Shown: one piece after another, positions 1-40,674 of the stretch
Layout: every line of letters starts with the position of its first letter
Position numbering within the stretch: position 1 is the stretch's first letter
Virus record (IMG/VR): IMGVR_UViG_3300037246_001354
Span: 1-40,674 of that record
Origin: a virus
Strand: one strand, 5' to 3'
Length of the DNA stretch: 40,674 bases
Program-made: the position numbers and the translations under genes
The notes under the pieces: model-generated
What the model saw: only the letters and a program-made list of their open reading frames with translations
The model's database searches: none
What the model was told of the DNA's origin: nothing

Positions 1-8645: not shown

Positions 8646-9081
8646 ATACGGCTATTGTTGCCTGTGCGGCTCTTTCAGCCCATCGCGGATCATCTTCATT
8701 TAGAGTGATTTCAGAGTAGAAGTCCTCTATTGTATGGCCACGAATTTTATATGGTGTTGTGGCATCAAAGTCAACAGAAGTATGTTTTAACTCATGCCTC
8801 ATTAACCTCTTTTTATCTTCTGGGTTTATTAAACTCCAACACTTTATATCAAGCCTGATAACATAGTCAAATCCCTCGTCAGTGCCTGATTCATCAATCA
8901 TAAAAAACCTAGTCAATTCATTAGGTTTTTGAATTGAACCAAGTACTATCTTACCACCAGTCATTCTCTTTTTGTTATCAAATATGATTTTAATGTTACA
9001 TCCCGCCAGTTCTGGAAAATGTTCTTCTCTAACCGTGCGCATTATCTCATAGGCTTCTTCACTACCATCATCAAACCTCAT
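8623..9081 (-). CDS. putative HExxH zinc-metallopeptidase-like protein (152 aa)
   Basis: Motif LMRHELKHTSVDFD (HExxH) in a small globular protein; this resembles SprT-like or phage 'putative metallopeptidase' domains. Motif-level call only. Confidence 0.35.
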   Translation of the reverse strand: MRFDDGSEEAYEIMRTVREEHFPELAGCNIKIIFDNKKRMTGGKIVLGSIQKPNELTRFFMIDESGTDEGFDYVIRLDIKCWSLINPEDKKRLMRHELKHTSVDFDATTPYKIRGHTIEDFYSEITLNEDDPRWAERAAQATIAVYEQDRNG

Positions 9082-9142
9082 TTACAAATCCTCCATATTT
9101 TTATTTTTATTTTATTATACTACAAATTTGAGCACTTGTAAA

Positions 9143-9637
9143 TTATATCTTAAATAGATCAGGATCAATGTGTTCAACTTCTTTTTTTACTGGACGGTTT
9201 TTTAAAAGTTTTTCTTGTATTTCACTTCTTGTCATATTATTCATATGTACATTTGCTAGTAACTTTTCCAAAACGCTTTCAAGAGCTTCTATTTTGTTTA
9301 TCGTTTCTTCCATTGATATCCACTTTCCATTTATTTTTACTTCTATATTATCTTTAAATCTTACCATTTCTTCTCCTTCAAAGGTTGCTCTACCCCATAT
9401 CGGAGCTGACCAACCTCCATTATCAGCAACTATGCTATGTTCGTGTTGATGATTTGTTAACACATGACTGTGTCCTGGTGTGTCCATTTCTACTAATTCT
9501 CCATTTGGTCCTACTGAAAACCACTTTTGTACTTCTGGTGATACTGAAGATGTTGTATACCATGTAGTTGCATTACTATTAGTACTGTCTGTGCTATATG
9601 TCGTATTAGTTCCGTTCGCCCATCCCATGTTTACCAT
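9143..9637 (-). CDS. diverged tail-collar-like paralog (164 aa)
   Basis: DTPGHSHVLTNHQHEHS, preceded by a G/S/T/N-rich segment, resembles the PSHSHTLNSHTHT block of the three collar paralogs at 11.7-13.4 kb. Coiled-coil C-terminus. Confidence 0.35.
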   Translation of the reverse strand: MVNMGWANGTNTTYSTDSTNSNATTWYTTSSVSPEVQKWFSVGPNGELVEMDTPGHSHVLTNHQHEHSIVADNGGWSAPIWGRATFEGEEMVRFKDNIEVKINGKWISMEETINKIEALESVLEKLLANVHMNNMTRSEIQEKLLKNRPVKKEVEHIDPDLFKI

Positions 9638-9830
9638 TTTTTATTTCCCCCTCCAATAGTGCTGGTATGTCAAATTTTTGCATCCAAATACAATTCCAAC
9701 ATAAAGTTGTTAAGTTTAACTCTTCCTTACATTCTCCTTTGTATATGCACCAGTGTTTTTTATCTAAATTTATTCTTATTTTTTGCATCGGTTTAAATTT
9801 TGAGCCTAGTCCTGTCGGTCCACTACTCAT
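9606..9830 (-). CDS. small Cys-containing hypothetical protein (74 aa)
   Basis: ORF from the track. Its RBS/start cassette GGGGGAAATAAAAAATG is identical to that of the downstream gene. Cys pattern C-x5-C...C-x2-C. Confidence 0.3.
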   Translation of the reverse strand: MSSGPTGLGSKFKPMQKIRINLDKKHWCIYKGECKEELNLTTLCWNCIWMQKFDIPALLEGEIKNGKHGMGERN

Positions 9831-10860
9831 TTTTTATTTCCCCCGTTAACTTGCTTATTATTTCTAATAAAGTTTTTTCTTTTATGTTTACTGGTTTTTC
9901 AATCCTACTGATATAATCTTTAATAATTTCTTCGTGATCTATCATATCTGGTATGTCCTCTTCTGGTTCATCATCCAACTCATATGATATTTTAGAAAAG
10001 TCAACATGCATTTGTTGTGGCTCTTTACTCATTATATTTTCAATAATGTTCCCATTTTCTACCGTTCCATAATCCTTTTCGAAGGTCAACTTTATGATGT
10101 TCCCCTTTATATCAGAATTATTGATGCTTTCAGTACTCATCTTTATAAAGTGTGGGTATTTATTGAACTCTATGAACTCAAGTTCCCCATTTTCAAATAT
10201 GTAATATCCTCGAGTACTACCGGCATCATGAAATGTTTGTTGGAATGGTGATCCAAGGTAAGTGATTTTACCTTGTGTTGATGGTGTGTGAAAGTGACCA
10301 CTAAACACTCTCTTAAAACTGCTGAAGTCAGATGGATCACGTCCTTTTTTACAGATATATGAGTCATTCATATTAAAACCAGTGATTTCAAAATGCCCCA
10401 TACAGTACTTGTAGTGAGTTGGTTGTACCTCAGCTCCCCACGGTACCAAAATAATATCTTCTGGAAAAAATAATTGTTTATGAACTACTTGTATTTTTTT
10501 ATGTTCTTTGAATATACTCAGACTGGTAGGTAGGATTTTGTTCTTATAGTATGTATCGTGATTGCCTACTACTATAATTAAATTGAATCGCTCAATCATT
10601 TCAGCAATTTTATTAGCTGCATCTTGTGTCTTGGTGTTCGTGGACTTCCTGTTATGGAAAAAATCACCAAGGTGTATTATTGTTTCTATATTTTCTCTAA
10701 AGCATGTGTCATGTATTTCTTTGAATAAGTCTAACACGACTTTATGCCACACATCTGAATCATTGTAAAGACCTAAGTGCGTGTCTCCAACTAACAAATA
10801 TCTCACAGTTTTCTTAGCTCCCCTTTTTTGCTTTAACCTTTTTCTTTTTTGGTGGTCCAT
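9823..10860 (-). CDS. 47: gp47-like Mre11/SbcD-family nuclease (345 aa)
   Basis: Calcineurin-like phosphoesterase motifs in order: LLVGDTHLG (motif I), HLGDFFH (II), VVGNHD (III), GHFH (IV/V). Confidence 0.8.
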   Translation of the reverse strand: MDHQKRKRLKQKRGAKKTVRYLLVGDTHLGLYNDSDVWHKVVLDLFKEIHDTCFRENIETIIHLGDFFHNRKSTNTKTQDAANKIAEMIERFNLIIVVGNHDTYYKNKILPTSLSIFKEHKKIQVVHKQLFFPEDIILVPWGAEVQPTHYKYCMGHFEITGFNMNDSYICKKGRDPSDFSSFKRVFSGHFHTPSTQGKITYLGSPFQQTFHDAGSTRGYYIFENGELEFIEFNKYPHFIKMSTESINNSDIKGNIIKLTFEKDYGTVENGNIIENIMSKEPQQMHVDFSKISYELDDEPEEDIPDMIDHEEIIKDYISRIEKPVNIKEKTLLEIISKLTGEIKNE

Positions 10861-11278
10861 CGAATTGCCTTAACATTCTATAGTCAATTCCTTTAGCGGT
10901 ATAATGAACACCGGAAAGTGACTCACCTAATACATATGCCCTCTTAAAACATATATCTTTTATATCACTATGCTTATTTTGCTTCCTGATATAATTAATG
11001 AAGGCATTGTGTATAATTGTAGTGAAATACGCAAAGGGATTTGGTCTTTCTTGTTTGGTTGGATCGAAATTGTGCATATATTTGAAGCAAGTGAGTACTG
11101 CTTCGGAAACCATATCTTCTTTCCATGTATAGCTCGCAAAACTACCCTTATTAGAATAGTTTTTGGCTATCTGCATAACCATTTTACCTAACTCTTCACT
11201 AATCACTCCCGTTTCTTTATAATCTATAACCTTCGGTAATAAATCCTTATTCCTAACGTAGTACCTTTCTTTACCCAT
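10814..11278 (-). CDS. 55: gp55-like late-transcription sigma factor (154 aa)
   Basis: YVRNKDLLPKVIDYK ~ T4 gp55 YVNNKELLQAIIDWK. SYTWKEDMVSEAVLTCFKYMHNFDPTKQERPNPFAYFTTIIHNAFINYIRKQ ~ T4 [52 protein letters not shown]. Basic C-terminal tail. Confidence 0.8.
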   Translation of the reverse strand: MGKERYYVRNKDLLPKVIDYKETGVISEELGKMVMQIAKNYSNKGSFASYTWKEDMVSEAVLTCFKYMHNFDPTKQERPNPFAYFTTIIHNAFINYIRKQNKHSDIKDICFKRAYVLGESLSGVHYTAKGIDYRMLRQFDGPPKKKKVKAKKGS

Positions 11279-11308
11279 TCCCCCTTTCTTCTCCCGACTT
11301 TTTTACTT

Positions 11309-11337
11309 ATTATATCAGAGTGATTAGTAAAAGTAAA
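11309..11337 (-). promoter_or_regulatory. sigma70-like promoter with extended -10 (TTTACT-N14-TGATATAAT) upstream of the gp55-like gene
   Basis: Minus-strand reading is GTTTACTTTTACTAATCACTCTGATATAATAAG; the same architecture recurs at 37966-37994 (+) and 40073-40101 (-). It lies ~30 nt upstream of the ATG at 11278. Confidence 0.4.
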
Positions 11338-11340
11338 CAG

Positions 11341-11703
11341 TTATTCTAACGCTTTTAAAATATTTATTTCTTCTGGCTCTTCCAAACAAAGTTTTTCTTC
11401 TAACATACTATTTCGTTTTTGCATTTCATCGAACAAATCACTAACTTTAACAAGTACTTTATCATACTTATTACGCTGTCCTTCATAATCTTGTTGGATT
11501 CCTATTGCTCTTTCTGAGTAATCCATCAATAGTAAAGTATTTCTTTTAGGTGCGCAATCGTTTACTACCTTCGGTGAGTTGCTACCTTTAACTGACCAAA
11601 TTGTTTGAATAAACAATGGACATACTACTCTACTATCCTTATCTACTGACCAAAATGGACATGTTTCTCCCATACAAGTTGGTTCTAATTCACGTTTTAT
11701 CAT
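11341..11703 (-). CDS. hypothetical Cys-containing protein (120 aa)
   Basis: ORF from the track; CMGETCPF...CP near the N-terminus. Confidence 0.4.
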   Translation of the reverse strand: MIKRELEPTCMGETCPFWSVDKDSRVVCPLFIQTIWSVKGSNSPKVVNDCAPKRNTLLLMDYSERAIGIQQDYEGQRNKYDKVLVKVSDLFDEMQKRNSMLEEKLCLEEPEEINILKALE

Positions 11704-11717
11704 TTTTTTATCTCCTT

Positions 11718-12275
11718 TTAAACTCTTTCACAAATTAATCCTACACGAGACTCTGGTCTATAAGTACTGACCGATCCATTAGTCGCTGTTGATCCTGGCG
11801 CTGCACCTACGAGTGTTCCAGATATTGAGTGCTGGTGAGTGTAAATAACAAGTTCGGAACCTTCACCGGGTGAACGACCACCATATATACTACCACTGTA
11901 GCCGGTAGTACTTCCAGAAAAGGTGTGAGTATGACTATTTAAAGTGTGTGAGTGTGATGGTGTGGCCCAATTTCCATCTACAGTACCACCTGTTACATAC
12001 GATCCACCTTTAACTGCAATTAGATCATCACTTCCAGAACTTATAGCCCAACCTGTTGGTGCTGAATTAGCGTAAATCCACATTTCTGTGCCTAAAGGTG
12101 TATCAGCATATTGACCAGCATATTTCCAATCCGTGTTGTCTGCTACCCATAAATCTTTTGTCGTTTCATCATAAACCAATCTGTATTCGTCGCTTGCTTG
12201 ATGAACCAGAGCACTAGCGTCTACTACAGTGTCTGATTTAAAATATCCATCCATTGTAATGTTATGAAAATCCAT
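11718..12275 (-). CDS. phage tail-collar (MdpB-like) domain protein, paralog 1 (185 aa)
   Basis: EMWIYANSAPTGWAI...DDLIAVKGGSYVTGGTVDGNWATPSHSHTLNSHTHT matches the tail-collar/MdpB pattern (I..W.....P.GW...DG ... G...GG..G....P.H.H). C-terminal YRPESRVGLIC. Confidence 0.55.
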   Translation of the reverse strand: MDFHNITMDGYFKSDTVVDASALVHQASDEYRLVYDETTKDLWVADNTDWKYAGQYADTPLGTEMWIYANSAPTGWAISSGSDDLIAVKGGSYVTGGTVDGNWATPSHSHTLNSHTHTFSGSTTGYSGSIYGGRSPGEGSELVIYTHQHSISGTLVGAAPGSTATNGSVSTYRPESRVGLICERV

Positions 12276-12288
12276 TATTTCTTCTCCT

Positions 12289-12846
12289 TTAATCTTTAGT
12301 ACAAATTATACCTACAGTAGATTCTGGTCTATATCCTGTTTCTGCACCATCGGATGCTGTACTCCCTGGTGATGGAGCTGTTGTACTTATATTAAATCCA
12401 TGTGTGTGATTTCGTACACCGATTGTTCCTTGGTCACCATCTTCATAGTTTGCGCCAGGTGAATTACTGCCTGTTGTACCGGATGCACTATGGACGTGAC
12501 TATTCATATTATGTGTGTGATTTGGCATTGTAAAACTACCAGCCGCTGTGCCACCTGTGATATAAGTACTACCACCTTTAACTGCGAGCATTTGATCGCT
12601 AGGCGTACCATTAATTGTCCATCCATCTGGTGCGCCGTTGGCATAAATCCACATTTCTGTAGTTGATGGTATATCACTATGAATACCCGGACTTTTCCAT
12701 TCCGTGTTGTCTGATATCCATATTAGCTCTGTGGATTCATCATATAACATTCGTCTTTCATCAGTAGAATCCCAAACCAAAGCACTCACATCTACTACAC
12801 TTTGAGCTTTATACTCTCCTTTCATTGTAATTCCATGAAACTTCAT
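12289..12846 (-). CDS. phage tail-collar (MdpB-like) domain protein, paralog 2 (185 aa)
   Basis: Same architecture, EMWIYANGAPDGWTI...MLAVKGGSTYITGGTAAGSFTMPNHTHNMNSHVHS, with C-terminal YRPESTVGIIC. Confidence 0.55.
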   Translation of the reverse strand: MKFHGITMKGEYKAQSVVDVSALVWDSTDERRMLYDESTELIWISDNTEWKSPGIHSDIPSTTEMWIYANGAPDGWTINGTPSDQMLAVKGGSTYITGGTAAGSFTMPNHTHNMNSHVHSASGTTGSNSPGANYEDGDQGTIGVRNHTHGFNISTTAPSPGSTASDGAETGYRPESTVGIICTKD

Positions 12847-12858
12847 TTTATTTTCTCC

Positions 12859-13434
12859 TTATCTTGTACATAGTATTCCTACACGGGCTCTTGGTCTATA
12901 TCCTGATGCAGAACCACCTATACCAGTTGAACCTGCCGCCGTGGTTGATGCTATACTAGCATTATGATTATGTACACCTGCTGTAACACCCGAATTATCA
13001 CCTTCTGAATTGCCCGCTGAGTTATTTACTGTACCGGACGTTACGTGAGTATGGCTATTCAAACCATGTGAGTGAGATGGTGTATTAAAATTTCCTTGAA
13101 TACTACCACCCGTAGTATAAGTACCACCGCCTTTGATCGCAACAAGTACATCACCCGGTGATGCATATAATGACCATCCATCCGGTGGAGAATCAGCATA
13201 AACCCACATTATTGTATTTTGTGGGATATTACTATATCCACCCATGGATTTCCATTCTGAGCTGTCAGCTATCCATATGTCTTTTGTTGTTTCATCATAT
13301 ACCATTCGACTTTCATCACTGGCTTGATGAAATAAAGCGCTAGCATCTACTACTGTGTGTGCCTTAAAATATCCTTGCATGTCAATGCCAGAAAACTTCA
13401 TTTTATCCTCCTTTTGAGTGCTCAACAAGAGCAT
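12859..13434 (-). CDS. phage tail-collar (MdpB-like) domain protein, paralog 3 (191 aa)
   Basis: IMWVYADSPPDGWSL...VLVAIKGGGTYTTGGSIQGNFNTPSHSHGLNSHTHV, with C-terminal YRPRARVGILC. Its start overlaps the 3' end of the rSAM gene by 32 nt. Confidence 0.55.
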   Translation of the reverse strand: MLLLSTQKEDKMKFSGIDMQGYFKAHTVVDASALFHQASDESRMVYDETTKDIWIADSSEWKSMGGYSNIPQNTIMWVYADSPPDGWSLYASPGDVLVAIKGGGTYTTGGSIQGNFNTPSHSHGLNSHTHVTSGTVNNSAGNSEGDNSGVTAGVHNHNASIASTTAAGSTGIGGSASGYRPRARVGILCTR

Positions 13435-14404
13435 TATAATAACAACCTACTCTACATACATCTAATGCATTACAATTTTTACACTCTTCTCTTAAATTTT
13501 TAATACATTCTGTTTTAAAAGTATGTGCTGGTGTAATATATTCATTTTGTAATTCTATCATTGTTTTTAAACTGCCATCCTCTTTTAAAACACTGCCTAA
13601 TTTTATTCTTGTTTGATTACAGTATTGAAAATCCCAATTCGCATTTATTAATCCGGTTTTAGGACAGGTACAACATGTTGTACCAAAATGAAAATTAGTT
13701 AAGTCAATCATATTTAACTCATTTATCATTTCTTGTGTATAGAAACAAATCGGAAAAGAATGGTCTGTTCCCCATTCTATACCTCTACTTTGTAATTCTG
13801 GTATAATTTGCTTAAGGGTATCTATATATATTTTTCTATACTCTTTGGTTACTTCTTCATCAAACACATCTACTTGTGTATCACATGATATTGTATATTT
13901 TATATCAGGATAATAAATCATGCAATCTAACATCTTCTGAAGTATTTCCTTGTATCCCCACATAGTTATTACAAAGTGTAAATTTAATTTTCTATTAAAT
14001 CCTCTCCACTTTTCATACGTTACAGGGTCAAATGCATAACCATTTATAGTATATGTGATTTTCTCTTTATAATGTTCTCTTACTATATCTGGATGGGTAG
14101 CAATTTTATTTAACGTTCTACCATTAGTGAATAAATCAACTAACAAATAGTGCTTAGTGGATTCCAAAAGAATTTCAATTATTCTTGGATGAAGTGTTGG
14201 CTCACCACCCATAATTAAACATCTCTTATCACTCAGATGAGCACTATTTGTTCTTATAAATTCAATATAAAGGTCTGCATCCATCACAGCCTGATCTCTT
14301 GCTTCCGCATTAAAACAATGAGGGCAATCTAAATTACAATTTTCTGTTACAACAAATCTATGGCATAACTCTCTCACAATTATTTCTCCCTTTAAGTCCA
14401 TCAA
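13403..14404 (-). CDS. radical SAM enzyme with C-terminal SPASM domain (333 aa)
   Basis: N-terminal CNLDCPHC is an exact CX3CX2C radical-SAM cluster motif, followed by a GGEPTLHP SAM-binding motif. C-terminal CKNCNALDVCRVGC is an exact SPASM CX2CX5CX3C motif, with additional upstream Cys residues (CCTCP...C) for an auxiliary cluster. Confidence 0.7.
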   Translation of the reverse strand: MMDLKGEIIVRELCHRFVVTENCNLDCPHCFNAEARDQAVMDADLYIEFIRTNSAHLSDKRCLIMGGEPTLHPRIIEILLESTKHYLLVDLFTNGRTLNKIATHPDIVREHYKEKITYTINGYAFDPVTYEKWRGFNRKLNLHFVITMWGYKEILQKMLDCMIYYPDIKYTISCDTQVDVFDEEVTKEYRKIYIDTLKQIIPELQSRGIEWGTDHSFPICFYTQEMINELNMIDLTNFHFGTTCCTCPKTGLINANWDFQYCNQTRIKLGSVLKEDGSLKTMIELQNEYITPAHTFKTECIKNLREECKNCNALDVCRVGCYYNALVEHSKGG

Positions 14405-14422
14405 TCTGTGTAATGCTAAGGA

Positions 14423-14788
14423 CTAGACTATACCGGTATCTTTGGTGGACCCGTCAGATTGAAGTGATATTTTATTTTCTACTTCTCTTTTGGTCTTGGC
14501 AAGCTCGCTACTCATTTCTAAGAATTTCATTTTGAGCTTGTCCATTGACCGTTTCTTAATTCTAAATTTCTTTTCCAAGATAGAGCTTTTTACACTATCA
14601 CCAAGTATGAAATCAAATTTTGACTTCCTCTTCAGTAACTTATTTAGCTCATTTATCTGATTTACTACGTCACTTTCTAATTTAAATTCCTCTTGAATCT
14701 TACGTACGAGTTCTTTATTACCGGTATCCTTATCAACGATGCCGATATTGAGATTTCTAAAATCATCTATGTATTTTTTAAATTTCAT
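14423..14788 (-). CDS. hypothetical basic coiled-coil protein (121 aa)
   Basis: ORF from the track, Lys/Glu-rich. Its start abuts the stop of the upstream giant gene. Confidence 0.4.
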   Translation of the reverse strand: MKFKKYIDDFRNLNIGIVDKDTGNKELVRKIQEEFKLESDVVNQINELNKLLKRKSKFDFILGDSVKSSILEKKFRIKKRSMDKLKMKFLEMSSELAKTKREVENKISLQSDGSTKDTGIV

Positions 14789-17700
14789 TATGGACTACTC
14801 GTACTAATGCTTAATGACTCGCTTTCAGAGCTAGATGATTGACTGCTTGAGCTAATACTTGAACTGCTGCTAGAACTAGAAACACTTGACGAGCTAGAAC
14901 TGCTAAGGCTTGATGAAGAGCTAGAACTGCTAGAACTTAGAGAACTCGAACTCGAAGAAACACTGCTCGAAGAGCTAGAACTACTACCCGGACAGATAAA
15001 GCCACCACTAACCAATAAGAAGTTATCAAATGCCGCTGAAACAATTGGAGTTCCTGTATAATTTTGTACATATAATGATACATCTACTTCTTCAAAAGTC
15101 TGTACAGTATAAGGACCACCAATCGCAACCCAAGTTGATCCATTCCAATAGTATGACTGCCAATCATCACCAACTCTGGTGATTCTGAATCCACCACTAG
15201 TTATAGGCGCTGAAACATTTGTACTGTCAATCACAACACCACCAGATACCATTTCTTCTGTGATTGTGGTTGTATGCGCTCTCTTATAAACTCTTGTTCC
15301 CCTACTTCCAGCTGTAAATTGTAGTACTTCAAATCCTACATTCCAACCACTACCACTAACTATTGATAATTCTCTCCAATCAGTTTGAACATCAAAATTT
15401 TCATTTGTAGGTATTAACCATCTTGTTGTTGCTTTAGATAGATTTGTTGTATCGTCTACATGTATTATAAGTTCTTCGCCGCTTACTATCATATTACCTA
15501 CTGTGGTCCATCTTTGTACATCTGGTACTGTTCCATCAGGTTGATCGAAGTCATCATTCGGTGTGATGAAACAAGAGAAACTACTGCTTGATGTCGAACT
15601 ACTACTAAATGATTCAGAACTAGAACTAGAACTTAATGAACTAGAACTGGAATCAGAACTGGATGAAATACTGCTCGATGAAATACTGCTCGATGAAATA
15701 CTACTCAATGAGCTAGAGCTAAGACTCGAGCTGCTCGACGAGCTTGATCTGGAGCTGGAACTAGAACTTACAGAACTGGAGCTTGAAGAAACGCTACTTG
15801 AACTAGAAGAAATAGAGCTTATACTTGATGAACTCGATGATCTACTTGAACTGGAAAAACTTTCACTGCTTGAAGATATTGAACTTGAACTCGCGCTTGA
15901 ACTGGAGAGAATAAATCTATCTTCAAGTTCTTTAATTAGTTCGTAATAATCTGCTGGAGTCAATCCACAATTTTCAAATTGTGATCCTTTATATCTTCTT
16001 CTTATTCTTGCTTTTTTCCATGGTGTAGATGAGCTAGATAAGCTTGAAGAACTAGAACTTAATGAGCTAGAACTGGAACTAGAACTTAATGAGCTAGAAC
16101 TGGAACTGGAACTTAATGAGCTAGAACTGGAACTGGAACTGGAACTTAATGAGCTAGAACTGGAACTGGAACTTAATGAATTAGAAGAACTCGATGAACA
16201 ATCATCTATAAGATAACTTCCTAAAGTTCCTGTAGCAAATTTACCAACATAAACATATTTTCCATCGCCCCAAACTGAAAGCAATCCGGCATCTACTTCT
16301 GTGTTTGTATCAAGAAGTGTTAAATTACCAGAACCATCTACTACATGACTCTTGAAGCCTTGAGTAAGATCGGCACAATAAATAAAAGTTCCATCTCCCC
16401 AAACTTTTTGAGGTTGCCCACCTGCTAATACAGTAACATATGATAAATTACCAGATTCATCAACAGAGTAAGTTTGCATTCCTTCATTTTGATTAGCAAC
16501 ATAAATAAAGTTTCCATCACCCCAAACACCCTGGTAGTTACTACCACCACCTTGCTTTTGGGTAGAAATATGATTTAAATTACCTGCACCATCAACAGAA
16601 TAACTTAAAATACCAATACCAGTCGAAGCAACATAAATAAAATTTCCATCACCCCAAACATCTTTATAAATACTGCCTTGGTCATCTACATCTTTAAATG
16701 TTAAGAAACCAGCACCATCAACAGAGTAACTTCTAAGACCTTGATTATCACAAGCACAATAAATAAAAGTTCCATCACCCCAAACACCCTGGTAGTTATC
16801 ACCTTGATCTATTAAATGTATTGGAGTTAGGATACCATTTTCATCAACAGAATAACTTCTAAGTCCAAGGTGGCTATTAGCAACATAAATAAAGTTTCCA
16901 TCCCCCCAAACACCATTATAAGAATTGCCTTGATCGTCTGTATCTACATGCGTTAAAACACCTGAACCATGATCGACTGAAAAACTTCTAAGACCCTCAA
17001 GTTCACCCGCAACATAGATATAATTTCCATCACCCCAAATATCAGCATATGAATCACTACCTACGGTAATATCATCCATAAGTGCTATATCACCTGAACC
17101 AGTACAGGTTGACGACGAACTACTGGAACGAGATGAACTTGATACTGATGATGAACTAATAGATGAACTAGATAAACTGGATGAACTAATAGAGCTAGAA
17201 CTAGAACTCGAACTTAATGAACTAGAACTTAGCGAACTCGAACTTAATGAGCTAGAACTGGAAATAGAACTAGAACTGCTTGAAGATGAATTGAAATTAA
17301 TTTCAAAATTCTGAGTATAGCCTGTAGCACTATCGGCGGGAGAAGCACCGGAATCTCTGGAAACTAATACATAAAGATATTGTTTTGCTCCAGTTTCACA
17401 GGTAATTGATAGTGCATCTATTAATGATCCCGAGGTTCTAGCGGAATCGGAGTGAATATCTAGTGTTGCTATAGTTCCATTCCTTTTGAAAGAGCAATAT
17501 AATAAATCAGATGATGTTCCACCATCATTATAAGCTTCTGTATTATCTGTGTTCTGGTCGCTTATTCTAAAATCTAAACTGTTACTATTTCCATAGGCAT
17601 AAACTACTATTCCATCATTTCCGCTGAATTGATCGTTAAATGTTCCAATTATGTTAGAAACAGAACACAAAATTGTTTGAGAAATAGTACCAGTAACAGC

Positions 17701-17877
17701 AGTAATTTGCATTTCAAAATCAATGTCAAAATCACTAAAATGACCTACACCAAAATCATAATATGCATAAGAGACATCATCCCTGCGCATTGCAGTGAAT
17801 GTAGCCGCAGAAGAGTCTAAAGTAAAAACACCAGCGCTGCCAACTGCTGTATATGTAGTTAAATTTTCAATTGCCAT
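14788..17877 (-). CDS. giant fiber/adhesin-like protein: poly-Ser linkers + LVIVD-like beta-propeller + jelly-roll-like module (1029 aa)
   Basis: Eight ~45-aa repeats of form y.GVWGDGnFIYVA...GLRSYSVD.sGnLT. Four long SSSSLSSSS linkers. Central module CFITPNDDFDQPDGTVPDVQRW...FDNFLL is shared with two paralogs. Confidence 0.55.
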   Translation of the reverse strand: MAIENLTTYTAVGSAGVFTLDSSAATFTAMRRDDVSYAYYDFGVGHFSDFDIDFEMQITAVTGTISQTILCSVSNIIGTFNDQFSGNDGIVVYAYGNSNSLDFRISDQNTDNTEAYNDGGTSSDLLYCSFKRNGTIATLDIHSDSARTSGSLIDALSITCETGAKQYLYVLVSRDSGASPADSATGYTQNFEINFNSSSSSSSSISSSSSLSSSSLSSSSLSSSSSSSSISSSSLSSSSISSSSVSSSSRSSSSSSTCTGSGDIALMDDITVGSDSYADIWGDGNYIYVAGELEGLRSFSVDHGSGVLTHVDTDDQGNSYNGVWGDGNFIYVANSHLGLRSYSVDENGILTPIHLIDQGDNYQGVWGDGTFIYCACDNQGLRSYSVDGAGFLTFKDVDDQGSIYKDVWGDGNFIYVASTGIGILSYSVDGAGNLNHISTQKQGGGSNYQGVWGDGNFIYVANQNEGMQTYSVDESGNLSYVTVLAGGQPQKVWGDGTFIYCADLTQGFKSHVVDGSGNLTLLDTNTEVDAGLLSVWGDGKYVYVGKFATGTLGSYLIDDCSSSSSNSLSSSSSSSSLSSSSSSSSSSLSSSSSSSSLSSSSSSSSLSSSSSSLSSSSTPWKKARIRRRYKGSQFENCGLTPADYYELIKELEDRFILSSSSASSSSISSSSESFSSSSRSSSSSSISSISSSSSSVSSSSSSVSSSSSSRSSSSSSSSLSSSSLSSISSSSISSSSISSSSDSSSSSLSSSSSSESFSSSSTSSSSFSCFITPNDDFDQPDGTVPDVQRWTTVGNMIVSGEELIIHVDDTTNLSKATTRWLIPTNENFDVQTDWRELSIVSGSGWNVGFEVLQFTAGSRGTRVYKRAHTTTITEEMVSGGVVIDSTNVSAPITSGGFRITRVGDDWQSYYWNGSTWVAIGGPYTVQTFEEVDVSLYVQNYTGTPIVSAAFDNFLLVSGGFICPGSSSSSSSSVSSSSSSLSSSSSSSSSSLSSSSSSSVSSSSSSSSISSSSQSSSSESESLSISTSSP
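16053..16186. repeat. tandem 27-33-nt serine-codon repeat (about 5 copies) inside the 1029-aa gene
   Basis: The unit acttaatgagctagaactggaact(ggaact) recurs head-to-tail and encodes SSSSLSSSS. The period is always a multiple of 3. Confidence 0.7.
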
Positions 17878-17882
17878 ATAAT

Positions 17883-17892
17883 CTATTTATCC
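17883..17892 (-). promoter_or_regulatory. late-promoter-like GATAAATAG junction motif
   Basis: Minus strand reads GGATAAATAGATTAT-ATG, a 7/8 match to the T4 late consensus TATAAATA. The same motif recurs at four other gene junctions. Confidence 0.3.
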
Positions 17893-17893
17893 T

Positions 17894-20800
17894 TTATGGT
17901 GCTGTACTGCTAGAAGAAGTACTACTTGAACTAAAACTTCCAGCACATATAATTCCATCTGCTGAATTTACAACAAAATCATTCAAACTAATTGTTGATG
18001 TTGTTGCGTCGCCTGCTTTTAGATGTATTTGAATTTTTACATCCCCTGTGTAATCAGAAAGTAGAGCACCAGTTGTACTAGCCTGAGCACATATACTACC
18101 CCATCTTGATTGTGGTCCATACCAGGTCCATCCTCTTATTTCGTCACCAATTCTTGTAAATCTAAGACCTGGGTCACGTGGGTTCGCATCGTAACCTTGA
18201 TTACAAAATCCAGCTGTAGTACCTCTACCACCAACTCGATTTGCACCACCAGTTTGTTTATAGTTACGTATCATGGCTACCTCTAATGCTCCTAATCCTC
18301 CACTAGCTGGAACTACCTGCATTTGTGGAAACCAGTTTTCTGTTGTAGGATTAACGCCATGGAAATAACCAAGATGACCAATATGAATATCAAAGTCACC
18401 AACAAATCCATTTCTTGACTCTATAACGAAAAGTCTATCACCAACAGTAGATGCACTAGGATTGAAGTATAATGTATTATTCTTTATATATGCTCCATCT
18501 GGATCATCTGCCTGTAGTATACTCCACTTTTGAAGGTCTACTGAGTCACCATCACTGCCATCGAATGAATCATCAGGTACGATTTCACAAGAAACGCTAC
18601 TTGAACTTGTAGATGAACTAGAACTAGAACTTAATGAACTAGAACTAGAACTTAATGAACTAGAACTCACAGAACTACTTGAACTACTTGATGAACTTGA
18701 ATATGTTTCTCCAAATATACATTGTGCATTACTATTAAAATCACCTATGTATAGATACCTTACAGTTGTTCCTTCTCCTGATTTATCACCATTTGTATGT
18801 ACTATCTCTAATCCAACTTCACTAGGAAATCCTGTTATAGTTGGTGCTGAAAAGTAATCCCCGCCTCCTTTATTAAAATGGAATGTATCACCACTTCTTT
18901 GTAAGCGAAGGTTATAATCTCCATTCATAGCAGGATCATCAATCTGGATTCTTCCAGTTGGCACACCTGCGCTAGGCGTGTAATCATAATATGGTTGTGT
19001 TCCATTGAGGCCAGAATGGTATAATGCGGCTCCAAACTCAAAATACCAATCAGCGCCACTCGTAGGTAAGTCGAAAATTCTTAGATACTGTCTATGTCCA
19101 TCTACATCATGCCCAGAACCATCTGTATTTGAATAAGCAACCGTATAGTGTAAACTAAAGTTTCCATCAAAGCTACCTGTGAAAACAAATCTGGTTTTTC
19201 TATCCGTGATTGATAAATCTTGGTCATTTACAACTGATTCCATTACATAATCACCACTAATAAAACCATATTTTAACCACTCATCAACATTATTAGATAG
19301 TGGATGAGTAGTGTTCCATAATTGGCCACCTGGTTGTGAGTCGTTAGTATATGGAGTAGTAGGAGGCGGTGCGGCAGAAGCACAATCATTTCCACAACCA
19401 TCAAAACCACCACCATAGTTTTCAGATACACCCTTTTCTAAAAATGGTTCTTGTAATTGGAATCCAGCGGATGGTGTTAATACACAACTAAATGAACTAG
19501 AAATTGATATTGAACTTGATGAAAAACTTGAACTTGATGATGAGCTTGAAAGTCCACAGAATGAAACTAATACCCAAATTTGAAAAAGGTATCCATTTCT
19601 TAAAGCGCCCGAAGTATTACCGAATGCAAAGTCAATATCCAGATTTCTAAGATCATCCCATATCCAATTTTTATATCCCGGCCCCGCAGCATCATTAGTT
19701 ATATCAAAGGTATATATAGTTCCTCCTGCTCCTATAGTAGCAGGAAGTTGATCTGTTCCATAATCAGTTCCAGGAGTAACACCATCAAATCTTGGTGTAA
19801 AATTTCTTAATTTTGGATTCACTTTCGTATTTTCAGAAGCTATTTTAACTCTTATTTTAACTCCAAATATATCACCATATTCAGCCCCTGAAGGTATAGT
19901 ATTACCAGTAAATCTTAACAAATCACTTTGTGCACTACCCCATACATCAAATCTTGCATATGTATTTGGATCACCATCTGTGGAGTTAGGTAAATCAACC
20001 CAACTACCAGATTGTCCACCCAAATTTGAAACTGTATTATAGTCATAAGCGCCTTCTGGTATGCCAAGCGGACAAGATGAACTACTGCTTAAGGAAGACG
20101 ATGAAGAAGACGATGAAGAAGAAGTCGATGAACTGGAACTACTACTAGAAAATGTTTCTCCAATTATACAACCTGCATTACTCAAAGTATCCGCAAAATA
20201 ATCCATTCTAACTTCTGATCTTTGGTCAGTCCTAATACCATTTGTGTGTATTATTTCAATTCCAACCTCACTTGGAAAATCTGCTATTGTTACGTCTAAA
20301 GCTTTGGAATCACTGTTTCTATAAAATTGAAATGTTTGTCCTGATCTAAGTATTTTAGCTCTATGTCCAGCACTCTGTTGCCAGAAGGTGTCACCGGTAT
20401 ATTTAGTTCTTCCATTACTCACACCAGCACTTGGTGTATAGTCAGCGTAAGGTGATGATCCACCAATTCCAGTCTGCCATATGAGAACACCACATTCTAC
20501 GTACCAATCAGCGCCACCTGTTGGTAAATCGAAAAATCTAAAGAAGTACCTATGACCATCTACATCCACACCGCTATCTGTTGAGGCACTCCAAGGTGTT
20601 GCAAAGTTAATGCTGAAATCTCCATCAATTTTCCCTGTGAATTTATATTCGGTTTGTCTTTCTGATCCGGACACTTCCAAGTTATTTACTATTGATCTCA
20701 TTGATAAATATGGTTTATTGCTATTATCAGGATCAGCTCCCCAACTGTAGTAACTTAAAGAATTATCGCTATTATTAGGTTTTGGTGTAATTACTTCGAA

Positions 20801-22762
20801 TAATTGTCCACCAGGTTGAGCACCTAATGTATATGGAGTAGTTGGTGGCGGCGCTGCTGATGCAGGAGTAACTGGATATGGTAAATTTCCAATGTAGTCT
20901 CTTGATTCACCAGCTTCTAAGAATGGCTCAAGTATTTGGAATCCTCCGGCTGATACTAATACACAACTAAATGAACTAGAACTAAATGAGCTAGAACTAG
21001 AACTTAGAGAACTCGAACTTATAGAACTACTGCTCGAGCTAGAACTTGAACTTAGAGAACTACTGCTCGAGCTAGAACTTTCAGAACTAGAACTTACAGA
21101 ACTAGAACTTGAACTAGAACTTTCAGAACTAGAACTTGAAGAACTGGAAAGAGAACTTGAAGAACTCGAAGAAGAAGAACTCCATAAGCTTCCTTGACCA
21201 GCTATTACTAATAATGAGTCATTTGGTGGTGAACTTGATGCTGCCCAAACTCTCATTGTTTTTGAATCTATAAAATTTATCTCTATTGGGTAGTATATTT
21301 CTTTTGTTTCAGTATCCCATAATGTTGCTGCGTACGTATGTTGAACACCCATATAATGTACTATATCTGCATAGTATATACTACCACTTGGTACCCACAC
21401 TGCTTCATATTGTATATCTGATTCTGTTCCATCCTCCACTATCCTTATTTGTTTAAATATTAATTTATTATCTGTTGAATAAGGAAAAGCACCATCAGCT
21501 ACATATGACAATAAATCACAGATGTTTTTATTACTTATGACTTTATTATATCCAGCTGGTGGATCAGTTGTCGTTTTCCAAGAATAATCAAATTCACCCC
21601 AAGTTACTTTCATCAATCCATGAGTACCCACGGTACAAATTGTTTCACTTACTGAACTACTGCTTGAACTTACAGAGCTGCTACTACTGCTTGAACTTAC
21701 AGAGCTGCTTGAACTTGAAGAACTACTGCTCAAACTACTAGATGAACTAGATGAACTAGACGATACAGAACTAGAACTACTACTTGAACTGACACTTGAG
21801 CTACTTGATGATACTGAACTTGAGCTACTTGAAGAATATGAACTTGAAGAGGGTTCTACTTCATAACTAAACAAAATTCCATTAGGGATACCTACATAAA
21901 CGAAGTTTCCATCACCCCAAATTCCTCTGGAACCTGGAGCACTATCAAGTAGTATTAAACCACCAGTAGGATTTACAGAGTAGCTTGTAAAATTGCCTGT
22001 CGAATAAACAAGCTGTCCATCACCCCAAACTTTCCACGCATCTCCTGCTTCTAAGTTTCTACTTACATATGTTAAATTACCAGAAGGATCAACTGTGTAA
22101 GTTAAAACCCCCCTGGCATTACTAGAAACATACAAAAAGTTTCCATCCCCCCAAACATCAGTATATGAATTGGCAGGAACCTGAACTTCATAGTGTTTAT
22201 CTACAAATGTTAAATTACCAGAACCATCAACTGTGTAAGTTAAAAGTCCACCATTGGCTTGACCAGTAGTTATATAAATAAAATTTCCATCACCCCAAAC
22301 ATTTCTATATACAGTTGATCCTCCAATCCAATGAACATCTTTATATGTTAAGAAACCACCACCGTCAACAGAGTAGCTTTTAATTCCTTGCCATTGACTA
22401 GCAACATAAATAAAATTTCCATCACCCCAAACACTTACATAACCATTACCTCCAACTATTCCCCCTTGTAGGTGTTCATCTATAAATGTTAAATTACCAG
22501 AAGGATCAACGGAATAAGTTCTAAGACCACCAAATTCACAAGCAGCATAGATGAAAGTTCCATCTCCCCAAACGCCTGCATAAGCATGACCCTGGTCATC
22601 TGAATGTATAAATGTTAAATCACCAGAAGGATTTACAGAGTAAGTTCTAAGACCAGCAGCATCACAAGCAGCATAGATAAAGTTTTCATCTGTCCAAATA
22701 GCCATTGGTGTACCAGTACCCTTGTCATTTGTATCTTTAAGTGTTATATCACCTGCTGCCAT
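17894..22762 (-). CDS. giant fiber/adhesin-like protein with internal ~400-aa tandem domain duplication (1622 aa)
   Basis: N-terminal propeller repeats (VWGDGNFIYV...), then five poly-Ser linkers and two paralogous ~400-aa domains (SSFSCVL...AAPPPTTPYT...DVDGHRYFFRFFDLPTGGADWY...FPSEVGIEIIHTNG). C-terminal module CEIVPDDSFDGSDGDSVDLQKW. Confidence 0.55.
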   Translation of the reverse strand: MAAGDITLKDTNDKGTGTPMAIWTDENFIYAACDAAGLRTYSVNPSGDLTFIHSDDQGHAYAGVWGDGTFIYAACEFGGLRTYSVDPSGNLTFIDEHLQGGIVGGNGYVSVWGDGNFIYVASQWQGIKSYSVDGGGFLTYKDVHWIGGSTVYRNVWGDGNFIYITTGQANGGLLTYTVDGSGNLTFVDKHYEVQVPANSYTDVWGDGNFLYVSSNARGVLTYTVDPSGNLTYVSRNLEAGDAWKVWGDGQLVYSTGNFTSYSVNPTGGLILLDSAPGSRGIWGDGNFVYVGIPNGILFSYEVEPSSSSYSSSSSSSVSSSSSSVSSSSSSSSVSSSSSSSSSSLSSSSSSSSSSVSSSSSSSSVSSSSSSVSETICTVGTHGLMKVTWGEFDYSWKTTTDPPAGYNKVISNKNICDLLSYVADGAFPYSTDNKLIFKQIRIVEDGTESDIQYEAVWVPSGSIYYADIVHYMGVQHTYAATLWDTETKEIYYPIEINFIDSKTMRVWAASSSPPNDSLLVIAGQGSLWSSSSSSSSSSLSSSSSSSSESSSSSSSSVSSSSESSSSSSSSLSSSSSSSSSSISSSSLSSSSSSFSSSSFSCVLVSAGGFQILEPFLEAGESRDYIGNLPYPVTPASAAPPPTTPYTLGAQPGGQLFEVITPKPNNSDNSLSYYSWGADPDNSNKPYLSMRSIVNNLEVSGSERQTEYKFTGKIDGDFSINFATPWSASTDSGVDVDGHRYFFRFFDLPTGGADWYVECGVLIWQTGIGGSSPYADYTPSAGVSNGRTKYTGDTFWQQSAGHRAKILRSGQTFQFYRNSDSKALDVTIADFPSEVGIEIIHTNGIRTDQRSEVRMDYFADTLSNAGCIIGETFSSSSSSSSTSSSSSSSSSSLSSSSSCPLGIPEGAYDYNTVSNLGGQSGSWVDLPNSTDGDPNTYARFDVWGSAQSDLLRFTGNTIPSGAEYGDIFGVKIRVKIASENTKVNPKLRNFTPRFDGVTPGTDYGTDQLPATIGAGGTIYTFDITNDAAGPGYKNWIWDDLRNLDIDFAFGNTSGALRNGYLFQIWVLVSFCGLSSSSSSSSFSSSSISISSSFSCVLTPSAGFQLQEPFLEKGVSENYGGGFDGCGNDCASAAPPPTTPYTNDSQPGGQLWNTTHPLSNNVDEWLKYGFISGDYVMESVVNDQDLSITDRKTRFVFTGSFDGNFSLHYTVAYSNTDGSGHDVDGHRQYLRIFDLPTSGADWYFEFGAALYHSGLNGTQPYYDYTPSAGVPTGRIQIDDPAMNGDYNLRLQRSGDTFHFNKGGGDYFSAPTITGFPSEVGLEIVHTNGDKSGEGTTVRYLYIGDFNSNAQCIFGETYSSSSSSSSSSVSSSSLSSSSSSLSSSSSSSTSSSSVSCEIVPDDSFDGSDGDSVDLQKWSILQADDPDGAYIKNNTLYFNPSASTVGDRLFVIESRNGFVGDFDIHIGHLGYFHGVNPTTENWFPQMQVVPASGGLGALEVAMIRNYKQTGGANRVGGRGTTAGFCNQGYDANPRDPGLRFTRIGDEIRGWTWYGPQSRWGSICAQASTTGALLSDYTGDVKIQIHLKAGDATTSTISLNDFVVNSADGIICAGSFSSSSTSSSSTAP

Positions 22763-22803
22763 TTAAAATGTCCTTATTGTTAAATTATTCCATGTCATTT
22801 AAT

Positions 22804-22813
22804 CTATTTATCC
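22804..22813 (-). promoter_or_regulatory. late-promoter-like GATAAATAG junction motif
   Basis: GGGATAAATAGATTAAATG..., followed by an 11-codon mini-ORF ending IRTF* whose TAA overlaps the ATG of the downstream giant gene (TTTTAAATGG). Confidence 0.3.
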
Positions 22814-22814
22814 C

Positions 22815-25166
22815 TTATACTGCATATGATACCCTAAGTTCTGCACATAATGTTGTTGATAAATCATAAGCTTTAGCATCTCTATGTGTATTATTACTTG
22901 AGGCATCATTAATAATATGTACTGTCAAAGCCTGTCCAGTATTCCATCCAGCCCTTGCAAAATGTGTTTCTAATATTGAACTAAAATCATCTGAATCATA
23001 AGTATTACCATCAGACCAAATCTGTTCCCCATCCCAAGGTATTGAAGCCCCTAAAGGTCTACCAAGAAGATCGCCACTTCCAGTGGGTGCTGTTGGATTA
23101 TCAGCATCCTCAATTCGAATGTTTGTTCTGAAGGTATTATTTGGTCCTGACAAATTCGAAACAAAACGCAAAATCGCAGATGAAATGACAGTATCTTTTG
23201 GAATTGTAACTGATGAAAAACGAAACCATCCACGATTAGAGGCACCTTGTCTGTTTCCCATATTCACAGATACATTTGAATTAATCCACCCAGACCCATT
23301 TACATTGGACTGACCATCATCAGCGCCTGTTGCTATCCTAACAGCAAATGCAGCTAGCGAAGTAGAGGAACTTGAACTGCTTTCTGATGATGAACTTGAG
23401 CTTGAGCTTACTGAACTAGAACTTGAACTTAGTGATGATGAGCTACTACTTGATATTGAACTGGAACTTACAGAACTTGAGCTACTTGACGACGATGTGC
23501 TAGAACTAGAACTGGAACTTAGAGAACTTGAGCTTTCTAAGTCACCTTCTAATTGTTTCGATATATGACACTCAATTTGATAAGCAAGAGAATTACTAAT
23601 TGCTTTATTTTTATCATTTACATCGGCGTCACCAGTTGGATCATCTATTTGACTCCAATCTTGTGGATCAAATGGTGTATCATATATTGGGTGAAAATCA
23701 CCCCAAGTCATTATTCTATCTGCTGACTTAACACCACCATCATCGTCCCACTCTAATTTAATTCTATCATCCCACTCATAACCAAGTGGATCTACATTAT
23801 TCCACATTTCATCTTTTAAGTAGAACTCAAATATTCCACCATCAAAAGCTGAAGTAGCGGTTGAAGTAGTAACCGGGTTAGATATTTGCAAACCAACTTT
23901 ATCATATAATTCTGCTAAAACAACCGTATCAGTTTTATCAACATGTACAAAAACTGTTACTTCTTCTCCGACCCTTGGTACGCCTTGTCTATCTCTTAAT
24001 GAATACCAGAAATGCTTGAGTGTTGGTAATGCCAAACTAGTACTACTTGAACTTGAACTAAGGCTTGAGCTACTTGAACTTGAACTAAGGCTTGAGCTAC
24101 TTGATGAAGAGCTAGAACTAAGGCTTGAGCTACTTGAACTAAGGCTTGAGCTACTTAAACTGCTACTTGAACTACTTGAACTTAAAGAACTCGAACTTGA
24201 GCTAGAGCTAAGAGAACTTGAAGATGAACTTAAAGAACTCGAACTAATACTTGAACTTGAGCTACTGCTTGATTTTTCTGCTTCATATGACCAAAAATTC
24301 GTATCAGCACCACAATAAATAAAATTACTATCTGCCCAAATACCTCCATAATCACCACCTTCATCCTCTATATCTATAAATGTTAAATTACCCGAACCAT
24401 CTACACGATGGCTTCTTACGCCATCAATAGTATTGGCAGTATAGATAAAGTCTCCATCACCATAAACATCATCATAATCACCACCCTGATAATTCGTATC
24501 ATTTAGCGTAAAGCCTACACCATTATTACTAAAACTCCTTAAACCATCAGTACCACAAGCAACATAAATGTAGTTTCCATCACCCCAAACCCGTCTAAAT
24601 CCCTCTCCTGCAGCGGTAAAATACGATCCTATAAAAGTCAATTCACCTATGCCATTAACAGTATACTTAAGTATACCACCAGGAGTACCAGAAACAGCAA
24701 CATAAAGATATATTCCATCACCCCAAATACCCGAATAAAAACCACCCTGATCGTCATCATCAACTTCTGTTAATACGCCATTTCCGTCTACTGTGTGACT
24801 TCTAATACCAAAGCTCATAGCAGCAGTATAAACAAAATTTCCATCAGCCCAAACGTCCTGGTGAAAAGTAAAAACATGAGTACTTTTATATGTTAAAATA
24901 CCAGCACCATCTGCTTGATAGGTCAGCAATCCATCAGTCCCAGAAAGTGTTACATAAATAAAAGTTCCATCCCAAAAAACAAATTCATATCGTTTGCCTT
25001 GGTCATCTTGATCTACAAATGATAAATTCCCCGAGCCATCAACAGAGAAACTTTTTAATCCGTTAAAACTATCAGCAACATAAATGTAGTTTCCATCACC
25101 AAAACTTCCCCTATATCCAGGAGTACCACCGCCACCACCGATAAATGTTAAATCACCATATCCCAT
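22815..25166 (-). CDS. giant fiber/adhesin-like protein, propeller + Ser linkers + C-terminal globular domain (783 aa)
   Basis: N-terminal propeller repeats (FGDGNYIYVADSFNGLKSFSVDGSGNLSF...), two long poly-Ser linkers, and a C-terminal ~180-aa domain. Confidence 0.55.
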   Translation of the reverse strand: MGYGDLTFIGGGGGTPGYRGSFGDGNYIYVADSFNGLKSFSVDGSGNLSFVDQDDQGKRYEFVFWDGTFIYVTLSGTDGLLTYQADGAGILTYKSTHVFTFHQDVWADGNFVYTAAMSFGIRSHTVDGNGVLTEVDDDDQGGFYSGIWGDGIYLYVAVSGTPGGILKYTVNGIGELTFIGSYFTAAGEGFRRVWGDGNYIYVACGTDGLRSFSNNGVGFTLNDTNYQGGDYDDVYGDGDFIYTANTIDGVRSHRVDGSGNLTFIDIEDEGGDYGGIWADSNFIYCGADTNFWSYEAEKSSSSSSSSISSSSLSSSSSSLSSSSSSSSLSSSSSSSSLSSSSLSSSSSSLSSSSSSSSSSLSSSSSSSSLSSSSSSTSLALPTLKHFWYSLRDRQGVPRVGEEVTVFVHVDKTDTVVLAELYDKVGLQISNPVTTSTATSAFDGGIFEFYLKDEMWNNVDPLGYEWDDRIKLEWDDDGGVKSADRIMTWGDFHPIYDTPFDPQDWSQIDDPTGDADVNDKNKAISNSLAYQIECHISKQLEGDLESSSSLSSSSSSSTSSSSSSSSVSSSSISSSSSSSLSSSSSSVSSSSSSSSESSSSSSTSLAAFAVRIATGADDGQSNVNGSGWINSNVSVNMGNRQGASNRGWFRFSSVTIPKDTVISSAILRFVSNLSGPNNTFRTNIRIEDADNPTAPTGSGDLLGRPLGASIPWDGEQIWSDGNTYDSDDFSSILETHFARAGWNTGQALTVHIINDASSNNTHRDAKAYDLSTTLCAELRVSYAV

Positions 25167-25276
25167 TTAAAATGTCCTCATTGCTATTATTCTATTGCTG
25201 TTACTACAAAAGTACCCGCTGAAATCACTATCTGCTTCGGTATATTCACCTAATATATTTTCAATTGTCATATAAT

Positions 25277-25286
25277 CTATTTATCC
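25277..25286 (-). promoter_or_regulatory. late-promoter-like GATAAATAG junction motif with 34-codon mini-ORF
   Basis: GGATAAATAGATTAT-ATGACAATTGAAAAT... The mini-ORF MTIENILGEYTEADSDFSGYFCSNSNRIIAMRTF* shares its first codons with the 1029-aa gene (MAIENL...) and ends in the TTTTAAATGG start context of the 783-aa gene. Confidence 0.3.
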
Positions 25287-26102
25287 TATTGCTGTTATCA
25301 TAAACAATGCTGCAGATGGAGGAGTTGTTACAAATATCCTTAAATCATTTAGTCCTATAGTTTTTATTGTTTCTGGGATTATTAAATTATTATTATTTCT
25401 ATCTATTACTTGTACTATTGGATAATCATTATTGAGATTATGACTAATATCAGCATAATATAATGATCCAGAAGCTGCAAGAGCATGATCTTCTGGTATG
25501 CGACTGAAGTCTATGTCCGCAGCAGAAGCATCAAGAGATGTAGTCGACGCGCTTACTGCAAGAGTATAGATTTTATTTAGTAGTCTATTGCTGACTACTT
25601 TATTATATACATCACTCGAATCACATACAATAACAGGATGAATATTATGTGGTGATGCTGATGGAACCTCTGAATTAACATGTTGTTCCCATCTATACGC
25701 CAGAGCATTATTAATTAGTTTGTTTCTTCTAACTGCTTCATCATTTGGTGATTGACCACCTAAAGTTTCATCAATTTGGTATAGTGGTGGATATACATCA
25801 ATGTTCTGTATTGTGCCTCTTGATATACCAGGTTTATACCATGTTAACTTAAACCTTTGTGTGGATACGTAACCACCTTCTAATTCCCACTCATCACCTA
25901 CCCAAAACTCAAAGTATCCATCTGAATTTGTTACCAAGCTAACTGCATCCGTAGTCGTCATATGACCAACGGTTGGGTTGGTATAAATGCTTGCATACTG
26001 TGTGCTATCAGTATCTTCATTTAGAAAGAAGTCTACATCCACATTGATTATAGGTCTACCTTCTTCATCCACTATATACTGCCAATAATGTATTCTCGCC
26101 AT
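25281..26102 (-). CDS. fiber-associated protein (273 aa)
   Basis: NKLINNALAYRWEQHVNS ~ DKNKAISNSLAYQIECHISKQ in the 783-aa protein. SLYYADISHNL ~ SIYYADIVHYMG in the 1622-aa protein. Confidence 0.45.
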   Translation of the reverse strand: MARIHYWQYIVDEEGRPIINVDVDFFLNEDTDSTQYASIYTNPTVGHMTTTDAVSLVTNSDGYFEFWVGDEWELEGGYVSTQRFKLTWYKPGISRGTIQNIDVYPPLYQIDETLGGQSPNDEAVRRNKLINNALAYRWEQHVNSEVPSASPHNIHPVIVCDSSDVYNKVVSNRLLNKIYTLAVSASTTSLDASAADIDFSRIPEDHALAASGSLYYADISHNLNNDYPIVQVIDRNNNNLIIPETIKTIGLNDLRIFVTTPPSAALFMITAIG

Positions 26103-26120
26103 TATATATTTCCTCTTTAT

Positions 26121-26129
26121 CTATTTATC
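26121..26129 (-). promoter_or_regulatory. late-promoter-like GATAAATAG motif ~22 nt upstream of the ATG at 26102
   Basis: Minus strand reads GAAATAGATAAATAGATAAAGAGGAAATATATA-ATG. The spacing leaves room for a transcription start plus an AGAGGAAA RBS. Confidence 0.35.
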
Positions 26130-26178
26130 TATTTCTCTGTATACTGCTTAAAATTTAATCACATGAACTACTTGAACT

Positions 26179-29100
26179 CTACGTGCAATCGTTTACTTCA
26201 AAACTTCCAAGTTTTCCTGATATATTATGGGCGCAACCAAACACATATTTTCCATCGCCATAAACACCACGCAAAGCAGTATCAAAAGTAGTATCAGTAT
26301 CAAGAAGTGTCGGAAAACCAGAACCATTTACTATAATACTATTTAGACCACCTTCTGTTGTATAAACAAAAGTTCCGTCACCCCAAACTTCATCACCACC
26401 CACGTCAGCTAATGAAGTGATATACGTTAAATTACCAGCGCCATCAACAGAGTAAGTCATCAGTCCTTCATTTACATTAGAAATATAAAGGAAGTTTCCA
26501 TCACCCCAAACACCACGATAAGGACTACTACCACCACCTTGTTTATCAGTATCAATCCATGTCAAATTGCCACTACCGTCAACAGAGTAACTTACAACAC
26601 CGCCAGCACGAGCAGCACAATAAATGAAATTTCCGTCACCCCAAACATCATAATATTGCCCAACTCCTATAAAGTGTTGATCTTTAAATGTGAAAGCGCC
26701 AGCACCATCAACAGAATAACTACGAATTCCGTCAAAATAATTAGCAGCATAAACAAAAGTTCCATCTCCCCAAACACCATAATATGTATCACCATCATCT
26801 ATCGAATCTACATAAGTTAATATACCAGCACCATCAACAGAGTAAGACAATAGTCCAGTAGAACCAGAAGCAACATAAATGTAATTTCCGTCACCCCAAA
26901 CTCCTTCATATTGCCCCTTACCAGACTCAAAATGAACATCTACATGAGTTAACACACCTGACACTTCATCAACAGTATAAGTTCTAAGACCGGCAGCAAG
27001 AGCCGTAACGTAGATATAAGTTCCATCAAACCAAACATCAGAGTAAGTTCCGCCGCCTCGAGTGTCAGAGTCTTTAAGTACTATCTCCCCCTGACCTTCA
27101 CAAGATGAACTTGATGATGTACTTGAACTTGAACAAGACATTATTCCTGCATTTAAAGTAAAATTATCGAAAAACCATGTATTAAATTGAAAATTAGGTA
27201 ATAGAGGAAGTACTATTTTAAAAACAATATCTCCTGACCCAAAATCACTCATAGTCGATCTTAAAACAAAACCAGAACCATCTCCTTGGTCAACCCAAAC
27301 CTCAAGTGTATTACCTGTACGAACAAATCTTACTATACCACTAATATAATCCGCATTACTGTCTCTATATGTTTCTAAAACAGAACCATTATATTCTGTA
27401 ATATATATACTATGAACTTGAGAAGTATATCCCCTGTTCAATCGTACCCAATAGTTATTCGATTGATTCTTAACTTCAATATAAAAATTAAGGGGTTGTT
27501 TTACATCAGAAGAACCATGAGCATAATCTATTTCAAGGGATACATCATCTTGGAATTTAGCGTTATTGGTTAATGTTGCCGAACTTGTAAATGGGTCACT
27601 AAACATTCTTAATGTATCACTATCTATTTGACATATACCTGAACCTGTTACTACTCTTGTCCATCTATCAGAATCAGGAAAACTTCCGTTTGGACCTGTA
27701 AAATCATCATTTGGATCAAAATTACATTGTAACACTTGTACTGTATTTGAACTACTTGAACTGACACTTGAACTAGACCAAGATGATGAACTGGCACTTG
27801 AACTAGACCAAGATGATGACGAACTTGAACTAGACCAAGATGATGACGAACTTGACTCAGTTACAAATAATGCCTGCGTCCTGTAATGAAATACGGTCTG
27901 TACTTCAATAGGTTTGTGTAATTCAGAACACCTTGAATAGTACATTAAATCATCATTAACATTAAATAAACCAACTTCTCTTATTGTTAGCTCTTCTCCA
28001 ATCGGAACAATGAAGTCAATATAGTAATTTTCAGTATCTTGCCATACTCTCCAATAGTCTCCACTTGCTGTAACTGATTCAACATCATTAAACGAATATG
28101 GATTATATTCAACAGTTGTGCCATTACCAACCTTCCAGTATCCTAATCCATCTGGACATATTCCAAGTTTAGTTATATCACAATCATTACTTGTTCTTGC
28201 AACTACGACTGGCTCAAACCAAATAAAATAAGCCTCACCTGATTGAGCCGTTCCAAATTCTACAACAGCAGTGCTTCTATTTGGAAGAGTTACACTTATA
28301 GGATTTATATAATTACCATTTGAGTCATAGGTTTGAATAATCATACCATCAGTACCAGTATCATGGTTAATGGTCCAGGTGGTTGAGGCTACTGCTTGAG
28401 TATAATTATAATCAGCAGTTCTAACAAGTGCCTCACCAGTCTGATTTGTTGACCATATAGCTTCTGTTCTATCACCATCTACTATTGATGCGGAAAGAGG
28501 CCATGATTTAGACGGAGAAGTCCAGAAATTGGCAAGGGTTCTAGCTGGAACAGGATACCCACTTGGTGCTGCAGTTTCTAAACCATGAATTATTGTCCAG
28601 GTACTATTTGGTGCTACTTGATCGTACTCAAATGACATTTCAGGTTTATAGTATCCAGCTATGCAAGCAATACCAGATATTGCTTCATCGAAAGTTAACC
28701 TAACAATGTTATCTGTTAATATTTCTATATTGCTTGGTACTACTCTCTCCATTGGTAAGAAAGATACTTCTGTGGTTGGTTTCCACGCTTGGACCATTAT
28801 ATTTGTTCCAAATTCATGTGTTATCGTCCATGTTGTTGATGCATTATATTGAGTATAAACAATTGCAAATTGACCAGCATTAGGTGTTGGTTTAGCAGCA
28901 GATAAGAATTGAGAACCAGTAAATGTAGTATTAAAGTATCCAAGTGATGTTAAAGGGTATAAGGATTCTGTTTCACCGGTTCTACTCTGAATAGAAGCAG
29001 GTGATATAAGCTCTTGATATTGTACGTATTTACCGACAGGTCTTACATACTCCCAGTTTCTTATAAACTCATCTATATAAAACTTATTTAAAATCCAATC

Positions 29101-30240
29101 TTCATTAAATTTATCACCAATAGGTTCAGTAGTCAAATCAATTTCTGTAATATAATGAGGAGTTATTACCATACTACCACTTGGTGTTGCACTACCTATA
29201 TCACAACCTGCAGATGGCGCTTCAAGAGCAAGATTTGGATATGGGTTCATATCAATAGAGTATGGATTTGGTACTGGGGCACCAGATGGGATGAACTGGT
29301 CATACCAAGCTTTTCCAGCACCACCACTTGGAGAAACATTATAAAATTCTAGCCAGTTAAAGTCATTAACGCCAGGAGCAAAACCAGGAAATTCTTTAAA
29401 CGGTGGTATGTCTCCGGCTCCACTTTGACACCACTCTTGCCATCTTTCATATATATTCATAGCATTTACTGACCCACCAGAAAATATGTCATATACTACG
29501 TAAAGTGCGTCGTATGTGCCTACTCTTTTTAAGAAATAAACTAGTAAGTCAACCCACTCTCTAAGCACAGCATCATCAATATCTTCATTAATTAAGATAC
29601 CATACATACTGGCTATATATCCCAACCAGCGAGAGTCTATTTCTTTCGCATCTAACAGCGCCCACAGATATTTGGTCATATTATATGGTTCATGGTTTAC
29701 TTGGTCAAACCATACTTTAATAAGTTCTACTAAGTTAGTTGTTCTATTTACATCAGGTAATGCAGACTCCATATAGTCCTTCATGCCTTCAAATTCTATA
29801 TTCCAAATGTCTTCCTCACCTGATATTGGCCAAATTTTACCAAAGAAACAAAAGGTTCTATTAGTGTTTATGAAGTTTCTGAACTGATCTACATTTTCAA
29901 GGAGATATTCATAGAAATTCCCATCTTTTCTAAAATACATATCATTTCCCACCTCAAATATGGCTGCTGATACGGCTATCCCATTTATAGAGTGAGTGGC
30001 GAGGTTACCATCATATAACATTTTGAATTTATTACCATCTATCTCTTGAATAATAAAACTGTACGGTACAAAACCAAAATCCTCATTATCTTCATATAGT
30101 GTTGTAGCTATACCACCATCTGAAATCAGCGCTTTTTTAATACCCCAAATCCAAGAATCAGATGCTGTTCCTGCTCCACTACCGATAAAATCAAAATATT
30201 CTTTTAAAATATCATAGTTTGAATCACTAAATTTACTCAA
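26179..30240 (-). CDS. giant baseplate-distal fiber-like protein (1353 aa), TTG start
   Basis: TTG start preceded by an AAGGAGA RBS. The ~700-aa N-terminal region is unique, then poly-Ser/Trp linkers (SSSSWSSSS x3), a jelly-roll-like module (LQCNFDPNDDFTGPNGSFPDSDRW...FDNFTL) and a C-terminal propeller of VWGDGNYIYVA repeats. Confidence 0.55.
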   Translation of the reverse strand: MSKFSDSNYDILKEYFDFIGSGAGTASDSWIWGIKKALISDGGIATTLYEDNEDFGFVPYSFIIQEIDGNKFKMLYDGNLATHSINGIAVSAAIFEVGNDMYFRKDGNFYEYLLENVDQFRNFINTNRTFCFFGKIWPISGEEDIWNIEFEGMKDYMESALPDVNRTTNLVELIKVWFDQVNHEPYNMTKYLWALLDAKEIDSRWLGYIASMYGILINEDIDDAVLREWVDLLVYFLKRVGTYDALYVVYDIFSGGSVNAMNIYERWQEWCQSGAGDIPPFKEFPGFAPGVNDFNWLEFYNVSPSGGAGKAWYDQFIPSGAPVPNPYSIDMNPYPNLALEAPSAGCDIGSATPSGSMVITPHYITEIDLTTEPIGDKFNEDWILNKFYIDEFIRNWEYVRPVGKYVQYQELISPASIQSRTGETESLYPLTSLGYFNTTFTGSQFLSAAKPTPNAGQFAIVYTQYNASTTWTITHEFGTNIMVQAWKPTTEVSFLPMERVVPSNIEILTDNIVRLTFDEAISGIACIAGYYKPEMSFEYDQVAPNSTWTIIHGLETAAPSGYPVPARTLANFWTSPSKSWPLSASIVDGDRTEAIWSTNQTGEALVRTADYNYTQAVASTTWTINHDTGTDGMIIQTYDSNGNYINPISVTLPNRSTAVVEFGTAQSGEAYFIWFEPVVVARTSNDCDITKLGICPDGLGYWKVGNGTTVEYNPYSFNDVESVTASGDYWRVWQDTENYYIDFIVPIGEELTIREVGLFNVNDDLMYYSRCSELHKPIEVQTVFHYRTQALFVTESSSSSSWSSSSSSSSWSSSSASSSSWSSSSVSSSSSNTVQVLQCNFDPNDDFTGPNGSFPDSDRWTRVVTGSGICQIDSDTLRMFSDPFTSSATLTNNAKFQDDVSLEIDYAHGSSDVKQPLNFYIEVKNQSNNYWVRLNRGYTSQVHSIYITEYNGSVLETYRDSNADYISGIVRFVRTGNTLEVWVDQGDGSGFVLRSTMSDFGSGDIVFKIVLPLLPNFQFNTWFFDNFTLNAGIMSCSSSSTSSSSSCEGQGEIVLKDSDTRGGGTYSDVWFDGTYIYVTALAAGLRTYTVDEVSGVLTHVDVHFESGKGQYEGVWGDGNYIYVASGSTGLLSYSVDGAGILTYVDSIDDGDTYYGVWGDGTFVYAANYFDGIRSYSVDGAGAFTFKDQHFIGVGQYYDVWGDGNFIYCAARAGGVVSYSVDGSGNLTWIDTDKQGGGSSPYRGVWGDGNFLYISNVNEGLMTYSVDGAGNLTYITSLADVGGDEVWGDGTFVYTTEGGLNSIIVNGSGFPTLLDTDTTFDTALRGVYGDGKYVFGCAHNISGKLGSFEVNDCT
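27757..27866. repeat. tandem 33-nt repeat x3 encoding SSSSWSSSSSS linker
   Basis: cttgaactagaccaagatgatga(a/c)... repeated three times within the 1353-aa gene. Confidence 0.6.
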
Positions 30241-30250
30241 TTTGTTCTCC

Positions 30251-31978
30251 TTAAGTTTCTTGAATTATACTAACTGACACACTCGACAATACAGGAAACT
30301 GATTTAATCCAAGTTGTATTTTTCTTAAGTTGTTATCTCTATCATCATCCAAATCAGCGCTCAGGTAATATGGATAATTACCTATTTGATTAGTTTCATA
30401 AATGAATTTACTTGAGTTGATGTCTCTCATGTTAAAGTTTCTAATATTTGCTACCTGTTCAAAATCGTCATCTGGTGATACCTCTGTTGTGTCCATGATA
30501 TATTCTATAATGTTATTGAAGTCCATTATACTGGCAAATTCTTGATTTTCAGCGCGGAAGAAATAAATCAGTTTATTTAATACATCTGTCTGAACATCAG
30601 TGAACGTGGCCAATCTCTTGATCCTTAGTCCTATTTCATAAGTAAAATATACAAGGTCAGGTACAATAAACTGTTCATAATGTGAAATCACCTTTCTTGG
30701 TCTTAAGTATAGTAACAGCTCTTCTTCCCATGCGGATGAATAAGATAAAGGAACTATTACTGTTCCGGTTGTACCCCAATCGGTTCCCACCTGACTCGTT
30801 ACTTCAGTAGGCCAAGTTATAAGCTGTCCCGCTGAGGTCGTTATTGTTGATTTTCCATATGACAGTGGTATAGTAGAAATTCTAACTAAATTGTATAACT
30901 CTATACTACCAGATGGTGCAATATCTTGTTCACCCCAAGCGGTTGCTCTAACAATATCTGATCTTGAAGATAGATTGGAGTTATAGTCATTCTCAGTAAC
31001 ATTCCTAAATTGTGCTCGAAGAGCTGACTGAGAGTTATTCTTTATTTCTGTAATGGTTTCAGCATTATCACCACCAGTTGTGGCCGCAGATAGCGATAAA
31101 GTTATCAAGCTATTATCTATAAAACTAGCAAGCGTCTGATTTTCTATAAAATTTGCATCACCAATAGTCCATGTGTCACCTGCTTCATCACCACTTATAT
31201 TACCATCCTCACCTAAACTATCAAGTACTATAATATCTATATCATCTTCTATTTCAGGTACGTTCCTTGATGAGTTAAACACGATTTTATTTCTTTCGTA
31301 TCTATCATAAACAAACATAAACACATTATTATTTACTGGTGGGATCAAATTTGTGTAAAAATCACCTACTCTTTCCCACTCTGTGTTATTTACCGTAAGT
31401 TGAATTGATGGTAAGTCGTCATCTAAGTCATCATCATATGCATATGTAGTAGGTAATAATAGATCATTGTCTATTAAGTCTTTACCTGTAAAATTTTCTA
31501 TTCTTGTAACGATGCCTTGTCTTATCGGAAAGGTAAAAACTGATGCTGTGCTAGAACATGTGACTGTTTGGCTGGCAGTTGTAGCAAAGTTGATTGCATC
31601 ACCATCATCCGTTTGTCTTCCAGAATTTAATTGCACCCATGCTTGTACTTGAAGTACATCACCAATAGAACACTCAACTGTTGCAGTCAAAGTTCCTCTT
31701 GATCCTCTAATTCCTTTTGGTTCATATCCTACTTGTCTGGCTAGTCTATTTACACACTCATAAATATCCGCTGTTTCCATATATACATTCTTAGCTATCT
31801 TATTGATAAAGTATGTGTTAATATCACCGTAATATGCCATCAATTCAAGAAGAACTGTTATGTTTGCTCCCTCAAAGTCATAATCTCTGTAAATATCACT
31901 CTGTGCAAGTTCTTCCTTGAACTTAGCAACAAACGTGTTGTAGTCTATATTTAAATAATCTGGATTAAAGTCTGTCAT
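30251..31978 (-). CDS. putative baseplate wedge protein (gp6 / Baseplate-J-like) (575 aa)
   Basis: Assigned mainly by synteny: it lies immediately downstream of the gp25-like gene, as in W-J / 25-6 arrangements. I did not see a diagnostic motif. Confidence 0.35.
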   Translation of the reverse strand: MTDFNPDYLNIDYNTFVAKFKEELAQSDIYRDYDFEGANITVLLELMAYYGDINTYFINKIAKNVYMETADIYECVNRLARQVGYEPKGIRGSRGTLTATVECSIGDVLQVQAWVQLNSGRQTDDGDAINFATTASQTVTCSSTASVFTFPIRQGIVTRIENFTGKDLIDNDLLLPTTYAYDDDLDDDLPSIQLTVNNTEWERVGDFYTNLIPPVNNNVFMFVYDRYERNKIVFNSSRNVPEIEDDIDIIVLDSLGEDGNISGDEAGDTWTIGDANFIENQTLASFIDNSLITLSLSAATTGGDNAETITEIKNNSQSALRAQFRNVTENDYNSNLSSRSDIVRATAWGEQDIAPSGSIELYNLVRISTIPLSYGKSTITTSAGQLITWPTEVTSQVGTDWGTTGTVIVPLSYSSAWEEELLLYLRPRKVISHYEQFIVPDLVYFTYEIGLRIKRLATFTDVQTDVLNKLIYFFRAENQEFASIMDFNNIIEYIMDTTEVSPDDDFEQVANIRNFNMRDINSSKFIYETNQIGNYPYYLSADLDDDRDNNLRKIQLGLNQFPVLSSVSVSIIQET

Positions 31979-31999
31979 CTGTTTTCCTCTTATGTTTAT

Positions 32000-32007
32000 T
32001 ATTTATC
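32000..32007 (-). promoter_or_regulatory. late-promoter-like GATAAATA motif upstream of the gp6-like gene
   Basis: Minus strand reads AAGATAAATAATAAACATAAGAGGAAAACAG-ATG, ~24 nt upstream of the ATG at 31978. Confidence 0.3.
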
Positions 32008-32386
32008 TTGACAATACGAAGTCAATTTGCTCTATTTCTTCCGATCCAACTACGGTGAAACTCATCCTACACCTATACATACTCTGCTCTGGGACGGCCT
32101 CGATGTCAAATCCGGTCACTTCAATTCTATCCTCCCAAATTTCTATTGCTTCTAATATTCCTTCCGCTATTTTTAACGATGTTATATCATCTATTGGTTC
32201 AAATAGAAGCCACCAAGTTGCTGAGGCAAAAGTTGGTAGCATTCTGCGTGTGCCCGGTCTAGTTTTTATAATGTTATTTAGACTGTTTATTATTGCCTGG
32301 ACGTCAGTTTTAATATCAATATCACCATCATTTTGTCTCTCAAGATCGTCGTCTGTATCGCTCCAAACATATGTCTTTATTGCCAT
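32003..32386 (-). CDS. 25: gp25-like baseplate wedge protein (GPW/gp25 family) (127 aa)
   Basis: IIKTRPGTRRMLPTFASATWWLLFEP...ILEAIEIWEDRIEV matches the family pattern iL.T..GeR.m.P.fG..l..l.Fe ... wEpRi. Size is typical for the family. Confidence 0.55.
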   Translation of the reverse strand: MAIKTYVWSDTDDDLERQNDGDIDIKTDVQAIINSLNNIIKTRPGTRRMLPTFASATWWLLFEPIDDITSLKIAEGILEAIEIWEDRIEVTGFDIEAVPEQSMYRCRMSFTVVGSEEIEQIDFVLSR

Positions 32387-32794
32387 TTAGTCCTCTCTTT
32401 TCTTGTCTACCGGTTTAGGATTTAGAGTGATGGTTCCTCTTCTTTCTTTTTCCTCACTTGGCTTTATGGGTGGTTTCCGTCTTGGACCCAGTAATTTTTC
32501 CGTACTTGGAACACTCGAAATAGCCAATACGCCCTCCGTCCTTTTCTTAGCCAATATAAACTGCCGGTTCCGTTCATAGTACTTTTTGTTATATGCCTTG
32601 AGTTTCCCCTCTTCCTTATACTGCTTTTTTCGGTTTTCCGCTAGTTGCTTAGCATGGTCTGTTTCACTATACTCATGTCGCTTATCTTTATAACAGTTAA
32701 GGCAATAGGACTGTTTTCCATCTCGGGAATTTTTGTTTTTTCCGAACTTAACTCTTGGCTCGGACTCTTCACATAGTGGGCACTCTTTACTCAT
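32387..32794 (-). CDS. very basic zinc-ribbon protein (135 aa)
   Basis: CPLCEES...CLNCYKD (CxxC-x21-CxxC), followed by a Lys/Arg/Glu-rich tail. Overlaps the gp25-like start (ATGA). Confidence 0.35.
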   Translation of the reverse strand: MSKECPLCEESEPRVKFGKNKNSRDGKQSYCLNCYKDKRHEYSETDHAKQLAENRKKQYKEEGKLKAYNKKYYERNRQFILAKKRTEGVLAISSVPSTEKLLGPRRKPPIKPSEEKERRGTITLNPKPVDKKRED

Positions 32795-33492
32795 TAGAAC
32801 CTATTCACCGGATTAACTGTAGTTGGTATATTGACTGTTGTTTCAATGTTATCTTCAATTTCACCCTGTAAGTCATCTGATCTATTTTTATACCTGTTTA
32901 AATTCGACTGCAAATCATTATCAAACCCAGTCATTAACCTATCATTATCGAATGATCCATCATCGGATAGGTATAAGTCATCTATAACTACATCCATCCT
33001 ATCCTGTATATCTTGTACTTGACCCAAATAGGGCGCACCACCTGCTTTACTAGTTATACAGGTAATCTTTGTATCTAAGGCATTTATTAGTGACTGAATA
33101 GAATTTACAAGCTTCCAAATTCTCTGAAGCAATTTCATTAGCAGATTTTCCGCTAAATCTAATATGGATTGAATGAGATCAATACCATTTTCTATATTCT
33201 CTAATAAGTCCCTGATATATCTCTTTATTCCAGCTATTCCTTCTGCTAAACAATCATCTATAAATTCATTTATTGGTTCTATATCAGTAGGACCAGCACC
33301 AATTGCTTCCGGAGTGAAATCAGCCATGGCATTTTCAACCTGTACACTTGGGGATATATCCCCCGGATTAAAAGTGATACCCTCTGATCTATACTCATCC
33401 ACTAATGGTTGTATTAATCTTGATTGGTTTTCTAAAGAACCAACATTTTTATCTAACTCGCCTAATATTATTTCATATGGATCGAGTGACAT
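32794..33492 (-). CDS. hypothetical protein in baseplate module (232 aa)
   Basis: ORF from the track; its start overlaps the stop of the gp5-like gene. Confidence 0.35.
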   Translation of the reverse strand: MSLDPYEIILGELDKNVGSLENQSRLIQPLVDEYRSEGITFNPGDISPSVQVENAMADFTPEAIGAGPTDIEPINEFIDDCLAEGIAGIKRYIRDLLENIENGIDLIQSILDLAENLLMKLLQRIWKLVNSIQSLINALDTKITCITSKAGGAPYLGQVQDIQDRMDVVIDDLYLSDDGSFDNDRLMTGFDNDLQSNLNRYKNRSDDLQGEIEDNIETTVNIPTTVNPVNRF

Positions 33493-34695
33493 TTAACTAC
33501 CCTCCACGTTATCCGTTGCCTGTGATAATGATAATGTGTTGTTGATTGGTGAAGTTGTTGGTTGTACACCAGCACCATTATGTGTATCAGTATAATTATG
33601 TTGATGGGCATTATATAAATCTATCATTAATTCATTCATTAGTTTTTTCATTGTAATCTGAGCACCTAATTTTACTGTACCACCCGTTACTGTTGTTGTC
33701 GGTGATGTGACTGTGACCGTAGGTGCTGTAACATTAGTAGGACCGGTAGAAGTAATATCTATATTACCCGTAACGGTTACACTCAAATTACCACCTATTT
33801 CTGCTATTTTATCTACATCTATTTCTTCTAACTCACTGCCCTTTATAAATCTGGTTGAATTATTATCAATTGTTAGGTTTCTATCTCTTTTAATATGTAT
33901 ATTGTTATCAGAAAGTATTATTTCATATCTTTTATCATTGTTCCTTATAATCATTACACCATCATTGTCTATCTGTATGAAGCTATTGCTTGGGTGATAA
34001 AAATTAAGTCTTGCAGCACCCGGTGTTGAGTCTAATTCAAGAGTCAACCCACCATGTGTAGCAATCACTAAGTTATGAGGATATTGTGCAGCAAACGCTG
34101 ATTCTGGTTCATCCCAACTACCACCAAGTGCTTCTGGTACACCTATATCTCTATTAGCATTTTGAGTTTGCACAAGAGTTCCATCACTAACACCTCTTGC
34201 AAGTCTATGAACGTCTGGTTCTCCGAGTCTTACATCTGTTGGATACTGACCATCCGGGTCTTGAAATCCTTGACGTGCAGGTGAATCATCATCAGTACCA
34301 GCAATTTCTGGAATTTCATGAAGAGTTGGGTCATTGGCATCTAAGCTCGCTTTGGCCTCTGGTATACCAGGCATTGTAGCAAAATATCTTGGTTGTGATA
34401 TGTTATTATTTTCAAAGAATAACATAATATGTGATCCTTGAACAGGTATGCTCCACATACCAAACCCACTGATACTACCTTCTATTAAACCGAAACACGG
34501 TTCAGCCCAAGGTAGTTGATCTGTGGGTATACCTTCTAACTCATCCTGTATTTTTTGTGATGTATGTAATCCCCATATCCTTGCTCTTACACGCCCCGCT
34601 TTTTCTGGGTCATTGTTATCTTCCACGACACCACGGTAAAAGCCAGTCATTTTTTCTGATAATATCTTTGTATCAGACAATGGATTTTTTATCAT
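33493..34695 (-). CDS. 5: gp5 / gpV-like baseplate central spike, no lysozyme domain (400 aa)
   Basis: N-terminal OB-fold signature GVVEDNNDPEKAGRVRARIWGLH (gpV/gp5/VgrG). The C-terminus has VTVTGNIDITSTGPTNVTAPTVTVTSPTTTVTGG beta-helix-like repeats. At 400 aa there is no room for the T4 lysozyme insert. Confidence 0.6.
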   Translation of the reverse strand: MIKNPLSDTKILSEKMTGFYRGVVEDNNDPEKAGRVRARIWGLHTSQKIQDELEGIPTDQLPWAEPCFGLIEGSISGFGMWSIPVQGSHIMLFFENNNISQPRYFATMPGIPEAKASLDANDPTLHEIPEIAGTDDDSPARQGFQDPDGQYPTDVRLGEPDVHRLARGVSDGTLVQTQNANRDIGVPEALGGSWDEPESAFAAQYPHNLVIATHGGLTLELDSTPGAARLNFYHPSNSFIQIDNDGVMIIRNNDKRYEIILSDNNIHIKRDRNLTIDNNSTRFIKGSELEEIDVDKIAEIGGNLSVTVTGNIDITSTGPTNVTAPTVTVTSPTTTVTGGTVKLGAQITMKKLMNELMIDLYNAHQHNYTDTHNGAGVQPTTSPINNTLSLSQATDNVEGS

Positions 34696-34705
34696 ATTAT
34701 TTACC

Positions 34706-36010
34706 TTAATTATGTACTAAAATATTGTATTTCTCTGTTGTTATATTTCTTTGTTGTGCTTCTACTAGATACCTTGTATTCATCTTATTAAAAGCATTTT
34801 TTAATAGGACAAGACGTTGAACATATGGGTAATCTCTACCAGGACCAAAATGGTGAGTAACAGACTTTATTAAATACTTACCCTGCAGTACTTCATTAAA
34901 CTTCTGTTGTTCAAGAAAGCTAGGCCAAGCTATCTCTATTTGTTGACCAGCAAACCTATTTTCATCACCTTTCACTATAATATTTAAAACAAATTGCAGG
35001 CTGTATCTCTTTGTCCATGAAGAGTATGATGTAGCTTCAAGTAAATCCAAATCGCTATCTCCCGACATTGATATATTTGAAGATATATCATCAATAGGAC
35101 CATATAGTGAGCTTCTACCTAATAACATTGATTTCTTTATAGCGTCTGAGTAACCCAAATCACTCGATATAAGTTTCTTTCTTGAAAAGTTGTATCCTTT
35201 CCAGCTACCACCTCTTATCTTGGCATTTGAGTTTCTATCCAAACCAGTCATCCAATACTCAAGTATCTTATTCTTATATTGAACGTCCCTCGATGTTAAC
35301 ACATACTTTTGTGTATCAATTGTTCTACCAATATCTGAGAATAGGTAGTTAAGTGTCAATACATTCATTTTCATACCTACACTTTCATCATCTGTGTTAG
35401 CATAGCATAAATACCCACTCTCTCCAGTTATACCGCCCTTAGACCTTTTCATTAAATGACTTATGGCCATACGAGGTGTCCAATATGGCATAATAAAATC
35501 TAATTTTGTTTTACTGTCCTCCATAGCTATCTGAACATCACTGTCTTTAATAAACACCATTTCATCAAGTATATACTTTATAATATCTGTTGATTTTTGT
35601 TCAGTGAAGCTTCTACTATATCGTTTGAGTTGAAACGCTGGAAAGAATGAATCGACAAAGGTTATTTCCATTTGGGCTTGTTCTTGAGTTCTCGCACCAG
35701 TACCAGACTGCTGGATTCTGCCAATCTTCCATATATCAAACATCAAGTTTCTATCTTTATCACCTGATCCATATACTATGATTACTTTTTCATTACCACT
35801 AAACGCACCAAATTCTTGTAGTCCATTTCTATCATGGAATATTAACTTACCTGACATACTATTTCTGAATATATCCTCTATGAAATAACAAGATATAACA
35901 TCTGATCCATCAATGATAACTGGTCTACTCTCAAGTAACAACATAACTGAAAATGTCCTTCTATCCAGTTTGTTTTGCTTGTATTTCCATTTTTTATCAT
36001 AAGTCGCCAT
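34706..36010 (-). CDS. 27: putative baseplate hub protein (gp27-like) (434 aa)
   Basis: Position immediately upstream of the spike gene. Loose similarity to T4 gp27, e.g. YSRSFTEQKSTDIIKYIL ~ FGRPFFPDAGESIKEML. Confidence 0.4.
   Translation of the reverse strand: MATYDKKWKYKQNKLDRRTFSVMLLLESRPVIIDGSDVISCYFIEDIFRNSMSGKLIFHDRNGLQEFGAFSGNEKVIIVYGSGDKDRNLMFDIWKIGRIQQSGTGARTQEQAQMEITFVDSFFPAFQLKRYSRSFTEQKSTDIIKYILDEMVFIKDSDVQIAMEDSKTKLDFIMPYWTPRMAISHLMKRSKGGITGESGYLCYANTDDESVGMKMNVLTLNYLFSDIGRTIDTQKYVLTSRDVQYKNKILEYWMTGLDRNSNAKIRGGSWKGYNFSRKKLISSDLGYSDAIKKSMLLGRSSLYGPIDDISSNISMSGDSDLDLLEATSYSSWTKRYSLQFVLNIIVKGDENRFAGQQIEIAWPSFLEQQKFNEVLQGKYLIKSVTHHFGPGRDYPYVQRLVLLKNAFNKMNTRYLVEAQQRNITTEKYNILVHN

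Positions 36011-40674: not shown

Follow-up and report, generated by a model that had tools for sequence, protein, structure and literature searches.

Our analysis of a phage locus in which a radical-SAM gene adjoins three tandem fibre paralogs leads us to favour, on a balance that tips only slightly, a two-component fibre module to which the radical-SAM gene has been added as an exchangeable accessory cassette, not as an obligatory maturase. The window, which is the whole 40,674-nt stretch of DNA analysed (IMG/VR record IMGVR_UViG_3300037246_001354), contains a T4-like baseplate and fibre region: PHROG and Pfam searches recovered homologs of gp5, gp6, gp55, gp47 and gp46, and the matches to baseplate hub, wedge, late sigma factor, SbcD and SbcC assign the phage to the T4-like (Straboviridae-related) group. 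The nearest isolate is only 24% identical in gp46, and the locus would represent the distal end of the late baseplate/fibre genes in an uncultured T4-like lineage that branches deeply. All genes of the module are carried on the minus strand (Table 1).

Table 1. Genes of the fibre and radical-SAM locus, with positions in the window.
Feature	Coordinates	Strand	Remarks
1029-aa, 30%-Ser putative fibre or baseplate-distal protein	14788..17877	-	precedes module; context
121-aa Lys-rich, Cys-free protein	14423..14788	-	directly upstream of radical-SAM gene
Radical-SAM enzyme with SPASM-like C-terminal Cys cluster	13403..14404	-	333 aa from TTG 14404
HxH fibre paralog A, 180 aa	12859..13401	-	HxH at residues 110, 117, 144; single Cys 178
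HxH fibre paralog B, 185 aa	12289..12846	-	HxH at residues 110, 117, 147; single Cys 182
HxH fibre paralog C, 185 aa	11718..12275	-	HxH at residues 108, 115, 147; single Cys 182
p120, 120 aa	11341..11703	-	four conserved Cys (C10, C15, C28, C50); downstream of paralog C

The constant partner of the fibre paralogs is p120, not the enzyme. The p120 gene lies behind the final HxH gene in the window clade, in L046, L048 and L050, in the podovirus-like L052/53 and in about 20 IMG/VR contigs carrying one to three tandem fibre copies, and the pairing holds with or without a radical-SAM gene. In the HxH2 subfamily of fibres a homologous four-Cys protein (c112 or p120) is always next (13 contigs), and the podovirus-like fibre and p120 loci sit directly after the portal-capsid-adaptor block. 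The CAP(K/R/I)R motif of p120 is invariant across its family. An NCBIfam scan of p120, c112 and the 200-aa protein of L085 returned nothing above the curated cutoffs. As in the fibre and chaperone pairs T4 gp37/gp38 and lambda stf/tfa, a small conserved gene lies right after the fibre gene and the pair moves between very different phages; unlike those chaperones, p120 and c112 have four conserved Cys and no detectable similarity to known chaperone families. From this gene order we infer that p120 is a candidate fibre chaperone or adaptor; it probably binds metal.

The earlier note had described three tandem paralogs after the enzyme, each with HxH clusters and a single Cys in a conserved C-terminal motif, and all of this was borne out: the paralogs are 48-54% identical (B vs A 48%, C vs A 54%), the HxH motifs number exactly three in each, and the single Cys of each sits in ...YRP(E/R)x(R/T)VG(I/L)(I/L)C.... 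Three HxH motifs per chain are conserved family-wide, and H115 and H117 are invariant in 42 family sequences. The paralogs had also been called MdpB/tail-collar proteins, and here only a distant relationship survived. No Pfam, NCBIfam or PHROG model matched them, nor did the phage tail collar model PF07484 at E<=0.1, which recovered the positive control P0190 at E=1e-15; direct membership of the Collar/MdpB group was rejected. A profile built from the paralogs did find one real Collar protein, P0190 itself (E=3.5e-6), and hhalign aligned the two with 99% probability, an alignment that spans the N-terminal module and HxH region but leaves out the collar core, whose position in the paralogs is occupied by a short MW.Y..AP.GW...LLAVKGG segment. 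The N-terminal module, MKFSGIDMQG in paralog A, is shared with Collar- and collagen-trimerization-type phage proteins: it is present in P0190 and matches PF20010 in P0188. A weak Gp10_C match was obtained for P0182.

The paralog profile had no match among PDB sequences. The AF2 monomer model of paralog C was poor (pLDDT 65), with only non-significant matches to collagen XVIII trimerization domains, a result that is consistent with an intertwined trimer but does not demonstrate one. The paralogs resemble known HxH trimeric fibres (the T4 gp37 tip, the gp12 and gp10 C-terminal domains, and Collar/MdpB proteins) in having P-x-H-x-H plus further HxH motifs, a Gly/Ser/Thr-rich segment and a hydrophobic C-terminal strand, in lying at the end of a baseplate/fibre block (or, in podovirus-like phages, after the adaptor), and in their remote profile links to a Collar protein and Gp10_C. 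They differ in the small size of the family members (160-210 aa), in lacking a Collar HMM match and in being always paired with a small four-Cys protein. The HxH cluster is not a RiPP-type signature but the motif with which trimeric fibres, T4 gp37 among them, ordinarily bind metal (Fe) (PMC11705849). Searches with tblastn against 50,697 GenBank phage records found no homolog of paralog C or of the podovirus-type fibre, and by sequence the paralogs are assigned to a large family of fibre proteins of uncultured phages.

The 333-aa protein does contain both Cys motifs attributed to it. The CX3CX2C motif (C23-x3-C27-x2-C30) is conserved in 38/38 aligned homologs and, together with a match to Pfam Radical_SAM PF04055 above the gathering threshold (E=1.2e-12, 48.8 bits; cutoff 29.5), places the protein in the radical SAM superfamily. 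The GGEPT SAM-binding motif is invariant in the aligned homologs, the C-terminal CX2CX5CX3C (C308-x2-C311-x5-C317-x3-C321) is invariant or nearly so, and C220 and C262 are also conserved. For the SPASM label the evidence is divided: the C-terminal motif and a SPASM/twitch-type fold support it, and several homologs are labelled 'SPASM' in JGI annotation, but the SPASM model PF13186 gave no match at E<=0.1, the CX9-15GX4C pattern of the strict seven-Cys motif fails on spacing (Gx10C, not Gx4C) and no Cys follows C321. Homolog N-termini and an AAGGGAG ribosome-binding site make ATG 14401 or GTG 14377 a likelier start than TTG 14404. The 3' end of the gene had been thought to overlap paralog A, but the overlap exists only in the longest ORF (ATG 13434); since all paralog homologs begin MKFSG, paralog A starts at ATG 13401, leaving a 1-nt gap after the enzyme TAA (13405-13403), with an AAGGAGG ribosome-binding site within the last codons of the enzyme gene.

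The AF2 model of the enzyme (pLDDT 91.5) returned SuiB, SkfB, TigE, BlsE and PqqE as top Foldseek matches, with EpeE also near, and superposed on SuiB with TM 0.61; DesII and BlsE scored below the peptide maturases with two auxiliary clusters. Both the best structural neighbours and the remote bacterial homologs sit among peptide maturases. The model thus supports assignment to the SPASM/twitch structural group (anSME, SuiB, SkfB, PqqE, CteB and the sugar-acting BlsE, DesII and BtrN), whose CX3CX2C, GGEPT, partial TIM barrel and CX2CX5CX3C C-terminal domain the enzyme shares. Unlike these enzymes, it lacks the seventh Cys and an N-terminal RRE, and its identity to any solved structure is at most 17%; anSME 4k37 was the only solved structure that aligned to the enzyme profile by sequence near full length (positions 14-311).

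Family models placed the enzyme in no known group. Every NCBIfam score was far below cutoff, equivalog and subfamily models included, and no housekeeping family, which the earlier note would have counted against its proposal, claimed the protein. Comparison with SPASM subfamilies, which that note had proposed, returned Radical_SAM and failed for anSME, GRRM and PF13186: the anSME model (TIGR03942) gave 30 bits against a cutoff of 349, and no GRRM model appeared among the 25 best NCBIfam matches. HxsC was likewise rejected (31 bits against 267.9), and no protein of the module contains an (HxS)n repeat. Pfam and NCBIfam found no PqqD/RRE domain in the enzyme or the scanned neighbour proteins; the radical-SAM core begins at about residue 12 of 333, the AF2 model has no extra N-terminal domain, and its neighbours, structural proteins of 180-185 aa, are no leader peptides. 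A RiPP maturase with a recognition element was accordingly rejected, and a RiPP-like or GRRM-like enzyme-substrate pair is not supported.

Homologs of the enzyme form 104 metagenomic clusters, including orthologs in 113-277 kb jumbo phages, whereas tblastn with the enzyme and a second ortholog found no match in the 50,697 GenBank phages. The best cellular match is 30% identical, and the remote bacterial homologs gave only weak radical-SAM-core matches in NCBIfam, none above a curated cutoff. On these comparisons the family is a phage-specific, uncharacterised branch of SPASM/twitch enzymes. An all-against-all search found no neighbour family common to all enzyme contexts. One context is a CCA-adding enzyme, RNA-ligase and clamp-loader region; another, confined to one clade of the enzyme tree (42-45% identical to the window protein), is a sugar-modification cluster with a 921-958-aa multi-domain glycosyltransferase, two or three methyltransferases (one of CmcI type) and a DegT/DnrJ/EryC1 aminotransferase. 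Searches with P0189 and P0190 found no HxH or Collar-type protein on the enzyme-bearing jumbo-phage contigs. The statement that the radical-SAM enzymes of T4-like phages are confined to the NrdG and QueE types proved too strong (PMC2853527, PMC7029224).

Members of this fibre family neighbour orthologs of the enzyme in four gene orders, spread over three branches of the enzyme tree: enzyme-HxH1x3-p120, HxH2-enzyme-c112, HxH2-200aa-enzyme, and a large HxH2-type protein 3.4 kb away. Of about 70 loci whose radical-SAM genes are unrelated to this one, none contained an HxH gene, and the enzyme orthologs flank HxH-family genes more often than expected of a random cassette. The enzyme tree is a rough NJ tree, on which the linked loci might share one ancestral arrangement. 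Conversely, about 35 related contigs keep the fibre and its partner with no enzyme ortholog within 8-10 kb, flanks beyond which an enzyme or fibre gene could still lie in the same genome. These contigs comprise L048, L050, about 20 podovirus-like contigs and 13 HxH2 contigs, and they show the situation that the earlier note had named as evidence against its own proposal, paralogs kept without the enzyme. Contigs from the enzyme scan and the fibre scan overlap only for the window clade, and in most enzyme lineages the flanking 6-10 kb are free of HxH genes. The exchange is illustrated by L246, which is closely related to L013: L246-248 share the order HxH2 - X - c112 - portal with L013, X being an unrelated 144-aa gene in place of the enzyme. 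The 121-aa protein had no family match in Pfam, NCBIfam or PHROG, and among syntenic relatives its homologs occur only with the radical-SAM gene (window clade, L046/47) and are absent in L048 and L050.

The conserved lone Cys of the paralogs had been proposed as the target of the enzyme, and this idea fails because certain fibre proteins linked to the enzyme are entirely free of Cys. The enzyme-linked HxH2 subfamily has no C-terminal Cys, its L085, L089 and L093 members have no Cys anywhere, and fibre homologs in enzyme-less phages mostly retain the C-terminal Cys, the others having Ala, Ile or Leu there. Cys status is uncoupled from the enzyme, and across the sequences compared the C-terminal Cys behaves as a replaceable structural residue, not as an enzyme target.

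Because the enzyme lies beside one fibre family in four gene orders and on three tree branches, a facultative role on the fibres still has a claim to consideration, albeit one we hold to be doubtful. The enzyme would then modify the adjacent HxH fibres post-translationally, by crosslinking, epimerisation or C-H functionalisation, as an optional hardening or specificity step, recognising them through an N-terminal M.FHGI.M.GK module in place of a leader peptide. Besides the recurrent adjacency, the 1-nt gap, the ribosome-binding site inside the enzyme gene and the kinship with peptide maturases speak for it, as does the presence of the N-terminal module in every enzyme-linked HxH protein and its absence from enzyme-less podovirus-type fibres. 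Yet the module also occurs with no enzyme nearby in L048, L050, L246-248 and L240, most enzyme lineages lack a neighbouring HxH gene, neither an RRE domain nor a maturase family match was found, and the Cys-free HxH2 partners exclude a Cys target. A facultative maturase of this kind, one that makes a Cys-independent modification on module-bearing HxH fibres or on the four-Cys partners and so tunes stability or host range, is a tentative and rather unlikely proposal. The four-Cys partner also raises an anSME-like activity, in which the invariant Cys of p120 CAPKRNTLL would be oxidised to formylglycine. Its C-A-P-K-R-x-x-L-L stretch fits the sulfatase signature C-x-P-x-R-x-x-L-L and is invariant family-wide, anSME 4k37 is the one structure that aligns near full length, and a C/S-x-P/A-x-R motif occurs in p120 (CAPKR) but in none of paralogs A-C, the 121-aa protein and the 1029-aa protein. 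We consider this very improbable, given that motif-bearing p120 is present in many enzyme-less phages, that c112 beside the enzyme in L013 and L046 keeps only the Cys (C-A-[LI]-N-V), that this Cys is one of four conserved Cys as is typical of a metal site, and that the anSME model score is so far below its cutoff.

A substrate other than protein is also conceivable: the enzyme could act on a sugar or nucleotide-sugar, as DesII, BlsE, BtrN and AbmM do, the glycan then decorating virion fibres or remodelling the host surface. One whole enzyme clade lies between glycosyltransferase, methyltransferase and aminotransferase genes, and this aminotransferase-containing cluster resembles the DesI-DesII logic of desosamine synthesis. 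BlsE, DesII and AbmM are among the structural matches. The poly-Ser giant proteins would be possible acceptors: the 1029-aa protein of the window has 41 runs of at least four Ser, and proteins with 20-30% Ser also lie upstream of HxH genes in L085, L089 and L093. Pelagimyophage host-recognition clusters, moreover, mix glycosyltransferases with radical-SAM cassettes (PMC7029224). Against this, the window proteins that were run against Pfam or PHROGs included neither a glycosyltransferase nor any sugar-pathway protein, the top-scoring structures are those of peptide maturases that have two auxiliary clusters, and the sugar context belongs to a single clade; we regard this reading as improbable.

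We therefore return to the accessory cassette. Its precedent is the pelagimyophage host-recognition cluster, where radical-SAM cassettes come and go (PMC7029224). As in those pelagimyophage and cyanomyophage cassettes, the setting is a hypervariable fibre region of a T4-like aquatic phage, radical-SAM presence varies between close relatives and glycosyltransferases occur in the same region; the paper assigns no family, fibre partner or function, and the likeness drawn here is one of context. The fibre component would be a short protein, triplicated here, with an N-terminal trimerization-type module, a Gly/Ser/Thr-rich shaft bearing the three HxH motifs and a final beta-strand ...RPxxRVG(I/L)(I/L)C.... 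In the putative trimer the three chains together would supply six His per HxH motif to a metal ion lying on the threefold axis, much as T4 gp37 and gp12 do. The second component, p120, always after the fibre gene, is probably an assembly chaperone or adaptor that binds metal. The radical-SAM gene, perhaps with the preceding 121-aa gene, would form the swappable cassette, presumably co-transcribed with the fibre module; the T4 late-promoter consensus TATAAATA had zero sites on the coding (minus) strand of the fibre-gene block 9000..37000, and scans for sigma-70 promoters and terminators gave no more matches than chance would predict. The enzyme is predicted to cleave SAM at the CX3CX2C cluster and abstract a hydrogen atom from its substrate, with one or two auxiliary Fe-S clusters (candidate ligands C220, C244-247, C262 and C308/311/317/321), and would act without a leader-recognition (RRE) domain.

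For annotation, a conserved lone Cys beside a SPASM gene can falsely suggest a RiPP-like system. What emerges is a widespread, previously unannotated two-gene module, an HxH fibre and its four-Cys partner, that aquatic phages of T4-like and podovirus-like type have in common and that none of the GenBank phage records searched contains; it helps to annotate regions of host recognition and is relevant to the proposal that HxH fibres serve as iron ligands. Should the enzyme act on the fibres, radical chemistry would join the ways in which phages diversify or harden their receptor-binding proteins, no earlier case of a virion protein modified post-translationally by a radical-SAM enzyme would precede it, and the enzyme family, with at least 100 sequence clusters, all from uncultured phages, would offer a testable entry point.

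The 333-aa radical-SAM protein (hereafter the enzyme) has both cysteine motifs that an earlier note had read in it, C23-x3-C27-x2-C30 and C308-x2-C311-x5-C317-x3-C321, and these cysteines, together with GGEPT, C220 and C262 (NQT), are invariant or nearly so across a 38-sequence alignment. The AF2 model was confident (pLDDT 91.5), with SuiB (TM 0.61), SkfB, TigE, BlsE, EpeE, DesII, PqqE, MoaA and viperin as Foldseek neighbors, and the sequence profile of the enzyme aligned anSME across nearly full length. All NCBIfam scores fell at 20-46 bits, below cutoffs of 130-850, giving no confident assignment to a housekeeping family, a placement that the earlier note had named as contrary to its proposal of fibre protein modification. 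The SPASM model PF13186 did not match, the last Cys and Gx4C spacing of the canonical 7-Cys motif were absent, and no N-terminal RRE domain was present. Given these neighbors, the sub-cutoff scores, the incomplete motif and the missing RRE, the enzyme appears to be a new branch within the SPASM/twitch group, alike in kind to its members yet outside every described subfamily. Its homologs form 104 clusters, all metagenomic, with none found in GenBank phages; the best cellular match among 185,579 species genomes was 30% identical, and remote Bacteroidota homologs were 25-28% identical. Remote Bacteroidota/gut homologs occur as tandem radical-SAM pairs (L104:6628-8921, L165:6331-9186, L109:4415-8399) beside a PqqD-like 90-aa protein or small Cys-containing peptides with a 'LLDNIEALANGE' leader-like segment. 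We read these settings as putatively RiPP-like; clusters of this type received no NCBIfam assignment, and no HMM confirms the context.

Every gene between 9 and 37 kb of the window lies on the minus strand. Since gp6 and gp5 homologs (Pfam, PHROG) stand upstream of the module and gp55, gp47 and gp46 homologs are also present, the window is the stretch of a T4-like phage genome that encodes baseplate and fibres. The phage branches deeply within this group, its gp46 homolog being only 24% identical to that of the nearest isolate. Among syntenic relatives, the 121-aa gene was found only with the radical-SAM gene (window clade, L046) and was absent from L048 and L050, and may belong to the enzyme's cassette. 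The Ser-rich giants carry repeated 'VWGDGNFIYVA...GLRSYSVD' units with poly-Ser tracts between them and had no family match in the family scans; similar giants stand ahead of fibre genes in L085, L089 and L093. Elsewhere in the window, the 843-aa product of this T4-like phage is Major Vault Protein-like. The 164-aa protein is conserved, in matching position, in L005 and L006. The fibre HMM gave it no significant similarity to the paralogs (E=2.2), and it may represent a further small HxH protein.

Features of the fibre module and other genes of the window
Feature	Position	Strand	Remarks
1353-aa structural protein	26179..30240	-	lactonase-type 7-bladed beta-propeller segment; internal HNH-endonuclease-like stretch
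Giant putative structural protein	22815..25166	-	22% Ser; 18 runs of at least 4 Ser
Giant putative structural protein	17894..22762	-	19% Ser; 29 such runs
Giant putative structural protein, 1029 aa	14788..17877	-	30% Ser; 41 such runs; ahead of the module in transcription order
121-aa protein	14423..14788	-	Lys-rich, Cys-free; precedes enzyme gene
333-aa radical-SAM protein	13403..14404	-	exceeds Pfam Radical_SAM threshold
Paralog A	12859..13401	-	directly after enzyme gene
Paralog B	12289..12846	-	
Paralog C	11718..12275	-	
p120, 120 aa	11341..11703	-	four conserved Cys; after paralog C
gp55 homolog	10814..11278	-	T4 late sigma factor
gp47 homolog	9823..10860	-	
164-aa protein	9143..9637	-	PGHSHVLTNHQHEHS cluster (HSH, HQH, HEH)
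Putative phage metallopeptidase	8623..9081	-	PF18894 E=9e-18
843-aa protein	5013..7544	-	Major Vault Protein shoulder domain PF11978 E=1.3e-26; vault repeat; weak SPFH/Band-7 match
gp46 homolog	1828..4008		

The three tandem paralogs were as first described: A, B and C are 48-54% identical, and each carries three HxH motifs and, three or four residues before the C-terminus, a single Cys. Their adjacency to the enzyme gene also stands, but the proposed overlap does not: homolog N-termini place the start of paralog A at ATG 13401, one base past the enzyme TAA, and its AAGGAGG sits within the last codons of the enzyme gene. As for the MdpB/tail-collar assignment, no model in Pfam (including Collar), NCBIfam or PHROG matched the paralogs, and what survives is a remote profile link to a single true Collar protein, P0190 (E=3.5e-6; P0190 itself matches Collar at E=1e-15), carried by a common ~50-aa N-terminal module and the HxH segment. 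In the repeat protein P0188 this module gave a match to the Pfam collagen-trimerization domain, and one podovirus-type member of the fibre family gave a weak Gp10_C match. Trimeric fibres, T4 gp37 among them, are known to bind Fe or Zn through HxH motifs (PMC11705849). The AF2 monomer model of a paralog was poor. From these sequence relationships we infer that the paralogs are putative short trimeric metal-binding fibre proteins, resembling gp37, gp12 and Collar-type HxH fibres but failing the Collar HMM.

We compared enzyme orthologs (34-89% identical) in at least 12 contexts. With HxH1 denoting the paralog-type fibre family, HxH2 a parallel subfamily and c112 a p120 homolog, the fibre-linked orders were enzyme - HxH1 x3 - p120 in the window clade (L005, L006, L078-L081), HxH2 - enzyme - c112 - HxH1 - p120 - gp55 (L046), HxH2 - enzyme - c112 - gp20 portal (L013), and poly-Ser giant - HxH2 x1-2 - 200-aa protein - enzyme (L085, L089, L093); in L088 a large HxH2-type protein lies 3.4 kb from the enzyme. 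No fibre gene was found within 6-10 kb of the enzyme in 113-277 kb jumbo phages (L001, L009-12), in the CCA-adding enzyme/RNA ligase/gp44 region (L003, L017), in L014, L015, L016 and L087, or in a sugar-cluster clade (L043-45, L086). We found no neighbor family in common across the enzyme contexts. In a rough NJ tree, fibre-linked enzymes fell into three clades interleaved with unlinked ones. The ~200-aa protein between HxH2 and the enzyme gene (L085:5236-5850, L089:3319-4005, L093:2420-3139) is conserved; its N-terminal part forms a CxxC...CxxC ribbon, and its C-terminal 'FKEGRRRFHLLRYLGATRIPV' segment seems reminiscent of ParB/sulfiredoxin, a likeness that no Pfam or NCBIfam match backs. Three of the sugar-tailoring clusters (L043:3197-9044, L044:5132-12951, L045:2941-10760; enzymes 42-45% identical) lie beside gp32 and encode a multi-domain glycosyltransferase, Methyltransf_24 and CmcI-type methyltransferases and a DegT/DnrJ/EryC1 aminotransferase, with a papain-like peptidase and DUF1353 farther along.

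The constant neighbor of fibre genes was instead p120 or, for HxH2, c112, a pairing like that of fibres and their chaperones, although p120 matches no known chaperone family. Giant proteins, HxH1 and p120 occur without the enzyme in T4-like L048 and L050, and podovirus-like genomes carry HxH - p120 directly after the portal-capsid-adaptor block. No enzyme ortholog was found within 8-10 kb in ~20 IMG/VR contigs that carry p120 together with 1-3 tandem copies of HxH, nor in 13 contigs with HxH2 and c112 or p120, so relatives do keep the paralogs without the enzyme nearby, an outcome that the earlier note had listed as refuting its proposal. Comparison of L013:1226-3452 with L246:277-2064 showed that syntenic T4-like relatives (HxH2 - X - c112 - small ORF - gp20 portal) differ at slot X: the radical-SAM gene occupies it in L013, and in L246-248 an unrelated gene of 144 aa stands there instead. 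Given this swap and the enzyme-free loci, the enzyme gene behaves as an exchangeable cassette, in agreement with a report on close pelagimyophages, whose radical-SAM cassettes differ inside a fibre-containing host-recognition cluster (PMC7029224).

The lone C-terminal Cys does not hold up as the enzyme's target. Enzyme-free phages mostly keep Cys at that position (...VGIICQPS, ...VGIICTKD), and their other fibres have Ala, Ile or Leu (...VGILATKD, ...VGILITKS, ...VGIILEKN), a pattern that would be expected of a buried beta-strand residue. Enzyme-linked HxH2 proteins end in ...WRPKGRNFTRQQR, and those of L085, L089 and L093 contain zero Cys; judged from these sequences, the enzyme-linked loci cannot have a Cys-based thioether or a Cys conversion as their common chemistry. 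Residues 50-58 of p120 are an invariant C-A-P-K-R-N-T-L-L, which fits the sulfatase formylglycine signature CxPxRxxLL. Action of the enzyme on this Cys is highly improbable: the motif is kept even in phages without a radical-SAM gene, and c112 retains the Cys alone, so that this Cys probably serves as fourth ligand in a predicted 4-Cys metal site.

Earlier work has described T4-like phages that carry many radical-SAM genes (PMC2853527; PMC7029224). Finding one here therefore has precedent in itself, and the view that these phages normally carry only NrdG- or QueE-type enzymes is overstated.

A genuine, Cys-independent modification of the fibre proteins, making this a novel enzyme-fibre maturation system, is a minority reading that we regard as doubtful. 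Four gene orders place the enzyme beside this single fibre family, more than expected of a random cassette, an HxH gene occurs in 0 of ~70 loci carrying unrelated radical-SAM genes, and the N-terminal module is present in every enzyme-linked fibre; however, relatives retain the paralogs with no enzyme nearby, and either insertion into a hypervariable fibre region that serves as a hot-spot or descent from a single ancestral arrangement could account for much of this pattern. A sugar or glycan role, in favor of which stands the clade flanked by a glycosyltransferase of 921-958 aa, methyltransferases and a DegT aminotransferase, is less likely again. Together, we lean, by a modest measure, toward a fibre module with a facultative accessory cassette, in which the substrate of the enzyme would lie elsewhere or be optional.

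Follow-up and report, generated by a model that had tools for sequence, protein, structure and literature searches.

Three tandem paralogs with a putative gp12-like tip domain at the end of a T4-like baseplate gene block in an uncultured virus

The window analyzed here, which is the whole 40,674-nucleotide stretch of IMG/VR virus record IMGVR_UViG_3300037246_001354, carries on its minus strand three head-to-tail genes that we call paralogs A, B and C. Paralog A (12859-13401; 180 aa) comes first in transcription order and is followed by paralog B (12289-12846; 185 aa) and paralog C (11718-12275; 185 aa). Each protein consists of an N-terminal anchor-like domain (nt 13234-13401 in A, 12679-12846 in B and 12108-12275 in C) and a C-terminal tip domain (nt 12862-13233, 12292-12678 and 11721-12107, respectively). 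The proteins are 47-55% identical in pairwise comparison and the family profile matches each of them at ~1e-95; their relatedness is far above chance. The three tandem paralogs described in the first-pass annotation (ORFs 11718-12275, 12289-12846 and 12859-13434) are therefore confirmed. The length of 185-191 aa given there is correct for B and C at 185 aa, but not for A. The mechanically called ORF of A extends to 13434 (12859-13434), and this 191-aa reading was rejected since its start lies within the adjacent radical SAM gene and lacks a ribosome-binding site. In contrast, the ATG at 13401 is preceded by AAAGGAGG, agrees with the MKFSGIDM start of the orthologues and yields a 180-aa protein that is present in identical form in the database. 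Upstream of each gene of the triplet lies either AAGGAG or AAAGGAGG, followed by an A-rich spacer and the ATG, so that ribosome-binding sites do precede every gene, although they are similar rather than near-identical as had been stated. The T4 late promoter sequence TATAAATA was not enriched and occurred 0 times upstream of the triplet, and a scan for sigma-70 promoters and terminators was uninformative.

The triplet closes a block that contains a gp5 hub, a gp6 wedge and four giant proteins, and its position matches the place of gp10-gp11-gp12 in T4. Its downstream neighbors, gp55, gp47 and gp46, are non-structural. A minus-strand gene for a 120-aa protein with four conserved cysteines (11341-11703) is always found after the fibre gene or genes and before gp55. 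That this protein serves as a fibre chaperone is unlikely because it is 88% conserved, as opposed to 50-75% for the fibres, and travels with gp55; it probably does not belong to the fibre. On the other side of the triplet, paralog A is abutted by the gene for a 333-aa radical SAM/SPASM enzyme (13403-14404, minus strand; PF04055 at 1.2e-12). The small-gene block is headed by the gene for a 121-aa Lys-rich, coiled-coil-like protein (14423-14788, minus strand), which occupies the same place in three related loci (L001, L003 and L020).

Alignment of the three paralogs shows a common set of motifs, namely MW[IV]YA(3-5)GW (MW[IV]YA..P.GW) at aa 65-76, KGG..TGG, P.H.H....H.H at aa 106/108-117/119 and YRP....G..C near the C-terminus. 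The collar pattern, the GG..TGG element and the HxH block that had been noticed at the outset are thus found in every copy. All of the corresponding segments are on the minus strand. The double HxH block is PSHSHGLNSHTH in paralog A (13045-13080; aa 108-119), PNHTHNMNSHVH in paralog B (12490-12525; aa 108-119) and PSHSHTLNSHTH in paralog C (11925-11960; aa 106-117). The collar-like N-terminal strand motif of paralog C, MWIYANSAPTGW, lies at 12048-12083 and has its equivalents at 12619-12654 in B and 13174-13209 in A, and the C-terminal strand motif of paralog C, YRPESRVGLIC, lies at 11730-11762 with equivalents at 12301-12333 (B) and 12868-12900 (A). When residue conservation was computed over 197 domain instances, the second histidine pair (H115 and H117) was conserved in 98% and 96% of them and the first pair in 91% and 75%; family conservation also revealed an additional, weaker HxH pair (48% and 46%). 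In the collar-like strand motif P73, G75 and W76 are 96-98% conserved, and in the C-terminal strand motif the values are 97% for R173 and P174, 92% for G179 and 77% for C182. Residues 121-166 are variable, with 24% identity among the paralogs and 37% inside orthologue groups compared with 50-71% elsewhere, which bears out the earlier remark that divergence is focused in the Gly/Ser/Thr-rich C-terminal half.

A fourth, diverged copy had been proposed at 9143-9637, and we could not substantiate it. The 164-aa protein encoded there has in common with the triplet only ~20-43 aa around TPGHSHVLTNHQHEHS; hhalign against the family gave a probability of 14%, and the pairwise BLASTP match (E 2e-6) is confined to the His-rich stretch. 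Both the MWxYA..P.GW and the YRP..VG.IC anchors are absent, and orthologues of the protein retain the histidine cluster only in part. Searches of the 164-aa protein with Pfam, PHROGs and NCBIfam yielded only a weak PHROG amidase match (E 0.025). A short histidine motif is all that is common to this protein and the paralogs.

The C-terminal ~130 aa of the paralogs are a widespread module. An exhaustive profile search at E<=1e-3 returned 4377 cluster representatives, and the resulting family size of ~4,400 is a number of clusters at 50% identity. Fibre-like proteins of 200-862 aa have the module at their very C-terminal end. The N-terminal ~56 aa are found again at the very N-terminal end of longer fibre-like proteins, in which a shaft of 100-200 aa parts the two modules. 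Two members, P0075 and P0154, are single polypeptides with exactly three complete tip domains connected by linkers of 2-3 residues. Distant homologues are located within podovirus-like tail modules, where the tip domain is in the gene directly after an SU10-type adaptor in three of four loci. Pfam, PHROG and NCBIfam models did not match paralogs A, B and C, a profile search of PDB sequences returned nothing at E<=10, and a tblastn search of 50,697 cultured phage genomes with three family members (paralog C, P0086 and P0075) gave no match, so that the family has no experimental anchor. In an AlphaFold2 monomer model of paralog C, residues 10-80 have a pLDDT of 83-95 and the C-terminal half, which is the tip domain, 50-74; the model places a strand at residues 180-184. 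The pLDDT of a single-sequence AlphaFold2 model of P0075 was 30. Fold searches gave no significant match; the top BFVD match was a Phage Tail Collar protein, and the other weak ones were tail proteins. These searches define a large and previously unannotated family of fibre-tip domains, whose members are labeled hypothetical by annotation pipelines.

The first-pass annotation had likened the HxH-containing C-terminal domain to a T4 fibre tip, and comparison with controls suggests that it is probably gp12-like. When a domain profile of 197 sequences was compared by hhalign with a profile of the gp12 C-terminus built from 46 sequences, the gp12 homologues being taken from IMG/VR loci, the two aligned colinearly from end to end over 123 columns (E 3.8e-5, score 36.7) with a probability of 70.9%, which is below the usual bar of 90-95%. 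In comparison with the score of 36.7, the reversed control scored 15.1, the column-shuffled controls at most 12.3 and the block-shuffled controls at most 23.8. The hhalign scores are inflated by the His/Gly/Ser/Thr-rich composition, with little composition bias on the first-strand segment. Reciprocal HMM searches between the family and small sets of gp12 sequences gave E values of 1e-5 to 1e-6, and hhalign of the family profile against single T4 gp12 and gp10 sequences was not significant. In both the hhalign and the HMM searches, the first strand of the family (iPxGxxmwxYa..aPxGW) aligns with gp12 PVGAIMMWAADSLPSDAW. The HxH block aligns with the YHKH of gp12, which contains His445 and His447, and the last strand (tyRPxaxVGIIC, or YRPxxxVGxIC.[KR]) aligns with gp12 ETRPWNISLNYIIK. 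His445 and His447 fall on the first HxH pair in the main hhalign run and on the second pair in a shallower run. Like gp12, the triplet stands at the end of a baseplate gene block.

The family also differs from gp12 in several respects. It lacks ~30 residues of the collar core (LFxxIGxxYGG...FxLPDLRG) and keeps only the first ~20 collar residues (iPxGxxmwxYaxxaPxGW); in the hhalign alignment its short 'D.LLAVKGG' is set against the collar core, with 'AVKG' opposite 'FVRG'. The Pfam Collar model PF07484 gave 0 matches among the window proteins together with 61 members at E<=1, and likewise for 57 further members at E<=0.01. To call A, B and C collar-domain proteins, as had been done, therefore overstates their membership: the first collar strand and the last strand are present, but the collar core and a PF07484 match are not. 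The family domain is moreover only ~130 aa long, has 2-3 HxH pairs as opposed to one in gp12, carries a conserved Cys in its last strand and has no beta-helical shaft. The only Pfam family touched by its members is Gp10_C (PF21939), which was matched by 5/118 of them (best E 2.5e-6) and by none of the window proteins. Among the Gp10_C scores shown, P0067, whose residues 82-138 match profile positions 49-105, reached 20.2 bits (E 1.2e-3) and P0073 14.2 bits, both below the curated cut-off of 27 bits. Judged from these profile comparisons, the tip domain is most likely related, remotely and in trimmed-down form, to the C-terminal domains of gp12 and gp10. On this reading the protein is of a known kind and forms a new branch of it, with no new mechanism.

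These comparisons also bear on whether the paralogs are virion proteins at all. In principle, A, B and C could be His-rich proteins that are soluble and bind metal or modulate the host, and that were placed by chance after the structural block, and the non-structural nature of gp55, gp47 and gp46 downstream would be in keeping with this. However, the same C-terminal module ends long fibre-like proteins and occurs in podovirus tail modules, and the colinear similarity to gp12 also counts against a non-virion function, which we regard as highly improbable.

We think it probable, with some reserve, that in A, B and C a deeply divergent T4-like myovirus encodes three distinct tail fibres or baseplate pins of minimal build, their location in the virion being deduced from gene position and homology. 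Each protein would be built from an N-terminal anchor/trimerization domain of ~56 aa joined directly, with no shaft, to a C-terminal tip of ~130 aa, and each of A, B and C would trimerize. The N-terminal domain could attach the protein to the periphery of the baseplate or to a larger fibre. Within the tip, the collar-like first strand (MWxYA..P.GW) is proposed to pair with the last strand (YRP..VG.IC). The near-invariant HxH pairs from three chains may converge on the threefold axis, with octahedral binding of Zn or Fe, in analogy to gp12, whose His445 and His447 bind Zn on the threefold axis (PMC3004832). The hypervariable Gly/Ser/Thr-rich residues 121-166 would then form the exposed surface that contacts the host.

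The divergence of this region had been read as receptor-binding diversification, and in that form the reading is not supported, since the copies form three position-specific orthologue groups that are stable across contigs. Orthologues in L001 and L003 are 56-72% identical for position 1 (A), and the corresponding ranges are 60-72% for position 2 (B) and 58-75% for position 3 (C). The near-full-length members fall into groups of 18, 18 and 24, one per copy, and the contigs share the same gene order. Such stable groups appear to be better explained by three fixed roles without redundancy than by free diversification of host range. They also raise the question of whether A, B and C work together in one hetero-assembly, either an A-B-C heterotrimer or a triad like gp10-gp11-gp12, and do not form an independent homotrimer each. 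The number of copies, which is exactly three, their fixed order and their orthology by position across contigs speak for such an assembly, as does the retention of every anchor residue and of both HxH pairs in A, B and C; the proteins with three tip domains per chain, P0075 and P0154, could be single-chain pseudo-trimers, and T4 provides a precedent in which three sequential genes with one common fold serve the baseplate periphery (PMC3004832). However, tandem domains in one chain are equally able to stack along a homotrimeric fibre, and copy number varies among relatives, being 1 in L009, L011 and L022, 2 in L006, L020, L028, L031 and L043, and 3 in L049. A copy number of 1 in some relatives implies that a single copy is functional and hence that homotrimers are possible. 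We therefore consider a hetero-assembly rather doubtful, and continue to prefer three separate fibres or pins.

A single nucleotide separates the end of the radical SAM/SPASM gene from the start of paralog A, and in L003 and L004 the two genes overlap by 4 nt. Neither this gene nor the anchor-plus-tip architecture figured in the first-pass annotation. The C-terminal CKNCNALDVCRVGC of the enzyme is a CxxCx5Cx3C motif, and among proteins of solved structure its best relatives are PqqE and SuiB (residues 136-448). All contigs of the clade keep the gene beside the triplet; in L020 it lies between two fibre copies. One explanation for this arrangement is that A, B and C are substrates of the enzyme and receive a covalent cross-link, for example a thioether from the C-terminal Cys or a C-C bond at His/aromatic residues, which would replace or add to stabilization by metal. 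Such cross-linking of the three tip proteins would take place late in infection, perhaps within an A-B-C heterotrimer. The adjacency in all clade contigs and in L020, the SPASM Cys motif and the nearness to the peptide-modifying enzymes PqqE and SuiB speak for this idea, and the order of a maturase followed by several paralogs, conserved in the N-terminal half and at a Cys near the end but variable in the C-terminal half, is superficially that of a RiPP cluster. Against it, of ~25 distinct locus types of the fibre family, only those of the window clade and L020 have the gene within 8-10 kb. Homologues of the enzyme at 38-44% identity lie among nucleotide-metabolism/early genes of other phages, with no fibre gene or constant neighbor, and Cys182 is 77% conserved family-wide, including loci that have no radical SAM gene. 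In addition, the alignment to SuiB starts at residue 136, so that the 333 aa of the enzyme offer no space for the N-terminal region of SuiB, and there is no evident RRE leader-binding domain, although RRE-independent SPASM enzymes exist. A search for a constant small neighbor of the radical SAM family, which would be an alternative substrate candidate, found none. Searches of cultured phages by tblastn/megablast gave no match to the radical SAM protein or to 11 kb of DNA, and no paper was found that connects radical SAM/SPASM enzymes with phage fibres. We judge a cross-linking role to be improbable, and this holds equally for the version that acts late in infection on the three tips. The abutting SPASM enzyme is nevertheless a cheap and testable lead for post-translational maturation of virion proteins and, if the idea were true, it would give the first radical-SAM-matured virion receptor-binding protein.

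A family tied with controls to the gp12/gp10 fold could help to predict which proteins of uncultured phages bind receptors. It could also allow candidate metal-binding HxH sites in environmental phage particles to be counted.

Three known systems can be compared with the locus. RiPP maturase clusters (SuiB, PqqE, sactipeptide and ranthipeptide) resemble it in having a SPASM enzyme directly upstream of paralogous genes with a conserved Cys. However, the 'precursors' here are two-domain proteins of 180-185 aa whose domains recur in large fibre proteins, the enzyme has no evident RRE region (only SuiB residues 136-448 are covered), and the co-occurrence of radical SAM gene and fibre family fails beyond one clade. 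The iron sites of gp37 and of marine phage fibres, on which the 'Ferrojan horse' idea is based, share with the family repeated HxH pairs in a Gly/Ser/Thr-rich fibre tip (PMC11705849), a comparison of HxH chemistry drawn from the literature. The HxH pairs of gp37 bind Fe (PMC11705849, after Bartual 2010), and octahedral coordination of the metal by three chains is the expected chemistry for HxH fibre tips (PMC11705849). In gp37 seven HxH sites are placed along an extended needle, whereas the family has two tightly spaced pairs and one weaker pair. The closest parallel in gene arrangement is T4 gp10-gp11-gp12, three sequential genes of one primordial fold at the baseplate periphery for which a triplication has been proposed (PMC3004832). 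In both cases three sequential genes end the baseplate operon, the T4 trio having a shared fold. The T4 trio has no detectable mutual sequence identity and very unequal sizes, whereas paralogs A, B and C are ~50% identical and about equal in length. The triplication proposed for gp10/gp11/gp12 can naturally be compared with this conserved triplet, whose members are still ~50% identical and which ends a T4-like baseplate operon; if A, B and C did form a hetero-assembly, the triplet would represent a younger, still recognizable replay of that event.

The three paralogs lie head to tail on the minus strand at 11718-12275, 12289-12846 and 12859-13434, with gaps of 12-13 nt between them. The tandem triplication of 185-191-aa proteins proposed in the first-pass annotation is thus real, apart from one start codon: the upstream copy most likely begins at 13401 and would encode 180 aa, because an RBS precedes that ATG, the orthologues open with MKFSGIDM, and the longer reading runs into the upstream gene. 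Full-length identity among the three proteins is 47-55%. MW[IV]YA..P.GW (aa 65-76) and KGG..TGG recur in all of them, as do a double HxH block (PSHSHTLNSHTH, PNHTHNMNSHVH and PSHSHGLNSHTH) and YRP....G..C near the C-terminus. AAGGAG or AAAGGAGG stands ahead of every gene, with an A-rich spacer leading to the ATG; the RBS cassettes are alike, not near-identical as had been described. The fourth diverged copy placed at 9143-9637 had to be rejected as a paralog, as it shares with the triplet only a His-rich stretch of 20-43 aa, gives an hhalign probability of 14% and lacks both terminal anchor motifs. This minus-strand gene encodes a 164-aa protein that has a cluster of His, a coiled coil in its centre and, at its C-terminus, an invariant IDPDLFK[IV]; its orthologues keep the His cluster only in part and conserve the coiled coil and IDPDLFK, and in related contigs the gene stays between gp47 and a PhageMetallopep gene.

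In the direction of transcription, the window's genes for a tail protein, the gp5 hub and the gp6 wedge come before those for a 1353-aa beta-propeller protein and another three giant proteins; a gene for a 121-aa protein, the radical SAM/SPASM gene and the three paralogs follow, and then come the genes for a 120-aa Cys4 protein, gp55, gp47 and gp46. With giant and baseplate genes before it and the Cys4 protein, gp55, gp47 and gp46 after it, the triplet closes the baseplate/fibre block. Related contigs keep the order from the 121-aa protein through radical SAM, three paralogs and 120-aa protein to gp55 and gp47. The orthologue groups are position-specific, with 56-75% identity at the same position against 41-53% across positions, and 60 near-full-length members split 18/18/24 among the three groups, which indicates a triplication that is old and maintained. 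Tandems of two or three copies also occur in unrelated phages, and podovirus-like tail modules contain other distant relatives; in three such loci (L006-L008) the tip domain is encoded directly after an SU10-type adaptor.

The 1353-aa protein (26179-30240, minus strand), encoded behind gp6, contains a 7-bladed beta-propeller segment of the lactonase type (PF10282, E 7.5e-10) as well as phrog_21918 repeats, and may stand in the gp7 position. The giant proteins of 1029, 1622 and 783 aa (14788-25166, minus strand) match nothing in Pfam or PHROG and would presumably serve as long fibres or as extensions of the baseplate; in the 1029-aa protein, poly-Ser tracts of great length occur together with repeats of the 'GVWGDGNFIYVA' type that resemble beta-propeller blades. 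The 120-aa protein (11341-11703, minus strand) combines four conserved Cys (TC..x.C...VxCP...DCAPKRNT) with an acidic tail. Over contigs whose fibres are 50-75% identical it keeps 88% identity, and its gene is invariably the one immediately between the fibre gene(s) and gp55, single-copy relatives included; the protein may be part of the late-transcription module, not of the fibre. Between the gp47 and gp46 genes of this T4-like phage is a gene for a vault-like protein of 843 aa (5013-7544, minus strand), in which a Vault_3 repeat accompanies the shoulder domain of Major Vault Protein (PF11978, E 1.3e-26); it is conserved as 846 aa in locus L002. At ~38000-39100 the coding strand switches, with a change of sign in GC skew and plus-strand ORFs at 38459-39102. 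Two of the five matches to TATAAATA in the window lie nearby on the minus strand (37955 and 38331), and the motif is not enriched in the window (5 found, 6.9 expected).

The radical SAM/SPASM gene (13403-14404, minus strand) encodes CNLDCPHC as its CxxxCxxC core and, at the C-terminal end, the SPASM motif CxxCx5Cx3C; of solved structures, PqqE and SuiB (residues 136-448) are the nearest to it. Homologues form about 100 clusters, all from uncultured phages, with no match in cultured ones. The gene adjoins the triplet throughout the window clade, and in the related locus L020 (3173-6552) it lies between two fibre copies, compared with the three that follow it in the window; the order there is 114 aa, fibre, radical SAM, 112-aa Cys-rich protein, fibre, 115 aa and gp55. 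This makes the enzyme a lead for a candidate maturation link. However, we consider a functional link improbable: homologues of 38-44% identity sit among nucleotide-metabolism genes of other phages without a fibre gene, no constant neighbour was found across phages, most family loci lack the gene, and the conserved Cys also occurs in loci without it.

None of the three paralogs matches Pfam, PHROGs, NCBIfam or any cultured phage. The 74 close relatives that came from a word-indexed search are all metagenomic, and none carries a Pfam domain. Searched exhaustively with HMMER, the family profile reached 4377 representatives at E<=1e-3 (959 at E<=1e-10), and so defines a large unannotated module that is putatively receptor-binding. 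The C-terminal module, or tip domain (profile positions ~57-186), lies at the very C-terminal end of proteins 130-862 aa long, of which many have fibre-like repeats (e.g. P0086, P0122 and P0191). The N-terminal module, or anchor domain (positions 1-56), is found at the extreme N-terminus and precedes the tip by 100-200 aa in longer proteins (for instance P0083, P0086, P0097, P0115, P0140 and P0181). Two separable modules that stand apart in long fibre-like proteins indicate that the window proteins are in effect shaft-less fibres, with the anchor domain fused directly to the tip. In the AF2 monomer model, confidence is high in the N-terminal domain (pLDDT 83-95 at residues 10-80) but not in the tip (pLDDT 50-74), as would be expected of a fold that forms only as an oligomer. 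Outside the window, five family members (P0075, P0154, P0107, P0114 and P0206) have three tandem tip domains per polypeptide, complete in P0075 (linkers of 2-3 residues) and P0154 and partial matches in the others; these chains may be single-chain pseudo-trimers or stacked knobs.

Remote homology of the family to the gp12/gp10 C-terminal fold is likely, judging from profile comparisons. A local hhalign comparison of a tip-domain profile (197 sequences) with a gp12 profile (46 C-terminal homologues from IMG/VR, 26-97% identical to T4) gave a probability of 70.9%, E 3.8e-5 and score 36.7 over 123 columns (positions 2-133 of 134). Three anchors are colinear: iPsGTkmwFYqdsAPtGW with PVGAIMMWAADSLPSDAW, the HxH block with gp12 YHKH (His445/His447, which hold Zn on the threefold axis; PMC3004832), and tyRPxAxVGIICtK with ETRPWNISLNYIIK. 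Control scores were 15.1 for the reversed profile, at most 12.3 for 25 column shuffles and at most 23.8 for 25 ten-column block shuffles that kept motifs and broke their order. Reciprocal HMM searches within the small sets gave E 1e-5 to 1e-6, and composition bias in the first-strand segment match was small. Gp10_C matched 5 of 118 members below threshold (best E 2.5e-6); P0067 residues 82-138 aligned with Gp10_C positions 49-105 at 20.2 bits, under the cut-off of 27. Fold searches gave no significant match; the weak ones were tail proteins, and the top BFVD match, a Phage Tail Collar protein, was not significant at E 0.015. The collar-domain identity first proposed holds for the first-strand motif, colinear with gp12, but does not extend to the Pfam Collar family, whose model matches 0 of 118 scanned members; the ~30-residue collar core of gp12 and Collar (LF..IG..YGG..F.LPDLRG) is absent.

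We infer that the proteins trimerise through both domains and that in the tip the first strand pairs with the last. Contributed by three chains, H115/H117 (conservation 98% and 96%) and H108/H110 (91% and 75%) would build a single octahedral metal site or a stack of two; conservation is weaker in a third His pair (48% and 46%). Divergence is indeed focused in one C-terminal stretch, as had been noticed: in aa 121-166 paralogs share 24% identity (50-57% elsewhere) and members of one orthologue group 37% (61-71% elsewhere). This hypervariable segment, which carries large insertions in other family members, would be the exposed surface. The fixed three-copy arrangement and the existence of polypeptides in which one chain carries exactly three tip domains (P0075, P0154) hint that the three paralogs could assemble with one another, but single-copy relatives exist, so homotrimers must be viable. 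Two loci (L009 and L011) have a single fibre copy behind giant proteins, with the 120-aa homologue still following it.

The description that best suits the triplet, which ends the baseplate operon of an uncultured T4-like phage, is a new, pared-down form of the gp12/gp10-type fibre-tip fold. The proposed HxH metal chemistry would be the same as that of gp12 with Zn and gp37 with Fe. The parallel extends to gene order, as the same position at the end of the baseplate/fibre block is held in T4 by gp10-gp11-gp12, sequential genes on one mRNA whose products have a common primordial fold and lie at the baseplate periphery (PMC3004832).

Follow-up and report, generated by a model that had tools for sequence, protein, structure and literature searches.

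The locus examined here raises the question of why a T4-like phage should encode four giant proteins in which globular modules are strung together by tracts of nearly pure serine, and whether these proteins are carried on the particle. The window, i.e. the whole stretch of DNA analysed, is 40,674 nucleotides long (IMG/VR record IMGVR_UViG_3300037246_001354), and ORF analysis of positions 14788–30240 revealed five co-directional minus-strand genes, here named A to E, with products of 1029, 1622, 783, 273 and 1353 aa. The four large ORFs and their lengths are exactly those listed in an earlier note on this DNA. The array is preceded by genes for gp53, gp48, gp5, gp25 and gp6 and followed by genes for a gp55-like sigma factor, gp47 and gp46, in agreement with the T4-like affiliation proposed in that note. 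The 273-aa product of gene D, previously taken for a fragment, is complete, as a syntenic relative (L035) has a 284-aa orthologue that is 74 % identical. Probably, the baseplate cluster of this uncultured, deep-branching T4-like phage has its variable, distal part here, with genes for particle-borne adhesins organized as beads on a string instead of rod-like fibres.

Table 1. Coordinates of the genes, modules and Ser tracts in the array and of the adjoining gp6-like gene
Feature	Position	Strand	Description
Gene A	14788..17877	(-)	1029 aa: A1, Ser, propeller, Ser, A3, Ser, A4, Ser tail
A1	17290..17877	(-)	Conserved 196-aa module, no assignable fold
A_S1	17095-17289	(-)	Ser tract
A2p	16198..17094	(-)	Internal propeller; Lactonase 1.4e-9; LVIVD 23 bits (cut-off 20.2)
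A_S2	16027-16197	(-)	Ser tract
A3	15907..16026	(-)	Conserved 40-aa basic island within poly-Ser region
A_S3	15574..15906	(-)	Ser tract, 111 aa, longest of all
A4	14986..15573	(-)	ConA-like lectin/glucanase-fold jelly roll; AF2 pLDDT 89.9, pTM 0.88
A_S4	14794..14985	(-)	C-terminal Ser tail, 64 aa, no module beyond
Gene B	17894..22762	(-)	1622 aa: propeller, then B2-B6, Ser tract between each
B1p	21851..22762	(-)	N-terminal propeller; Lactonase 6.9e-8
B_S1	21647-21850	(-)	Ser tract
B2	21191..21646	(-)	Ig-like, paralogue of D C-half; 68 % identity to P0083/L035
B_S2	20966-21190	(-)	Ser tract
B3	20150..20965	(-)	272 aa, no assignable fold; B5 paralogue, blastp 4.6e-75
B_S3	20075-20149	(-)	Ser tract
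B4	19565..20074	(-)	170 aa; no relatives found
B_S4	19487-19564	(-)	Ser tract
B5	18701..19486	(-)	B3 paralogue; same module after wedge core in relative P0104
B_S5	18590-18700	(-)	Ser tract
B6	17939..18589	(-)	A4/E2 family by alignment; ConA-like by homology to A4
B_S6	17906-17938	(-)	Ser tract
Gene C	22815..25166	(-)	783 aa: propeller, Ser, C2, Ser, C3
C1p	24273..25166	(-)	N-terminal 7-bladed propeller
C_S1	24036..24272	(-)	Ser tract, 79 aa
C2	23535..24035	(-)	Paralogue of D N-half, blastp 5.9e-11; 73 % identity to L035
C_S2	23358..23534	(-)	Ser tract, 59 aa
C3	22818..23357	(-)	No assignable fold; alongside propellers in metagenome proteins P0005, P0013
Gene D	25281..26102	(-)	273 aa; two modules, no Ser linker
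Gene E	26179..30240	(-)	1353 aa, TTG start: wedge core, Ser, ConA-like, Ser, 7-bladed propeller
E1	27856..30240	(-)	Residues 1-795, gpI/gp7-type wedge core (sequence-based): N-domain, three 'W.I.H.L' Ig-like repeats, tail-collar-like C-end
E_S1	27748..27855	(-)	Ser tract, 36 aa
E2	27139..27747	(-)	A4/B6 family; ConA-like by homology; blastp to A4 1.4e-6
E_S2	27103..27138	(-)	Ser tract, 12 aa
E3p	26182..27102	(-)	7-bladed propeller; AF2 pLDDT 95.9; Lactonase 5.7e-12
gp6-like baseplate wedge gene	30251..31978	(-)	Immediately upstream of E; phrog_219 2.4e-31; Pfam Gp6-like_1st

Proteins A, B, C and E are made up of approximately 16 modules separated by 14 Ser tracts (Table 1). Though the four had been described as paralogues, this is true only of the modules they share (the propeller; A4, E2 and B6; B3 and B5; C2 and B2 with D) and not end to end. 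The tracts range from 11 to 111 residues, rather than the 20–60 estimated before, and are 69–92 % Ser (612 of 725 residues in total); the Ser content of the other proteins in the window is 6.5 %. The ending of the C-terminal tail of A (...STSSP) is kept in relatives. All six Ser codons are mixed within the tracts, a sign of selection at the protein level and not of simple slippage, and the same mixing is reportedly a feature of the bacterial linkers described by Howard et al. in 2004.

Polyserine linkers (PSLs) are known from secreted carbohydrate-active enzymes of Saccharophagus degradans, Cellvibrio japonicus and Teredinibacter turnerae and, like the tracts found here, are long, nearly pure in Ser and placed between independently folding carbohydrate-related modules (PMC2386152). 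However, the known carriers are bacterial glycoside hydrolases that have CBMs and are secreted via Sec, whereas the proteins here are encoded in a phage baseplate cluster, one is a structural wedge protein, and the N-termini of A, B, C and E, judged by eye from the translations, do not resemble signal peptides. The phage tracts are also up to 111 residues long, and one of them makes up the C-terminal tail of A. A literature search found no description of PSLs in phage tail or baseplate proteins.

The best evidence that the modules sit on the particle is the identity of the N-terminal core of E (E1), missed in the earlier note, which on sequence grounds is a baseplate wedge protein of the gpI/gp7 type. 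As for this type, the gene for E1 comes immediately after that for the gp6 homologue. E1 itself has no Pfam match; among 38 of its relatives, Tail_P2_I was matched in four and PF12571 in two. The E1-family profile matches 'wedge protein gp32' (PDB 8kea_c, E 8.6e-4) over the N-terminal helical region, and PHROG 21918/16122 match the E1 repeats. The gp32 of Anabaena phage A-1(L) is peripheral on the wedge and helps to anchor the long fibre (PMC10966104), but it is only 191 aa long compared to the 795 aa of E1. E1 differs further in its three Ig-like repeats and tail-collar-like end and, in this phage, in being continued by poly-Ser tethers that lead to a lectin-fold module and then a propeller. 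An exhaustive HMMER search recovered 456 cluster representatives of the E1 family and, as 80 of 81 full-length relatives stop at the core (the other has a tail of comparable length), the Ser-linked modules of E are add-ons. With E1 a wedge protein, the lectin-fold module and propeller of E would be placed on the baseplate.

Each of A, B, C and E contains exactly one propeller with seven blades of ~43 aa, making 28 repeat units in total, and the count of six to nine copies in the earlier note was incorrect. The AF2 model of E3p (pLDDT 95.9, pTM 0.93) has 28 strands in seven four-stranded blades, deciding between the seven or eight blades envisaged previously. Together with Pfam matches above threshold to Lactonase (PF10282) in three of the four (A2p, B1p and E3p) and to LVIVD (PF08309) in A2p alone, it bears out the proposal that the repeats form a beta-propeller. 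In C1p there was no Lactonase match and the LVIVD match was below threshold. The four match one another at a level well in excess of chance (blastp E 1e-44 to 1e-103, 37–57 % identity), and the core VWGDGxFIY..GL.SYSVD of their blade motif (VWGDGxFIYVA..GL.SYSVD.SGNLT) is common to all 28 blades. While they resemble the seven-bladed LVIVD/YVTN/'Lactonase' families of bacterial and archaeal surface proteins, the phage propellers are a distinct subfamily with its own blade motif. They were said to lie at either terminus, as they do in B and C (N-terminal) and E (C-terminal), but that of A is internal (residues 262–560). In homologues of ~500 aa, the propeller is the C-terminal module. A search of 50,697 deposited phage genomes gave no match to the subfamily; most of its occurrences are on metagenomic contigs, several of them with phage genes. 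Proteins consisting of a propeller and a LamG domain are frequent among the homologues.

A4, E2 and B6 form one module family. The model of A4 is a 14-strand jelly roll for which Foldseek returned (E 2e-7 to 8e-6, TM 0.57–0.68) the Rv0315 pseudo-glucanase, GH16 enzymes, legume lectins, ERGIC-53 and CBM66, and the lectin-like modules predicted in the earlier note thus hold for this family at the level of fold. Though close in fold, A4 shares only 8–16 % identity with members of the ConA-like superfamily, and a Pfam scan of A4 matched no family; relatives of A4 gave weak, sub-threshold DUF1583_C signals. Propellers in general are protein-interaction or catalytic domains as often as lectins, and glycan binding by the modules is suggested by modelled fold.

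Phage tailspike depolymerases degrade host capsule or exopolysaccharide, and lactonase/lyase-like propellers and GH16-type jelly rolls could together constitute tethered enzymes of this sort. 'Lactonase' is the best Pfam family for the propellers, and the Foldseek matches of the propeller model, generic seven-bladed folds headed by WD40 scaffolds, include Virginiamycin B lyase. GH16 beta-glucanases are among the best fold matches of A4, with weak sequence matches falling on the GH16 N-terminal strand, and poly-Ser linkers are a usual feature of enzymes secreted to degrade polysaccharide (PMC2386152). However, W22 and R130 are the sole invariant residues in an alignment of eight A4-family sequences and there is, therefore, no conserved catalytic acid pair; the stretches at the site of the GH16 ExDxxE motif read DFDIQVD, FDVQTD or FDIHIG. 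The top structural matches of A4 are Rv0315, which is catalytically inactive, lectins and CBM66. In the propellers, conservation is blade-periodic, the same motif recurring in every blade rather than a unique active-site set, and the Lactonase matches span only ~110 of 344 profile positions, about one third. A degradative role is, hence, unlikely.

For module types A1, B3/B5, B4 and C3, no fold could be assigned. Modules of the A1 type are seen at N-termini, as tandem copies and, in L035, on the wedge protein. The N-terminal half of D is paralogous to C2 and the C-terminal half to B2, the latter half also resembling the Ig-like repeat of E1. None of the adhesin modules matched fibre families of the gp34-37/gp12 type or any PHROG.

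Comparison with relatives revealed that the modules are exchanged. The E1 core of L035 is 78 % identical to that of this phage, yet the L035 wedge protein carries an A1-like module and no propeller, C2 precedes the propeller in its orthologue of C, and its orthologue of A is without one. A lectin-like module occupies the site of the A propeller in P0081, and P0083 has no propeller; hence, at the same Ser-linker position in A, close relatives have a propeller, a lectin or nothing. The add-ons of the wedge protein likewise vary, from lectin plus propeller in this phage to a propeller only (L005 and L007), an A1-like module (L035) or a B5-like module (P0104). Different modules at the same Ser-linker positions in close relatives establish module exchange, and the modular, exchangeable tips and module swapping across related phages foreseen in the earlier note find strong support in L035, P0081, L005, L007 and P0104. 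Elsewhere, a propeller protein directly follows gp6 (L004) or is encoded near the sheath gene (L001), and L036 has a gpJ-like tail protein followed, after a single intervening 144-aa ORF, by a protein with an A1 module.

As the wedge subunit, E would by analogy with solved baseplates be present once per wedge and six times per particle; poly-Ser tethers extend its C-terminus and bear the ConA-like lectin-fold module and the seven-bladed propeller. A, B and C thread independently folding modules (propeller, ConA-like, Ig-like and four unassigned types) on Ser tethers of 11–111 residues. They have no recognisable baseplate-attachment domain, and gene position and the module types they have in common with the wedge protein suggest that they are incorporated into the virion; D, a linker-less two-module relative, is also a candidate virion protein. 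Flexible tethers, with a contour length that simple arithmetic puts at up to ~40 nm for 111 residues, would allow several weak monomeric binding modules to sweep a large volume around the baseplate, and multivalent binding to host surface polysaccharide could then provide a first, reversible adsorption step. The Ser tracts may act as neutral joints at which entire modules are gained, lost, exchanged or put in a new order, diversifying specificity. The locus, thus, suggests that this phage attaches to its host by an apparatus that is unusual in being flexible and modular.

In their position beside baseplate genes and in the exchange of specificity modules between relatives, the genes are like those for the receptor-binding proteins and fibres (gp34-37, gp12, tailspikes) of T4-like phages and others. 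However, the adhesin modules of A–E show no similarity to families of the gp34-37/gp12 type, rod segments of coiled-coil or beta-helical form are absent, and monomer-type globular folds on disordered linkers are found instead of trimeric shafts. To our knowledge, every characterised T4-like receptor-binding protein differs from monomeric tethered modules, and the analogy is therefore weak. The architecture is, as claimed before, unusual for a T4-like phage in respect of modules that match neither these families nor a PHROG, but propellers in large phage proteins have precedent. Conventional fibres may be encoded elsewhere, as the window covers 40 kb of the genome.

The same flexible, multivalent architecture with lectin-fold and Ig-like modules would also suit particle decorations that, as proposed for the Ig-like Hoc, bind non-host material (mucus, marine gels or particles) and raise the encounter rate without affecting host specificity. 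The lack of a recognisable attachment domain in A–C and the marine metagenomic origin (e.g. TARA and GOS) of some homologues are consistent with this, but the genes lie in the baseplate cluster and not among head genes, E is itself a wedge protein, and rapid module turnover between relatives 74–78 % identical is the pattern expected of host-range determinants, making decoration a shade less likely than enzymatic degradation. Alternatively, the propellers could be WD40-like protein–protein docking platforms by which A, B and C dock on the baseplate or each other, leaving the other modules as functional tips. Phage fibres usually have their attachment domain at the N-terminus, where the propeller lies in B and C, there is exactly one propeller per large protein, and WD40 scaffolds are the best fold matches. 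However, the A and E orthologues of L035, and P0083, have no propeller, it is C-terminal and distal in E and in the ~500-aa homologues, and a lectin-fold module can take its place (P0081 versus A), so that docking appears less likely again. Finally, though automatic gene calling broke up the orthologue of A in L035 into small genes on the opposite strand and repetitive DNA is prone to misassembly, the possibility that the giant ORFs are assembly chimeras, or low-complexity DNA in which a frame happens to be open, is effectively refuted by a frame maintained through all 14 tracts, homologues of the flanking modules with the same architecture in independent samples, two modules with confidently predicted folds (AF2), and the mixed Ser codons.

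Five genes, A to E, lie side by side on the minus strand, and the four large ones (A, B, C and E) are divided by poly-Ser linkers into 16 modules, numbered here from the N-terminus of each protein (A1, B3 and so on, with p marking a propeller). The ORF sizes in the earlier note were exact, and D, which it had taken for a fragment, is a complete gene. A sliding-window scan identified 14 Ser tracts of 11–111 residues each, where linkers of 20–60 residues had been proposed, and these make up 725 residues in total, including 612 Ser (69–92 % Ser per tract). The Ser content of protein A is 30 %, compared to 6.5 % in other proteins of the window. All six Ser codons are used in the tracts (AGT 217, TCA 144, TCT 118, AGC 77, TCG 32 and TCC 24) and, hence, the tracts are not simple slippage products.

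Features of the A–E locus and its surroundings, and of the related JGI contig L035
Feature	Sequence	Positions	Strand	Product
Vault-like gene	window	5013-7544	-	843 aa
Three consecutive ORFs	window	11718-13434	-	185, 185, 191 aa
Radical-SAM gene	window	13403-14404	-	333 aa
Gene A	window	14788-17877	-	1029 aa
Ser tract ending A	window	14794-14985	-	
Basic island of A	window	15907-16026	-	residues 618-657
Gene B	window	17894-22762	-	1622 aa
Ser tract ending B	window	17906-17938	-	
Gene C	window	22815-25166	-	783 aa
Gene D	window	25281-26102	-	273 aa
Gene E	window	26179-30240	-	1353 aa, TTG start
gp6	window	30251-31978		
gp25	window	32003-32386		
Repeat protein	L035	9568-11715	+	715 aa
A orthologue	L035	11734-13878	+	717 aa

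Both A and B terminate in Ser tracts that are followed by no module, and their last residues are alike (...SISTSSP in A and ...SSSSTAP in B), the ending of A being kept in L035 and in P0081, another orthologue of A. A 40-aa basic island (TPWKKARIRRRYKGSQFENCGLTPADYYELIKELEDRFIL) that lies amid more than 160 residues of poly-Ser in protein A is conserved in P0081 and shares 63 % identity with its counterpart in L035; its possible roles include that of a docking peptide or of a site of processing.

A repeat of approximately 43 aa is present in 28 copies, seven in each of A, B, C and E rather than six to nine per protein as first counted, and the four repeat modules match one another in blastp with E-values of 1e-44 to 1e-103. 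They had been placed at the protein termini, but the propeller of A is internal. The propeller of E (E3p) was the only one modelled, the other three being defined by seven sequence repeats each. The AlphaFold2 model, built from a 48-sequence alignment, has a pLDDT of 95.9, a pTM of 0.93 and 28 strands that form seven four-stranded blades, and its Foldseek matches are generic solved seven-bladed propellers (TM up to 0.84); a search of the PDB with the single E3p sequence found nothing significant. Pfam scans covered all four propeller modules, and only scores above the gathering threshold were counted as membership. Three scored above the cut-off of 21.7 for Lactonase (PF10282, a 7-bladed beta-propeller), namely E3p (45.9 bits), A2p (38.1) and B1p (32.5), with the matches spanning only about 110 of the 344 profile positions, and C1p had no Lactonase match. 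For LVIVD (PF08309, cut-off 20.2), A2p was above the cut-off at 23.0 bits and B1p, E3p and C1p were below it. Hence, the original reading of the repeats as an 'LVIVD-like propeller' stands, given the seven-bladed model, the Foldseek matches and the Pfam scores. Pfam and PHROG scans of the large proteins taken whole were nearly blank, and the Lactonase and LVIVD matches of the A and B propellers emerged once the proteins were split by module; we suspect that the Ser tracts interfere with whole-protein profile scans.

Upstream of A–E are gp53, gp48, gp5, an endonuclease-VII-like gene, gp25 and gp6, and downstream are a radical-SAM gene, a gp55-like sigma factor gene, gp47 and gp46, an arrangement that shows the T4 core-gene synteny of a Straboviridae-type myovirus. 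The phage is thus T4-like, but it is a distant one, as its gp6 and gp46 share only about 23–24 % identity with those of cultured phages. The T4 late-promoter motif TATAAATA showed no enrichment. Gene E begins 10 nt past gp6, directly downstream of the gp25–gp6 (W–J) pair and thus in the gp7/gpI position, and the order gp25–gp6–E is the same in L035 and in two further related loci, L005 and L007.

An exhaustive HMMER search with residues 1–795 of E (E1) recovered 456 cluster representatives, and for 118 of these E was 1e-30 or lower. E1 alone has no Pfam match; among its 38 scanned relatives, four matched Tail_P2_I (best E 1.9e-7) and two the tail-collar fibre N-terminal domain. For the N-domain of E1, a profile built from 21 sequences matched one PDB chain, 8kea_c (E 8.6e-4, approximately 85 residues), which is the 'wedge protein gp32' of the Anabaena myophage A-1(L). 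Each wedge of the A-1(L) baseplate consists of (gp31)2-gp32, and gp32 is peripheral and helps to anchor the long fibre (PMC10966104). From the position after gp6 and the family and profile matches, E1 is very probably a peripheral baseplate wedge subunit. This identity was the key omission of the earlier note, of which the description, with the corrections made here, and most of the interpretation were borne out. No significant match was found when the single E1 sequence was searched against the PDB, and tblastn of E1 against 50,697 phage genomes matched just one Ig-like repeat, in Erwinia jumbo phages. In Pfam and PHROG scans, no module matched fibre families, including those of T4 gp34–37, gp12 and gp9–11. 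Of 81 full-length representatives of the E1 family, 80 stop within 100 residues of the core and, therefore, the Ser-linked lectin-like module and propeller of E are a rare, derived addition.

In L035, the E1 core and D are 78 % and 74 % identical, respectively, to those of the window and the flanks also match (gp6 on one side; a 121-aa ORF, radical SAM, three ORFs of about 185 aa, sigma and gp47 on the other). The L035 wedge protein carries an A1-like module past a Ser tract, its C orthologue has the order Ser-C2-Ser-propeller, reversed relative to the window, and its A orthologue lacks the propeller and reads A1-Ser-A3-Ser-A4-Ser tail, ending in ...SISTSSP. P0083, also from L035, reads A1-Ser-A1'-Ser-B2-Ser tail. 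Elsewhere, P0081 has a lectin-like module at the exact site of the A propeller, in L005 and L007 the wedge core is followed by Ser and then a propeller, L005 has a D-like module fused into a protein of >1648 aa, and in the relative P0104 the wedge core is followed by Ser and then a B5-like module (E 1.5e-114). Every traceable module type was found on the wedge protein of some relative and the changes are located at Ser tracts, and module exchange is thus demonstrated. We infer that the Ser-coding DNA itself may promote this exchange. Where two Ser tracts share an exact DNA match, it is in most cases not longer than those seen in codon-shuffled controls, the exception being one of 32 nt (control range 17–25 nt). 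Therefore, the idea of a recombination joint rests on the comparative pattern and not on DNA homology.

The L035 locus also includes a repeat protein that is absent from the window and has no Ser tracts. It contains four copies of the motif HNEL.G[LI]QGG[IP].SA.EYYHLSQSIHDGL.SASP and may be a conventional fibre-like protein. The JGI gene call breaks the L035 A orthologue into three small opposite-strand genes and a 225-aa fragment. As gene callers fragment Ser-rich genes, the architecture is probably under-reported, and genes with Ser tracts are probably under-annotated in metagenomes generally.

The modules A4, E2 and B6 are homologous by sequence. The A4 model (pLDDT 89.9, pTM 0.88) is a 14-strand jelly roll, a two-sheet curved sandwich, and its best 50 Foldseek matches in the PDB are, with hardly an exception, proteins or domains of ConA-like fold (E 2e-7 to 8e-6), including the Rv0315 pseudo-beta-1,3-glucanase, GH16 glucanases, legume lectins, ERGIC-53 and CBM66. 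A4 is thus predicted to have a concanavalin-A-like lectin/glucanase fold, and E2 and B6 would be ConA-like by homology to it. A profile of the family searched against the PDB gave only sub-threshold hints of GH16. In an 8-sequence alignment of the family, W22 and R130 are the only invariant residues and the GH16 catalytic motif E-x-D-x-(x)-E of the cleft strand is not conserved, the equivalent stretch being DFDIQVD-like and without the two Glu. Therefore, on the modelled fold, a non-catalytic, lectin- or CBM-like role appears more likely than that of a hydrolase. B3 and B5 share 45 % identity, C2 matches the N-terminal half of D, and B2 matches its C-terminal half, which resembles the 'W.I.H.L' Ig-like repeats of E1. 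A1 and B3/B5 had been suspected from motif patterns to be ConA-like, and hhalign against the ConA-like family found no convincing relation. Pfam, PHROG, PDB-profile and hhalign searches gave no assignment for A1, B3/B5, B4 or C3, and profile searches against the PDB found nothing for A1, C3 or D/C2.

We consider it reasonably probable that A–E are baseplate-borne, flexible, multivalent adhesins. E would link its modules physically to the wedge and, by analogy with solved baseplates, six copies of E per virion would each bear a tethered lectin-fold module and a tethered propeller. We assign A–D to the particle from the location of their genes within the baseplate cluster and from module types that can take the place of those on E. 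Long disordered tethers would widen the capture radius, several weak sites could engage surface polysaccharide together, and module turnover would shift specificity. That the proteins are instead tethered depolymerases is unlikely, as the catalytic motif is missing and conservation is blade-periodic. A decoration that binds non-host material is also an unlikely reading, if anything more so, and it is very unlikely that the propellers serve as docking platforms, since some relatives have no propeller. That the locus is an artefact is scarcely credible.

To our knowledge, host recognition by tailed phages is known almost entirely via rigid, trimeric fibres and spikes. If A–E are adhesins, the locus suggests another design, in which monomeric binding domains sit on long disordered tethers and some are fused to a baseplate wedge subunit. 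A bolder version, which we put forward tentatively and with some doubt, is that in this T4-like lineage rigid trimeric fibres are supplemented or replaced by monomeric 'fishing-line' adhesins, the wedge and three giant proteins displaying interchangeable lectin-fold, propeller and unclassified modules, held by poly-Ser tethers that extend for tens of nanometres, with Ser-coding DNA as a universal recombination joint that moves any module between any genes. If the tethered design itself is confirmed, the range of adsorption devices known in phages would grow, host-range engineering could draw on a natural plug-and-play system with Ser linkers as neutral joints, and a function would be assigned to A1, B3/B5, C3 and the propeller subfamily, none of which is among the reference phage protein families.

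The propeller subfamily has 78 metagenomic homologues, mostly of about 500 aa with a propeller and a LamG or pentraxin-type domain, and is present in twelve IMG/VR loci. The homologue search with concatenated modules yielded at least eight proteins. Neither tblastn with the propeller nor megablast with the locus matched any of 50,697 phage genomes, and the subfamily was not found in cultured phages. The propeller lies directly after gp6 in L004, which belongs to a lineage of different GC content and has no Ser tracts, near a sheath gene in L001 and beside an endolysin on the contig of P0004. In L036, a siphovirus-type locus, the gene of a gpJ-like tail protein is followed downstream by a 144-aa ORF and then by the gene of an A1-module protein, whose linkers are (SESPS)n and not poly-Ser. 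BFVD includes other propellers within large phage proteins, and thus a propeller by itself is no novelty in a phage. A genome scan also found propeller relatives on MAG contigs of unrelated phyla, with no host signal, and many of these probably represent prophages or phage contigs that were binned wrongly. A chromosome-sized Spirochaetia MAG contig (CAXXIA010000002.1, 3.1 Mb) carries two propeller relatives (L020 and L022, 45 % identity) separated by about 40 kb; these could belong to a prophage or be cellular versions of the module, and might indicate a host group or where the module came from.

Secreted carbohydrate-active enzymes of Saccharophagus and Cellvibrio are known to contain poly-Ser linkers (PMC2386152). 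The tracts in the window are likewise long, near-homopolymeric and located between modules, and they are encoded by mixed codons. Unlike those enzymes, the window proteins matched no GH, PL or CBM family in Pfam and their N-termini, judged by eye, are not signal-peptide-like. No description of poly-Ser linkers in phage tail or baseplate proteins was found in the literature searched. Scanned crudely for a hexamer repeat coding for Ser, IMG/VR yielded Ser-tract ORFs in other viral contigs, none with modules of the A–E locus.

The radical-SAM gene is two genes downstream of A, a synteny that is kept in L035. Its product has CxxxCxxC near the N-terminus and a C-terminal CKNCNALDVCRVGC that by eye fits the SPASM pattern CX2CX5CX3C; its NCBIfam matches cover only the core and include many peptide-maturase families, all far below the cut-offs. 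More speculatively, this product, with its SPASM-like Cys motif, might modify the Ser-rich proteins. L036 has another radical-SAM gene and two methyltransferase genes at a distance of about 3.5 kb from its A1-module protein. The three consecutive ORFs, represented in L035 by a trio of 183, 188 and 183 aa, had no Pfam, PHROG or NCBIfam match. The gene between gp46 and gp47 encodes a protein resembling the major vault protein, with Pfam matches to MVP_shoulder (E 1.3e-26) and Vault_3 (E 3.4e-6), phmmer matches to eukaryotic major vault protein structures (E 5e-12, residues 469–811) and no PHROG match. Among deposited phage genomes, it was found only in three 'uncultured phage' records of 462–735 kb (LR756500/1/3; 41–43 % identity), and an MVP homologue in phages merits its own study.

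Follow-up and report, generated by a model that had tools for sequence, protein, structure and literature searches.

The DNA analysed here, a window of 40,674 nucleotides, derives from a distant T4-like phage and carries four fibre genes that are joined across three junctions between 14788 and 26102. All genes of the fibre cluster at these junctions lie on the minus strand, and they are, in the order of transcription, a 273-aa gene (25281-26102), a 783-aa gene (22815-25166), a 1622-aa gene (17894-22762) and a 1029-aa gene (14788-17877). Their products are modular and fibre-like, with beta-propellers and other domains linked by poly-Ser. The 1029-aa gene opens with ATGGCAATTGAAAATTTAACTACATATACA (MAIENLTTYT, 17848-17877), an N-terminus that is conserved at the protein level even in GC-rich distant phages, and the start of the 783-aa gene is placed by an automatic gene caller at a downstream ATG. 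Relatives carry the same fibre domains in other orders and in other genes, and in more distant phages the propeller mostly follows a poly-Ser linker within a larger gene. A megablast of 14-32.5 kb against INPHARED phages gave no match, and a PDB sequence search with the N-domain and the 273-aa protein returned nothing useful.

Repeated cassette at three gene junctions

The junctions between the 1622- and 1029-aa genes (J1), the 783- and 1622-aa genes (J2), and the 273- and 783-aa genes (J3) share a repeat, as an earlier note on this DNA had claimed. The minus-strand motif GGATAAATAGATT occurs exactly three times in the window, against none in 100 dinucleotide shuffles, and its full extent is a 14-mer, GGATAAATAGATTA, identical at 17879-17892 (J1), 22800-22813 (J2) and 25273-25286 (J3). 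All copies are on the coding strand. The 14-mer contains an SD-like AGGA and a late-promoter-like core, GATAAATA, whose ATAAATA occupies 17884-17890 in J1; the first ATG follows 2 nt after the end of the cassette motif and 6 nt after that of the core. At J1 and J2 the cassette begins 1 nt past the TAA of the upstream 1622-aa and 783-aa genes, respectively, and at J3 the upstream 273-aa gene ends inside it, with GGA TAA (25281-25286) as last codon and stop, so that this TAA (25281-25283) provides positions 3-5 of GATAAATA. The sequence CCATAA precedes the cassette in J1 and in the L086 and L099a junctions of relatives. A possible continuation of the J1 homology into the 1622-aa gene, at its 3' end (ACAGCA..), was set aside, as it gains only 2 score points and is not significant alone.

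Further elements recur around the 14-mer. An 11-mer, GATAAATAGAT, has a fourth copy at 26119-26129, upstream of the 273-aa gene, where the region AGATAAATAGATAAAGAGGAAATATATAATG (26100-26130, minus strand) contains an ATAAATA core, an SD and the ATG and keeps its position in relatives. The string ATG(G/A)CAATTGAAAAT begins the J3 mini-ORF and, as had been noted, also opens the 1029-aa gene itself, at 17877. A 16-mer, AGGACATTTTAAATGG, has exactly two minus-strand copies (22759-22774 and 25163-25178), with none expected from shuffles; the copy at 22759-22774 consists of an AGGA SD, an 8-nt spacer ending in the TAA of a short upstream ORF (uORF), and the ATG of the 1622-aa gene, a propeller-first gene, and its orthologue in relative L093 is AAGGATATTTTAAATGG.

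J3 was found 100% identical in an independent Logan assembly (SRR11832550); J1 and J2 had no independent assembly support, and exact-protein look-ups of the 783-aa and 1029-aa products gave no record. An exact scan of IMG/VR with a 21-nt junction pattern gave 0 matches, and the same scan with the 16-mer gave 72 single matches that were judged to be chance.

The earlier description of the module as portable was borne out by relatives, in which (A)AGGA(A)TAAATA junctions precede different fibre genes (L086, L090, L092, L093, and L099). The ATAAATA core is whole in relatives even where the GGA is shifted or missing, and cassette copies within a genome agree better with each other than with the orthologous copies in relatives.

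Late-promoter-like signals

The core GATAAATA of J1, J2, and J3 lies on the transcribed strand and fits the T4-type late promoter NATAAATA, which has been reported for S-PM2 (PMC2984593). In T4 itself the late promoter TATAAATA spans -13 to -6, and its T at -13 is poorly conserved in T4 relatives (PMC1524935). The window encodes a late sigma factor of the gp55 family (10814-11278, minus strand; PHROG_234 "late sigma transcription factor," E = 1.9e-32). In a tblastn search this protein matched 2464 T4-like phage records, the best being cyanophage gp55 proteins with 43% identity, and the matches listed with an annotation were named gp55 or late sigma factor. Such a factor would read NATAAATA promoters. 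Genes resembling gp46/47, gp25, gp6, and gp5 are also present, and no PHROG match to gp33 or gp45 was found among the scanned ORFs of the window, which is only part of the genome.

The same signal stands before late genes outside the fibre cluster. At the head of the structural operon (37916-37962, minus strand) a perfect TATAAATA is followed by a 32-nt leader, AGGAGG and an ATG, an arrangement kept in L080, L081, and L082. Upstream of the gp6-like baseplate gene (AGATAAATAATAAACATAAGAGGAAAACAGATG, 31976-32008, minus strand) the gp25 stop falls within an ATAAATA core, and relatives keep ATAAATA in the same position before their gp6 and 273-aa homologues. Across the window and 24 relatives, there are 55 coding-strand copies of ATAAATA in 37.6 kb of non-coding DNA compared to 44 in 229 kb of coding DNA. 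Among the 7-mers of 92 unique short intergenic gaps, ATAAATA ranks first, being present in 23 of them at 3.8-fold over composition, and its reverse complement occurs in none of the 92. Part of this enrichment reflects RBS or AT-rich composition, given that in L077, L084, L096, and L114 the ATAAATA lies 0-2 nt before start codons, where only an SD plus spacer is possible. A scan of 14-33 kb for sigma-70 promoters and terminators stayed at chance level, with no gene-strand site at the junctions.

The 6 nt between core and first ATG had been taken by the earlier note as an argument against a simple promoter. This argument is not supported for J2 and J3. There the 1622-aa and 783-aa genes truly start 42 and 111 nt past the core, and each start has an AGGA SD of its own, as is normal for T4 late promoters. 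T4 genes 34, 36, and t have TATAAATA 34, 23, and 17 nt upstream, respectively, and the gene 38 stop is part of the t promoter in the same register as in J3. Only J1 is awkward as a promoter. Its core is just 6 nt from the start of the 1029-aa gene, as is the L099a core before a 967-aa gene, and a transcript from J1 would therefore be leaderless; the J1 AGGA, 12 nt from the ATG, is also poorly spaced. Judged by motif and layout, the cassettes are predicted to act as late promoters.

Mini-ORFs and recombination scars

Downstream of two cassettes lie the mini-ORFs of 11 and 34 codons that had been described before, and both are real: in J2, MTWNNLTIRTF followed by a stop (22763-22798, minus strand) and in J3, MTIENILGEYTEADSDFSGYFCSNSNRIIAMRTF followed by a stop (25167-25271, minus strand). 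Their TAA had been thought to overlap the next ATG; it in fact abuts it in the same frame (ACA TTT TAA ATG G), in J2 directly before the ATG at 22762. All five propeller-first junctions of the clade carry an upstream ATG ORF whose TAA is directly followed by the ATG of the gene, and the shuffle P values for its persistence were 0.031, 0.003, 0.032, 0.040, and 0.049, values that are not independent because the five junctions share descent. For the J3 mini-ORF to be open this far by chance, P was about 0.003 (shuffles). The uORF peptides vary among the five junctions, and an AGGA N8 ATG or equivalent SD is retained: in J2 and J3 the AGGA lies 8 nt upstream of the true ATG, inside the end of the uORF, and L090, L092, and L093 are laid out alike. 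This arrangement suggests coupling by termination and reinitiation with translation of the uORFs. Translational coupling had been raised in the earlier note as one possibility, and the persistence of the ORF in five of five related junctions makes the idea plausible. An additional argument, from uORF lengths differing by multiples of three, was discarded as circular. Six junction RNAs were folded and were less structured than their shuffles (z of +0.1 to +1.7), as is expected of initiation regions. Neither ATAAATA nor a uORF is essential, since L141, a more distantly related propeller-first gene, lacks both and has a plain SD. This gene (P0012/L141) was the only propeller-first one among 17 matches in a protein search with the propeller N-terminus, and a scan of IMG/VR with ATGGCWGCWGGNGAYHTAACWYT for further propeller-first starts gave four unrelated small proteins.

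These data bear on an alternative reading, in which the cassettes are plain internal late promoters, gp55-dependent NATAAATA sites that give each fibre gene its own late transcript, with the mini-ORFs as untranslated 5' leaders, their open frames being accidental relics. It would agree with the presence of a gp55 gene, with the T4 fibre cluster, which is laid out in the same way down to the stop codon inside a promoter, and with the main ATGs of J2 and J3, which stand 42 and 111 nt downstream behind their own SDs. It would also agree with L093, in which the uORF ATG precedes the predicted transcription start, and with L141, which does without a uORF. We nevertheless regard it as unlikely, since in-frame ORFs ending in TAA before the ATG are retained at five of five junctions (P of 0.003-0.05 each), the open, chimeric 34-codon ORF of J3 is hard to account for without selection, and J1 has no room for a leader.

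The J3 mini-ORF is a chimera of three minus-strand pieces. It begins with a 14-codon stump of a displaced N-terminal-domain gene (MTIENILGEYTEAD, 25230-25271), homologous to the 5' end of the N-domain, in which ATATACCGAAG fits the allele of L075 and not the resident 1029-aa gene; in L075 an intact MAIENL gene directly follows the homologue of the 273-aa gene. After the stump, 43 nt (25187-25229) stem from a foreign allele of the 273-aa gene, of the L086 type, and correspond to its 3' end; they align to L086 at 43/45 nt. This relic retains the mutated last codon and stop of the foreign allele (GAATAA), and the mini-ORF reads it out of frame. The last piece is a donor-derived intergenic region (TAGCAATGAGGACATTTTAA, 25167-25186) with an SD, GAGGA, and a final TAA lying directly against the start of the 783-aa gene (ATG at 25166). 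J3 thus reads as a clear recombination scar, and the direction and order of the events are what we infer from these homologies. The J2 mini-ORF resembles the MAWNNYIT N-terminus (MxWNN) of a real 2163-aa gene in L099. The J2 cassette and the 5' half of its mini-ORF match the L086 junction at 32/37 nt, but different genes follow, and within the part that J2 and J3 share the two differ by a 2-nt indel. In L092 a propeller pseudogene of 38 aa lies in the junction, together with a second copy of the cassette. The mini-ORFs had been suggested to be remnants of N-terminal exchange, and the MAIENL-type stump and foreign-allele relic in J3, together with the MxWNN resemblance in J2, argue for this: they seem to be stumps of displaced genes, apparently retained as short coupling ORFs. 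Of the interpretation given in the earlier note as a whole, portability and exchange remnants stand, coupling is plausible, the argument against a promoter lacks support, and the overlap of TAA and ATG is wrong.

If the repeats were neutral scars only, left over from duplication or illegitimate recombination and without a present role, their identity would reflect recent events or gene conversion. The patchwork of relics in J3, the pseudogene and duplicated cassette in L092, the lack of conservation of the mini-ORF peptides, and the 2-nt indel between J2 and J3 are all compatible with this. We consider it improbable, however: the 14-mer is identical in three copies where only about half of the aligned columns are identical in the adjacent propeller coding DNA, the core ATAAATA does not vary among relatives despite differing flanks, the uORFs persist, and the same core is conserved in position before non-fibre late genes.

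We hold a third possibility to be very unlikely, that the 14-mer is a start-associated translation element or regulator-binding site, like the start-associated sequences (SAS) of Cluster K mycobacteriophages or a translational operator, through which a phage or host factor tunes expression of the fibre genes. The 14-bp motif does share features with SAS (PMC3203893), as it is asymmetric, present in one orientation, equipped with an SD core, able to hold the upstream stop and ends 2 nt before an ATG, and the copies in the genome are closer to each other than to orthologous copies. Yet there are only three or four copies in one gene cluster, which also led us to reject stoperator-like repressor sites; no candidate binding protein was found, the motif lacks RNA structure and gave no match in an Rfam search, and the gp55 promoter consensus explains the core more simply.

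Programmed recoding, which would fuse the mini-ORF to the fibre protein as an alternative N-terminus through readthrough of the TAA or through ribosome bypass of the kind known from T4 gene 60, was rejected as scarcely credible: although mini-ORF and main ORF share one frame with a single TAA between them in an identical context, and J3 has GGA TAA upstream and GGA downstream, the GGA-stop is in frame in J3 only and not in J1 or J2, TAA is the ordinary stop of neighbouring genes too, no tRNA or suppressor gene was found in the window, the mini-ORF peptides are unrelated patchworks, one of them read out of frame through a relic, and a good SD and ATG follow immediately.

Proposed start module and known systems

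We think it probable, on balance, that the junctions are copies of a portable start module with a late-promoter-like core and that swapping of fibre genes at this module left stumps that now serve as coupling uORFs. The module would consist of the stop of the upstream gene, (A)AGG-ATAAATA-GAT and an ATG. It would combine an SD-like AGGA with ATAAATA, the core of a gp55-dependent late promoter of the T4 type (NATAAATA); transcription is predicted to start at the sixth base past the core, 1 nt before the cassette ATG. Because this short module is common to every fibre gene, recombination at or near it could repeatedly have replaced, stacked, and split fibre genes. Imprecise exchange may have left behind the MAIENL-type stump of 14 codons, the 43-nt relic of a 273-aa allele and a donor RBS in J3, and the first codons of an MxWNN-type gene in J2. 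The 783-aa and 1622-aa genes presumably have their real start at the downstream ATGs, which are equipped with their own SD (AGGA, 8 nt upstream). The stumps would persist as open uORFs whose TAA directly abuts the true ATG, and ribosomes arriving from the upstream gene on a polycistronic late mRNA could therefore translate across the gap, terminate, and re-initiate. In transcripts started at the cassette, the same stretch would serve as a leader of 37 nt (J2) or 106 nt (J3).

Tail-fibre genes determine host range, and their exchange is therefore a practical matter for phage ecology and for the engineering of therapeutic phages. At this locus, in a T4-like lineage that is uncultured, such exchange can be read with unusual clarity: apparent breakpoints lie at a 14-nt start module common to the fibre genes, and J3 still keeps what appears to be a stump of the displaced gene, along with 43 nt that seem to come from the upstream gene of the donor. 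If the module is an active late promoter and RBS, a fibre gene bearing it would be expressed wherever it is inserted, which would explain why genes are stacked three deep, and this also suggests that the same domains can be joined interchangeably across a gene boundary or by a poly-Ser linker. The relic uORFs, being conserved, would then exemplify non-coding debris co-opted for translational coupling.

A bolder reading, which we offer only tentatively and hold to be rather doubtful, is that the junctions are the late-gene counterpart of the promoter-early stem-loops (PeSLs), i.e., a mobile and self-contained stop-late promoter-RBS-start cassette that acts at poly-Ser linkers. If true, the cassette would insert at or replace these linkers, splitting and fusing giant multi-domain fibre genes, and receptor-binding modules would shuffle between phages yet stay expressed. 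The stump uORFs would in that case be required for re-initiation, and J1 would drive a leaderless mRNA for the 1029-aa structural protein.

The repeated start module is mostly a variation on known T4 biology. The late promoters of T4 genes 34, 36, and t are likewise 8-bp (T/N)ATAAATA elements on the coding strand in short gaps between late and fibre genes (PMC1524935), an SD lies between promoter and ATG in both, and the upstream stop can fall inside the promoter (TA-TAA-ATA at T4 gene 38/t and GA-TAA-ATA at J3). Unlike the T4 promoters, the cassette, itself a predicted promoter, has G as its first base, forms part of an identical 14-mer in three copies, stands only 6 nt from an ATG, is followed in two copies by a conserved uORF and in J1 would yield a leaderless mRNA.

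PeSLs are mobile regulatory cassettes of T4-type phages (Arbiol et al. 2010, PMC2839356; PMC4122927). Like the junctions, they are short conserved cassettes that recur where genes meet in the plastic parts of T4-like genomes, and they are points of recombination for insertion, deletion, or replacement of the genes between them. The module described here likewise marks breakpoints of gene replacement, flanking different genes in the window, L086, L090, L092, L093, and L099, with J3 as a scar. PeSLs consist of early promoters of the sigma-70 type and terminator stem-loops flanking small, non-essential ORFs, whereas no sigma-70 promoter, terminator or stem-loop was found at the junctions, which have a late-promoter/RBS core and giant structural fibre genes as cargo.

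The SAS of Cluster K mycobacteriophages (Pope et al. 2011, PMC3203893) is, like the 14-mer, an asymmetric repeat of ∼13 bp found in one orientation, a few bp upstream of the ATG, with an SD core, sometimes including the upstream stop, and placed before genes of different families. Its consensus, GGGATAGGAGCCC, has no promoter-like core and occurs in dozens of copies at non-structural genes of an unrelated phage group, whereas the junctions have a different sequence in three copies at structural genes of a T4-like phage.

Modular exchange of gp37/gp38, in the fibre and adhesin genes of T-even phages (PMC3157838), likewise produces mosaic host-range determinants by exchange at short conserved sequences that bound variable modules. 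The T-even motifs are coding and lie within genes, whereas the shared sequence here is a start module between genes; the role of the T-even motifs in exchange within genes is probably taken here by the DNA of the poly-Ser linkers. The termination-reinitiation of phage operons has the same arrangement as the junctions, with the stop of the upstream ORF beside the downstream ATG and the SD within the end of the upstream ORF. Unlike usual coupling, the upstream ORF here is a relic of 8-34 codons with no conserved peptide, kept in five related junctions.

Junction sequences and recombination scars

Three junctions connect the fibre genes of 273 aa (25281-26102), 783 aa (22815-25166), 1622 aa (17894-22762) and 1029 aa (14788-17877), and the minus strand is the coding strand for every gene of this region. 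On that strand, J1 reads ...GCA CCA TAA A GGATAAATAGATTA T ATG GCA ATT GAA AAT and opens the 1029-aa gene at 17877; J2 reads ...GCA GTA TAA G GGATAAATAGATTA A ATG ACA TGG AAT AAT TTA ACA ATA AGG ACA TTT TAA ATG GCA GCA GGT; and J3 reads ...GCA ATA GGA TAA ATAGATTA T ATG ACA ATT GAA AAT ... GCA ATG AGG ACA TTT TAA ATG GGA TAT GGT, where the upstream 273-aa gene terminates at the TAA within GGATAA. The cassette occupies 17879-17892, 22800-22813 and 25273-25286. As the earlier note described, its "13-mer" (actually a 14-mer) is present in three exact copies, and the 16-mer AGGACATTTTAAATGG in two. Dinucleotide shuffles contain neither. The mini-ORFs of 11 codons at J2 (22763-22798) and 34 codons at J3 (25167-25271), each with an RTF* end, were also as described. 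Their TAA had been described as overlapping the ATG that follows; stop and start codon in fact abut, in the same frame. An independent Logan assembly contains J3 without a single difference, and its gene calls open the 783-aa gene at the ATG after the mini-ORF; J1 and J2 are known from one assembly, of a region rich in repeats. The identity of J1 and J3 over ATGRCAATTGAAAAT is explained by the retention, at the protein level, of the N-terminal decapeptide MAIENLTTYT of this domain (related loci L116, L117 (6001-6090), L114 and L075 (11477-12049)), a conservation that reaches GC-rich phages with 32% overall identity.

J3 is composed of three pieces, all on the minus strand. The first (25230-25271) comprises the first 14 codons of a MAIENL-type N-terminal domain gene, and its ATATACCGAAG agrees with the allele of L075, in which an intact MAIENL-type gene directly follows the 273-aa homologue, and not with the resident 1029-aa gene. 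The second (25187-25229) falls within a stretch that agrees at 43/45 nt with the 3' end of an allele of the 273-aa gene of the type found in locus L086, stop included, and the mini-ORF reads this relic out of frame. The third (25167-25186) is a donor intergenic region carrying GAGGA. This make-up argues that an N-domain gene was displaced by an incoming segment, which would have comprised the 783-aa gene and, ahead of it, the 3' end of the gene that precedes it in the donor, and that the left join was imprecise. The peptide of the J2 mini-ORF (MTWNNLTI...) is similar to the start of the 2163-aa gene product of L099 (MAWNNYIT...) and to a mini-ORF of L086 (MIWNNLKN...), and together with the J3 stump this likeness bears out the suggestion that the mini-ORFs are N-terminal remnants. 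The equivalent junction of L092 (6320-6640) holds a truncated 38-aa propeller pseudogene (MAAGDLTLLD...GF*), followed by a second, degenerate copy of the cassette and ribosome binding site (GATAAATAAAATGGAGATAAAACTAAATGG) and then by a further propeller-first gene, which is intact and has a different ribosome binding site.

The cassette core as a predicted late promoter

Among the products encoded in the window are baseplate wedge proteins like gp25 and gp6, a gp5-like hub, and SbcCD-like gp46 and gp47; gp33 and gp45 were not found in this part of the genome. A gene for a gp55-family late sigma factor lies at 10814-11278 (PHROG_234, E = 2e-32); by tblastn it matches 2464 T4-like phage records, the best being a cyanophage gp55 with 43% identity. 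No close relative of the window is present in INPHARED, and its relatives were found in IMG/VR and in JGI, ENA and Logan metagenome assemblies. Most genes are preceded by a strong AGGAG-type Shine-Dalgarno (SD) sequence.

In T4, late promoters carry TATAAATA between -13 and -6, and in most T4 relatives the T at -13 is weakly conserved (Nolan et al., PMC1524935); NATAAATA has been reported for cyanophage S-PM2 (PMC2984593). The cassette sequence GATAAATA therefore fits every informative position. In the T4 fibre cluster itself, TATAAATA precedes the start codons of genes 34, 36 and t by 34, 23 and 17 nt, respectively, and the t promoter embeds the gene 38 stop (TA-TAA-ATA) in exactly the register of J3 (GA-TAA-ATA). 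A perfect TATAAATA is also found at the head of a long minus-strand structural operon (37916-37962, minus), with a 32-nt leader, AGGAGG and ATG, a layout kept in three relatives (L080-L082).

Across the window and 24 non-redundant related loci, ATAAATA occurs on the coding strand 55 times in 37.6 kb of non-coding versus 44 times in 229 kb of coding sequence. It is the top 7-mer of 92 unique short intergenic gaps, being present in 23 of them (3.8-fold over composition), at a frequency on par with SD words, and its reverse complement is absent from these gaps. Its position is conserved upstream of gp6 homologues and 273-aa homologues and at the operon head. In several relatives it sits 0-2 nt before the ATG (AAGGATAAATA-ATG), where it can only be an SD plus spacer.

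If +1 is placed at the sixth base past the core, transcription from a cassette would start 1 nt before its ATG. The predicted leaders are 37 nt at J2 and 106 nt at J3, each with a well-placed SD (AGGA 8 nt before the ATG). Since this is a normal layout, the objection that only 6 nt separate the core from the first ATG holds for J1 and fails for J2 and J3. On what can be checked from sequence, the core fits a late promoter, excepting leader length at J1 and the co-activators gp33 and gp45, and promoter activity is predicted.

Other promoter-like elements and a short repeat were observed. A second TATAAATA is present at 38331-38338 (minus). CTAAATA is a late-promoter variant described for phage Aeh1, and ACTAAATA, of this type, lies about 38 nt upstream of the ATG of a 119-aa gene (36758-36805, minus), conserved in L073 as TACTAAATACAAAAG. 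At 26119-26134 (minus), directly ahead of the 273-aa gene, AAATAGAT forms a tandem duplication, GAAATAGATAAATAGATAAAG; the window contains 11 copies of this 8-mer, where 5 are expected. A sigma-70-type extended -10, TGATATAAT, stands before the gp55-like gene (11279-11340, minus), as expected of an early or middle gene, and similar TGnTATAAT elements precede 8623-9081 and 39331-39606.

Several further minus-strand loci were noted. At 11718-14404, a radical SAM/SPASM-like gene (13403-14404; CxxxCxxC; Pfam Radical_SAM, E = 1e-12) adjoins three tandem paralogues of 185, 185 and 191 aa, which start M(D/K)FH(N/G)IT and share a conserved C-terminal tail, ...GYRP(E/R)xRVG(I/L)(I/L)C. MDFH-type genes occupy the equivalent place in L077, L099 and L084, and in L077 there are, in addition, two radical SAM genes and a small protein rich in Cys; the locus may serve to modify virion proteins after translation. 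A small Cys-rich protein between baseplate genes (32387-32794), kept in L073 and L094, has endonuclease VII-like N-terminal similarity (PHROG_1035, E = 7e-8). An 843-aa protein between the gp46/gp47 region and small genes (5013-7544) has no PHROG match.

Mini-ORFs and proposed translational coupling

The mini-ORF peptides are not conserved and a 2-nt indel sets J2 and J3 apart within the 3' stretch that they share, so no peptide function is expected. In this clade, all five junctions that lead into a propeller-first gene (J2, J3, L090, L092 and L093) carry an ATG ORF ending at a TAA that abuts the main ATG. Shuffles that kept the TAA in place reached the observed ORF lengths with P = 0.031, 0.003, 0.032, 0.040 and 0.049, values that cannot simply be multiplied since the lineages are related. 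The pattern points to an open frame under selection, especially for the 34-codon chimeric ORF of J3. Junction RNAs are less structured than shuffles, and the junctions have no Rfam match and no tRNA. Bypass or readthrough is not supported.

The simplest mechanism is termination-reinitiation, which predicts that the upstream ORF (uORF) is translated. Ribosomes coming from the upstream gene, or loaded at the cassette AGGA, would translate the stump, halt at the TAA and restart at the adjoining ATG with the help of AGGA N8. Translational coupling, raised in the earlier note, is supported by the five clade junctions as a prediction. In the more distant L141, a propeller-first gene has no uORF, just a plain SD, and the device is therefore clade-specific and not obligatory.

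Exchange of fibre modules

The 273-aa homologues all end ...(I/V)(I/V)G*, commonly ATAGGATAA, and the next gene, which is hypervariable, begins 1-13 nt downstream, usually 3 nt (GGATAAtatATG); the junction therefore separates a conserved gene from variable ones. In L086, L090, L092, L093 and L099, different fibre genes are preceded by (A)AGGA(A)TAAATA junctions, and in all of these ATAAATA is unbroken, even where GGA has moved one base or is missing. The J2 cassette and the 5' half of its mini-ORF are identical to the L086 junction at 32/37 positions, and the matching junctions lead into a MAIENL-type gene in L086 and a propeller gene at J2. Related junctions lead into different fibre genes, which supports the proposed portable linker.

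The four joined genes are modular, with beta-propeller domains (VWGDGNFIY repeats; Pfam Lactonase match) and other domains on poly-Ser linkers. The same domains appear in other orders and other genes in L086, L090 and L093, the propeller of more distant phages is usually inside a larger gene behind a poly-Ser linker, and the 1622-aa and 1029-aa proteins end C-terminally in linker, as if truncated. It therefore looks as if the same modules can be joined in either of two interchangeable ways, by a cassette junction or by a poly-Ser linker. Poly-Ser coding DNA (SSSSSLSSSS...) is by far the commonest repeat of the region (14788-30240, minus). It also yields spurious antisense LELELE ORFs (e.g., 15563-15946 and 24016-24318), and the MAIENLTTYT domain occurs internally behind such linkers as well (..YKPYENLTTYTEV, ..IPFENLLTFTEV).

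The cassette is best described as a predicted T4-type late-promoter/RBS start module that doubles as a breakpoint for fibre-gene exchange, with relic uORFs probably kept for coupling. Of the earlier proposal, the ideas of a portable linker, of N-terminal remnants and of coupling are supported, in part strongly, and its rejection of a promoter is not. The junctions preserve a clear trace of how fibre genes were swapped in nature and of how genes split and fused at linker positions, and the start module is a variation on known T4-family biology. In acting as a recombination cassette, it is similar to the PeSLs of T4-type phages (PMC2839356), although it lacks the sigma-70 promoter and terminator stem-loop that define them. 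While different in sequence, copy number and phage group, the start-associated sequences of Cluster K phages (PMC3203893) resemble the cassette in size, asymmetry, SD content and position.
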